From: an uncultured bacterium
GTDB lineage: Bacteria > DYJV01
Direction: 5' to 3'
DNA: 49,391 bases
Assembly (NCBI GenBank): GCA_964543655.1
Contig: CAZIZE010000042.1
Span: 1 to 49,391 of the forward strand
A model generated the notes under the pieces. The model did not search any database, was not told where the DNA came from, and saw only the letters and a program-made list of their open reading frames with translations. The position numbers and the translations under genes were made by a program. Position 1 is the first letter of the stretch; each line of letters begins with the position of its first letter. Shown here piece after piece: positions 1-49,391 of the stretch.

Positions 1-58
1 CATTTTCTTATTTGTTCAAGATTTCTTTTTGAAAATCCCTCATCTTTTGCAAAATTTT

Positions 59-1690
59 TCATTTTTCCATCTCCATTGCATCCAATAAATCACTTCCTTT
101 TTCCGTAAGCATATATTTTCCTGTCTTCGGTGGGCCAATAAATTCAATAAGTCCTAATTTTTTAAGCAATGCAAGGTCTCTTTCTGCAGTAGCTTTTGAT
201 ATTTTAAAGATTTTTTCCATTTCGGTCCTGCGTAATAAGCCTTTTTCTTGTACATAAAGAATCTCTATACATAGTCTTTCTTTTACTGCCTCATTTACTC
301 CATCAATTACTCCCTCATGATGGAGTAATTTTTCAAATTTTGTTTTCAGTTTATTTATTTCTTGTTCTGTTCCGACTTGTATCCAACTTAACGGCAGCTT
401 AGCAGCAGCTTGCTGGGAAGTTTTTCCCAAACTTGTCTCATCTTCTCTAAATTCAGGATGAATAAAAAAGGTTGTTTTGAAATAACTTCTTTCATCATCT
501 GTTTCAAAAATCGGCTTAGGTGATTGATTTTTTTCTATTTCTTTAAGTATAGTGGGAATACCTGTTTGTCTTCCTTCTGTAAGATGAAGTTCTTTTAAAA
601 ATTCACCTATTCGTCTGTTTCTGTATTTTCTTACATCAAATTGATATTTTTGTAATTTTTCTTTATTGAGCGGAGGCAAAGGACCTGGAAAACTGATAAT
701 GTCTATATGGTCAGGATATATTCTTATTTCTATGGGTGAATCATTGTCATAACCTCTATGATATACGGCATTACATACTGCTTCTTCAAGAGCTTGATAG
801 GGATAATTAAAAAATCTGTCAGCTTCTGCTTTTCCTTCTCTTTTTATTACTTTTTCCTTTACAATCTGATTTTTTAAAAAATTGAGGACATTAATAGTTT
901 GTTCAAATAGATTGCCATCAAAGATTTTTTCTTCAAATTCTATCCCCTCTTTGTCTTTAAAAATCACAACCTCTATTTGTGCAGAAGGGAAAATTTTTTG
1001 AGTGTTTTTTGCAAAAAATAATAACCCGACATTTTTAGGAAGTAAATTTTCATCACTTCCTTCAGCAATATTCATTTTCCTTGCTATTTCTACAATACTT
1101 AAACCGGGTATTTGGTATTCAAGCTCACTTTCAACTTTGTTTAAAAAAGTTTTTATAGCTATGAGCTCAAACTCTTTTACCGAATATCTGTAATTTACTC
1201 TATCATCAAAAGGGATTTGATTTGACATGGAAATGAGCTCTTTTTCTTCCTCTATTGTAGGTTTTACAGTAGAGGAAAAGCGTCTGATGTAATAAAAATA
1301 TCGGGGATTTTTACCTAATGTATCAGCACATTTGTAAGGTCTAACACTTCCACCCGGGCACCACAAAATTAATATCTTTTTTCCTTGATAATCAACAGGT
1401 TCTACTATTGGAAAATAATTTGGAATGATTTTTCTGCAAATATTATTCAATTCTTTCTGTATATTATCAACTTCTTCTACTTTCAGCCCTACAGGAGGTA
1501 ATATTGGCCTTCCATTTTCCTCTTCTATTCCTATGATAATATAACCACCGCCCCAATTATTAAAATCATTGGCAAAGGCTGTAATTGTTTTAAGCACTTG
1601 TTCCGGATTCCATCCCTTTTTAAACTCTATACGTTCCCATTCAACTGTGCTGCCATTTATCAGTTCATTGATATTTATAGGTAAAGCCAT
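59..1690 (-). CDS. Schlafen/AlbA_2-domain + HATPase_c_4 (RecG C-terminal-like) + C-terminal winged-HTH protein
   Basis: 543 aa; N-terminal EWERIEFKK...ITAFAN..GGGYIIIGI (AlbA_2), central YPYQALEEAVCNAVYHRGY and RNRRIGEFLKELHLTEGRQTGIP, C-terminal ISKATAERDLALLKKLGLIEFIGPPKTGKY (wHTH). Confidence 0.85.
   Translation of the reverse strand: MALPININELINGSTVEWERIEFKKGWNPEQVLKTITAFANDFNNWGGGYIIIGIEEENGRPILPPVGLKVEEVDNIQKELNNICRKIIPNYFPIVEPVDYQGKKILILWCPGGSVRPYKCADTLGKNPRYFYYIRRFSSTVKPTIEEEKELISMSNQIPFDDRVNYRYSVKEFELIAIKTFLNKVESELEYQIPGLSIVEIARKMNIAEGSDENLLPKNVGLLFFAKNTQKIFPSAQIEVVIFKDKEGIEFEEKIFDGNLFEQTINVLNFLKNQIVKEKVIKREGKAEADRFFNYPYQALEEAVCNAVYHRGYDNDSPIEIRIYPDHIDIISFPGPLPPLNKEKLQKYQFDVRKYRNRRIGEFLKELHLTEGRQTGIPTILKEIEKNQSPKPIFETDDERSYFKTTFFIHPEFREDETSLGKTSQQAAAKLPLSWIQVGTEQEINKLKTKFEKLLHHEGVIDGVNEAVKERLCIEILYVQEKGLLRRTEMEKIFKISKATAERDLALLKKLGLIEFIGPPKTGKYMLTEKGSDLLDAMEMEK
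282..317. repeat. Three 12-bp tandem units inside gene 59..1690
   Basis: tttactgcctca / tttactccatca / attactccctca, encoding EGVIDGVNEAVK. Confidence 0.7.
368..436. repeat. Degenerate 11-bp-period tandem repeat inside gene 59..1690
   Basis: (a/g)ctt cores at 375, 386, 397, 408, a degenerate one at 419, and 431. Confidence 0.5.
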
Positions 1691-1957
1691 ACTAATCTCT
1701 CTATTTTTTAATGTTTTTAACTCTCATCAAAGTAAAATATAAAAATCCATAATTCCTCTTTTAACTTTGAACTTTTTCAACTTCATCTTCCTGATTTTAA
1801 TTATATTGCTTTTTTTTAATAAAATTTCAAGTAACTTTACAGATTTAGGTTTTGATACTCTTATCCTTTTTCCCTCATATAATAAAATTTAATTTTGTAT
1901 TAATTTTTAAATTTATATGCACTAATTTTTAATTTTTTAGTGTATATTTCAAGAATG

Positions 1958-1974
1958 TGCACTAAATTAGTGCA
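1958..1974. promoter_or_regulatory. 17-bp palindrome, possible operator or hairpin
   Basis: TGCACTA-AAT-TAGTGCA; related inverted pair atatgcacta (1915-1924) / tagtgtatat (1938-1947). Confidence 0.4.
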
Positions 1975-1984
1975 TGTTAATCAT

Positions 1985-3412
1985 TTATTTTTTTAACACA
2001 TAGTAAGTGCTTCTACCTTTGCCCTTTCTTTCAATCAGTTTTTTATTTATCAATATATTAAATATTTCTTTTGCTTTTGTTTCTTTAACGCCAAGTAAAT
2101 TAACCACATCTTTTCTTGATACTTTTTCATTTTCTAACAGGAAAAGTAATACTTTTTTTTCTTCAAGAGTTAATCGGTCGTAATCGGTCGTAATCGGTCG
2201 TAATCGGTCGTAATCGTTCGCAACAACCGTTTTTTCTTTCTCTTTTTGTTGTTCATAATTAATTTTAACAAATGTTACTCTAAAAGCAAATCCCGGTTCG
2301 CTCCATTCCATTCTGATTTCCGGATATTTTTTAAGTTCTTCTGCAATTAGTCGGAGTCCATTTCCCCATTGTTCTATAATTCCAAGTTTTTTAAAAACAG
2401 GTGCAAGCACTTTGTTTCTTATATCAGATTGGCCTGATTCCATATCATTAAAATCAATTGTAGGCATAAGCTTACCAGGGCTTGTAATTTCTATTTTGTC
2501 ATCAAAAATTGCAATTTTAATGTCCTTTCCCGTTAAAGAATAATCTCGGTGAATTACAGCATTCCGTATAACTTCACGAATAGCAATTACAGGATATTCC
2601 CATCTGTCTTTTCTGTAAACTCCTTCATAAGTTGAGCCTTTGGAAATATGCCTCAAAACAAATTTATATGCCTCTTCTGCTTGAAAACTTAACGGTTCGT
2701 CAATGGATTTTTGGTCTATAAAATCACTTGGAACATTACCTTTGAATCGTGCGCATTCTATTTTAGCATAAGGAAAAAGTTCTTTTCTGATTTTATCACC
2801 AGACAGCAGCACAAGAGCATTAGTAGGAAATTCTTTATTTTGCTCCTTTATTATCAAATTCAACTTTTTCATAATGGTTTTTGTAAGTTTTTCTTCTGTT
2901 TTATCTTCAAAGTGTTTTCTAAAAAGGGATATATCTAACTCTTTAACTTTTTTTGAATAAACAGGAAGAGAATCAAATGAGATATTTTGTTTTTGCCTTT
3001 CTAATTCTCTGATAATTTCTTCATTGGCAACGCGATTTGTTGAACCAACCCGAATATAAGTTCCTTTTTCTTTTCCTTTGGTTTTAATAAAATATGGAGG
3101 ATTGCTTCCTTTATAAATTTTTACTACAATAAGATGTTTTCCTTGAAAATTTATAAATAAAATATCCGGTAAAATTATCGGATAACAATTATCATGGATA
3201 ATATTGCTTATTTGTTCTTCTATCGCAGTAAGATTTTCTTCGGAAACTCCCACAATTTCTCTTGGTTTATTTTTAATTCCTATGAAAATTTCACCACCTG
3301 CATCATTTGCAAAAGCAACAACAGTTTTACATAGGTCTGCCTTTGTAGGTAAATGCTCTTTAAATTCAAGTCTTCTCCCTTCAGTCTTGTTTATAATTTC
3401 TGCAATTTTCAT
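1985..3412 (-). CDS. Schlafen/AlbA_2-domain + HATPase_c_4 + C-terminal winged-HTH protein
   Basis: 475 aa; EGRRLEFKE...VVAFANDAGGEIFIGI, YIRVGSTNR, EYPVIAIREVIRNAVIHRDYS, IEITSPG, RNKVLAPVFKKLGIIEQWGNGL, C-terminal LIERKGKGRSTYY. Confidence 0.88.
   Translation of the reverse strand: MKIAEIINKTEGRRLEFKEHLPTKADLCKTVVAFANDAGGEIFIGIKNKPREIVGVSEENLTAIEEQISNIIHDNCYPIILPDILFINFQGKHLIVVKIYKGSNPPYFIKTKGKEKGTYIRVGSTNRVANEEIIRELERQKQNISFDSLPVYSKKVKELDISLFRKHFEDKTEEKLTKTIMKKLNLIIKEQNKEFPTNALVLLSGDKIRKELFPYAKIECARFKGNVPSDFIDQKSIDEPLSFQAEEAYKFVLRHISKGSTYEGVYRKDRWEYPVIAIREVIRNAVIHRDYSLTGKDIKIAIFDDKIEITSPGKLMPTIDFNDMESGQSDIRNKVLAPVFKKLGIIEQWGNGLRLIAEELKKYPEIRMEWSEPGFAFRVTFVKINYEQQKEKEKTVVANDYDRLRPITTDYDRLTLEEKKVLLFLLENEKVSRKDVVNLLGVKETKAKEIFNILINKKLIERKGKGRSTYYVLKK
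2171..2220. repeat. Intragenic 10-bp tandem repeat, 5 units
   Basis: (taatcggtcg)x4 + taatcgttcg, encoding ANDYDRLRPITTDYDRL. Confidence 0.97.
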
Positions 3413-3451
3413 TTTATTTACTCCGTTTTTGTTTAATCATCTTTCCCAACT

Positions 3452-3510
3452 TATACAAAACCAACCTTGAAGCAAGAGATTTTTCGGGCTAACGCCCTTA
3501 AAATGACAGC
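3452..3510 (+). repeat. Partial copy of dispersed miniature repeat family
   Basis: atacaaaaccaaccttgaagcaagagatttttcgggctaa closely matches 22521-22560 and the reverse complement of about 7021-7070. Confidence 0.85.
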
Positions 3511-3594
3511 TTTTGTGATGTATAAGAACACTTGTAAAATTGCTATTGGATTTTACATTTGGTTTTGTATAATTTTTCAAATTTTGTTTTCAGT

Positions 3595-3952
3595 TTATTT
3601 TTTCAGCACATAGTAAGTGCTTCTGCCTTTTCCTTTTCGTAATATAAGTCCTTTTTTTACTAATAAATTTAAAATTTCATAAGTTTTAGTGTCTTTTAAT
3701 TCCAATAATTCTGTTGCTCTTTTACGGTTGATCTTCTGGTTAGCTAAAAGATAAAGAAGTATTTTCTGCTCCTCTGTGGATAATCGTTCGTAATCGTTCA
3801 TAATCGTTCATAATCGTTCGCAATCGTTCGCAATCGTTCATAATCGTTTTCAATAGGTCGTAATCGGTCGCTATAACCGTTTTTTCTTTCTCTTTTTGTT
3901 GTTCATAATTAACTTTAACAAATGTTACTCTAAAAGCAAATCCCGATTCGCT
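3595..3952 (-). pseudogene. Orphan 3' fragment (linker, repeats, wHTH) paralogous to the end of gene 1985..3412; contains 68-aa ORF 3595..3801
   Basis: 3875-3952 is 76/78 identical to 2225-2302; HTH about 38/62 aa identical with the same RKGKGRSTYYVLKK end; no N-terminal domains; linker out of frame with the HTH. Confidence 0.9.
3781..3870. repeat. 10-bp tandem repeat, 9 units
   Basis: (t/c)aatcgttc(g/a) x6, taatcgtttt, caataggtcg, taatcggtcg. Confidence 0.95.
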
Positions 3953-3973
3953 AAAAAAACTTAATTTCCTATA

Positions 3974-4858
3974 CTAATCTGCAACAATAAACTGCAAATA
4001 TTTATCTTTGCTAACTTTTACAGTTTCTACTTTATCTTTAAAAAAATCACCATCAACCTGAACAGATAGATTATTCAAACTTTCTATTTTAACCTGATTG
4101 GAGGGGATAAATTGGTAATTCTTTTTACTTGAAAAATCCTTTTTAATAAAAACATTATATAAAAAATTTAATAGAATTTTGAGGTTTAATTTTCTAAAAA
4201 TTAGTACCTCAAACTCTTGACTAAAAATATTTGCATTATTAAAAATTTTAAAATTCCCTGCATATTTTTCAGTTCTATTAATTATAGCAGTTTGTGCTTC
4301 TAAATTTTGATTATTTTCTGCTATTATTTTAAAGTATGGCAATTTTTCTAAATTAGATAAGACTCTAAAAGCAGATAAAATATACGCAAATTTTCCTGCT
4401 ATCTTCTTTAATTTCAAATTCACATTTTCAACAATCATTCCATCAAAACCAATACCGCAGGTAAAAAGAAAATATTTTTTGTTAATTTCAGATAAAAAAA
4501 TTTTGCGTTTCTTATTTTTCAATATAATTTCTATGGCTTTAGATAATTTTTTAGGAATTTTAAGCTCTTTTGCAATAACATTTGCGGTACCAGCTGGAAT
4601 AATACCTATAGCAATATCATTCCTTCCTGCTTTAACAATCCCTTCACAAACCTCATTTATTGTGCCATCACCACCAACAGCAATAATAGTAATCTCATCA
4701 TTAAAAAAATTTTTTGAAACATTGTAAGCTAACTCAATACTCTCTCCTGCATAATTTGAAAAGAGTGTCTCAACATTACCTAACATTCCTCTTATTTTTT
4801 CCAAGCTATCTTGTTTAGCATGTTTTGATAACGGATTAACTATAACAAAATATTTCAT
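3974..4858 (-). CDS. Diacylglycerol/sphingosine kinase family (YegS/DgkB-like) lipid kinase
   Basis: IVNPLS, AVGGDGTINEV, IIPAGTANVIAKEL, GIGFDG, QVDGD motifs. Confidence 0.9.
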   Translation of the reverse strand: MKYFVIVNPLSKHAKQDSLEKIRGMLGNVETLFSNYAGESIELAYNVSKNFFNDEITIIAVGGDGTINEVCEGIVKAGRNDIAIGIIPAGTANVIAKELKIPKKLSKAIEIILKNKKRKIFLSEINKKYFLFTCGIGFDGMIVENVNLKLKKIAGKFAYILSAFRVLSNLEKLPYFKIIAENNQNLEAQTAIINRTEKYAGNFKIFNNANIFSQEFEVLIFRKLNLKILLNFLYNVFIKKDFSSKKNYQFIPSNQVKIESLNNLSVQVDGDFFKDKVETVKVSKDKYLQFIVAD

Positions 4859-5706
4859 TTATTTAATACTCTAAACTTACGAATTAGATACAAAGATATT
4901 TGAAAACAGAAAATAGCAGTAAAAATACCTGCTTCAACATCAACAAAGTAATGATACCTTAAATACATTGTAGAAAGAGTGAGTAAAATAAAAATTACTA
5001 AAAAAATATAAAAATAATTTTCTGTAATTTTCGAATAAATTAACACTATTAATGCTATTGCAACGTGAGAACTTGGCATTGCAGAACCTGGTAATTCACC
5101 ATGTTTGTAAAAAAAATGTATAATTTTATCAAAAATTATTCCATTAATTTTCAAATGCTCATATTCAAATGGCCCAGCTATTGGAACAAAAATATAAAAT
5201 AAATAACATATATAGTAAGTTGTCATTAATGATATTAAAAAATAGTGAAACATTTTCCTATTATGACGGTAAATTAAAAAGCCCATTACTGGAATTATAA
5301 GATAATATGCAAAATAAGACATATACATTATCTCATTTATAATTCTGCTTCCAAAAAATTTATATAAAACAAGCCCTAAATCAACTCCAAAAGCCTTTTG
5401 CTCCAAATTGAAAATAAAAGTATCCCAGAAACCTTTAAAAACAATTTGGTTTAAATGGCCAGTTTCTTCATAGAGAAAAGTTACAATAATAAGAGGATAC
5501 CAATCCCTGAGCAACCTGAGATTAAACCTATCACTTAATTTATAAAAGCATAAAAAAACTATTATAATAAGAAAGTGTAATAATATGTATAAATAATAGC
5601 TTTCAAGCTCTGTTCCAAAAATTAAAATAATAATCCCAACAATTGCAATATATAGTAAAGTAAGCTTATCTATAAGATTTAAAGATAGTTGTTTTCTCTG
5701 TACCAT
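4855..5706 (-). CDS. PAP2-superfamily membrane phosphatase/phosphotransferase (Aur1/IPC synthase-like)
   Basis: Several hydrophobic helices; LRDWYP, PIAGP, SAMPSSHVA, RYHYFVDVEAG. Confidence 0.85.
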   Translation of the reverse strand: MVQRKQLSLNLIDKLTLLYIAIVGIIILIFGTELESYYLYILLHFLIIIVFLCFYKLSDRFNLRLLRDWYPLIIVTFLYEETGHLNQIVFKGFWDTFIFNLEQKAFGVDLGLVLYKFFGSRIINEIMYMSYFAYYLIIPVMGFLIYRHNRKMFHYFLISLMTTYYICYLFYIFVPIAGPFEYEHLKINGIIFDKIIHFFYKHGELPGSAMPSSHVAIALIVLIYSKITENYFYIFLVIFILLTLSTMYLRYHYFVDVEAGIFTAIFCFQISLYLIRKFRVLNK

Positions 5707-6641
5707 TTGAATGTTTCCTCAATAGCTTCAAAAAATTCATATTCCAGATTAAAATTCAAAACTAACCTTGCTTTTTCTCCTGAACATATCCAATTTTTTG
5801 CTGAAACTTCTTTTAATTTATCAAGATTTAAAAGAGGTGGAACATTGGAAAAAGCATATACAATCTGCATTGGAATACCAATTACATTGGTGAAAAATTG
5901 TGGAAGATTTATCTTTAAACTTCTTTTATTACAGGCATTTTCTATTGCTCTTACAATATCACCTATTTTATAAAAATCTTTAAATGAAATAAAAAACTCC
6001 TGATTAATTGCATTTTTGTTTAAAATAGTTGATAATATAAAACGACCAAGATCTTTAACATATATAAGACTATACAATCTCTGAACATCTCCAGCATTTA
6101 AAACAAATCTGTTTTTAACCATTTTAAAATAGGTATAAATATCTGTATCAAATGGGCCAAAAACAGCTGGCGGCCTAATAATTGTAAATGGAAATCCTGA
6201 CTTTTTTACAAGCTTTTCAGCAAGCAATTTGCTCTTTCCATAATGGGAAATCGGTCTTGGTTTACTTATTTCATCAACAGGAATATCAAACTCTGTTGGT
6301 CCAAACGCTGCCAGACTGCTAATATATATAAATTGCTTTACACCTTTTCCTTTAAATTGCTTTAAAAGATTCCCTGTGCCTCTTGTGTTTATTTTGTAAA
6401 AATTCTTTGAATAAAGTGTTTTTGTGAGTCCTGCAATATGTATAATTATATCAATATCTAAATTTTTAACAGATGAAAGGTTAAAAAGCTCTCCTTTTAA
6501 GAAATTAACATTAAAAGATTTTAAATATGAATCAGGCTCATTTCTAACAATAGCATAAATATTAAACTTTTTCTCTGAAACAAGCAGTGGAAGCAAATTT
6601 CTACCAACAAATCCTGAAACACCTGTTATAAGCAAATTCAT
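5679..6641 (-). CDS. NAD-dependent epimerase/dehydratase (extended SDR)
   Basis: ITGVSGFVG Rossmann motif, ISSLAAFGP, YGKSK catalytic YxxxK, IRPPAVFGP. Confidence 0.88.
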   Translation of the reverse strand: MNLLITGVSGFVGRNLLPLLVSEKKFNIYAIVRNEPDSYLKSFNVNFLKGELFNLSSVKNLDIDIIIHIAGLTKTLYSKNFYKINTRGTGNLLKQFKGKGVKQFIYISSLAAFGPTEFDIPVDEISKPRPISHYGKSKLLAEKLVKKSGFPFTIIRPPAVFGPFDTDIYTYFKMVKNRFVLNAGDVQRLYSLIYVKDLGRFILSTILNKNAINQEFFISFKDFYKIGDIVRAIENACNKRSLKINLPQFFTNVIGIPMQIVYAFSNVPPLLNLDKLKEVSAKNWICSGEKARLVLNFNLEYEFFEAIEETFKWYRENNYL

Positions 6642-6864
6642 AAATTACCCCACAAATTATCAATTTGTCTCTACACTTTCCTGTAATAAAAATTAAGAAC
6701 AGCAAATTCACTGCTCAACGTTAAAAGATACTTTAATAGCAACAACTTAAGAATATTTCAGATGCTATTTCAAGTAGAACATTACAAAACTAAATGTAAA
6801 ATCCAACAGCAAATTTTATACACAATTTTCAATGAAAAATGAAACAATATTCATCAATTAAAAA

Positions 6865-7070
6865 TTTAAATGGAAAATTGTATAACAGCTATCTCATATA
6901 TCCCGTACGGGCAATTCATAAATTGCACGTACCAAATCCTAATCCCTAAATCCCAAATCCAACTTTAACTTTGAACTAATAACTGCCAACTGACAACTAA
7001 TAACTGATAACTGATAACTATCATTGGGGCTCTATCCCGAAAAATCATTGATTCAAGGTTGGTTTTGAAT
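6865..7070 (-). repeat. Composite miniature repeat element, copy A
   Basis: Inverted homologue of 22521-22755: palindrome gtacgggcaatt-cata-aattgcacgtac (6905-6932), aatccct-type units (6933-6960), aactgat-type heptamers (6961-7020), conserved end (7021-7070). Confidence 0.85.
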
Positions 7071-7080
7071 TATATACAAA

Positions 7081-7298
7081 TTAAGACCTTTGCACAGTAA
7101 AAAATGGTAAAAATTAATCCAATAGATAAGTAAATAAAAGTAACTATTTATAATGGATTCTTCCCCTTCGCTTTGCTCAGGGTCAGAATGACTTTTTGGG
7201 GTCATTCTGAGGGAGCGAAGCGACTGAAGAATCCATAAGTTGCTATTATCAAATAAAAATTTTAGCATATCACTAAAAATACTGTGCAAATGTCTTAA
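7081..7298. mobile_element. MITE-like element with terminal inverted repeats and internal palindrome
   Basis: ttaagacctttgcacagta (7081-7099) and tactgtgcaaatgtcttaa (7280-7298) are 18/19 inverted with TTAA at both ends; internal GC-rich palindrome 7153-7236; no transposase. Confidence 0.75.
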
Positions 7299-7533
7299 AT
7301 TTATTTTTATTTTATAATTTTATTGTGCAAACACCTTAAATCTATTATATCCCTTTAACCACTGTGCAACGGTTTTTAATTAATTTTGGAATTTTACAAA
7401 ATTATCAGTTCACTATTTGCAAACTATTTGGCATTAAAACGTTGGCATATAAAATTTCAGTTTTCAACGTTCCAGTTCGAGAATGGAAAACTCAGCTATA
7501 ATCTGCTCAATTTCAAAATTCTAATTTTTACTT

Positions 7534-8409
7534 TTAACTTGTTTTTTTCAACAAAGGGAATCCCATTTCTTCTCTCTGTTTCAAATATTCATTTGCACAT
7601 AATCTTGCAAGATTTCTAATCCTTCCAATATAACCTGTTCTCTCTGTAACAGAAATTGCATTCCTTGCATCAAGCATATTGAAAGTATGCGAACATTTAA
7701 GACAATAATCGTAAGCTGGTAAAACCAAACCTTTTTCTATAAGTCTTTTAGATTCTTTTTCATACATATCAAAAAGGTTAAAAAGCATATTAATATCAGC
7801 TTCATCAAAATTATAAATAGACCCCTCTACCTCACCTTTGTGATGAATATCTCCATAGGTTAAATCATTATTCCATTTGAGATTGTAAACATTGTCAACA
7901 CCCTGAAGATACATTGAAATTCGCTCAATACCATATGTTATTTCACCTGAAACAGGGTAAAGGTCAACTCCACCAGCCTGCTGAAAATATGTAAATTGTG
8001 TTATTTCCATACCATCAAGCCAAACTTCCCAACCAAGACCCCAGGCTCCAAGTGTAGGGGATTCCCAGTCATCCTCAACAAACCTAATATCATGTTCAAG
8101 TGGGTCTATACCTAAAAATTTTAATGAATCAAGGTATATTTCCTGAATATTCTGTGGTGATGGCTTTAATATTACCTGAAATTGATAATAGTGCTGTAAT
8201 CTATTAGGATTTTCACCATATCTTCCATCAGTTGGTCTCCTTGAAGGTTCAACATAAGCCACATTAAAAGGCTCTGGCCCAAGCACCCTTAGAAATGTTG
8301 CCGGGTTCATGGTGCCTGCACCAACTTCTATATCGTAAGGTTGTTGAATAACACATCCATAATCAGCCCAGAATTTCTGCAGATTTAATACCACATCTTG
8401 AAAATTCAT
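7534..8409 (-). CDS. glyQ: Glycine--tRNA ligase alpha subunit
   Basis: [49 protein letters not shown]. Confidence 0.98.
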
Positions 8410-8430
8410 TAACTCCTCCTGCTATTTTAT

Positions 8431-8457
8431 AAGGCATCTCCAAATAAGAGATGCCTT
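8431..8457. terminator. Stem-loop between ndk and glyQ
   Basis: aaggcatctc-caaataa-gagatgcctt, perfect 10-bp stem; no clear U-tract on the minus strand. Confidence 0.5.
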
Positions 8458-8462
8458 TCAAT

Positions 8463-8885
8463 TTATCGTTCATTTATTTCAAATGCATTAAAGAAATATT
8501 TTGTTTCAAAATCTGCTGTTTCAACTGCATCTGAGCCATGAACAGCATTTTTTTCTATATCTGTTGCAAAAAGCTTTCTAATTGTACCTTCTTCAGCATT
8601 TGCAGGATTTGTTGCACCCATTAATTTTCTCCATTTTGAAATTACATCCTCACCTTCAAGCAACATTAACACAACAGGTCCTGATGTCATAAAATCTATT
8701 AAGCTATTAAAGAAAGGCTTTTCTTTATGAACATAATAAAAACCTTCTGCCTGTTTTCTTGTCATTGTAACCATTTTTAAACCAACTATTTTTATATTGT
8801 TCTCTTCAATAATAGAAATAATTTTACCAACTACATTTTTCTTAACTGCATCTGGCTTAATAATTCCGAGAGTTCTCTGTAACAT
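8463..8885 (-). CDS. ndk: Nucleoside diphosphate kinase
   Basis: [30 protein letters not shown]. Confidence 0.98.
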
Positions 8886-8908
8886 AAAGCTCCTCCTTCA
8901 ATTTTAAT

Positions 8909-9433
8909 TTATTCAAAATCAATAAAAACATTTTCATTTTTTATTTTCAAATTTTCTGACTGTTTAACAATATTCGATTTCATTTCAACTCTATAATTAT
9001 TGAGTTTCATTTTTAACTCTACATTGCTCAGTGATAATATCTGAGCTGCAAAAATAGCTGCATTTCTTGCTCCAGCTTTACCTATAGCCATTGTTGCAAC
9101 AGGAATTCCACCTGGCATTTGAACAATTGAATAAAGTGCATCCACTCCATTTAAAGCTGTTGCAGCTATTGGTACACCTATTACTGGAAGATTTGTCATA
9201 GCAGCAACAACTCCTGGTAAATGTGCAGCAGCACCTGCTGCAACAATAAATACTTTTGCTCCTGATTCTTCAGCAAACTTAACCCACTTCTCTGTTCTAT
9301 TAGGTGTCCTATGAGCTGAACTTACAATAAGCCTATACTTTATAGAAAATTTATCAAGAATCTTTATTGCCTCTTCAATTATAGGGTAATCTGATTGGCT
9401 ACCTATCATTAAAGATACATCAAATTTATCCAT
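8909..9433 (-). CDS. purE: N5-CAIR mutase
   Basis: GSQSD, SAHRTP, AGAAAHLPGV, PVIGVP, SIVQMPGGIPVAT. Confidence 0.97.
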   Translation of the reverse strand: MDKFDVSLMIGSQSDYPIIEEAIKILDKFSIKYRLIVSSAHRTPNRTEKWVKFAEESGAKVFIVAAGAAAHLPGVVAAMTNLPVIGVPIAATALNGVDALYSIVQMPGGIPVATMAIGKAGARNAAIFAAQILSLSNVELKMKLNNYRVEMKSNIVKQSENLKIKNENVFIDFE

Positions 9434-9455
9434 AAACCCTCCTGTAATTTAAATT

Positions 9456-9710
9456 TTAACCACCATTACCATTATCACCATATTCATCTTCATCAAACTC
9501 ATTAAATTCATCTTCATAATATTCAAGCTCTTCTCTTAAATCATTTAAACTAACAAATGCATTAATATTATTTTTTAATGTTTCTGATAAATTTCTGGCA
9601 ATTTCACTGTAAACTAACTTTTTCTCTAAATCCCTTGTTTTTGATAATTTTTCAACAAGATTACCAATTTCACCTAAAATTAACTCTGTTGTTTCAAAAT
9701 ATTCTTCCAT
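9456..9710 (-). CDS. Small hypothetical protein, helical with acidic C-terminal tail
   Basis: 84 aa ORF filling the ppdK-purE gap; AGGAG Shine-Dalgarno upstream. Confidence 0.75.
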   Translation of the reverse strand: MEEYFETTELILGEIGNLVEKLSKTRDLEKKLVYSEIARNLSETLKNNINAFVSLNDLREELEYYEDEFNEFDEDEYGDNGNGG

Positions 9711-9726
9711 CTCTGCTCCTTTCTTT

Positions 9727-12387
9727 TTATGAGTATAATATTGCAGCTTGTGCAGCAGCTAACCTTGCAATTGGTACTCTGTATGGAGAGCAACTTACAT
9801 AATTCAATCCTATTTTATGACAGAAATGAACAGATTCTGGGTCACCTCCATGCTCACCGCAGATACCCACCTTTAAATCAGGTCTTGTGGCTCTACCTCT
9901 TTTAACACCAATTTCTACCAATTGTCCAACTCCATCTATATCAAGAGTTACAAATGGGTCTTTGGGAAGTATCTTCATCTCAACGTAATCTTTCAAAAAT
10001 TTTCCCGCATCATCCCTTGAAAAACCAAATGTAGTTTGAGTAAGGTCATTTGTACCAAAGGAGAAAAACTCTGCAAATTTAGCTATTTCATTGGCTGTAA
10101 TTGCTGCTCTTGGTAACTCTATCATTGTGCCTACTTTGTAATCTATATTTATTTTGTAACTTTCAATAACCTCTTTTGCAACTCTGTCTGTTATATCTTT
10201 TAAAATTTCAAGCTCTTTGTAATGGCCAACAAGAGGTATCATAATCTCAGGAATTGCTTTAATTCCATCTTTTACACATTCACAGGCAGCCTCCATAATT
10301 GCCCTAACCTGCATTTCATATATCTCAGGAAAAGTAATTCCAAGCCTACACCCTCTATGACCAAGCATTGGATTAAATTCATGTAATTTTTCAGATAATT
10401 CCCTTATTTTCTCAACACTTACATTCATATTTTCTGCTACTTCCTGCATCTCTTTTTCCTCTTTTGGCAAAAACTCATGTAATGGTGGGTCAAGTAATCT
10501 AATTGTTACAGGAAGTCCATCCATCTCTTTAAATATTCCTTTAAAATCTTCTTTTTGATAAGGTTTTATTTTAGCAAGAGCTTTTTCCCTCTCCTCTTTT
10601 GTTTCAGATAAAATCATTTCTCGTACTGCAATAATTCTCTCTCCTTCAAAAAACATATGCTCTGTTCTGCAAAGTCCAATCCCTTCTGCACCAAACTCTC
10701 TTGCTACTTTTGAATCATGAGGGGTATCAGCATTGGTTCTAACTCCAAGGATTCTTATTTCATCTACCCAGTTCATAAATTCACCAAATTCACCGCTAAA
10801 TTCAGGGTTTATCCTTGGAACTTCTCCCTCCATTACCTCTCCTGTTGAACCATCAAGAGTAATAAAATCTCCTTTTTTATATATTTTATCACCTATCTTC
10901 ATCTCCTCTTTTTCATAGTCAACAACTATTGCACTGCATCCTGACACACAGCATTTCCCCATTCCTCTTGCAACAACAGCAGCATGGGAAGTCATACCAC
11001 CTCTTGCTGTTAAAATTCCCTCTGCTGCATTCATTCCATGAATATCTTCAGGAGATGTTTCTATTCTAACAAGAATTACCTTTTCACCTTTTTCAGCCAT
11101 TTTTTCTGCTTCATCAGCATTAAAAACAATCTTACCTGCTGCTGCTCCAGGTGATGCAGGAAGTCCCCTTGCTATCACCTTTTTCTCTGCTTTAGGGTCA
11201 AGCATTGGGTGAAGCAATTGATCAAGCTGCGATGGCTCAACTCTCATAACCGCTTCCCTTTTATCAATCAAACCTTCTTTAACCATATCAACAGCTATTT
11301 TTACTGCTGCTTTTGCTGTCCTTTTTCCATTTCTTGTTTGCAACATCCACAATTTCCCTTTTTCAATTGTAAATTCAATATCTTGCATATCACGATAATG
11401 ATTCTCAAGCTTTTTATATATTTCAACAAGTTCTTTGTAACATTCAGGCATTAACTCTTCTAAAGTTGGTAAATTTTTATTCTCATTATTCTTAGATGCT
11501 TCATTTATTGGGTTTGGTGTTCTTATACCAGCAACAACATCCTCACCCTGAGCATTTACAAGAAACTCTCCAAAAAACTTTTTCTCCCCTGTAGCAGGAT
11601 CCCTTGTAAATGCAACTCCTGTTGCAGAATCATTACCAAGATTACCAAAAACCATTGATTGAACATTTACAGCTGTTCCCCAATCATCTGGAATACCATT
11701 TAATTTTCTATACGTTATTGCTCTCTGGTTATTCCATGAGCCAAATACAGCTCCTATAGCCTCCCAAAGCTGTTTTTTGGGATCTTGAGGGAAATCCTCT
11801 CCAGTGATCTCTCTATATTTTTCTTTTAATTTTTCCACTAATTCTTTCAAATCTTCAGCATCTAATTCTGTATCAAGTTTAACCCCTTTCTTCTCCTTAA
11901 TTTCTTCAAGAGGCTTCTCAAGCTCTGTTGAATCTATTCCTTTTACAACATTACCATACATCTGTATAAATCTTCTGTAACTATCAAAGCTAAACCTTTC
12001 ATTACCTGCCTGCTTCGCAAGTCCTTGAACAGCATCATCATTGAGTCCAAGATTTAAAACAGTATCCATCATACCTGGCATTGAAACCCTTGCACCTGAT
12101 CTAACTGAAAACAATAGAGGATTTTCTATACTTCCAAACTTTTTACCTGTAATATTTTCAACATTTTTAATTGCATCTTCAACCTGCTCTTTAAGTTCTG
12201 AGGGGTAGTTATTGTTGTTTTTATAATAATATGTGCAAACTTCTGTTGATATTGTAAACCCTGGCGGAACTGGAATACCTAAGTTTGCCATTTCAGCAAG
12301 GTTAGCACCTTTACCTCCAAGAAGCTCTTTCATTTTTCCATTTCCGTCAGCTCTCTTATTGCCAAATAAGTAAACAAACTTTGCCAT
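9727..12387 (-). CDS. ppdK: Pyruvate, phosphate dikinase
   Basis: 886 aa; [61 protein letters not shown]. Confidence 0.98.
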
Positions 12388-12399
12388 AACATCCCCCTT

Positions 12400-14460
12400 T
12401 TAATTAATAATTTGGGTTAAATCAGCTATTGAGTTAAATGTATTGTAAATACTTTTTAGCAGATTTAACCTATTTCTCTTTATTTCTTCATTTTTATCCA
12501 TAACAAGCACATTATCAAAAAAATTGTTAATAGAATCTTTCATTTTTGTAAAAGATTTTAAAGCAGCTAAAAAATTCTCCTCTTTTTTTAATTTTAAAAA
12601 TTCCTCTTTAACAACAACAAATGTTTCAAACAGCTCCTTTTCCTCTTTTTCTTTAAAATAGCTCTCTGCTATTACTGTGTCAGTCCAATCTTTTGTAATA
12701 TTTGCCACTCTTTTAAAAGGTATAATTACATCTTGAAAATCTTTATCCTCTTTAATCTTCTGAACATCAATTGTCCTTAAATATGTTTCATAAATATCAT
12801 CAAATTCAGCAGTAATAACACTGTTAATTACATCATAATCAAATTCATTTGATAGCATATTGTAATATCTCTGTGCAAAAAAGTTTTTTATTGAATCAAT
12901 AACATCATCAGAGATTTTAAATTTATTAATATAGAGCTCTTTTGCTCTGTTTAATATTTCATGTAAAGATAATCTATATTCTTTACCAAGAATAATTTTT
13001 ATAATAGCAATAGCATGCCTTCTTAAAGCATATGGGTCAGCTGTACCTGTAGGGATTTTGCCAATTGCAAAAAAACCAACAATTGTGTCTATTCTATCAG
13101 CTATACTTATAAAAGCCCCTGCATCTGATTTGGGAATCTCATCATCTGCAAAACGAGGTAAATAATGCTCATAAATAGCCTCAGCAACTTTCTGGCTCTC
13201 ACCTGAGCTAATTGCGTAATATTTACCCATGATACCCTGAAGTTCTGGAAACTCATACACCATATTTGACTCAAGGTCTCCCTTGCAGAGATATGCAGCT
13301 CGCTCAGTTATTTCCTTTACCTCAGGATTGAGATTGTTAGCTATAAATACTGCAAGTTCCCTAAATCTCTCCATCTTTTCATATGATGTTCCAATATCCT
13401 TCTGAAATACCACTTTCCTCAATCTTTCAACAAAATGCTCCAACTTATATTTTCTGTCTTCATCATAGAAAAATTTTGCATCATTAAGTCTTGCTTTTAA
13501 AACTCTTTCATTTCCATGTGCAACCACACTCATATCTTTAGCTTTTGTATTGGAAACAGTGATAAAATATGGCAGCAGCTTACCTTTTTCATTATACACT
13601 GGAAAATATTTCTGATGAACTTTCATAGGTGTAATTATAACCTCTTCTGGAAGTTTTAAAAAAGATTCATCAATATTTCCAGCAACTGGAAATGGATATT
13701 CCACAAGATTTGTAACAGTATCTATTAACTCCATATCATTTAAAATTTTTCCACCAAGTGCTCTTGCTTGTTCTTCAACTTCTTTTAAAAGAAGCTCTCT
13801 TCTTTTATGAAAATCAATAATAACAAATCTTTTCTCCATCTCTTTTTCAAAACTTTCAAAATCTTTTACTTCAAAAGATTCAGGGCTCATAAATCTGTGC
13901 CCAACTGTTTTATTTCCTGATTTAATACTGCCAAACTTAAATGGTAAGATTTTACCATTTAAAATAGCAACAATATAGTGAATTGGTCTTGCAAAACTTA
14001 CTTTTTCACTTCCCCACCTCATATTTTTGGGGAAAACAAGTTTTTTTATAATAGATTCAAGATTATCTTTTAATACATCAAAAGTAGCTTCACCTTTAAT
14101 TACCTTTTTTATTGAAATGTATTCTCCTTTCTCTGTTGTAACAATTGTAAGGTCTTCAACATTTACTCCTTGAGATTTAGCAAAGCCTATTGCAGCTTTT
14201 GTGGGATTGCCATCTTTATCATAAGCTGCTTTTCTGGAAGGACCTGTTTTTTCAATAACTCTATCCTCCTGCTTATCTGCAATTCCTTGAATTGAAAGAC
14301 CTAAACGTCGTGGGGTGCCAAAAGTTATTATCTTATTAAATCTGATTTTATTTTCTTCTAAAAATTTTACAAATAAATCTTCAAGCTTTTCCATTCCAAA
14401 TGTAAGAAATGAAGCTGGTAATTCTTCGCACCCTATTTCAAGAATAAATTCATTACTCAT
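12400..14460 (-). CDS. glyS: Glycine--tRNA ligase beta subunit
   Basis: LEIGCEELPA, FGTPRRL, MRWG, MVYEFPELQGIMG, TGTADPYALRR. Confidence 0.97.
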   Translation of the reverse strand: MSNEFILEIGCEELPASFLTFGMEKLEDLFVKFLEENKIRFNKIITFGTPRRLGLSIQGIADKQEDRVIEKTGPSRKAAYDKDGNPTKAAIGFAKSQGVNVEDLTIVTTEKGEYISIKKVIKGEATFDVLKDNLESIIKKLVFPKNMRWGSEKVSFARPIHYIVAILNGKILPFKFGSIKSGNKTVGHRFMSPESFEVKDFESFEKEMEKRFVIIDFHKRRELLLKEVEEQARALGGKILNDMELIDTVTNLVEYPFPVAGNIDESFLKLPEEVIITPMKVHQKYFPVYNEKGKLLPYFITVSNTKAKDMSVVAHGNERVLKARLNDAKFFYDEDRKYKLEHFVERLRKVVFQKDIGTSYEKMERFRELAVFIANNLNPEVKEITERAAYLCKGDLESNMVYEFPELQGIMGKYYAISSGESQKVAEAIYEHYLPRFADDEIPKSDAGAFISIADRIDTIVGFFAIGKIPTGTADPYALRRHAIAIIKIILGKEYRLSLHEILNRAKELYINKFKISDDVIDSIKNFFAQRYYNMLSNEFDYDVINSVITAEFDDIYETYLRTIDVQKIKEDKDFQDVIIPFKRVANITKDWTDTVIAESYFKEKEEKELFETFVVVKEEFLKLKKEENFLAALKSFTKMKDSINNFFDNVLVMDKNEEIKRNRLNLLKSIYNTFNSIADLTQIIN

Positions 14461-14482
14461 TATAAAAGTCCCTCCTTGTATA

Positions 14483-14920
14483 CTAATATTCTTTTCTGAA
14501 GTAATCTAATAAAATTTTTCTATGGTCAAAAACAATATTTTCAGGCAAGTTATCCTCTGAAAAAATAGCTGCATTTGTAGCATCATCTTTTGCTTTTAAT
14601 CTACCTTTGCCAGCAGCTATATACACAGTTGTAATAGTATGCTGTCTTGGATCTCTATCTGGAGCAGAGTATGTATGAAACTGCTTCAAAAGTGTAATAT
14701 CAAGATTGGTTTCCTCTTTGGCTTCTCTAACAGCGGCAGTTTCAAGACTTTCACCATAATCAACAAAACCACCTGGAATTGCCCAACCATATGGGAAATT
14801 TTTCCTTTCAATTAACACAATTCCATTTTTATACTCAATAATAATGTCAACAGTTGGTATCGGATTTTTATATATTTCAATCTCTGCCTCACAGTTTGGG
14901 CAGATAATCTTTGTTTTCAT
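14483..14920 (-). CDS. NUDIX hydrolase
   Basis: Nudix box [31 protein letters not shown]-terminal CPNC. Confidence 0.92.
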
Positions 14921-15853
14921 CTATGCAGTTATCCTATTTTTAAAATATTCTATTGTTTTGATTAAACCATCCCTTAATTTTACCTTTGGCTCCCAATTTA
15001 AATATTTTTTGGCAAGTGTAATATCTGGCTGTCTCCTAACTGGATCATCTGGTGGTAACTCTTTATATACAAGCTCTGAATTACTACCTGTTAGCTCAAG
15101 GACAAGCTCTGCAAGCTCCTTAATTGTAAATTCATCAGGATTGCCAAGGTTAACTGGGCCTATATATTCCTCCTGCTCCATCATTTTTACAAGTGCTTCA
15201 ACCATATCATCCACATAGCAGAATGATCTTGTTTGAGAACCATCTCCATAAATAGTAATTGGTTTACCTTCAAGAGCCTGAACTATAAAATTGCTAACAA
15301 CCCTTCCATCATTTTTTACCATATTTGGACCATAAGTGTTAAAAATTCTCACAATCCTTATATCAACATTGTTCTGTCTGTAATAATCCATCATTAAAGT
15401 CTCTGCCACCCTTTTACCTTCATCATAACAGCTCCTTGGGCCTATTGTATTTACATTACCCCAATAAGACTCTTTTTGAGGATGCTCCTTGGGATCACCA
15501 TAAACTTCTGATGTTGATGCAAGTAAAATTCTTGCTTTAACCCTTTTTGCAATACCAAGCATATTTATAGTACCCATAACACTTGTCTTGGTGGTTTTTA
15601 CAGGATTAAATTGATAATGAACAGGAGATGCAGGACATGCAAGATGATAAATCTGATCCACTTCAAGAAGTATTGGTTGAACAATATCATGCCTTACAAG
15701 CTCAAATTTAAAATTGTCCATTAAATCTTTTATATTCTCTTTGGTGCCTGTGTAAAAATTGTCAAGACATAAAACATCGTAACCTTTGTTTAATAAATAT
15801 TTGCACAAATGGCTGCCAATAAATCCTGCTCCACCAGTAACAAGTACTCTCAT
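14921..15853 (-). CDS. UDP-glucuronate decarboxylase (UDP-xylose synthase)
   Basis: [43 protein letters not shown]; start moved to ATG at 15853 (GAAAGGA SD upstream). Confidence 0.93.
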
Positions 15854-15864
15854 AAAATTTCCTT

Positions 15865-16860
15865 TCAAAATTTTTTAATTTTAAAAACTGGCTTAAATTT
15901 ACCAACAACTTCTTTTCTATGGTTAAATATTGGCACATTGTAGAAAATTTTAAGTTTTTCAACATCATCTTCTGATAAAATATTCAGTTGTTTTAAAAGC
16001 TCAATAACAACAACATTCAATGCTTTCATGTTACCACTCTCTATTTTCACAGCTATTCCAATTTTACTCTTAAAAGCTGCAATACCATAACTGCCATCAG
16101 CACCAACCTTTGCAAATATGTTGCTTTCAACACGCATTAATTCTGTACAAATTCGTTCATCACCAGCAATCAATTCAGGATATTTTATGCTATTTCTCAT
16201 TAAAAACTTAACAGCATCTCTCCTCTTCTCATCGAGATTTTCAGGGTTTGCAAGTTTGTAATACGCAAGAGCAAAATTGTAAAGAGGTACTGCAAAAACA
16301 GGAACACCACATCCATCAATGCCTATTTTAATATTCTCAATAGCAACATCTGTGAAGACTGAAATCTCTTTTAAAATCAATTGTTGAACAGGATGCTCAA
16401 TATTTTCATAATTATCAAGAGGATAATCGAAAAATTTGCACAAAGTTAACATTGCAAGATGCTTTCCTGCACAATTGTTATGTAACGTAGTATATTCAGT
16501 AACCTGCTTACGTGTAGCTCTATGAGAAGGTGGATGGATACCACATCTTAAATAAGATTCATCAAGACCTAATTTATTTAAAATTGATTTTAAAATTTCT
16601 ACCTGAAAATCTTGGCCATTTAATGAGCCAGAAAAAATAGTTATCTCTTTATCTGTGAGATTGAATTTTTCAGCAGCACCAGTTGTTATTACAGGAATTG
16701 CCTGAATAGGCTTAGCACACGATCTTAAATATGTGAGAAAGTGTGTATCTCCTATTGAGCTTAAAATTTTCCCTTTTCTGCCAACAATGCAAATATGGCC
16801 TCTGTGCAAATTCTCAGCAAATCTCCCTCTTAAAACTTCCACCAAAACATTGCTATACAT
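15865..16860 (-). CDS. Class 3 (Rhizobium-type) L-asparaginase family protein
   Basis: [36 protein letters not shown]; start inferred at ATG 16860 (MYSNVL) overlapping the argB end. Confidence 0.85.
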
Positions 16861-17734
16861 TTTTAATCTCCGTACCCACTCCTTCATTTGTAAATATTTC
16901 AAGAAGAAGAACATTTTCTATTCTACCATCAACTATATGTGCTTTTGTAACACCCATATCAACAGCTTTTTTACAATAATTTACTTTAGGAATCATTCCA
17001 CCGGTTATAATCCCATTATCTATTAATTGTGGCACTTCACTGCTATTAATAGAAGAAATTAGCTTTTTCTCTGGTGAAAGAACACCTTCAACATCAGTAA
17101 GCATAATTAGCTTTTCAGCTTTTAGAGATATTGCTATTTCCCCTGCAACAAGGTCAGCATTAATATTGTATGTGTTACCGCTATTATCAACTCCAACAGG
17201 TGCTATTACAGGTATAATCGATTTATTCATAATAATATCAAGAACCTCTGGATTAATCTTTTGCACTACTCCCACTTTGCCAATATCAATAATTTCTGGT
17301 GGTTTATTATCAAAATTCTTATACATTACTAATTTTTTAGCAATTATAAGTTTGCCATCTTTACCACTTAATCCAACTGCACTTCCACCATTTATATTAA
17401 TCATATTAACTATCTCTTTGTTTACCTTTCCAACAAGCACCATCTCCACAATATCCATAGTCTCATCATCAGTAACTCTCATTCCCTCAATAAACTTGCT
17501 CTGCTTTCCTAATTTATTGAGAAATTCTCCTATTTGTGGCCCACCTCCATGCACAATAACTGGATTTATCCCTATATATTTTAATAAAATTACATTTAAT
17601 GCAAATGCTTTTTTAAGGTTTTCATCTACCATAGCATGACCACCATACTTAATTACAAAAACTTTTCCAAAAAACTTGCTAATGTATGGCAGAGCTTCAA
17701 CTAAGATTTTGGCTTTATTTTTTAATTTCTCCAT
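16853..17734 (-). CDS. argB: Acetylglutamate kinase
   Basis: [36 protein letters not shown]. Confidence 0.97.
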
Positions 17735-17759
17735 ATAATCCTCTAATAAAAATTTAAAA

Positions 17760-19091
17760 TTACAGGATATACCTGCTCAAATCTTCATCTTGAGACACAT
17801 CTTCCAATTTTTCATAAACATATTTTTCATCCAATACCACTTCCTTATCAGGCATATCTGGCGCATTAAATGATATATCTTCAAGCAATTTCTCAAGTAC
17901 TGTGTGCAAACGTCTTGCACCAATATTTTCTGTTGATTCATTAACTTTAAAGGCTATCTTTGCTATTGCCCTTAAAGCACTCTCTTCAAAAATTAGGTTA
18001 ATACCCTCTGTTTTTAAAAGCTCCTGATACTGTTTGATTAAAGCATTTTTAGGCTCTGTTAAAATCTTGTAAAAATCATCTTCACTAAGAGATGCTAACT
18101 CTACTCTAATTGGAAATCTTCCCTGTAATTCTGGTATTAAGTCAGATGGTTTTGAAAGGTGAAAAGCACCAGCTGCAATAAATAATATATGGTCAGTTTT
18201 AATAATACCATATCTTGTATTTACTGAGCTTCCCTCCACTATTGGTAAAAGATCTCTTTGAACTCCCTCCATTGATACATCAGGACCTCTACCTTCTCCA
18301 CCAGAAACCACTTTATCTATTTCATCAATAAATACTATTCCATTTTGCTCAACTCTATTTTTAGCTTCCTCAATAACCCTATCCATATCAATCAATTTTT
18401 CAGTTTCTTCATTCAAAATAAGCTTGTAAGCATCTTTAACTTTAACTCTTTTCCTTTTTCTCTTTTTAGGCATAATATTTTCAAACATATCTTTCAGATT
18501 AAAATCCATATCTTCAAGCCCTACAGCAGAAAAAACTTCAATTGTAGGCCCTTTATCTTTTATCTCTATTTCAACAAACTTTTCATCAAATTTACCATCT
18601 CTATATAATTTCCTGATTTTCTCTCTTGTAGCTTTTCTATGATCATCATGCTCTGGTTCAATATTGGAATATTTTGGCAGAGGTGGTAGAAGCAGATCAA
18701 TAATCCTCTCTTCAGCCATTTCAGATGCCCTTAATTTAACATTTTTAGCAAATTCCTCTTTTACCATATTAATTGCTATTCTAATCAAATCCCTAATAAT
18801 GCTTTCAACATCACGTCCTACATAACCCACTTCTGTAAATTTTGATGCTTCCACCTTAATAAATGGTGAATTGGCTAACTTTGCGAGCCTTCTTGCTATC
18901 TCTGTTTTCCCAACACCTGTTGGCCCTATCATCATAATATTCTTTGGTGCAATCTCATCTCTTAAATCTTCAGGAACCTGCTTTCTTCTCCATCTGTTTC
19001 TAAGTGCAATTGCAACAGCTTTTTTGGCATCTTTCTGACCAATTATATATTTATCAAGTTCTGAAACTATCTCCCTTGGCGTAAATTCCAT
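17760..19091 (-). CDS. hslU: ATP-dependent protease ATPase subunit HslU
   Basis: [50 protein letters not shown]. Confidence 0.98.
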
Positions 19092-19633
19092 TACTGCTCC
19101 TCCCCTATTGATTCTATAACAAAGTTAGAATTAGTGTAAATACATATATCTGAAGCTATTTTCAACGATTCTTCAACTATCTCCTCAACTTTTAAATTAG
19201 AATGGTTAACCAATGCTTTGGCTGCTGCCTGAGCAAATGGTCCCCCTGAGCCAATTGCTGCTATACCGTCATCAGGCTCTATTACATCTCCACTTCCAGA
19301 AATAATGAGCAACATATCTTTATTAGCAGCTATGAGCATTGCTTCAAGTCGTCTTAAAATTTTATCAGTTCTCCAATCTTTTGCAAGTTCTACAGAGGAT
19401 TTTAATAAATTTCCAGAATATTTCTCAAGTTTGCCTTCAAATTTATCCACAAGTGTAAAAGCATCGGCTGTAGCGCCTGCAAAACCAACTATCACTTTAT
19501 TTTTATATACTTTTCTAATTTTTTTTGCATTTTTTTTAAATACAGTGTTACCAAAAGTAACCTGCCCATCTCCACCAATTGCTATGCTATCACCCTTTTT
19601 TACAGCAAGTATAGTTGTCCCATGAAGTTGCAT
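19091..19633 (-). CDS. hslV: ATP-dependent protease peptidase subunit HslV
   Basis: [34 protein letters not shown]. Confidence 0.98.
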
Positions 19634-19673
19634 TTATTCCCCCTATTAATAGCCAAAATTTATAAAATTAACA

Positions 19674-19706
19674 TTTGCTAAATTGTTAAAATTTCAATTT
19701 AGCAAA
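19674..19706. promoter_or_regulatory. 12-bp inverted repeat with 9-nt spacer upstream of hslV (operator or terminator)
   Basis: tttgctaaattg-N9-caatttagcaaa. Confidence 0.45.
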
Positions 19707-19734
19707 GGTAGAATAGAAGTTTCTGTATAGAATT

Positions 19735-21552
19735 TTAGAAAATCTGCTCTTTGGTTTTTTCTAACTCCTCATAGTAAATCTTGATATATTTACTGTGAGC
19801 CTTCATAACATCTCTTCTTGTAATAATACCAAGCATTTTCCTGCTATTTTCTTTATCAACCACCGGAATCATCTCAACCTCGGTCATTCCAAAAGCTTCA
19901 GCAGCATCAAGAAGAGATTTATCAGGTGTAAGTGTAATTAGCTGTTCATCAACAAGCTCTTTTGCAACAACAATATTTTCAAGTCCTTCCTCAAAAACAA
20001 TATCTCTAATATTGTCAAATGATATAACTCCAATCAAATTTCCATCTCTATCTAAAACTGGAAAATTTGTATATTTCGAAGCTTTGATAAAATCTAATAT
20101 CTCTTTAAAAGACATATTTTCAGGAATAGTTTCAACATCTTTAATCATAATCTCAGAAATTTTTACTTCCTCCAGAATTGAAAGTTGAAACTCTTTTCTA
20201 TGTGCAGGAGAGTCAAGCCTTGAGTACACCTGCTTTTCATAAATTGTAACATTTCTATTTAAAACAAATGTAAGAGCACAAACAAACATTGTGGGAACTA
20301 ACAGGTCATAGTTACCTGTAAGCTCTGATACCATAATTAACGTAGAAATAGGTGTATGAGCAATTCCAGCAAAAAAACCAGCCATTCCAACAATTGTAAA
20401 ATTACCAGTCTGATGAATATATGCAGGAAAAAGAGTTTTGAACAATTTTCCTGCAAATGTCCCCACAGCAGCACCAGCAAAAATAGCAGGTCCAAAAACT
20501 CCACCAGAACCACCACTACCTATACTAAATGATGTTGCCAAAATTTTAAAAACAGCAAAAAGAAATAGCGTTAAAAGTGAAAATTTTTCCACAGATGTAA
20601 ACATTAATTGAACCTGTCCATAGTCAGTTGAAACCATTTGTGGTATAGCAAAACAAATAATACCTGCAACAAGTCCACCTATAGCTGGTTTAAAATAATC
20701 TGAAATTGGCAATTTTTTAAAAAAATCTCTTGTGGTATAAAAAGATTTCACATAAAACCAACCAAAAGCACTGCTTATAAGTCCAAGAGCTGCATAAAAA
20801 AGGAGATCTACTGGATTGGTAAAGGTAAGTTTAGATGTAAAAAAAAGTGGTTTAAAACCAAAAAAAATTGAAAATATTGAATAAGACACAATTGCACTAA
20901 TTATTCCAGGAACAAGTGCCTCATATTCCATATCTGAGGTTCTGTACAAAACTTCTATACCAAATATAGCTCCTGCAAGTGGTGATTTAAAAATAGCACC
21001 TATACCTGCTCCCATTCCACAACAAGCTGCAATTCTAATTTCTCTATCTGATAATTTTAATGACTTGGCAAGAATAGCACTCATTGCAGCACCAATCTGG
21101 GCAATTGGTCCCTCTCTACCACCAGAACCACCTGTACCAATTGTAATACCACTTGCAATAGATTTTATAATAGGCACCTGCCATTTAAACCTACCATTTT
21201 TAGTGTGAATTGTTTCAATAACAGAGTCAGTTCCATGTCCTTCAGCTTCCGGTGCATACCTAAAAACCAAAAATCCACTTACAAGTCCACCTATAGCAGG
21301 GACAATAAGAAGCCTCCACCTTGATAAATGTGTGGTAACATGCTCTTTGAAAATACTCTTTTCACCATAAACTCCAGGAAAATGGTAGCCACAAAATTTA
21401 ACTAAAACATAGTGAGAAAAAAATTGAATAAGAAAGTATAGGGTAATTGCACCAAGTCCTGAAATGATACCTACAAAAAGTGAAAAAATTATTATCCTTC
21501 CAACCTGGGTAAGTTTGAAACCTTTTAGAAAATTTTTAAATATCATTTTCAT
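19735..21552 (-). CDS. CLC-family chloride channel/H+ antiporter with two CBS domains
   Basis: EAEGHGTD, GSGGREGP, FKSPLAGAIFGIE, GGSGGVFGP, TIYEKQ, C-terminal CBS pair. Confidence 0.93.
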   Translation of the reverse strand: MKMIFKNFLKGFKLTQVGRIIIFSLFVGIISGLGAITLYFLIQFFSHYVLVKFCGYHFPGVYGEKSIFKEHVTTHLSRWRLLIVPAIGGLVSGFLVFRYAPEAEGHGTDSVIETIHTKNGRFKWQVPIIKSIASGITIGTGGSGGREGPIAQIGAAMSAILAKSLKLSDREIRIAACCGMGAGIGAIFKSPLAGAIFGIEVLYRTSDMEYEALVPGIISAIVSYSIFSIFFGFKPLFFTSKLTFTNPVDLLFYAALGLISSAFGWFYVKSFYTTRDFFKKLPISDYFKPAIGGLVAGIICFAIPQMVSTDYGQVQLMFTSVEKFSLLTLFLFAVFKILATSFSIGSGGSGGVFGPAIFAGAAVGTFAGKLFKTLFPAYIHQTGNFTIVGMAGFFAGIAHTPISTLIMVSELTGNYDLLVPTMFVCALTFVLNRNVTIYEKQVYSRLDSPAHRKEFQLSILEEVKISEIMIKDVETIPENMSFKEILDFIKASKYTNFPVLDRDGNLIGVISFDNIRDIVFEEGLENIVVAKELVDEQLITLTPDKSLLDAAEAFGMTEVEMIPVVDKENSRKMLGIITRRDVMKAHSKYIKIYYEELEKTKEQIF

Positions 21553-21692
21553 AGCTGAACTTAATAGAAAAAATAACTGAAAATGTCAAATGAATTTAAT
21601 AAATTTTTAAATTAATTTTTATTGATTTATAAAGATTTTTATAGTAAAAATTTCAACCATTGTTTTGATAAAAATAAAAAATAGAGGTGAAT

Positions 21693-22472
21693 ATGTATCT
21701 AATAGATTCTCATTGCCATTTAAATATGGAATTTTACAAAAATGACTATCAAGAGGTTGCTAAAAGAGCGTTTGAAAATGGAGTAAAAAAATTAATTATG
21801 ATTGGTACCAATTTTCAAGACAGCCAGAGAGGCATTCAAATTGCCAATGAAATCTCTTATGCTTACACATCAATAGGATGGCATCCACATGATGTTAAAG
21901 AGATTGGTAATCTGAAAAATCTCATGAAAATAATGAAACTTGCTGAAGAGAAAAAGGTTATTGCTTATGGTGAAATAGGGCTTGATTATTTCAAAAAATA
22001 TTCTCCAATAGATATTCAGCAAAAATTTTTCAGGTATCAAATTGGAATAGCAAAGGAATTGAACCTTCCAATAATTATCCATGACAGAGATGCAAACAGA
22101 GATGTGGTTAAAATTTTAAAAGAGGAAAAAGCATATAAAGTTGGAGGAGTAATACATTGTTTCTCAGGAGAGCTTGAATATGCAAAAAAAGTCATTGATA
22201 TGAACTTTTATATATCTTTTCCAGGCACAATAACTTTTAAAAAAAATATTGAAAAAGCTAAAAAATTAATTAAAAATATCCCTTTAAATAAAATTTTAAT
22301 TGAAACTGATTCTCCTTTTCTCACACCAGAGCCATTTAGAGGTAAAAGAAACGAACCTGCCTATGTTAAGTATGTTGCTGAAAAAATAGCAGAATTTAAA
22401 AATATATCTTTTAATGAAGTTGCCAAAACAACAACTGAAAATTGCCTGAAATTATTTAAAATAAATAATTAG
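21693..22472 (+). CDS. tatD: TatD family DNase
   Basis: IDSHCHL, GWHPH, GEIGLDY, IIHDR, GVIHCFSG, IETDSPFL; ATG at 21693 follows GAGGTG SD. Confidence 0.93.
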   Translation: MYLIDSHCHLNMEFYKNDYQEVAKRAFENGVKKLIMIGTNFQDSQRGIQIANEISYAYTSIGWHPHDVKEIGNLKNLMKIMKLAEEKKVIAYGEIGLDYFKKYSPIDIQQKFFRYQIGIAKELNLPIIIHDRDANRDVVKILKEEKAYKVGGVIHCFSGELEYAKKVIDMNFYISFPGTITFKKNIEKAKKLIKNIPLNKILIETDSPFLTPEPFRGKRNEPAYVKYVAEKIAEFKNISFNEVAKTTTENCLKLFKINN

Positions 22473-22520
22473 AAATATCTTTAGAGAAAAAATGTACTTA
22501 AAATTGTCCCATAACATCCA

Positions 22521-22755
22521 ATACAAAACCAGCTTTGAAGCAAGAGATTTTCCGGGCTAAAGCACTTACTCAGTTTACAGTTATCAGTTCAAAGTTAAAT
22601 TAGGATTTGGGATTTGGGATTTAGGATTTAGGATTTGGGGATTAGGGATTAGGGATTAGGGTTTAGGGATTAGGGATTAGGATTTTGTAAGGGTAATTCA
22701 TAAATCGCCCCTACGGGATATTTGAAATAGTTGTTATACAGTTTTTCACTTAAAG
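22521..22755 (+). repeat. Composite miniature repeat element, copy B, with telomere-like heptamer array
   Basis: Conserved end 22521-22560; cagttat-type units 22571-22599; about 12 GGATTT(A/G)/GGGATTA units 22599-22686; REP-like palindrome 22687-22714; tail homologous to 6865-6904. Confidence 0.9.
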
Positions 22756-22823
22756 TGACACCTATAACGATTTTTACTACCTGTCATTAAGGTATCTTTC
22801 AATGTTGAACCGTGAACTTATAT

Positions 22824-22850
22824 AAGAGAGCATCACAAAGATGCCCTCTT
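22824..22850 (-). terminator. Probable terminator of the fum-hdr-frd cluster
   Basis: Minus strand AAGAGGGCATC-TTTGT-GATGCTCTCTT directly after the stop at 22852. Confidence 0.6.
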
Positions 22851-22851
22851 T

Positions 22852-24513
22852 TTACCATACAATATGAGTTATTTTAGCTTTTTTAATTTCAGGTCTTGTG
22901 TAATCTGGAAGGAGCATAGGTGATTGTCTATCTGTTTCAATTCCTGCTTCTTTTAATTCTTTCTCATATTTCCTAATATGCTCAAGGGAGAGTTTGCCTA
23001 TTTTAATCTCTTTTCCCTTAACATATTGGCCTGCATTTCTTCCTGCCCTTCTTCCAAATACTGTAATATCAAGCAATGAATTTCCCATTAACCTATTTTC
23101 ACCATGCACACCACCACTTGCCTCTCCAGCAACATAAAGCCCGGGAATATTTGTCTCTGCAGAATCATTAATTTTCAAACCACCATTTTGATAATGAAGT
23201 GTTGGAAAAACAAGCATGGGCTCTTTACTAATATCAATATTGTATCGTTTAAACTGAATATACTTTGCTGGCAATTCTTTTTCAACTGTTCCTGGCCCTT
23301 CAAGCATATCAATCATAGGTGAGTCAAGCCAAACTCCTACTCTTCCAGTTGGTGTAACTATGCCAAGACCCCTCTCTATACATTCTCTGATAATACATGA
23401 AGATTCAACATCTCTTGGCTCTCTTTCAAATACAAACTGCTCACCTTTTATATTCAAAAGATTTGCACCAAGCCCTCTTACCTTTTCAGTAATAAGAAGT
23501 CCTATATTCTGCTCAGGAAAAGCAGCTCCAGTAGGGTGATACTGAGTAGAATGCATAAAAGCAAATGGAACACCTGCTCTATAACCTATTACAAGTCCAT
23601 CTGCAGTGGCACCATAATGGTTGGTTGTGGCAAAACCCTGAATATGCAACCTGCCATAACCACCAGTTGCAATAATAACTGCTTTAGCTTTAACCACAAA
23701 AAACTCCTCTGTCTCCATATTGTACAGAACAGCACCTGCTGCTTGACCATTTTCATCAAGCACAATTTCAACAGCAGGTGAAAATTCAAGCACCTCAATA
23801 TCATCACATCTATTCCTAACTTCATCTCTTAAAACCCTCATTATTTCAGAACCTGTCATATCACCAGCTGAATGCATTCTTTTCCTGCATGTGCCACCAC
23901 CATGCCTTGTTTTTAAATTGCCATTCTCATCTTTGTCAAACATCATTCCAAGGTCTTCAAGCCACCTAATAACAAGTGGCGCATCATTGGTAAGTGCAGC
24001 AACAAGGTCAGGGTTGTTGGTAAAATGTCCACCACCCATAACATCAAGGTAATGATAATAAGGTGAATCTGGCTTCCTTGTAGCACCCTGAATTCCTCCC
24101 TCAGCCATTACTGTATTTGCATCTCCATGACGAAGCTTTGTGGCAATGATAACTTTGCACCCCTGCTCCTGAGCAAGTAAAGCTGCAGAACTACCAGCAC
24201 CTCCACCGCCTATTACGAGCACATCTGTTTCATACTTTACAAGGCTTTCAATATCAATATCCGGGTTAATTCTGCTGTGAGCTTCCAGAACATCAGCAAA
24301 TTCATCTGGGTAAACCTCACCTTTACTTGGTCCCACTTTTACAGCCCGTCTTCCTTCAGATTTATAGTCAGGATGAAATTTGCTTAAAACTTCTTCCCTC
24401 TGTTCAAGTGTCAAAGGAGGAAACATCTCTCCATTTCTTGCTTTATCAACTCTTGCAGGTCTTGTAGCTTCAACCTTTTTTATTAGTTCTTTCATTTCAG
24501 GTGTGTATCCCAT
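22852..24513 (-). CDS. Fumarate reductase/succinate dehydrogenase-type flavoprotein (TfrA-like, probably non-covalent FAD)
   Basis: VIGGGGAG, NTVMAEGG, IATGGYG, QYHPTG, TEKVRG, PRDVES, PTLHYQNGG, HGENRLMGNSL; about 90 aa N-terminal extension. Confidence 0.88.
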   Translation of the reverse strand: MGYTPEMKELIKKVEATRPARVDKARNGEMFPPLTLEQREEVLSKFHPDYKSEGRRAVKVGPSKGEVYPDEFADVLEAHSRINPDIDIESLVKYETDVLVIGGGGAGSSAALLAQEQGCKVIIATKLRHGDANTVMAEGGIQGATRKPDSPYYHYLDVMGGGHFTNNPDLVAALTNDAPLVIRWLEDLGMMFDKDENGNLKTRHGGGTCRKRMHSAGDMTGSEIMRVLRDEVRNRCDDIEVLEFSPAVEIVLDENGQAAGAVLYNMETEEFFVVKAKAVIIATGGYGRLHIQGFATTNHYGATADGLVIGYRAGVPFAFMHSTQYHPTGAAFPEQNIGLLITEKVRGLGANLLNIKGEQFVFEREPRDVESSCIIRECIERGLGIVTPTGRVGVWLDSPMIDMLEGPGTVEKELPAKYIQFKRYNIDISKEPMLVFPTLHYQNGGLKINDSAETNIPGLYVAGEASGGVHGENRLMGNSLLDITVFGRRAGRNAGQYVKGKEIKIGKLSLEHIRKYEKELKEAGIETDRQSPMLLPDYTRPEIKKAKITHIVW

Positions 24514-24548
24514 TTTTTGCTCCTTTATTTAAATTTTACAATTTTATA

Positions 24549-25331
24549 TTATAGATACTCTGTTTCTTGTGGCATCCATGTGCCATCATGAGTTGCTGGT
24601 TCCATCTCTCTTTCAACATATCTCTTTTTCAATTCTTCAAGTGGTAACTTCTTAAGCTCATTTAACATTTTCTCATATTTACCCTCTTCTATCTGCTTTG
24701 TCCTTTCAGGTAAATATGGATCTTTTGGAACTAAATATTTACCATACAATCTTCTACAAAGTTGAGCAACGTGATAATGCTGAATCTGAGCAGGACATCT
24801 TGAAGAACATAATCCACATTGAATACAATCAAATGAAAGCTTTGCAACTTTGGCTATATCGCCTCTCATTGCTGCATTTATGTAACCCATTACATCAATA
24901 TCCATTGGGCATGCTTTTGAACATGTATTACACCCTACACATTTTAACACTTCAGGATAAAGAGCCATAATTGTATCAGCAGTAGCAGAGGTATTGTTAA
25001 TGTCATATCTGGCTCTATTAGCAGGATAAAAAGGAATCTGAGCAATGTACATATTTTCCTGAACAACTGTCTGACATGCAAGCCCAAAATTTAATCTATA
25101 GTCTCCATAAATTCTATATACAGTACCACATGCACCGCAGATACCACCACGGCAACCACAAGCTCTAATAAATTTATATCCTGCATATTCTATAGCTTTT
25201 TGAATGGTAATTGTCTCTGGAACCATATACTTCTTGCCCATAATATATACTGGAATCTCTTTTGCACCTTCTGGAAGCACAGGTCTGTCACCAGTAGCAA
25301 TGTTAATTTGCTGTTTTTTTACCTCGCTCAT
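24549..25331 (-). CDS. Fumarate reductase-type iron-sulfur subunit ([2Fe-2S] + 2x[4Fe-4S])
   Basis: CRGGICGAC...LACQ, CVGCNTCSKACP, CIQCGLCSSRCP; start at 25331 after GGAGG SD. Confidence 0.85.
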   Translation of the reverse strand: MSEVKKQQINIATGDRPVLPEGAKEIPVYIMGKKYMVPETITIQKAIEYAGYKFIRACGCRGGICGACGTVYRIYGDYRLNFGLACQTVVQENMYIAQIPFYPANRARYDINNTSATADTIMALYPEVLKCVGCNTCSKACPMDIDVMGYINAAMRGDIAKVAKLSFDCIQCGLCSSRCPAQIQHYHVAQLCRRLYGKYLVPKDPYLPERTKQIEEGKYEKMLNELKKLPLEELKKRYVEREMEPATHDGTWMPQETEYL

Positions 25332-25396
25332 TTTATCCTCCATAAATTTTTAATTAATAATGTTAAGCAAATTAAATCTTTCGTAAAATCATTATA

Positions 25397-26518
25397 TTAT
25401 TCATTTGTGCCTGCTTCTGCAACAAGCTCATTCTCCCTGAATGTTGTCACTGGAGCTGGCTCATCAAAGCTCTCACCAGCCTTATATTCAAGCATTTTTT
25501 GAACATTGTCAGCCACACTAATAAAAACAGTTGAAACATCTATATTATTTGGGCACGCACTTGAGCATAACCCGCATGCTATACAGGAGCTTGACATATG
25601 GTTTAATCTTGTAAGATGAAACATTAATGTATTTTCAAGCATCCTAAGTGCACCTTTTCTCTCTGCCCATCCAGTAATCATATCAGCTGAATGGTCAAAA
25701 GTAGGGCTCCTAAATACACATTCTTTACAATAGCAAATCGGGCATGCAACCATACAGTTGTGACATCTAATACATTTTGAAAATATTTTTTGTAAAGACT
25801 CAAGAGATGAGGTTTCTTTTCTAAAACTTTCTAAAATATCCTTTTTTTGCCTGGATTTTTCATCTTTAATTTTATTTATAATACCTTCCCTTTTAGAGAG
25901 GTCAATATTTTGATTTTCTATACTATCCTTTAGCTTTGAATCATCTTTTGCAATAATCATAACTTCATTATTCTCTGAGCCAAAATATCCTAAAACAGCA
26001 TCAACTAAATTAAGCGATGTAGCTGGGACATCACACATTGTGCATGTTTTTCTAAAAGAATACCCTTCAACTGATTTAGTATCACCACTGTTATACTTAG
26101 AAATAAAATTGTTAATATAATCTTCATTGTTTAATAAAATTTCTTGAAAATCATTAACCTCATAAGTGCCAATACAATCTACTGCCATAAGAAAACAATC
26201 ATCAAGGTTAACCTGTTTAAATTTTGTTAATTCAACTATTGCCTTTATTTCACATGGCTTTGCAATTATTAACAATTTTTTACCAGATTTGGTAAAAGTA
26301 AGATTTTTTGCAATTCTACCAGTCTGAACTAAGATTACAGGCACAAAGGGATTGGTTCCATCAAGCATTTCAGCTGAGCTAACAAGGGTCTGTATATAAT
26401 TATCTTTTGCACTATTCAACTTTGGTATAAGAATTTCGTCAACTATCCCTTCTTCAAGTAGCTTTTTCAGATACTCTTTTACACCTTCAATCCCCTTCAC
26501 TTTATTTGTAACAGGCAT
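25397..26518 (-). CDS. FdhB/FrhB-like (FlxC-like) iron-sulfur protein
   Basis: KPCEIKAIVEL..KQV, DCIGT, CTMC, CIRCHNCMVACPICYCKEC, FHLTRLNH, CIACGLCSSACP. Confidence 0.8.
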   Translation of the reverse strand: MPVTNKVKGIEGVKEYLKKLLEEGIVDEILIPKLNSAKDNYIQTLVSSAEMLDGTNPFVPVILVQTGRIAKNLTFTKSGKKLLIIAKPCEIKAIVELTKFKQVNLDDCFLMAVDCIGTYEVNDFQEILLNNEDYINNFISKYNSGDTKSVEGYSFRKTCTMCDVPATSLNLVDAVLGYFGSENNEVMIIAKDDSKLKDSIENQNIDLSKREGIINKIKDEKSRQKKDILESFRKETSSLESLQKIFSKCIRCHNCMVACPICYCKECVFRSPTFDHSADMITGWAERKGALRMLENTLMFHLTRLNHMSSSCIACGLCSSACPNNIDVSTVFISVADNVQKMLEYKAGESFDEPAPVTTFRENELVAEAGTNE

Positions 26519-26551
26519 CTATTCCTCCTCTTCTTTGAAAATTAACTGATT

Positions 26552-26980
26552 TTAAGCGTCCCATGCAAGCTTTAATTTTGCTGGACCCTTATTTTTTATA
26601 TGGTTTGTAAATTCAGTAACTGTATCTGCAAACATTTTACCTTCACTTGCACTTATCCATCTCAGCCAAACTCTGTCTTCTTCAAGACCAAACTGTCTTA
26701 AAATATTTTTTAATATGGCAATTCTTCTTCTTGCTTTGAAATTACCTGATTGGTAGTGACAATCTCCTGGATGGCAACCACCAATTAATACACCATCAGC
26801 ACCTTCAAGTAATGATTTAAGAACATAAACTACATCTATACCACCAGAGCACATTAGATGAACAACTCTAATATTTGGTGGATATTGTTGCCTTGTTGTA
26901 CCTGCAAGGTCAGCACCTGTGTATGTACACCAGTGACACAGAAAAGCAATTATTCTTGGTTCAAATTTTTCATCAGCCAT
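26552..26980 (-). CDS. mvhD: MvhD/FlxD-type [2Fe-2S] adaptor subunit
   Basis: FEPRIIAFLCHWCTYTGADLAG, MCSG, GADGVLIGGCHPGDCHY, WISASEG. Confidence 0.92.
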   Translation of the reverse strand: MADEKFEPRIIAFLCHWCTYTGADLAGTTRQQYPPNIRVVHLMCSGGIDVVYVLKSLLEGADGVLIGGCHPGDCHYQSGNFKARRRIAILKNILRQFGLEEDRVWLRWISASEGKMFADTVTEFTNHIKNKGPAKLKLAWDA

Positions 26981-27142
26981 TTTTACACTCCATTTATCTA
27001 TTTCAAGTTATTTTTTTATTAATTTTCAGAATACTTTTATACAGCACCTTTTCTATTTAGTTAGTGCAATTTCTATATTAGAATTTTCTATCATTTTACC
27101 AATAAATTAGAGTAAAATTTTCTATAATTTCGCATTATTATT

Positions 27143-30136
27143 TTAAATCAATTTATCAACAAATTCCAGTATCTGCCCCTTTTCAAACCCAAATTGCTGA
27201 GCAGCACCATTTGGACAGGCCATTACACATGCACTGCAACCTTCACAAATTGTTTCATAAACTTTGGCTATTTTCTTTTCCTCATCAATAATTCTTGCGT
27301 CAAATGGGCATATTTCCACACAAATTCCACAGCCGCTGCAAAATCTCTCTATAACAAATGATTTTCTTTCTATTGATACAAGCTCATTCTTTGCAAGAAA
27401 AATAGATGCTCTTGCAGCAGCAGCATAACCTTGAGCAATTGCTTCATTTATATGCTTAGGTGCATGGCAAAGGCCACACATAAAAATATCTTTTTTCATA
27501 AATGTAAGAATTCCTGCCTTTTTATTAGCTTCTTTGAAAAAATTAAACCTATCAATAGGAATTCCAAAAATCTCTGCAATCTCTCTGTTGTCATTTGCTT
27601 CAACACCTGTGCTGAGCACAAGCATATCAACATCTCTATCTATTCTCTCACCTATAATAGTATCTTCAAAAGAAACTGAGACCTTACCTTCTGAAACATT
27701 CACTTCAGGCTTTTTATCAACACTATAAGGGATAAAAATAATTCCTCTATTCCTTGCCTCTCTGTAAAAATTTTCATAAAATCCGTAGGCTCTAATATCT
27801 CTGTAAAGAACTATTATTGAAATATCAGGAAACAGATTTTTAAGTTTTAAAGCATTTTTCAGAGCATGAGTGCAGCAAACTCTGCTACAATACTCACGTG
27901 CACCTTTCTCCCTTGATTGAACACATTGAATCATAACAACATTATTTAAATTTTCAGGTAAGTTATCATTTGCAATTAACTTTTCAAGTTCAACCTGAGT
28001 AACTATTTTATCTGATTCTCCATATGAATAAATAGAAGGCTTAACTTCTCTACCACCAGTAGCCAGAATAGTAACACCATGCTCAATAGAGAGCTCTTTA
28101 TCTCCAGAAACTACCTCTGTTACCCTGTTTCCTACCATACCTTCTGATGATTTAATTTGTGCATTTGTAATTATTTCAATGTTATTGTGATTATTGACTT
28201 TTTCAATTAATAATTTAATATTGCTCTGAATATCTGTACCCTGCAATGTATAATATGCATCCAATAATCTTCCACCAATTTTATCACTTTTTTCAACAAT
28301 ATAAACCTTACTCCCCTGTTCTGCAAGGGAAAGAGCTGCACTTATCCCTGCTGCTCCTGCACCCACTACAAGAGCAGAATTTTTAATAGGAGAGGTTGTT
28401 TGTTTTGCTCCTCTGTTTTTCAAAACTTTATGTATAGCTGAGTTTATTAATAAAGATGATTTTTTGGTTAATATTTGATTACCTGTGTTACTTGCAAAAA
28501 TACACTGCTCTCTTAAATTAACAAATTCAAAATTTAACATTGAATAACCAGCTAATTTAAAATCGTTAAAAAAAGCTTCAAGCTCTCTAACTGAGCATCC
28601 TCCCACAACAAGTCTGTCAAGAGCATTATCTGAAATAATTTTTTTCACTTCATTTAAAGTTTCTTTATTGCAAAGTTTATCAATTGTACCTGTGTAAACA
28701 ACCTGATTTAAATTTTTACTCTTTTGCAAAATCAAATCAATATCAATACTTTCTTCAATAATATTTCCACATTTACAAATTAAAACCCCAACCCTGGGAT
28801 TTTCAACTTCTGAAGGAGCAACCAAAGATGGAGTAAATGGTGCAGAATCAAGTTTGAGTTTTGATAAAACTTTTGCTGCAACACCTGTACCCTCAGTGGT
28901 AGTTTCTGGAATATCTTTAGGACTGATAAAAGACCCGGCAACATAAATACCGGGCACATTTGTTTCAAATGGCTCAAATTCATTGCTCTGTGCAAAATTA
29001 AACTCATTAACATCTATTTTTGAAATTTTTATTAATTTCTTTGTTTCTTCATTCTGATAAAATCCAAGAGATAACACAGCTATATCAAAATCAGCTTCTT
29101 TTAGCTCTCCATTTTCATAATATGTTATTGTAATAACTCTATCTTTTCCATGTTCTTTTATTGTGGAAACATGACATCTCACAAACTTAATTCCATATTC
29201 ATCTATTGCCCTCTGATAGTATTGCTCATAATCTTTTCCAAAAGCTCTAATATCCATATAGAAAAAGGTAATTTCAAGTTCCGGGATTCTATCCTTTGCA
29301 ATCATTGCTTGCTTTAAAGCAAACATACAGCAAATAGATGAACAGTATGGATTTCCTTTTTTCCTGATATCCCTTGAGCCAACACATTGTAAAAAAGCTA
29401 TTTTTTTAGGATTCTTTCCGCTAAATGGTATTTTAGGAATCCCAAGAGTAGGCCCAGAGGGACTAATAAGCCTTTCAAATTGAACAGATGACAACACATT
29501 TTCATTATAACCAAATCCAAATTCTTCTTTAATATTACCTTTAACAGCTGAAAATCCTGGTGTAAGAACAATTTTGGAAGCTGTAAGTTCAATGTTTTTT
29601 TCCTCTATGTTATCAAGATTTATAGCTGATACAGGGCAAATTTCTACACATTTTTTACATTTTGTGCAGTTTTCAAGGTCAAGGAAGTAGCTTTTCTTAA
29701 TATTTTTGGGATAAAATTTAAAAACTGCTTTCCTTTTTTCCACACCTTCACCAAACTCATGTGGCACCTCAACCTCACAAACTTCTTCACATTTACCGCA
29801 ATCTATACACAAATCATTATTAACGGGATTTGCATTGATTTTAAGATTTATCTGAAAATTCCCATCTTCTCCCAATATATTTTCAACAAAAGCATTGCCA
29901 ATAAAATTTATATTTTCTCTTAAATTGCATTCAATAAATGGGCAAAAAGCAGGTGGCTCTGGAGATAAAAAACACACTCCACATGAATTAGTGGGAAATT
30001 GATTATCCAGTAATGGAAAATAACCACCCATTGCAACTTTCCTGTCAATAAGGTGAACCTTTACACCTCTGTCTGCAAGTGCAAGTGCTGCACTCATTCC
30101 TGCAAAACCAGCACCAATAATTGCTACTTCGCTCAT
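27143..30136 (-). CDS. Tandem double HdrA-like flavoprotein
   Basis: 997 aa with two Rossmann motifs (GAGFAG, GAGAAG), two CVxSR...YCSxxCC motifs, central CKCG...REQC domain, inserted and C-terminal ferredoxin domains. Confidence 0.9.
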   Translation of the reverse strand: MSEVAIIGAGFAGMSAALALADRGVKVHLIDRKVAMGGYFPLLDNQFPTNSCGVCFLSPEPPAFCPFIECNLRENINFIGNAFVENILGEDGNFQINLKINANPVNNDLCIDCGKCEEVCEVEVPHEFGEGVEKRKAVFKFYPKNIKKSYFLDLENCTKCKKCVEICPVSAINLDNIEEKNIELTASKIVLTPGFSAVKGNIKEEFGFGYNENVLSSVQFERLISPSGPTLGIPKIPFSGKNPKKIAFLQCVGSRDIRKKGNPYCSSICCMFALKQAMIAKDRIPELEITFFYMDIRAFGKDYEQYYQRAIDEYGIKFVRCHVSTIKEHGKDRVITITYYENGELKEADFDIAVLSLGFYQNEETKKLIKISKIDVNEFNFAQSNEFEPFETNVPGIYVAGSFISPKDIPETTTEGTGVAAKVLSKLKLDSAPFTPSLVAPSEVENPRVGVLICKCGNIIEESIDIDLILQKSKNLNQVVYTGTIDKLCNKETLNEVKKIISDNALDRLVVGGCSVRELEAFFNDFKLAGYSMLNFEFVNLREQCIFASNTGNQILTKKSSLLINSAIHKVLKNRGAKQTTSPIKNSALVVGAGAAGISAALSLAEQGSKVYIVEKSDKIGGRLLDAYYTLQGTDIQSNIKLLIEKVNNHNNIEIITNAQIKSSEGMVGNRVTEVVSGDKELSIEHGVTILATGGREVKPSIYSYGESDKIVTQVELEKLIANDNLPENLNNVVMIQCVQSREKGAREYCSRVCCTHALKNALKLKNLFPDISIIVLYRDIRAYGFYENFYREARNRGIIFIPYSVDKKPEVNVSEGKVSVSFEDTIIGERIDRDVDMLVLSTGVEANDNREIAEIFGIPIDRFNFFKEANKKAGILTFMKKDIFMCGLCHAPKHINEAIAQGYAAAARASIFLAKNELVSIERKSFVIERFCSGCGICVEICPFDARIIDEEKKIAKVYETICEGCSACVMACPNGAAQQFGFEKGQILEFVDKLI

Positions 30137-30154
30137 ATTTTATCTCCAAAATTT

Positions 30155-30982
30155 TTAATTAAATAATTTAGATGGATCAACAATATGCTTTTTCCACCAG
30201 CTATTTCTATCTCCTACCTGAAATGCTTCTCCTATTAATTCTGTAAAATACAAAACTGGTAGAGGTGAATCCATACTCTGCTTGGTATCAAGGTTTGCCT
30301 GACACAACCCACAAGAAGTAACAACACAATTTGCTCCTGCTTCCTTTGCGTAATCTATAATTTTCCCAATTAATTTTGAAGCAAGCTCAGGGTTGGTAAG
30401 AGCTGCATCACCTCCACAGCAATCTACCTTGCAGGGCCATCTGAGAACCTCAACACCTATTGCTTCCATAAGTCTATCAATTGTGTCAGGTTGCTCAGGC
30501 ATATTGCACTGAACAACTTCACTTGGTCTTAAAATAGCACATCCATAGTAGCAAACAGCTTTAATATGATTAAGCTCTTTTTTTACATTTGCTTTTATCT
30601 TATCAATACCAATATCCATAAAAGTATCTAAAATATATTGAATTTTAATATTTCCCTGAAACTTAAAATTAACATTTTTTTCTATCTCTTCTCTTTTTAA
30701 ATTATCTTTAAGGGCAAATTCAGACCTTTTTAAGCTATTAAAACACCCGGCACATGGCACAAGCAGGTCTTTACCTAATTTCTCAGCTATTTTAATGTTT
30801 CTTGCAGATAAATTAATAACAAGTTCTTCACTAATGTTTTTAGCAGGACCTGAACCACAACAGTTCCAATCATCTATCTCTTTTATTGTTATACCAAGCA
30901 CTTTTAAAACAGCTTCAATAGATTTTTCATACTCTATTGCAGTTGAATGTGCTGTGCAACCTGGGTAATATGAAAGCTCCAT
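30155..30982 (-). CDS. hdrB: Heterodisulfide reductase subunit B (copy 2)
   Basis: Two CCG domains: YYPGC/WNCCG/PCAGC and YYGC/DCCGG/SCGLC; ATG at 30982 after AGGAG. Confidence 0.92.
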   Translation of the reverse strand: MELSYYPGCTAHSTAIEYEKSIEAVLKVLGITIKEIDDWNCCGSGPAKNISEELVINLSARNIKIAEKLGKDLLVPCAGCFNSLKRSEFALKDNLKREEIEKNVNFKFQGNIKIQYILDTFMDIGIDKIKANVKKELNHIKAVCYYGCAILRPSEVVQCNMPEQPDTIDRLMEAIGVEVLRWPCKVDCCGGDAALTNPELASKLIGKIIDYAKEAGANCVVTSCGLCQANLDTKQSMDSPLPVLYFTELIGEAFQVGDRNSWWKKHIVDPSKLFN

Positions 30983-31022
30983 CTTCACTCCTGACTATTT
31001 TTTAATATTTATTTTCATCTGT

Positions 31023-31565
31023 CTAAATCTCAGGTGTCACCTTTTTAAAAATATTTTTTATTTCATTTATATCTTTAATTTTTTTAGGAAAAAGAGGTAG
31101 CTTACCTCTCATAAACAATTTAATTCCAACCTTCATATCATTAATAGCAGCTTCACTAAAAAAATCTTTTGTTTTTAATTTATAAGAAATTAAAAATGTT
31201 GCTTCATGAACTCTACCAAATTTTTTAATACTTTCCACAAATGACCTGTTAAATGCATAACCAACTTTATCTGCTATTTCCGCTTTATCTTCAATTGCCT
31301 TTCTTCTTAACGCCCCCATTAGTTTAGAAATTTTTATATCATTTGGGCATCTTTCTCCACAGGTATCACACGATACACATAGCCAGATTGCTTCACTTGT
31401 AAGAAGCTTTGCTTCATTGCCATATTGAATATGCCTGATTACTTCATTGGGCTTAATATCCATAAACTCAGCTGTTGGACATCCTGCTGTGCATTTTTTA
31501 CACTGATAACAAAGGTTAAAATTTTCTCCACTTTTCTCCTGAATATATTGTGCCAATTTATTCAT
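31023..31565 (-). CDS. hdrC: Heterodisulfide reductase subunit C (copy 2)
   Basis: CYQCKKCTAGCP, IWLCVSCDTCGERCP, GRVHE. Confidence 0.92.
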   Translation of the reverse strand: MNKLAQYIQEKSGENFNLCYQCKKCTAGCPTAEFMDIKPNEVIRHIQYGNEAKLLTSEAIWLCVSCDTCGERCPNDIKISKLMGALRRKAIEDKAEIADKVGYAFNRSFVESIKKFGRVHEATFLISYKLKTKDFFSEAAINDMKVGIKLFMRGKLPLFPKKIKDINEIKNIFKKVTPEI

Positions 31566-31652
31566 TTTAAACCTCTACCTTAAATAATATTTCTGCAACA
31601 AAATCATGCTCCGTTGAAATATTCCCATAACTTATGAATTCTTAAATATCTA

Positions 31653-33635
31653 CTATGATTCAAGTACTATTTTTAAATCTGGCTCCTGAAAAGTATTAAT
31701 CATTCTAATAGTTTGAATACTTGTCTGATTTATTAATTCACATGCTTTATTTGGGCAAGCTGCTATACAAGCACCACATCCCTGACATAGAGCTTTGTTA
31801 ACATCTGAAATTTTAGTTATATCATTTAACTGCCTTGCTCCATAAGGGCAGATATTCACACACACTCCACATCCACTACACACAAGTGGGTCAACTGTTG
31901 CTATTAATGGATCCTGGCTTAATTTATCATTTGCAAAAAGAGTAAGTATTTTACCTGTTGATGCAAGTGCCTGAGACACAGAGTCAGTAGTATCTTTTGG
32001 TGATTGAGCACACCCTGCAAGATAAACTCCTTTGGTCGAGCTTTCAACAGGGTAAAGTTTAATATGGGTTTCTGAAAAAAATCCATATTCATCAATGGTA
32101 GCTCTCAATTTTTTAGCAAGCTCTTCCACTCCATCAACTGGAACCATTGCATTTGCAAGAACTACAAGGTCAACTTTTACTTCAAGAGCTTCTCCTGTTA
32201 ATGTATCTGCTGTTTTAACTATTAACTTATCATTTTCCTTAAAAATTTTCGAAACTCTTCCACGGATGTAAACTATTCTTTCATTTTCTAATCCTGAATG
32301 GTAAAACTCCTCAAAATCTTTTGAATCTGTTCTAATATCCATATATGATATAAATGCTTTCCCATCTGGCACTTTCTGCTTAAACAACCTTGCCTGCTTT
32401 GCAGTATAAATACAGCATACTCTTGAACAATATGGCTTATGAAACTCAGGGTCTCTTGACCCGGCACATTTTACCCATAAAACAGTCTTTGCTTCCTCTC
32501 CATTTGATGGCTTTATAATTTTACCACCAGTTGGCCCATCTGGGTCAAGCATTCGTTCAAAAGTAAGTGAATCAATAACATCTTCAATCTCTCCACCACC
32601 CCATTCTGGAAAATTATTTGAACTGTATAGTTTGTATCCTGTTGCAATTACAATAGCACCAACAAGCTCTTTAACAATTTCATCTTTCATGTTAAAATCA
32701 ATTGCGCTCTCTTTGCAAATCTCAACACATTTATTGCATTCACCTCTATTTAAACTAATACAATTTGCTGAATCAATAACCAATCTTTTTGGTAATGCTT
32801 TATCAGTGAGATAATGTATGGCTTTTCTTTTTGAAAGTCCTCTATTATACTCATCTAAAACTTCAACAGGGCATACTTCAATACATTTATTGCAATTGTT
32901 ACACTTATTGTAATTAACAAATGAAGCTTTTTTCTTTATATTAACCTCAAAATTTCCAACATAACCATCAAGATCCTCAATTTCACTGTAAGTATACAGA
33001 GTAATATTGGGATGGTTAATAACTATATCTGATTTCTCTTTAATATAATCTGATGCTTTTTTGAAATAAGGCACTGTTTTATATATTTGTAATAATTTCC
33101 CACCTATTGCAGGTTCTTTTTCAACAAGAACAACCTCATATCCTGCCTCTGCAAGGTCAATTGAAGCCATTAAACCACTAATACCACCACCTATAACAAG
33201 TGTTCTTTTATTTAAACTTACCTCTATAGGCACAAGCTCTATATTTTGCCTAACTTTTTCTATTGTTGCTTTTATAATATTAATTGCTTTTGCAGTAGCA
33301 ACAGGCTTATTACCCTGATGAACCCAGCTGCACTGCTCTCTAATATTTGCTATTTCAACAAGAAAAGGATTAAGTCCTACACTATTAGCAGCTTTTCTAA
33401 ATGTATTTTCATGCATCCTTGGTGAACAACTGCAAACAACTACACCATTTAAATTGTCTTCCTTAATATGCTCCTTAACAAGCTGCTGCCCAGGGTCTGA
33501 GCACATATACATATAATTAGTGGCAAATACAACATCAGGTTCTTCTTTAATAACCTCAACCACTTTGTTAACATCAACAGATGATGCAATGTTGGCACCA
33601 CACCAGCATACGAAAACACCTATTCTTTTGGGCAT
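31653..33635 (-). CDS. hdrA: Heterodisulfide reductase subunit A-like, full length
   Basis: RIGVFVCWCGANI, MCSDPG, CSPRMHE, REQCSWVH, GGGISG, CAGSRD..YCSRVCC, C-terminal ferredoxin. Confidence 0.92.
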   Translation of the reverse strand: MPKRIGVFVCWCGANIASSVDVNKVVEVIKEEPDVVFATNYMYMCSDPGQQLVKEHIKEDNLNGVVVCSCSPRMHENTFRKAANSVGLNPFLVEIANIREQCSWVHQGNKPVATAKAINIIKATIEKVRQNIELVPIEVSLNKRTLVIGGGISGLMASIDLAEAGYEVVLVEKEPAIGGKLLQIYKTVPYFKKASDYIKEKSDIVINHPNITLYTYSEIEDLDGYVGNFEVNIKKKASFVNYNKCNNCNKCIEVCPVEVLDEYNRGLSKRKAIHYLTDKALPKRLVIDSANCISLNRGECNKCVEICKESAIDFNMKDEIVKELVGAIVIATGYKLYSSNNFPEWGGGEIEDVIDSLTFERMLDPDGPTGGKIIKPSNGEEAKTVLWVKCAGSRDPEFHKPYCSRVCCIYTAKQARLFKQKVPDGKAFISYMDIRTDSKDFEEFYHSGLENERIVYIRGRVSKIFKENDKLIVKTADTLTGEALEVKVDLVVLANAMVPVDGVEELAKKLRATIDEYGFFSETHIKLYPVESSTKGVYLAGCAQSPKDTTDSVSQALASTGKILTLFANDKLSQDPLIATVDPLVCSGCGVCVNICPYGARQLNDITKISDVNKALCQGCGACIAACPNKACELINQTSIQTIRMINTFQEPDLKIVLES

Positions 33636-33654
33636 TTTATCTATCCTCTTCTAT

Positions 33655-34983
33655 TTAACAACTTTTTTTCGATAATTTGTTTTCTAATTTTTCAAATAAA
33701 ACATGAACTTTACTTGCTGCTGCACTTGCATGTGCAGTAGAATCAGCAATATCCCTAATCCCCTGACAACACCCGGCAAGGTAAATACCCTCTCTGTTTG
33801 TTTCATTTGAGCCAGTTTTGTAATCTTTTTCTTTGAAAAATCCAAGCTCATTAATATCTATTTTTAAAATTTCTGATAATTTTTTAGCCTCTAAATTGGG
33901 CTCCACAGCTGCTGCCAGCACTACCATATCAGCTACAACTTCTATTTTTTGCCCTGTTAATGTATCTGAACCCCATACAACAACTTTATCTCCATCCTGG
34001 AAGATCTTTGAAACTTTTCCTCTAATATAAACTATTCTCTCCTCTTCCATTGTTTGCTGGATAAATTGCTCATATCCCTTGCCAGTTGACCTTATATCTA
34101 TGTAAAATATGTAGGCTTTACCATCATGCACTTTATGTTTGTATAATCTTGCATGCTTTGCAGTATACATGCAGCATATTCTTGAGCAATATGGCTTGTG
34201 AAACTCAGGGTCTCTTGAGCCTGCACACTGGACAAAAACAATATCCTTAGGAATTTTACCATCAGATGGTCTCTTAACAACTCCAGTAGTTGGACCAGAT
34301 GCTGACAAAAATCTCTCCATAGTTAACCCATCAATTACATCTGGTATATTTCCAGCACCATAATCTTTAAGGTTGGATTTGTCATATATTTGAAAACCTG
34401 TTGCAACTATTATAGCACCCACTTCTTCTTCAAAAAAACTTTCTGTTTGCTTATAATCAATGGCACCAACCGGGCAAACTTTGGAACAAACTCCACATTT
34501 GCCCTTTGTAAGCATTCTACAATAATCAGCATTTATAACTGGTTTATTGGGCACAGCCTGCGGTGATAGAGTGTATATTGCTTTACTTTTTCCAGCATCT
34601 CTTTCAAATAGTGATGGCACTTTTGCTGGGCATTTCTCTACACAAGTTCCACAACCAGTGCATTTGCTCCAATCAACATAGGCTGGTTTTCTTCTAATTT
34701 TGATTTTAAAATTACCTGCCTCTCCCTCAACATTTACAACTTCTGAGTAGGTGTAAAGTTTAATATTGGGATGTTGGCCTGTTTCAACTGTCCGTGGAGT
34801 AAGTGTGCATTGAGCACAGTCAAGTGTGGGGAATGTCTCTGATAGCTGAAGCATTCTACCACCAACACTTGGAAGCCTTTCAACCATAACTACTTCGTAA
34901 CCTGCATTTCCTATATCAATTGCAGCTGTAATTCCTGCTATTCCACCGCCAATAACAAGAACTCTTTTTATTAATTCTGCCAT
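33655..34983 (-). CDS. hdrA: Short HdrA-like flavoprotein lacking the N-terminal and C-terminal Fe-S domains
   Basis: 442 aa starting at VLVIGGGIAG; FPTLDCAQC, inserted ferredoxin, CAGSRD..YCSRICCMYTAK. Confidence 0.88.
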   Translation of the reverse strand: MAELIKRVLVIGGGIAGITAAIDIGNAGYEVVMVERLPSVGGRMLQLSETFPTLDCAQCTLTPRTVETGQHPNIKLYTYSEVVNVEGEAGNFKIKIRRKPAYVDWSKCTGCGTCVEKCPAKVPSLFERDAGKSKAIYTLSPQAVPNKPVINADYCRMLTKGKCGVCSKVCPVGAIDYKQTESFFEEEVGAIIVATGFQIYDKSNLKDYGAGNIPDVIDGLTMERFLSASGPTTGVVKRPSDGKIPKDIVFVQCAGSRDPEFHKPYCSRICCMYTAKHARLYKHKVHDGKAYIFYIDIRSTGKGYEQFIQQTMEEERIVYIRGKVSKIFQDGDKVVVWGSDTLTGQKIEVVADMVVLAAAVEPNLEAKKLSEILKIDINELGFFKEKDYKTGSNETNREGIYLAGCCQGIRDIADSTAHASAAASKVHVLFEKLENKLSKKSC

Positions 34984-34994
34984 TTATTATCCTC

Positions 34995-35870
34995 TCAAGA
35001 AATAAAGCTTTTTTCTTTTAAAACAGGTAATGGATCAACAAAGTTTCTTTCAAATTCAAGCACATCAATATCAAGTCCCATAGCAAGACCTAAGAGCTGT
35101 GTAAAATATACAACTGGAATTGTTTTAAAATCTTCATACATCTCCATTAATACTTTCTGTCTATCGTCAAGGTTAAACTGACATAAAGGGCATGAAGTAA
35201 CAATCATATCAGCACCATTTTTAATAGCATTATCTATTATATTTTTTGAGCATCTATTTGCTGTATCAACATTGTTCATTACCTGAAAAGCTCCGCAACA
35301 TTCATTTTTAAAAGGGAAATAAATAGGCTCAGCTCCTAATGATTCCATAAAGTTTTCAAAAATAGAAGGATTCTCAGGATCATCAAACTGAATCTCTTTA
35401 TGTGGCCTTAATAGAAGACAACCATAATACACAGCTACTTTCAAACCTTTTAAAGGTTTTTCAACATTTTCTTTTATTTTATCAAAACCTATTTCATTTT
35501 TTAAAATTTCAAGATAATGAACAACATTTACCTCACCATGATAATCTCTCTCAATAAATTCCGTGATTTTATACCTTCTTTCTTCATCATGCTGTAAAAC
35601 ATAATTGGTTCTTTTTAAAACATTAAAACAAACTGAGCAAAGAGCAACAAGCTTGTCATACCCTGCTAATTTTGTGTCTGCAAGGACTCTTGAACATGAT
35701 GCAAGCCCCATGTGATAATCGTTTACAAGAGGGAATGATGCTCCACAACATGTCCATTTATCAAGCTCTTTTAATTCAAATCCTAATTTTTTAGCAGATT
35801 CTCTACCTGCATGATCAAGATGTGTTGCTTTGGTATATAATGTACAACCTGGAAAATAAGCATATTCCAT
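34995..35870 (-). CDS. hdrB: Heterodisulfide reductase subunit B (copy 1)
   Basis: YFPGC/WTCCG/LCSVC and YYGCLLLRP/ECCG/SCPLC. Confidence 0.92.
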   Translation of the reverse strand: MEYAYFPGCTLYTKATHLDHAGRESAKKLGFELKELDKWTCCGASFPLVNDYHMGLASCSRVLADTKLAGYDKLVALCSVCFNVLKRTNYVLQHDEERRYKITEFIERDYHGEVNVVHYLEILKNEIGFDKIKENVEKPLKGLKVAVYYGCLLLRPHKEIQFDDPENPSIFENFMESLGAEPIYFPFKNECCGAFQVMNNVDTANRCSKNIIDNAIKNGADMIVTSCPLCQFNLDDRQKVLMEMYEDFKTIPVVYFTQLLGLAMGLDIDVLEFERNFVDPLPVLKEKSFIS

Positions 35871-35884
35871 TTTTCTCTCCTAAT

Positions 35885-36295
35885 TTAAAGTGAAGTAAAC
35901 TTTCTATAACAGCTAATAAAAGCTATTTGAGGAGCTCTTTTTCTATAATCCTCATCAAAATCAACTACTTCTATTTTACTGCCTTCTCTTCGCAGCTTAA
36001 TCATTCTGCATGCTTCAGCAATTTTAGAAAAATCAACACCTTTAGGGCATCTGTTAAAGCACATAACACAAGATGCGCAAATCCAGATAGTTTGGCTATT
36101 AAGCACTTTATCATACATACCAAGTTGTAAATATCTAATTGCCTGAGAAGGCATTATATCCATTTCATCAACAGCCGGGCATCCAGCAGAACATTTACCG
36201 CATTGATAACATTGATATATATTCTGGCTGCTAATCTCTTCTATTTTTTCTATAATTTCAGAGTCAATATTTTCTTTTAAAATTTTACTTTTCAT
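35885..36295 (-). CDS. hdrC: Heterodisulfide reductase subunit C (copy 1, short)
   Basis: CYQCGKCSAGCP, IWICASCVMCFNRCPKG; ATG at 36295 after GGAGGAG SD. Confidence 0.9.
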   Translation of the reverse strand: MKSKILKENIDSEIIEKIEEISSQNIYQCYQCGKCSAGCPAVDEMDIMPSQAIRYLQLGMYDKVLNSQTIWICASCVMCFNRCPKGVDFSKIAEACRMIKLRREGSKIEVVDFDEDYRKRAPQIAFISCYRKFTSL

Positions 36296-36371
36296 AACTC
36301 CTCCATGTATCAATCAATATTTATTTTCGTAATATTATGCAATATGTTCTTTTAATTTTAAAAAAAATTTA

Positions 36372-36926
36372 CTATTTTGAAAATTTTTTTCTTCCAATTT
36401 CGTACAGGTCATTACCATAAATATCATTAACCACAACAGCAGGAAATTTTTCAACAACAAGCCTTCTAACTGCTTCTGGCCCAAGATCTTCATATGCTAT
36501 TATTTCAGCTTCTTTAACACACTCGCTTATTAAAGCACCTGCTCCACCAATTGCAGCAAAATAAACTGCCTTATATTTTACCATAGCATTTTTAACTTCT
36601 TCTGACCTTGTACCTTTACCTATCATACCTTTTAATCCTTTTTCAATAAGCAGTGGTGAATATGGATCCATTCTATAACTTGTAGTTGGACCGCATGCAC
36701 CAATTACCTTTCCTGGCTTTGGCGGTGTTGGACCTACAAAATATATAATTTGACCTTTTATATCAAATGGCAATTCTTTACCCTCTTTTATTAAATCAGT
36801 TAATCTTTTATGCGCTGCATCCCTACCAGTATATATTGTACCTGAAATCAATACATTATCACCTGCTTTTAATGACTCTAAAACCTTATCATCTACAGGA
36901 GTGGTTATTTCTATTAAATCAGACAT
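36372..36926 (-). CDS. Class I fumarate hydratase / tartrate dehydratase family, beta subunit
   Basis: GTIYTGRDAAHKRL, GPTTSYRMD, MIGKG, DLGPEA; start at 36926 after AGGAG. Confidence 0.93.
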   Translation of the reverse strand: MSDLIEITTPVDDKVLESLKAGDNVLISGTIYTGRDAAHKRLTDLIKEGKELPFDIKGQIIYFVGPTPPKPGKVIGACGPTTSYRMDPYSPLLIEKGLKGMIGKGTRSEEVKNAMVKYKAVYFAAIGGAGALISECVKEAEIIAYEDLGPEAVRRLVVEKFPAVVVNDIYGNDLYEIGRKKFSK

Positions 36927-36936
36927 TTTACTCTCC

Positions 36937-37776
36937 TTAAATAATAACTTCTTTATGCCTTGCTGCATGGCACTGAATATTCATAGCCACAGGAAGTGAT
37001 GCTATATGGCAGGGCTCTTTAATGATATGCACAGCAAGACAATACACTCTACCACCTAATCCTTGAGGTCCCATTCCAAGATTGTTGATTTTTTCAACCA
37101 ATTCTTTCTCTATTTTATCAAGCTCAGGATCAGGGTTGCTACTGCCTATTTCACGTAATAGTGCTTTTTTTGATAAGATTGCACTTCTTTCAAAATTGCC
37201 ACCAATCCCCACACCTATTATAACAGGGGGGCAAGGATTAGGACCAGCAGCTGATGCTCGTTCTATTATCATTTTTTTTATTCCTTCAATTCCATCTGCT
37301 GGCTTTAACATCTGTTGCAAACTCATATTTTCACTGCCACCACCTTTAGGTGCAACTGTAATTTTTACTTTATCTCCTGAAACTATTTTAGTGTGTATAA
37401 CAGCAGGTGTATTATCCCCTGTGTTTTTTCTTGTAAAAGGGTCACACATAGACTTTCTCAAATACCCTTCTTTATATCCCTCTCTCACTCCATCATTAAT
37501 AGCATCGTATAAATTACCACCTACAAAATGAACATCCTGGCCTATTTCAAGAAAAACAACTGCCACACCAGTATCCTGACATATAGGAATTTGCTCATTT
37601 TTGGCAACTTCAGCATTTTGCAGCAACACATTTAATATATGTTTACCTGTATCTGATTCTTCAACTTCCAGACCTCTTTTAAATGCATTAATAACATCAT
37701 TACCAAGATAGTAATTAGCATCCATGCACATATTTTTCACTTTTTCTTTAACATCTAACACATTGATTTCTCTCAT
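36937..37776 (-). CDS. Class I fumarate hydratase / tartrate dehydratase family, alpha subunit
   Basis: PICQDTG, NTGDNTPA, KGGGSEN, NPCPP, PCHIASLP, QCHAARH; start inferred at MREINV (37776). Confidence 0.93.
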   Translation of the reverse strand: MREINVLDVKEKVKNMCMDANYYLGNDVINAFKRGLEVEESDTGKHILNVLLQNAEVAKNEQIPICQDTGVAVVFLEIGQDVHFVGGNLYDAINDGVREGYKEGYLRKSMCDPFTRKNTGDNTPAVIHTKIVSGDKVKITVAPKGGGSENMSLQQMLKPADGIEGIKKMIIERASAAGPNPCPPVIIGVGIGGNFERSAILSKKALLREIGSSNPDPELDKIEKELVEKINNLGMGPQGLGGRVYCLAVHIIKEPCHIASLPVAMNIQCHAARHKEVII

Positions 37777-37893
37777 CTTTTTTGCCCTTAAAAAAATTAT
37801 TGGATACTGTATACAATATATCACATAACCTGTCAAGATGTTTTTATATTTTTTTTATTAGCATTTCAATATAAAAATTTTTATTTAAAATTA

Positions 37894-37922
37894 TTGACCT
37901 TTATATTCATTATTGTTATAAT
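37894..37922 (+). promoter_or_regulatory. Sigma70 promoter upstream of tig
   Basis: TTGACC-N17-TATAAT with extended TG; AT-rich upstream; AGGAG SD before ATG 37956. Confidence 0.75.
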
Positions 37923-37955
37923 GAAAATTACTTTTCATAAAAAAAGGAGTGTAAA

Positions 37956-39245
37956 ATGGAAGTACAGTTAGAACAGCCATCATCAGTACAAAAAATATTA
38001 AAAGTTAAAATTCCCAGTGAAACTGTTGACAAAGAGCTTGGTGCTGAATTTCAAAAAATTAGAAAAAAAGCATCATTAAAAGGTTTTAGAAAAGGCAAAG
38101 TCCCCATGCATATTATTAAAAAGTTGTATGGTGACAGTGCAAAATATGAAGTTGTTAATAAGCTAATAAATGATTCACTTTTTAAAGCAATTGCTGATAA
38201 CAAAATTGTCTATGTTGGTGATCCAGCAATAAAAGATATAACAGATATTGAAGAAGGTAAAGATTTTGGCTACACAGCAGAGTTTGACTGTATTGAAGAA
38301 TTTGAATTAAAAGATTACAAAAATATTGAAGTGGAAGTTGAAAAATTAGAGGTTACAGAGGAAATTTTAAATGACTCTATCCAGTCTATACTTAAAAGGT
38401 TCACTTACTTTGAAGATGTAGAAGATGAAAATACTCCAATAGAAGAAGGTTTTCAGGTAGTAGCAGAGGTTGAAGCTTTTATTAATGGTGAAAAGTATGA
38501 GAAGCTTTCAAAAGAAGAGCTTGTTTTAACTATAGGTGAAAATACTTTTTTACCAGACTTTGATACCTATTTTATAGGCTTAACCAAAAATGACGAAACA
38601 GAAGTTACTCATAATGTTGAAATTGATAATGAGGAGAAAGAAGTTACTTTTAAAATAAAGGTAAAATGGATCAAGAGACCAGTTGTTCCAGAGTTAGATG
38701 AGGAATTTATTAAGCAGTTTGGAGAAGAGTATAAAAGTGTTGAAGAATTTAAAGAAAAAGTAAAAAAAGAGATAGAGGAAAATTATAAACAGCAGACAAG
38801 AAATGAAATAATTGAAAAATTAATGGAAAAATTAAGAGAGGAAAATACATTTCAATTTCCAGAAAAACTTATTGAAAAACAGGTTGAATTTCTGAAAAAA
38901 AGCACTCCTAAGCTTCCAACTGAAAGTGACGGAGATTACAATGATAGGATTAGAGAAATTGCTATTACTCAGATTAAAAATTCAATAATCCTTGAAAAAA
39001 TAGAAAAAAAAGAGAATATTAAAGTAACAAAGGAAGATTTTGATAAAGAATTTGAAAAATTATCAAAAGCATTTAATCTAACTAAAGAAGCAATTAGAGA
39101 TATTTATATTAAAAATGAGGAATTGTATAGGAATCTTCATGATAAAATTTTAACAGAAAAAACCTTTGATTTCTTAATTGATAATATAAAAGTAAAATAT
39201 ATTGAACCATCTGAAGAAAAAGAAGAGGAAAATAAGGAGGATTAA
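37956..39245 (+). CDS. tig: Trigger factor
   Basis: GFRKGKVP ribosome-binding motif, 429 aa, adjacent to clpP. Confidence 0.93.
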
Positions 39246-39838
39246 TGAATTTAGTTCCATATGTAATAGAAACCACCTCAAAAAGTGAAAGAGTTTATGA
39301 TATTTATTCAAGGCTGCTTAGAGATAGAATTATTATGCTTGGCTCACCAATAAATGATACTGTTTCAAACTCTATAATAGCCCAGTTACTTTTCCTTGAA
39401 GCTGATGATCCTGACAAAGATATTTACCTGTATATTAACAGTCCTGGTGGAGTTGTAACATCTGGAATGGCTATTTATGATACAATGCAATACATTAAAG
39501 CTGATGTTTCTACAATTTGCATTGGCCAGGCAGCAAGTATGGCAGCTGTTTTACTTGCAGCAGGTGCCAAAGGCAAACGTTATGCACTTCCTAATTCAAG
39601 GGTTATGCTGCATCAACCACTTGGTGGTTCAGAAGGACAAGCCACTGACATTGCTATTCATGCTAAAGAGATAATCAGGATTAAAGAAAAAATCAATGAA
39701 ATTCTATCAAAGCATACTGGCAAAAGTTTAAAACAGATTAGAAAGGATACTGAAAGAGATTTTTTTATGGATAGTCAGGCAGCACTTAAATATGGTATTG
39801 TTGATAGAGTTTTTGAAAAAAGAGGTGAGGAGGATTAG
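39245..39838 (+). CDS. clpP: Clp protease proteolytic subunit
   Basis: [34 protein letters not shown]. Confidence 0.98.
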
Positions 39839-40336
39839 GTGAAACATATTATTTCCGTTTTAGTGGAAAATGAATTTGGTGTTTTATCAAGAGTGGTTGG
39901 TTTATTTAGTGGCAGGGGTTTTAACATAGAGAGTCTTAATGTTGCTGTTACTAAGGATCCAAAAATTTCCAGAATAACATTAGTTACCAAAGGTGATGAG
40001 CTTATTGTTGAGCAGATAAAAAAGCAGTTAAATAAATTAATTAATGTTATTCGTGTTATTGATATGACTGAAATTAAAGATTTTGTTGGCAGAGAACTTG
40101 CCCTAATCAGGCTGCATCCAAATGTTACAAAAAGAAGTGAAGTTATAAATCTTGTAAATATTTTTAGAGGCAAAATAGTCAGTGTTAATAAAAATGGTTT
40201 TATTATTGAAATAACAGGTGATGAAGATAAAATTGAAGCATTTATTGAATTGATGATGCCTTATGGTCTTACTGAAATTGCTCGTACAGGCATTCTTGCA
40301 ATGGCACGAGAAAATAAAAAAGGAGGGAAAAAATGA
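39839..40336 (+). CDS. ilvN: Acetolactate synthase small (regulatory) subunit
   Basis: [44 protein letters not shown]. Confidence 0.96.
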
Positions 40337-41349
40337 AAGTTTATTATGAGCATGATGCAAATATAAATATTTTGAAAGATAAAAAAATCGCAGTTATAGG
40401 TTATGGGAGTCAAGGATTTGCACATAGTAATAATTTAAAAGATAGTGGTATGAATGTAATTGTTGGTTTAAGAAAAGGAAGCAAATCCCGGGAAAAAGCA
40501 GAAAAAAGTGGACTTCAAGTTCTCAGTGTAGAAGAGGCAGCTAAAGAAGCTGATGTAATTATGATCCTTACACCTGATGAGCTTCAAGGTAGCATTTATA
40601 AGGAAAAAATTGCACCATATATAAAAGAAGGGGCATTTCTTGCTTTTGCACATGGTTTTAATATTCATTTTGACCAAATTGTACCAAGAGCTGATATTAA
40701 TATTTTTATGGTTGCTCCAAAAGCACCAGGACACCTTGTTAGGCATGAATATGTTAATGGAAGAGGAGTGCCAATGTTAATTGCTGTTCAGCAGGATCCA
40801 TCAGGACAGACCAAAGATATAGCTCTTGCTTATGCCACAGCAATTGGTGGTGGAAAAGCTGGAATTATTGAGACAACTTTCAAAGATGAAACAGAAACTG
40901 ACCTATTTGGTGAGCAGGTAGTTCTCTGTGGTGGAGTGGTAGCTCTGATTAAAGCTGCTTTTGAAACTCTTGTAGAAGCAGGTTATCCACCAGAAATGGC
41001 ATATTTTGAATGCTGTCATGAGTTGAAACTAATTGTAGACCTGATTTATGAAGGTGGTATCTCAAATATGAGATATTCTGTTAGTAATACAGCTCAATAT
41101 GGTGACCTTACAAGAGGACCACGTATAATAAACAGCAGCGTAAAACAGGAAATGAAAAAAATATTATCAGAAATTCAAAATGGAGAATTTGCAAAAGAGT
41201 GGATGCTTGAAAATCAAACAAATAGGCCTACTTTCAATGCATTAACAAGAAAAGATGAAACACATCAGATTGAAGAGGTTGGAAAGAAACTTAGAGATAT
41301 GATGCCATGGTTAAAAAAAGAGAAACTTGTTGATAAAGATAAAAATTAA
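40333..41349 (+). CDS. ilvC: Ketol-acid reductoisomerase
   Basis: [30 protein letters not shown]. Confidence 0.98.
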
Positions 41350-41361
41350 CAGAGGTTTAAA

Positions 41362-41994
41362 TTGAAAATAACTAAAGAGGGTTATCCAATAATTATAACC
41401 ATTGCAGTTGCAATGGTTATTTCTTTTTTATTAAAGTGGATTATTGCTGGGAAATTGTTTTTTTTATTTTTGCTTTTTTCTCTTTATTTTTTCAGAGACC
41501 CTATGCGGTTTCCACCGTTAATAGAAAAATGCTTTCTATCTCCAGCTGATGGAAAAATTATAGAGATTAAAAAATTTTTTTCAGAATCTCTTCAGTGTGA
41601 GTGTTATAAGATAAGCATCTTCATGACTGTTTTTGATGTTCACATAAATAGATTGCCATTTGAAGGAAAAATTGTGCAAAAAATATATCATAAAGGAAAA
41701 TTTTTTAATGCTTCACTTGATAAAGCTTCAGAGCATAATGAAAGAATGAGCTATATTGTAGATAGTAACATTTTTAAATATAAGGTTACTCAAATTGCTG
41801 GATTAATTGCAAGAAGGATTGTATCTTATGTTAATGAAGGTGATTTTTTAAATACAGGTGATAAAATAGGTATGATAAAGTTTGGCTCTCGTGCTGAAGT
41901 TGAAGTGCCTGTTAATCTGTTTGAAATAAATGTCTCTATTGGCCAGCAGGTGTATGGTGGAGAATCTATTTTAGGGATTTTAAAAATTGGATAA
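41362..41994 (+). CDS. psd: Phosphatidylserine decarboxylase
   Basis: FFRDP, SPADGK, DVHINR, QIAGLIARRI, IKFGSR cleavage site. Confidence 0.95.
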   Translation: MKITKEGYPIIITIAVAMVISFLLKWIIAGKLFFLFLLFSLYFFRDPMRFPPLIEKCFLSPADGKIIEIKKFFSESLQCECYKISIFMTVFDVHINRLPFEGKIVQKIYHKGKFFNASLDKASEHNERMSYIVDSNIFKYKVTQIAGLIARRIVSYVNEGDFLNTGDKIGMIKFGSRAEVEVPVNLFEINVSIGQQVYGGESILGILKIG

Positions 41995-42748
41995 AAAAAT
42001 TTCAAAAGCAAAAACCATATATGTTTTACCGAATCTTTTCACAACTGGAAATTTATTTTGTGGATTTTACGCTATTATTGCAGCTATAAATGGTCGCTTC
42101 CTATATGCTGCAATTGCTATTTTAATTGCAAATTTTTTTGATATAGCAGATGGGAAAGTTGCAAGAATCACCAATACAACAAGTAAATTTGGTGTAGAGT
42201 ATGATTCTCTTTCAGATTTAATATCATTTGGTGTTGCTCCAAGTATTCTAATATACACATGGGCATTGATCCCATATGGTAAATTTGGCTGGGTTGCTGC
42301 TTTTCTCTTTACATCTTGTGGAGCATTGAGACTTGCACGGTTCAATGTAATGGTTACTGTTTCAGAAAAAAGTAGATTTACTGGGCTTCCCATACCAGCA
42401 GCAGCAAGTATGGTTGCAACAACTGTTCTTTTAATGTTTAAACTTGGCAAAATTGTTATTGATAAAAATATTATACTTTTAATACTTGTATATTGCCTTT
42501 CATTTTTAATGGTGAGCAATATAAAATATTTAAGCTTTAAAGAAGTTCAATTTATCAAGCAAAAGCCTTTAAAATTTGTATTCTTTTTAATTTTACTTTT
42601 ACTGGTAATAGTTCTTGAAACAGAACTTGCTCTTTTTACATTAATGGCTATCTATGTTGCCTCAGGGCCATGCGAATTTTTATACAAAAAAATTTTTAAG
42701 AAAAAAGAGATAGAGGTTAATTCAAATGGAAATAGTGAAAATATTTGA
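41987..42748 (+). CDS. pssA: CDP-diacylglycerol--serine O-phosphatidyltransferase
   Basis: [39 protein letters not shown]. Confidence 0.95.
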
Positions 42749-44252
42749 CACAACATTACGTGATGGTGAGCAGTCACCTGGTGCAAGTATGACACCAGAT
42801 GAAAAATTAATTGTTGCACGACAACTTGCAAAATTAAATGTTGATGTTATAGAAGCTGGTTTTCCAATTGCAAGTGATGGTGATTTTAATGCTGTAAAAA
42901 GAATTGCAAAAGAGGTAAAAGGTGTTGAAATTGCAGGACTTGCAAGGGCAAATAGAGCTGACATTGAGAGAGCATACGAAGCTATTAAGTATAGTGATAT
43001 GCCGAGGATACACACATTTATTGCAACATCACCTATTCATATGCAGTATAAGCTGAATTTAAAACCAGAGGAAGTTATAGAAAAGGCTGTTGATGCTGTT
43101 AAATTTGCAAAGAAGTTCACTGACAACATAGAATTTTCAGCAGAAGATGCTACAAGAAGTGAACTTGATTTTCTGGTTAAAATTTTTACAAGAGTTATTG
43201 ATGCAGGTGCCACTATTATCAATGTCCCCGATACAGTGGGTTACACTGTCCCTCAGGAATACGCCAATATAATAAAATATCTTATAGATAACATTAAAAA
43301 TATCGATAAAGCTGTTATCAGTGTGCATTGCCATAATGACCTTGGTCTTGCTACAGCCAACACTCTTGCTGCAATTGAAGCTGGTGCAAGGCAGATTGAA
43401 ACAACTATTAATGGTATTGGTGAACGTGCTGGTAATGCAGCTGTTGAAGAAGTTGTTATGGCATTAAAAACAAGGAAAGATTTTTACAAATATGATACTA
43501 ATATTATAACCCAGAATATCTACCCTACAAGCAAACTTATTTCTCAAATTACAGGTATATCTGTTCAGCCCAATAAAGCTGTTGTTGGCAAAAATGCTTT
43601 TGCTCATGAATCAGGTATTCATCAAGATGGAGTTTTAAAAGCAAAAGAAACATATGAAATTATGAAACCTGAAAGTATTGGTATTTCAACAGATGCAATT
43701 GTTTTGGGTAAACACTCAGGTAGACATGCTTTAAAATCAAAGTTAGAGAGTCTTGGCTACGATTTATCAGATGAAGATTTTGAAAAAGCATTTAAAGCTT
43801 TCAAACATATTGCCGACAAGAAAAAAGTGGTTTACGATGAGGATATTGACGCAATAGTTGCTGAAAATATTTTAAGAATTCCTCATAAATATGAATTAAA
43901 GTATATAAATATTAATTCAGGGACATTTGTAAAACCATCTGCAACTATTCAGATGCTTGTGGATGGACAGATTAAGTTAGATGCAGAATTTGGTGATGGG
44001 CCTGTTGATGCTGCATTTAAAACAATAAAGAAAATTACTGGTATCAACTGTTCACTTGTTACTTTTGCAATTAAAGCTATAACAGGTGGTACAGATGCTC
44101 TTGGAGAAGTTACTGTAAGAATAGAATATAAAGGTAAGCAAGTTACAGGACAGGGAGCAGATACAGATATTATTGTGGCAAGTGCTAAAGGCTTTGTTAA
44201 TGCTCTTAACAAGCTTGCGTACAGGCTTGATAATTGGGTGGAATTACATTAA
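42726..44252 (+). CDS. leuA: 2-isopropylmalate synthase
   Basis: [37 protein letters not shown], regulatory domain GPVDA. Confidence 0.96.
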
Positions 44253-44279
44253 TTATATTTTGTTTAAAAGGGGGATAAC

Positions 44280-45545
44280 ATGGGGCTTACAATAGCTGAA
44301 AAAATATTCTCAGAAAAATTAGGTAGAGTTGTAAAACCTGGTGAGTTTGTTGAGGTAGAAATAGATATTGCCCTTGCAAATGATATTACAGCACCAATTG
44401 CTATTAAAAAATTTGAAGAAATTTATGGTGGCAATATTTACAACAAAGATAAAATAGTGCTTGTTCCTGATCATTTCACACCAAACAAAGATATTAACTC
44501 TGCAAATCAAGTTAAAATTTTAAGAGATTTTGCTAAAAAACATAATTTAAAATATTATTTTGAAGTTGGAGAAGTAGGAGTGGAGCATGCTCTTTTACCT
44601 GAAAAAGGGATTGTTGTTCCTGGTGATATTGTTATAGGAGCTGATAGCCATACATGCACCTATGGTGCACTTGGAGCATTTGCTACAGGAGTTGGAAGCA
44701 CTGACTTTGCAGCAGCAATGATTGCAGGAAAAGCATGGTTTAAAATTCCAGAAACAATGAAATTTGTGTATAAAGGTAAGTTAAAAAAGTGGGTTGATGG
44801 TAAAGATCTGATTTTATACACAATTGGTAAAATAGGAGTGGATGGCGCACTTTATAAAGTAATGGAATTTTCAGGTGAAGTAATTAAAGATTTGCCTATG
44901 TATGCACGGCTTACCATGTGCAATATGGCTATTGAAGCTGGCGGTAAAGCTGGAATTATAGAGCCAGATTCTATAACAGAGGCATATGTTAAAGGAAAAG
45001 CTCAAAGAACCTACAAATTCTTTAAAAGTGACGAGGATGCAAATTATTCAGAGATTATTGAGATAGATGTAAATAATTTAGAGCCACAGGTTGCTTTTCC
45101 CCATTTACCGGAGAATGCCAAGCCTGTAACTGAAGCAAAGGATATAAAAATTGACCAGGTTTTTATTGGCTCATGTACTAATGGCAGGTTGGAAGATTTA
45201 AGAATTGCAGCAGAAATTTTAAAAGGTAACAGAGTTGCAAAATATGTTAGAACAATTATTATTCCTGCAACTCAGAAAATTTATATAGATGCACTTAATG
45301 AAGGTTTAATTGAAATTTTTATTAATTCTGGTGCAGTTGTGAGTACTCCCACATGCGGTCCTTGCCTTGGAGGACATATGGGGATTTTAGCAAAAGGAGA
45401 AAAAGCAGTAGCAACAAGCAATAGAAATTTTGTAGGAAGAATGGGTGATCCTGAAAGTGAAGTTTATCTCTCAAATCCAGCTGTTGCAGCTGCATCAGCT
45501 ATTACAGGATACATTACTCATCCTGAAGACATTAAATCTACATAA
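44280..45545 (+). CDS. leuC: 3-isopropylmalate dehydratase large subunit (type 2)
   Basis: GADSHTCTYGA, IGSCTNGR, CGPCLGG, SNRNFVGRMG; follows leuA. Confidence 0.93.
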   Translation: MGLTIAEKIFSEKLGRVVKPGEFVEVEIDIALANDITAPIAIKKFEEIYGGNIYNKDKIVLVPDHFTPNKDINSANQVKILRDFAKKHNLKYYFEVGEVGVEHALLPEKGIVVPGDIVIGADSHTCTYGALGAFATGVGSTDFAAAMIAGKAWFKIPETMKFVYKGKLKKWVDGKDLILYTIGKIGVDGALYKVMEFSGEVIKDLPMYARLTMCNMAIEAGGKAGIIEPDSITEAYVKGKAQRTYKFFKSDEDANYSEIIEIDVNNLEPQVAFPHLPENAKPVTEAKDIKIDQVFIGSCTNGRLEDLRIAAEILKGNRVAKYVRTIIIPATQKIYIDALNEGLIEIFINSGAVVSTPTCGPCLGGHMGILAKGEKAVATSNRNFVGRMGDPESEVYLSNPAVAAASAITGYITHPEDIKST

Positions 45546-45554
45546 TAAAAGTAG

Positions 45555-45573
45555 TGCAGGGTTTTCCCCTGCA
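45555..45573 (+). terminator. Hairpin after leuC
   Basis: TGCAGGG-TTTTC-CCCTGCA; weak U-tract. Confidence 0.45.
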
Positions 45574-45595
45574 AATGCTTTTATGCTAATTCAAA

Positions 45596-47308
45596 ATGCC
45601 TAAAGAAATTTTTAGTTTTGAAAAAATTAGAGAACAGGTTGATATTGTTGATGTTGTGTCTCAATATTTAAACTTAAAACGAAGTGGTGCAAATTTTACT
45701 GCTTTATGCCCATTTCATGCTGAAAAAACACCTTCTTTTGTGGTTAGCCCACAGAAGCAGATATTTCACTGTTTTGGTTGTGGTAAAGGTGGAGATGTAA
45801 TAAAATTTGTCAGTGAAATTAATGGTCTTGACTATTTTGATGCAGCAGTAAAACTTGCCAAAGATTACAACCTTGACATTGATTTTAAAAAATATTCAAG
45901 TATTAACAACTACTTTGAAATTACATATGTTGCAGCAGAGGCATATCATGAAAATTTAAAAAAAAATTTAACTAATAGAAATGTTCAGGATTTTATAAAA
46001 AAGAGGAATATAAATGAAGAGATTATAGAGAAATTTTTCCTTGGATATGCTCCTGATGATTCACAATTTCTCATTAAAGTTTTAAAAAAAAGGGGCATTG
46101 AGCTAAAATTGGCAAATGAGATTGGATTGATAAAAAAGGAAAAGAATTTTTACGATACATTTAGGAACAGGATTATTTTTCCAATTAGAAATTTAAAAGG
46201 TGAAATTATTGCATTTGGTGGCAGGACTTTGAACAAGAAAATTCAGCCTAAATATCTAAATTCACCAGAATCAGCAATTTATCAGAAAAGGAAGAATTTA
46301 TACGGGTTATTTGAAAATAAAGATATTATTAAAACCAAAAATGAAACAATTGTAGTGGAAGGCTATATGGATCTAATATCACTTTACAGTAATAGCATAA
46401 AAAATGTTGTTGCCACTTTAGGAACAGCTTTTACAACTGAGCAATTGAATTTGATTAATAGATTTACAGAAAATATCATTTTTCTCTATGATGGAGATAA
46501 AGCTGGTATAAAAGCAGCAATTAGAGGTGCAATAATAGCTATTAACAAAGATTTTAACCCAAAGATAATTTATCTCAAAGACAATTTAGATCCTGATGAT
46601 TTTATTAATAAATATGGCTTTGATGAATTTATGGAATTAAAAAATAAATCAAAAGACCTTGTGAATTTTTTAAAAAATATTATTTTTTCATCCATTGACT
46701 TGAAAAATTTAGAAAATAGAATTAGATTAATGGAAAGATTTAAAAAAATTTATTCAGATATTGACAACCCACTATATAAAGACCATTTTATAAAAGGTTG
46801 CAGTGAAATATTATCCCTCAATTACAGGGAAGTAAAAGCTCATTTTAATAAAACCATTAGAAAAGCTAAGTATAATAAGCAGGAAAGAAAAAATAAAATA
46901 AGTATTAGGCTGGAAGATGAAATTATAGGCTGGCTTTTAAAGAATAATGATTTTTTGGATAACATTTCATCAGAACTTTTCCAGAATAATACATATAAAA
47001 TTTTAATTAATGAATTAAAAAAAGGTAGAGATTTAAATGCTATTTTGGATTCTGAAAATTTCTCAGAAAGCGAGAAAGAGAGATTAAGATTCCTTGCTCT
47101 TAATAACAAATTTGATAGCAGTAATGATAAGGAAAGTGTTTTCAGCGATTTAGTGAAAAGATTAAAAAAAAGTTTTTTTGAAAGAAAATTAAAAGATATT
47201 ACAGAAGAAATAAAAAAAGAGGAGAAAAATAAAAATGAAGAAAGATTGGTTTTACTAATGAAAGAGCAGAAAGCTATTTTAGAAGAAATGAAGAAATTAG
47301 ATTATTAA
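45596..47308 (+). CDS. dnaG: DNA primase
   Basis: CPFHAEKTPSF..FHCFGC zinc finger, FGGR, PKYLNSPE, VEGYMD, YDGDKAG, DPDD. Confidence 0.97.
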   Translation: MPKEIFSFEKIREQVDIVDVVSQYLNLKRSGANFTALCPFHAEKTPSFVVSPQKQIFHCFGCGKGGDVIKFVSEINGLDYFDAAVKLAKDYNLDIDFKKYSSINNYFEITYVAAEAYHENLKKNLTNRNVQDFIKKRNINEEIIEKFFLGYAPDDSQFLIKVLKKRGIELKLANEIGLIKKEKNFYDTFRNRIIFPIRNLKGEIIAFGGRTLNKKIQPKYLNSPESAIYQKRKNLYGLFENKDIIKTKNETIVVEGYMDLISLYSNSIKNVVATLGTAFTTEQLNLINRFTENIIFLYDGDKAGIKAAIRGAIIAINKDFNPKIIYLKDNLDPDDFINKYGFDEFMELKNKSKDLVNFLKNIIFSSIDLKNLENRIRLMERFKKIYSDIDNPLYKDHFIKGCSEILSLNYREVKAHFNKTIRKAKYNKQERKNKISIRLEDEIIGWLLKNNDFLDNISSELFQNNTYKILINELKKGRDLNAILDSENFSESEKERLRFLALNNKFDSSNDKESVFSDLVKRLKKSFFERKLKDITEEIKKEEKNKNEERLVLLMKEQKAILEEMKKLDY

Positions 47309-47326
47309 GAGGAGGAAGAGAGCCCG

Positions 47327-49138
47327 ATGGAGCTTGTAAGAAAAGGTATCGATATTAGAAAGATTAAAGAAATTAAGCAATTAATTGCTTATGGCAAAGA
47401 AAAAGGATTCATAACCTATGAAGAGTTAAACAATTCTTTGCCAATTGATATTACACCTGAGCAAATTGAAGATATGATAGAGTTAATGGAAGAGCTTGAT
47501 ATAGAGATAATTGATGGTAAAAAGAATAAAATTAAAATTGCCAAAAAAATACTTGAAGAAAATTCAACACCACAAGATACAGAGGAAGATGAGCATCTTG
47601 AAGAAAAAATTGTTATTGATGATGCAAATTATAGAACTGCTGAGCCAATAAGAATTTATCTCAAAGAAATGGGGCAGATACCACTATTATCAAAAGAAGA
47701 AGAGATAGAGCTTGCAAAGGAGATTGAAAAAAATGAAAAAATAATTCTCTCCAAAATTATCCGCTCTCCATTAACCACAGACCAGGTTATTGAGCTTGAA
47801 AAATTAATAGAAAGCAAAAAAATTGGTATTAGAGATGTTACAAGGGATATAGAGGAAGAATTAGAAAATTATCATTTTGAAGAAGATAGTGAAGTTTATG
47901 AATTTGTATCAGAAGAGGAAAGGCTTCAAACTACAAGAATCCTTGAAATTATCAATAATATTAAAGAGCTTAAAAATGAAAATATTGAGCTTGAAAAAAA
48001 ATTAGAAACTGATATTTCAGAAAATGAAAAAAAAGAAATTGAAAAGAAAATTAAGCAAAACTCTGATAAAATTGTTGAATATATAAAATCTATTAACCTT
48101 AAAAACAAGCAGTTATCTTCTATCCTTGATAGATTTAAAGAGTTGGTCAATGAATATAATGCTATTGAAAGAGACATAGAATCAATAAAAACTATTGTTC
48201 CAGATATTGATAAATCGTATCAAGAGATTTTAAATAGTAAAGAAACAGCTCAAAAATATGCTAAGTTTAACATTACCGTTGAAAAAGTAGAAGAATTTGC
48301 AAAACGTTATGAAAATTATTTGAAAAGAATTAAAGAGATTGAAAAATTAACAGGTTATGAAATTCATGAATTTAAAAAGATATATTACGATATAATAGAG
48401 ACCCAGGAAAAAGCTGAAAGAGCCAAAAATGAACTTGTAAAAGCAAATTTAAGATTAGTGGTGAGCATTGCCAAAAAATATGCAAATAGGGGTTTACAAT
48501 TCCTCGACCTTGTTCAGGAAGGTAACATTGGCTTAATGAAAGCTGTTGACAAATTTGAATATCAGAGAGGATACAAGTTTAGCACATATGCAACATGGTG
48601 GATTAGGCAGGCAATTACAAGGGCAATTGCAGATCAAGCAAGAACCATTAGGATTCCTGTTCATATGATTGAAACAATAAATAAATTAATTAGAACAACT
48701 AAAAGCCTTGTTCAAGAACTTGGAAGAGAGCCAACAGCTGAAGAAATTGCTGAAAAGATGGATTTTCCTGTTGAAAAAGTGAGAAAAGTATTAAAAATAT
48801 CTAAAGAACCTGTTTCTCTTGATACTCCAATTGGAGAAGATGAAGATAGTATTCTTGGAGATTTTATTGAGGATAAAAGAGTCATCAACCCTGCCAATGC
48901 AACCATTAGCCTTGCTTTAGCTGAAACCACAAGAAAAATTCTCTCAACTTTAACACCAAGGGAAGAGAAAGTTCTTAGAATGAGATTTGGTATAGGTGAA
49001 AAATATGATCACACTCTTGAGGAAGTTGGCAAAGACTTTAATGTAACAAGGGAGAGAATTAGACAGATTGAAGCAAAAGCTTTGAGAAAGTTAAGGCATC
49101 CAAACAGAAGCAAACAACTGAAAATTTTTTATGAATAA
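47327..49138 (+). CDS. rpoD: Primary sigma factor sigma70
   Basis: Region 1.1, [50 protein letters not shown]. Confidence 0.98.
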
Positions 49139-49147
49139 AATCAACAC

Positions 49148-49173
49148 AAGACCTTTGCAATTGCAAAGGTCTT
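49148..49173. terminator. Perfect 26-bp palindrome after rpoD
   Basis: aagacctttgcaattgcaaaggtctt followed by atgtttt; arms share 12 bp with the MITE TIR at 7083-7094. Confidence 0.65.
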
Positions 49174-49370
49174 ATGTTTTATAAAAACCTCAAAAAATTA
49201 TTTTTATGATAATAGAATTTTAAATTTATATTCAAATAATTACTTATAAAAATTTTGATTTTAAGCTAATAATAAAAAAATTTTCGAGTTTATTATCCTC
49301 AATCATTTTTTTAAAGCTATCATTGTTTTATTTTTAAGGTAAACAAAGGGTAAATATTCAGAAATAGAGA

Positions 49371-49391
49371 GGCACGCCCGGAGGGAGTCGA
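49371..49391 (-). tRNA. 3' end of a tRNA, truncated by the window edge (possibly tRNA-Arg)
   Basis: Minus strand TCGACTCCCTCCGGGCGTGCC = T-loop end, T-stem 3' side, acceptor CGGGCGT, discriminator G; anticodon lies outside the window. Confidence 0.75.

What the first reader, a model, noticed from the sequence alone, without database searches (positions are those of the whole stretch)
22852..37776. Fumarase - double Hdr - MvhD - soluble fumarate reductase cluster: candidate cytoplasmic Hdr-coupled fumarate-reducing complex
Seen: 13 co-oriented genes with gaps of about 160 bp or less: fumarase alpha/beta, hdrC-hdrB-hdrA(short)-hdrA-hdrC-hdrB-hdrA(double)-mvhD-fdhB/flxC-like, then an Frd-type Fe-S subunit and flavoprotein. 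No FrdC/SdhC anchor, MvhA/G, FdhA, FlxA/FlxB or AprAB gene is in the window. Established: HdrABC-MvhD complexes perform flavin-based electron bifurcation; in HdrABC-FlxABCD the genes after flxD-flxC are flxB-flxA (NADH module); methanogen thiol:fumarate reductase TfrAB pairs an FrdA-like subunit with an Fe-S subunit carrying HdrB-like CCG domains. Inference: the fumarate reductase occupies the position of the NADH/H2/formate module, giving a quinone-independent malate to fumarate to succinate route linked to thiol/disulfide and ferredoxin chemistry in a bacterium, possibly as part of a reductive TCA branch. I know of no biochemical description of this exact arrangement but cannot exclude one.
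Basis: partly seen in the sequence, partly recalled or inferred. Interest (0 to 1): 0.8.

Follow-up and report, generated by a model that had tools for sequence, protein, structure and literature searches.

The report
Hdr-linked soluble fumarate reductase operon
This bacterium keeps its only fumarase, a membrane-free fumarate-reductase-like enzyme and an unusually large set of heterodisulfide-reductase-type electron-splitting proteins in one operon, an elaborate version of a gene partnership that is widespread in anaerobes, has been proposed in print since 2019 and has never been tested biochemically.

Summary
There are 13 co-oriented genes with gaps of -32 to 162 nt. The same 13-gene order is kept in 3 of 3 genomes of the same family.

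The flavoprotein and its Fe-S partner form a distinct, highly conserved family found in at least 596 species genomes. The family branches outside TfrA, SdhA/FrdA and NadB. It lacks the covalent-FAD histidine and the C-terminal domain.

In 80 related loci the pair usually sits beside Hdr genes:
- 30 loci have hdrC-hdrB directly upstream.
- 13 loci have the window's arrangement.
- 11 loci have hdrA(-mvhD).
- Other loci have Flx-Hdr.
- Fumarase and sucC recur nearby.

The reading as an Hdr-coupled, quinone-independent fumarate reductase is therefore supported. It is not new as an idea. The same idea was proposed for tubeworm symbionts (PMC6315080), Pseudoclostridium thermosuccinogenes (PMC7282089) and Cloacimonadota (PMC8542988). 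This scan has also found the same kind before on other DNA.

New here is the variant: two HdrCB pairs, three HdrA-type genes (one a tandem fusion), an FdhB-like adaptor, and no recognisable NADH, H2 or formate module. The electron donor and any bifurcation remain inferred. I found no biochemical study.

The parts
36937..37776 (-). fumA, class I fumarase alpha subunit. The open frame runs on to a TTG at 37836; the likely start is the ATG at 37776.
   Evidence: NF004885 scores 419.4 bits against a cut-off of 276, and PF05681 scores 393.9 bits. The start was read. It is the only Fumerase-family hit in the genome.
36372..36968 (-). fumB, class I fumarase beta subunit. It overlaps fumA by 32 nt.
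   Evidence: NF005310 scores 279.5 bits against a cut-off of 238, and PF05683 scores 194.9 bits.
35885..36313 (-). hdrC1, an HdrC-like protein with two [4Fe-4S] motifs (142 aa). This is the type that accompanies the reductase in other genomes.
   Evidence: It hits Fer4 dicluster families, and TIGR03290 at 66.1 bits, below the cut-off of 160. Eight Cys are invariant in 30 sequences.
34995..35870 (-). hdrB1, an HdrB-like protein with two CCG domains (291 aa). This type lies directly upstream of the Fe-S/flavoprotein pair in 30 of 80 loci.
   Evidence: PF02754 scores 75 bits. TIGR03288 scores 205.2 (cut-off 345) and SdhE NF042965 scores 186.6 (cut-off 500). Ten Cys are invariant.
33655..34983 (-). 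Short HdrA (442 aa). It has the FAD domain with the inserted ferredoxin domain, and lacks the N-terminal and C-terminal cluster domains.
   Evidence: It aligns to positions 138-564 of the HdrA2 model NF040770 at 474.9 bits.
31653..33635 (-). Full-length HdrA (660 aa) without a fused MvhD.
   Evidence: It aligns to NF040770 positions 1-642 at 691.2 bits, below the cut-off of 1100.
31023..31565 (-). hdrC2, the second HdrC-like protein (180 aa).
   Evidence: TIGR03290 scores 73.6 bits, and it hits Fer4 dicluster families.
30155..30988 (-). hdrB2, the second HdrB-like CCG protein (277 aa). This type precedes the tandem HdrA gene in window-like loci.
   Evidence: PF02754 scores 86.9 bits, TIGR03288 scores 148.1 and NF042965 scores 169.6.
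27143..30136 (-). Tandem HdrA-HdrA fusion (997 aa). Residues 3-427 resemble the short HdrA. Residues about 444-997 form a second HdrA with an N-terminal domain and a C-terminal ferredoxin domain but no inserted ferredoxin.
   Evidence: Searches show the HdrA matches. In one search, residues 430-997 align to 8rvu_a at positions 9-239 and 323-649 (E 2.1e-83). Similarity to GltD is limited to the first Rossmann motif (E about 1e-3).
26552..26980 (-). mvhD, an MvhD/FlpD-type [2Fe-2S] adaptor (142 aa).
   Evidence: PF02662 scores 169.2 bits, and VhuD NF045873 scores 132.7 bits, below the cut-off of 215.
25397..26518 (-). FdhB/FrhB-like flavo-iron-sulfur protein (373 aa).
   Evidence: It matches PDB sequences 9t1s_M at E 6.4e-30 (residues 14-354) and 7bkb_E at E 3.7e-22. 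The only Pfam hits are Fer4 families.
24549..25343 (-). FrdB-like Fe-S subunit (264 aa). It has one [2Fe-2S]-type motif (C64, C69, C72, C90) and two CxxCxxCxxxCP motifs.
   Evidence: The sequence is. Twelve Cys are invariant in 30 sequences. Weak matches are dhsB at 26.5 bits and TfrB at 33.9 bits. The fold search is weak. A natural fusion with the flavoprotein exists (P0136).
22852..24513 (-). Fumarate-reductase-like flavoprotein (553 aa). It has a family-specific N-terminal domain (residues 1-95), no C-terminal Sdh domain, and Asn133 at the covalent-FAD site.
   Evidence: PF00890 matches residues 97-480 at 245.9 bits, with no Succ_DH_flav_C hit. TfrA NF004900 scores 350.6 bits against a cut-off of 718. 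Foldseek top hits are 7d6v_A and 1kf6_A.
37777..37955 (.). Divergent intergenic region between fumA and the trigger-factor gene. It is presumably the promoter region of the cluster.
   Evidence: Gene positions are. Promoter-like sites lie at 37938-37909 and 37919-37890 on the minus strand. These are consensus matches only.

Best explanation
The cluster encodes one soluble, multi-flavin iron-sulfur system that reduces fumarate without quinones.

FumAB is the only fumarase found in the genome, and it makes fumarate from malate. A divergent reductase turns fumarate into succinate. This reductase consists of the 553-aa flavoprotein with non-covalent FAD and the 264-aa FrdB-like Fe-S protein.

The electrons do not come from a membrane anchor. 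They come through Hdr-type proteins. One route is the HdrC1/HdrB1 pair, which is the reductase's most constant neighbour elsewhere. The other is the FdhB-like/MvhD adaptor pair that is encoded next to the reductase here. Both routes tie it to four HdrA-type flavin modules.

I think the most likely purpose is flavin-based electron bifurcation. The strongly exergonic reduction of fumarate (about +30 mV) would pay for the reduction of ferredoxin. Reduced ferredoxin would then serve the organism's many 2-oxoacid:ferredoxin oxidoreductases (the reductive branch to succinyl-CoA and 2-oxoglutarate) and Rnf.

Shown here: gene content, conserved linkage, conserved cofactor and active-site residues, and placement of the family.

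Inferred: the substrate (P about 0.75), a physical or electronic link to Hdr proteins (P about 0.6), ferredoxin-reducing bifurcation (P about 0.35), and the donor. The donor is not encoded in the cluster. It may be a thiol/disulfide carrier acting at the HdrB sites, or a soluble reductant acting at the FdhB-like flavoprotein.
For: Linkage:
- The 13-gene order is identical in 3 of 3 same-family genomes.
- In the best 80 of at least 596 related loci, the Fe-S gene lies within 400 nt upstream of the flavoprotein gene in 76.
- hdrC-hdrB lies directly upstream in 30, the window-type hdrA-tandem/mvhD/fdhB-like set in 13, and hdrA(-mvhD) in 11.
- In the L010/L020-type loci, Flx-type genes (Fer4_22; NAD_binding_1 + DHODB_Fe-S_bind) lie beside the pair, between mvhD and the pair in L010 and after it in L020. 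sucC follows the pair in L010.

Fumarate:
- fumA/fumB flank or precede the module in several architectures (L010, L018, L022, L058, L061, L063).
- fumA lies just upstream of window-type clusters in 3 of 5 further genomes tested.
- The cluster's fumarase is the only one found in the genome.

Enzyme:
- The fold is SdhA/FrdA.
- H326, T342, E343, R346, R367, H440 and R474 are invariant in the family. H326, E343, R367, H440 and R474 are identical in all 15 rows compared with TfrA, NadB and SdhA. T342 and R346 vary only in the short-protein, N-extension or NadB rows.
- The covalent-FAD His of the genome's own SdhA aligns to Asn133. TfrA and NadB also lack this His. From recalled knowledge, non-covalent FAD favours fumarate reduction over succinate oxidation.
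- All 12 Cys of the Fe-S protein, 10 Cys of HdrB1 and 8 Cys of HdrC1 are invariant.
- A natural Fe-S/flavoprotein fusion exists.

Physiology:
- No citrate synthase was found.
- sucC is present.
- There are 7 POR_N-type oxidoreductase hits.
- RnfC is present.
- There is one MDH/LDH-family gene.

Literature (passages read): the same model is proposed in PMC6315080 (main text, Note 3, Table S1). Co-expression is reported in PMC11636981. A 'succinate operon' of fumarase, Flx-Hdr and Frd, about 4-fold regulated, is described in PMC7282089. An Mvh-Hdr-TFR-fumarase-SCS cluster is described in PMC8542988.
Against: - I found no biochemical or structural study of any member.
- No donor module (NADH, H2, formate) is recognisable in the window cluster. 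A complete bifurcation reaction therefore cannot be written.
- 11 of 80 loci have the Fe-S/flavoprotein pair with no Hdr hit upstream. Three of these have under 1 kb of upstream sequence. Two that were examined sit among multihaem cytochrome, NrfD and molybdopterin genes. Hdr is thus not an obligate partner.
- The active-site residues do not distinguish fumarate from aspartate.
- The Fe-S protein resembles the genome's own SdhB only at its Cys motifs, and its fold search is weak.
- The genome has a canonical sdhCDAB that could carry ordinary fumarate/succinate chemistry.
- Co-transcription is not shown.
Confidence: 0.5

Rival explanations
1. There are two separate enzymes that communicate through a diffusible thiol. 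HdrC1/B1 plus the Fe-S protein and flavoprotein form a split thiol:fumarate reductase, with Tfr-like chemistry. The HdrA modules with HdrC2/B2, MvhD and FdhB-like form a heterodisulfide-reductase-like complex that re-reduces the disulfide. No supercomplex forms.
For: The four-gene module hdrC-hdrB-FeS-flavoprotein stands without any HdrA in the locus in 29 of the 30 such loci. Its HdrB is always of the B1 type, except in L066. Together the Fe-S protein and HdrB cover the two halves of the TfrB model NF004898 (residues 164-206 and 261-484). HdrABC/HdrL-type clusters with an FdhB-like protein and MvhD exist without Frd genes in S. fumaroxidans (PMC5947623 passages). The thiol-shuttle variant is one of the two models in PMC6315080 Note 3.
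Against: No thiol carrier is known for this organism. No DsrC/TusE was found (though the control rang in only 1 of 14 genomes). The fixed gene order fdhB-like, FeS, flavoprotein in 13 loci and mvhD-FeS-flavoprotein in others suggests direct wiring. TfrB hits are far below the cut-off (33.9 and 45.2 bits vs 385).
Confidence: 0.2
2. HdrC1/B1 with the Fe-S protein and flavoprotein is a type-E-like quinol:fumarate reductase or succinate:quinone reductase. It sits on the membrane through the CCG protein, as SdhE does in methylmenaquinol:fumarate reductase. The HdrA genes are unrelated neighbours.
For: HdrB1 and HdrB2 hit the SdhE anchor model NF042965 nearly as well as the HdrB model (186.6 and 169.6 bits). 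Menaquinone synthesis by the futalosine route is possible, given two adjacent CofH-like genes below the cut-off (their reading as mqn genes is my inference). S. fumaroxidans FrdABEF is classed as type E (PMC3570798 passages).
Against: The SdhE cut-off of 500 is not met. The partner here is an HdrC-like dicluster protein, not a hydrophobic SdhF. hdrA/mvhD genes accompany the pair in 34 of 80 loci. The genome already has sdhCDAB.
Confidence: 0.1
3. The flavoprotein acts on another substrate, such as L-aspartate (like NadB) or another unsaturated acid. The fumarase neighbourhood would then be coincidental or would serve a related hydro-lyase reaction.
For: The conserved active-site residues are shared with NadB. 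The family lies outside every characterised clade. All NCBIfam hits are below the curated cut-offs. No separate NadB was found in the genome (only two homologues, this protein and SdhA).
Against: No NadA was found (the control rang in 12 of 14 genomes), so a NadB role has no pathway. The protein has an Fe-S partner with three cluster motifs. Linkage to fumarase, and in L010 to sucC, recurs across phyla. The alpha subunit passes the fumarate hydratase equivalog cut-off.
Confidence: 0.08
4. The complex runs the other way, as a confurcating or ferredoxin-assisted succinate dehydrogenase.
For: Sdh/Frd enzymes are reversible in vitro. A reversible role was discussed for S. fumaroxidans FrdABEF (PMC5947623 passages).
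Against: Asn replaces the covalent-FAD His. Covalent FAD is needed for efficient succinate oxidation (recalled knowledge). Succinate at +30 mV cannot drive reduction of any Hdr-side acceptor. The genome has a canonical SdhCDAB carrying the His.
Confidence: 0.04

Closest known systems
'Succinate operon' of Pseudoclostridium thermosuccinogenes (fumarate hydratase, Flx-Hdr, fumarate reductase; PMC7282089, passages read; it cites a 2019 preprint that I did not read)
   Same: The gene logic and order match: fumarase first, Hdr-type bifurcation genes in the middle, an anchor-less fumarate reductase last. The published reading is the same, that succinate formation is coupled to ferredoxin reduction.
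   Different: That operon carries the FlxABCD NADH module and a single Hdr set. The window has none of FlxA or FlxB. It has two HdrCB pairs, three HdrA-type genes (one a tandem fusion) and an FdhB-like protein. I could not check whether its reductase belongs to the window's flavoprotein family, because that sequence was not held.
tfrAB-hdrCB-korDABC-hdrA-flxDCBA cluster of tubeworm symbionts and Thioflavicoccus (PMC6315080 main text, Note 3 and Table S1; PMC11636981)
   Same: An anchor-less FrdB/FrdA-like pair lies next to hdrC-hdrB and hdrA/flxD. Gammaproteobacterial loci with the same flavoprotein family (65-69% identity: L020, L033, L041) are in my set. The published model is bifurcation towards fumarate and ferredoxin/OGOR, with co-expression data.
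   Different: That cluster holds an NADH module (FlxAB), OGOR and ACL genes and serves a full rTCA cycle. The window cluster has no donor module and no kor or acl genes. No citrate synthase or ACL domain was found in the genome (the ACL search was uninformative).
Methanogen MvhADG- or FdhAB-MvhD-HdrABC complexes (PDB 5odc, 7bkb, 8rvu, 9t1s) together with thiol:fumarate reductase TfrAB
   Same: HdrA, HdrB, HdrC, MvhD and FdhB homologues are all present. The Fe-S protein plus HdrB together mirror the two halves of TfrB. Like TfrA, the flavoprotein lacks the covalent-FAD His.
   Different: All Hdr scores are below the equivalog cut-offs. There is no hydrogenase or FdhA. The flavoprotein is outside the TfrA clade and lacks the C-terminal domain. 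TfrB is one polypeptide, whereas here its parts are split. There is no evidence of CoM, CoB or F420.
HdrABC/HdrL cluster of Syntrophobacter fumaroxidans (Sfum_0819-0824; PMC5947623) and HdrL of Desulfobacterium autotrophicum (PMC2702500)
   Same: hdrABC lies next to a very large HdrA-derived protein, an MvhD and an FdhB-like Fe-S protein, with no hydrogenase.
   Different: HdrL is described as carrying NAD(P)H-binding domains. The window's 997-aa protein is a tandem of two HdrA modules with no detectable NAD(P)H module. The published cluster is not described with Frd genes.
Five-subunit soluble NADH-dependent fumarate reductase FrdABCDE of Hydrogenobacter thermophilus (Miura 2008, seen only as cited in PMC13147460 passages)
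   Same: It is a soluble, quinone-independent fumarate reductase built on an FrdA/FrdB-like pair with extra redox subunits, and it serves a reductive TCA route.
   Different: It is a purified enzyme using NADH directly. No HdrA/MvhD bifurcation module is described in the passages I read.

Membership tests
SdhA/FrdA/NadB flavoprotein superfamily | FAD_binding_2 domain and an SdhA-like fold | tested here: met
   PF00890 scores 245.9 bits over residues 97-480. Foldseek top hits are 7d6v_A (E 1.9e-25) and 1kf6_A. Model pLDDT is 71.4.
SdhA/FrdA/NadB flavoprotein superfamily | Dicarboxylate-binding and catalytic His/Arg/Thr/Glu residues (residue roles recalled from E. coli FrdA literature) | tested here: met
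   H326, T342, E343, R346, R367, H440 and R474 are invariant in 17 family members. H326, E343, R367, H440 and R474 are identical in all 15 rows compared with TfrA, NadB and SdhA. T342 and R346 match in the TfrA and SdhA rows.
Canonical SdhA/FrdA of complex II | Covalent-FAD histidine (the R-S-H-T motif) | tested here: not met
   The His of the genome's own SdhA, and of two other sequences that pass the Sdh cut-offs, aligns to Asn133. N133 is invariant in the family.
Canonical SdhA/FrdA of complex II | C-terminal Succ_DH_flav_C domain and a membrane anchor gene in the operon | tested here: not met
   There is no such Pfam hit at E <= 0.001. No anchor was found among the window ORFs. The genome's true sdhCDAB lies on contig C93.
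Thiol:fumarate reductase TfrA (NF004900) | Score over the curated cut-off and placement in the TfrA clade | tested here: not met
   The score is 350.6 bits against a cut-off of 718. In the tree, the window family lies in a clade (SH-aLRT 95) that is sister to the clade (98) holding the two TfrA-passing sequences, all Sdh/Frd and NadB.
Thiol:fumarate reductase TfrB (NF004898) | One polypeptide with an FrdB-like part and two CCG domains | tested here: not met
   The parts are split. The Fe-S protein scores 33.9 bits, HdrB1 31.7 and HdrB2 45.2 against a cut-off of 385. The cofactor motifs of both halves are present.
L-aspartate oxidase NadB (TIGR00551) | Score over the cut-off, NadB clade, and a NadA partner in the genome | tested here: not met
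   The score is 268.9 against a cut-off of 452.75. The protein is outside the NadB clade (99 support). No NadA was found in a 94% complete genome, while the control rang in 12 of 14 genomes.
CoB-CoM heterodisulfide reductase HdrABC | Equivalog-level scores for HdrA, HdrB and HdrC | tested here: not met
   HdrA scores 691.2 (cut-off 1100). HdrB scores 205.2 and 148.1 (cut-off 345). HdrC scores 66.1 and 73.6 (cut-off 160). These are Hdr-like proteins, not the methanogen enzyme.
HdrB/CCG-domain proteins | Two CCG motifs with ten cysteines for the two noncubane clusters (motif role recalled) | tested here: met
   PF02754 matches with two stretches in both HdrB proteins. C9, C41, C42, C78, C81, C151, C191, C192, C227 and C230 are invariant in 30 HdrB1-type sequences.
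FlxABCD-HdrABC | FlxA (NAD_binding_1 + DHODB Fe-S) and FlxB (Fer4_22) genes | tested here: not met
   These are absent from the window. They are present in related loci L010 and L020 beside the same Fe-S/flavoprotein pair.
HdrL (HdrA fused to NAD(P)H-binding, GltD-like domains) | A separate NAD(P)H-binding module | tested here: not met
   Residues 430-997 align to a whole HdrA (8rvu_a, E 2.1e-83). GltD chains match only residues 157-232 of that piece, at E about 1e-3. The Pfam hits are the FAD Rossmann motif.
FdhB/FrhB flavo-Fe-S subunits | Homology over the whole length; F420 or FAD site | tested here: inconclusive
   The PDB sequence match to 9t1s_M has E 6.4e-30 over residues 14-354. No FrhB_FdhB Pfam hit appears at E <= 0.001. 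The cofactor site was not examined. No CofH over the cut-off was found in the genome.
SdhB/FrdB iron-sulfur subunit | An N-terminal [2Fe-2S] ferredoxin-like domain followed by a two-cluster domain | tested here: inconclusive
   The Cys motif layout fits and is invariant. The dhsB hit is only 26.5 bits against a cut-off of 88. Similarity to the genome's own SdhB is limited to the motifs. Foldseek lists FrdB chains at ranks 6 and 11 with TM <= 0.27.
Type E SQR/MFR anchor SdhE (NF042965) | Score over the cut-off | tested here: not met
   The scores are 186.6 and 169.6 bits against a cut-off of 500.
Two-subunit class I fumarase | Alpha and beta subunits over the curated cut-offs | tested here: met
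   NF004885 scores 419.4 (cut-off 276) and NF005310 scores 279.5 (cut-off 238).
H. thermophilus NADH-dependent FrdABCDE | Similarity to its five subunits | not tested

The most novel reading that the evidence does not exclude
The window type would be a donor-module-free Hdr machine. Four HdrA-type flavins and two HdrBC arms would use a thiol/disulfide couple, or ferredoxin itself, as the mid-potential donor. They would split its electrons between fumarate (downhill, via FdhB-like/MvhD or HdrC1B1 to the non-covalent-FAD reductase) and ferredoxin (uphill). This would be a new class of flavin-based bifurcation with no pyridine nucleotide, H2 or formate. It would amount to a quinone- and membrane-independent form of fumarate respiration, with energy recovered through Rnf. 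It would also mean that fumarate, not a heterodisulfide, is the physiological high-potential acceptor of many bacterial Hdr complexes.
Probability: 0.2. Interest if true: 0.8.

Novelty: new variant of a known kind. Interest (0 to 1): 0.5.

Why it matters
What bacterial HdrABC-type complexes reduce outside methanogens is an old open question. This gene partnership points to fumarate, and the reductase family occurs in at least 596 species genomes of many phyla.

If the coupling is real, it would have three consequences. Fumarate reduction would become a source of low-potential ferredoxin without quinones or a membrane. This would change energy budgets for reductive or branched TCA routes, succinate fermentation and rTCA carbon fixation. 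It would also add a new acceptor class to flavin-based electron bifurcation.

The window adds the most elaborate version I saw, and one with no recognisable donor module. This sharpens the question of where the electrons come from.

Tried and rejected
- **HdrL reading.** I first took the 997-aa protein to be an NAD(P)H-binding HdrL, which would have supplied the donor. I rejected this. Residues 430-997 are a second whole HdrA, and GltD similarity is limited to the first Rossmann motif.
- **F420 as cofactor of the FdhB-like protein.** Only CofH-like hits below the cut-off were found, as an adjacent pair.
- **NadB role.** Rejected.
- **DsrC as thiol partner.** None was found, but the control rang in only 1 of 14 genomes, so this is weak. 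No DsrA exceeded the cut-off.
- **ATP-citrate lyase.** The PF16114 search found nothing, but nothing rang in the controls either, so it is uninformative.
- **Expression.** No RNA holder was listed for window:22800-32700.
- **Complex prediction.** No result exists.
- **Fused forms.** No forms of 969 aa or more were found at E <= 1e-100 (the tool itself calls this weak evidence).
- **Fe-S protein.** The fold search was weak, as was BLASTP against the genome's own SdhB.
- **Promoter and terminator scan.** Only consensus matches were found. Both minus-strand terminator-like sites lie inside genes.
- **RNA genes.** No tRNA and no Rfam match.
- **Taxonomy.** The kinship list jumps from 'same order' to 'same domain'.
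- **Earlier notes near this place.** None.
- **S. fumaroxidans.** I could not check whether FrdABEF or sdhAB-2 belongs to this flavoprotein family.

Full report
**Observation**

The window is contig C42 of a 2.26-Mb bacterial genome in 102 contigs, 94.3% complete. It has about 32% G+C and bacterial housekeeping genes such as RpoD, DnaG, GlyQS and HslUV.

Between 22852 and 37836 there are 13 minus-strand ORFs. The gaps between them run from -32 to 162 nt. Pfam and NCBIfam identify them in order:
- class I fumarase alpha and beta, both over the curated cut-offs
- HdrC1 and HdrB1
- a short HdrA (442 aa) and a full HdrA (660 aa)
- HdrC2 and HdrB2
- a 997-aa HdrA-derived protein
- MvhD
- a 373-aa protein that matches solved FdhB subunits (E 6.4e-30)
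- a 264-aa Fe-S protein
- a 553-aa FAD_binding_2 flavoprotein

It fits the fumA length in relatives. No anchor, hydrogenase, FdhA, FlxA/B or AprAB gene is in the window.

**The reductase**

The flavoprotein has the SdhA/FrdA fold. It keeps all residues that bind and reduce the dicarboxylate. It differs from canonical enzymes in three ways:
- It lacks the C-terminal Sdh domain.
- It carries a conserved 95-residue N-terminal domain.
- It has Asn133 where the genome's own SdhA has the histidine that binds FAD covalently.

TfrA and NadB sequences also lack that histidine. From recalled knowledge, non-covalent FAD goes with fumarate reduction rather than succinate oxidation.

All NCBIfam hits are below their cut-offs. 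The best is TfrA, at 350.6 bits against 718.

I searched 1.84 billion representatives and found 19,262 hits at E <= 0.001. I labelled 86 full-length hits with NCBIfam. That output was cut, and only the first 47 labels were seen. I then built a 51-row tree with flavocytochrome c as outgroup (quick IQ-TREE, SH-aLRT only). The window family groups with more distant proteins that share the N-terminal extension and with a group of about 400-aa proteins. This clade has support 95. It is sister to a clade, support 98, that holds every TfrA-, Sdh/Frd- and NadB-passing sequence. The family is therefore a separate deep branch, not a TfrA and not a NadB.

The Fe-S protein has one [2Fe-2S]-type and two [4Fe-4S]-type cysteine motifs. 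All 12 Cys are invariant in 30 sequences. Its similarity to SdhB is weak. A natural fusion of such an Fe-S protein with the flavoprotein exists (P0136).

**Linkage elsewhere**

They are 59-89% identical and are labelled as many phyla. I examined the best 80 loci. I called ORFs with my own simple script and labelled them by phmmer against the window's 13 proteins.

The Fe-S gene lies within 400 nt upstream of the flavoprotein gene in 76 of 80 loci. Of the other four, L011 has it further upstream, L041 is cut at the flavoprotein gene, and L072 and L079 have none. The upstream neighbours fall into these classes:

| Upstream arrangement | Loci (of 80) |
|---|---|
| hdrC-hdrB directly | 30 |
| Window-type tandem-hdrA, mvhD, fdhB-like | 13 |
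| hdrA(-mvhD) | 11 |
| Other genes lie between an Hdr-, MvhD- or FdhB/FlxC-type gene and the pair | 10 |
| fdhB-like only | 1 |
| No Hdr hit | 11 |
| No adjacent Fe-S gene (the four above) | 4 |

In the class of 10, L010 was examined: its intervening genes are FlxB- and FlxA-type and sucC follows the pair. L020, a hdrC-hdrB locus, has hdrA-flxDCBA after the pair. Among the 11 loci with no Hdr hit, three have under 1 kb of upstream sequence. Two that were examined sit among multihaem cytochrome, NrfD and molybdopterin genes.

The HdrB next to the pair is of the window's B1 type in all cases but one, L066. The B2 type precedes the tandem HdrA gene.

Fumarase genes are inside 8 of the 80 loci. 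Two of these, L069 and L081, are long ORFs with weak hits. In Dehalococcoidia-labelled loci, fumA and fumB flank the four-gene module (L061). The 10-kb flank is too short to reach fumA in window-type loci. In 5 such genomes, fumA lies 2.4-4.3 kb beyond the locus start on the same strand in 3. In one it is on another contig, and in one it was not found.

In the window's own family, 3 of 3 genomes have the flavoprotein. It is present in 0 of 2 genomes of the same order, and in 2 of 25 more distant ones. All three same-family genomes keep the identical 13-gene order.

On a tree of 79 flavoproteins, the architectures cluster but change at least 16 times. The window type sits in at least two separate clades (FastTree, midpoint root). 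The reductase pair thus behaves as a module that is plugged into different electron-input sets.

**The Hdr part**

I first read the 997-aa protein as an 'HdrL', a name used for large HdrA fusions with NAD(P)H domains (PMC2702500, PMC5947623; passages). That reading failed. Residues 3-427 match HdrA positions 141-560. Residues 430-997 match a whole second HdrA, comprising an N-terminal domain, an FAD domain without the inserted ferredoxin, and a C-terminal ferredoxin. Glutamate-synthase small-chain similarity is confined to one Rossmann motif.

The cluster therefore has four HdrA-type flavin modules, two HdrBC arms, MvhD and an FdhB-like protein. It has no recognisable NADH, H2 or formate module. 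I found no evidence for F420.

**Genome context**

- The cluster's fumarase is the only one found.
- A canonical sdhCDAB lies on contig C93.
- sucC, seven POR_N-type oxidoreductase hits, RnfC and one MDH/LDH-family gene are present.
- Not found: citrate synthase, NadA, DsrA over the cut-off and DsrC/TusE (weak control).
- The ACL search was uninformative.

This fits an anaerobe with a branched TCA. Its reductive arm runs from malate through fumarate and succinate to succinyl-CoA and 2-oxoglutarate, and it needs both a fumarate reductase and reduced ferredoxin.

**Mechanism**

Shown here:
- the genes and their conserved linkage
- the conserved cofactor and active-site residues
- the loss of the covalent-FAD site
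- the distinct family placement

Inferred:
- Fumarate made by FumAB is reduced by the Fe-S/flavoprotein pair.
- Electrons reach the pair through HdrC1/B1 and/or FdhB-like/MvhD from the HdrA flavins.
- The large potential drop to fumarate drives ferredoxin reduction by bifurcation. Fumarate is about +30 mV (PMC3570798 passage). NADH is about -320 mV and ferredoxin about -450 mV (abstract of PMC10734219, seen in the listing).
- The donor is open.

My odds are about 0.75 for fumarate as substrate, 0.6 for an Hdr link and 0.35 for bifurcation to ferredoxin.

The rivals are a split Tfr plus a separate Hdr-like complex sharing a thiol, a type-E quinol:fumarate reductase, another substrate, and the reverse direction.

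**Comparison with what is known**

The same partnership and reading are already in print (passages read):
- PMC6315080 covers tubeworm symbionts and Thioflavicoccus (main text, Note 3, Table S1).
- PMC11636981 reports co-expression.
- PMC7282089 describes the P. thermosuccinogenes 'succinate operon', with the same order of fumarase, Flx-Hdr and Frd. It cites a 2019 preprint that I did not read.
- PMC8542988 describes Cloacimonadota with Mvh-Hdr.
- PMC4914600 covers Thiomargarita.
- PMC13147460 is a review of fumarate reductase types.

My phrase and term searches listed no purification or structure of such an enzyme. Most subscription journals are outside that library.

This scan has noted the same kind on other DNA at least nine times. 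Two of those notes led me to PMC7282089 and to read PMC8542988, and I checked both.

**Verdict**

This is a real, conserved operon. The window holds a new variant of a proposed but untested kind. It has doubled HdrCB pairs, a tandem HdrA fusion, an FdhB-like adaptor and no donor module.

Noticed in passing
window 59-1690 (-) and 1985-3412 (-): Two tandem paralogous ORFs (543 and 475 aa) have Schlafen AlbA_2, HATPase_c_4 and a C-terminal winged-helix domain. Neither has an NCBIfam match. Their function is unknown. Proteins of this kind are often annotated as ATP-dependent DNA-binding regulators.
   Followed up: partly
window about 37.8-38.0 kb: The cumulative GC skew changes sign here. This is exactly where the minus-strand block (fumA and everything to its left) meets the plus-strand block (trigger factor, clpP, ilv/leu genes, dnaG, rpoD). 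It could be a strand-bias switch such as a replication origin or terminus, or simply a change in gene orientation.
   Followed up: no
L051 and L080 (loci from the search for related loci), about 4000-16200: In these delta-proteobacterial MAG loci, the same Fe-S/flavoprotein pair has no Hdr neighbours. It sits between multihaem cytochrome c, several Fer4 proteins, an NrfD-type membrane protein and a molybdopterin oxidoreductase. This would be a membrane- or quinone-linked version of the module.
   Followed up: partly
L009, L010, L018, L021, L022, about 7 kb downstream of the flavoprotein gene: A second, more distant flavoprotein paralogue (556-576 aa, about 200 bits) is followed by an SdhB-like gene and an HdrB/SdhE-like gene. 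It looks like a type-E Frd/Sdh set next to the Flx-Hdr-linked one.
   Followed up: no
Representatives P0158, P0166, P0169, P0176, P0188, P0189, P0200, P0205, P0209, P0236: A clade of flavoproteins of about 400 aa (support 99) has neither the N-terminal extension nor a C-terminal domain. It is sister to or nested among relatives of the window family. All of these are below every NCBIfam cut-off. Their function is unknown.
   Followed up: no
G000 contig C41:19426-21435: Two adjacent CofH-like radical-SAM genes score just below the CofH cut-off, at 337.8 and 355.4 bits against 374.1. I take them as likely futalosine-pathway menaquinone genes, but this is untested.
   Followed up: no
Kinship list: The genome's relatives run from same genus, family and order straight to 'same domain'. 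The organism therefore seems to belong to a sparsely sampled deep lineage. Its phylum was not determined.
   Followed up: no
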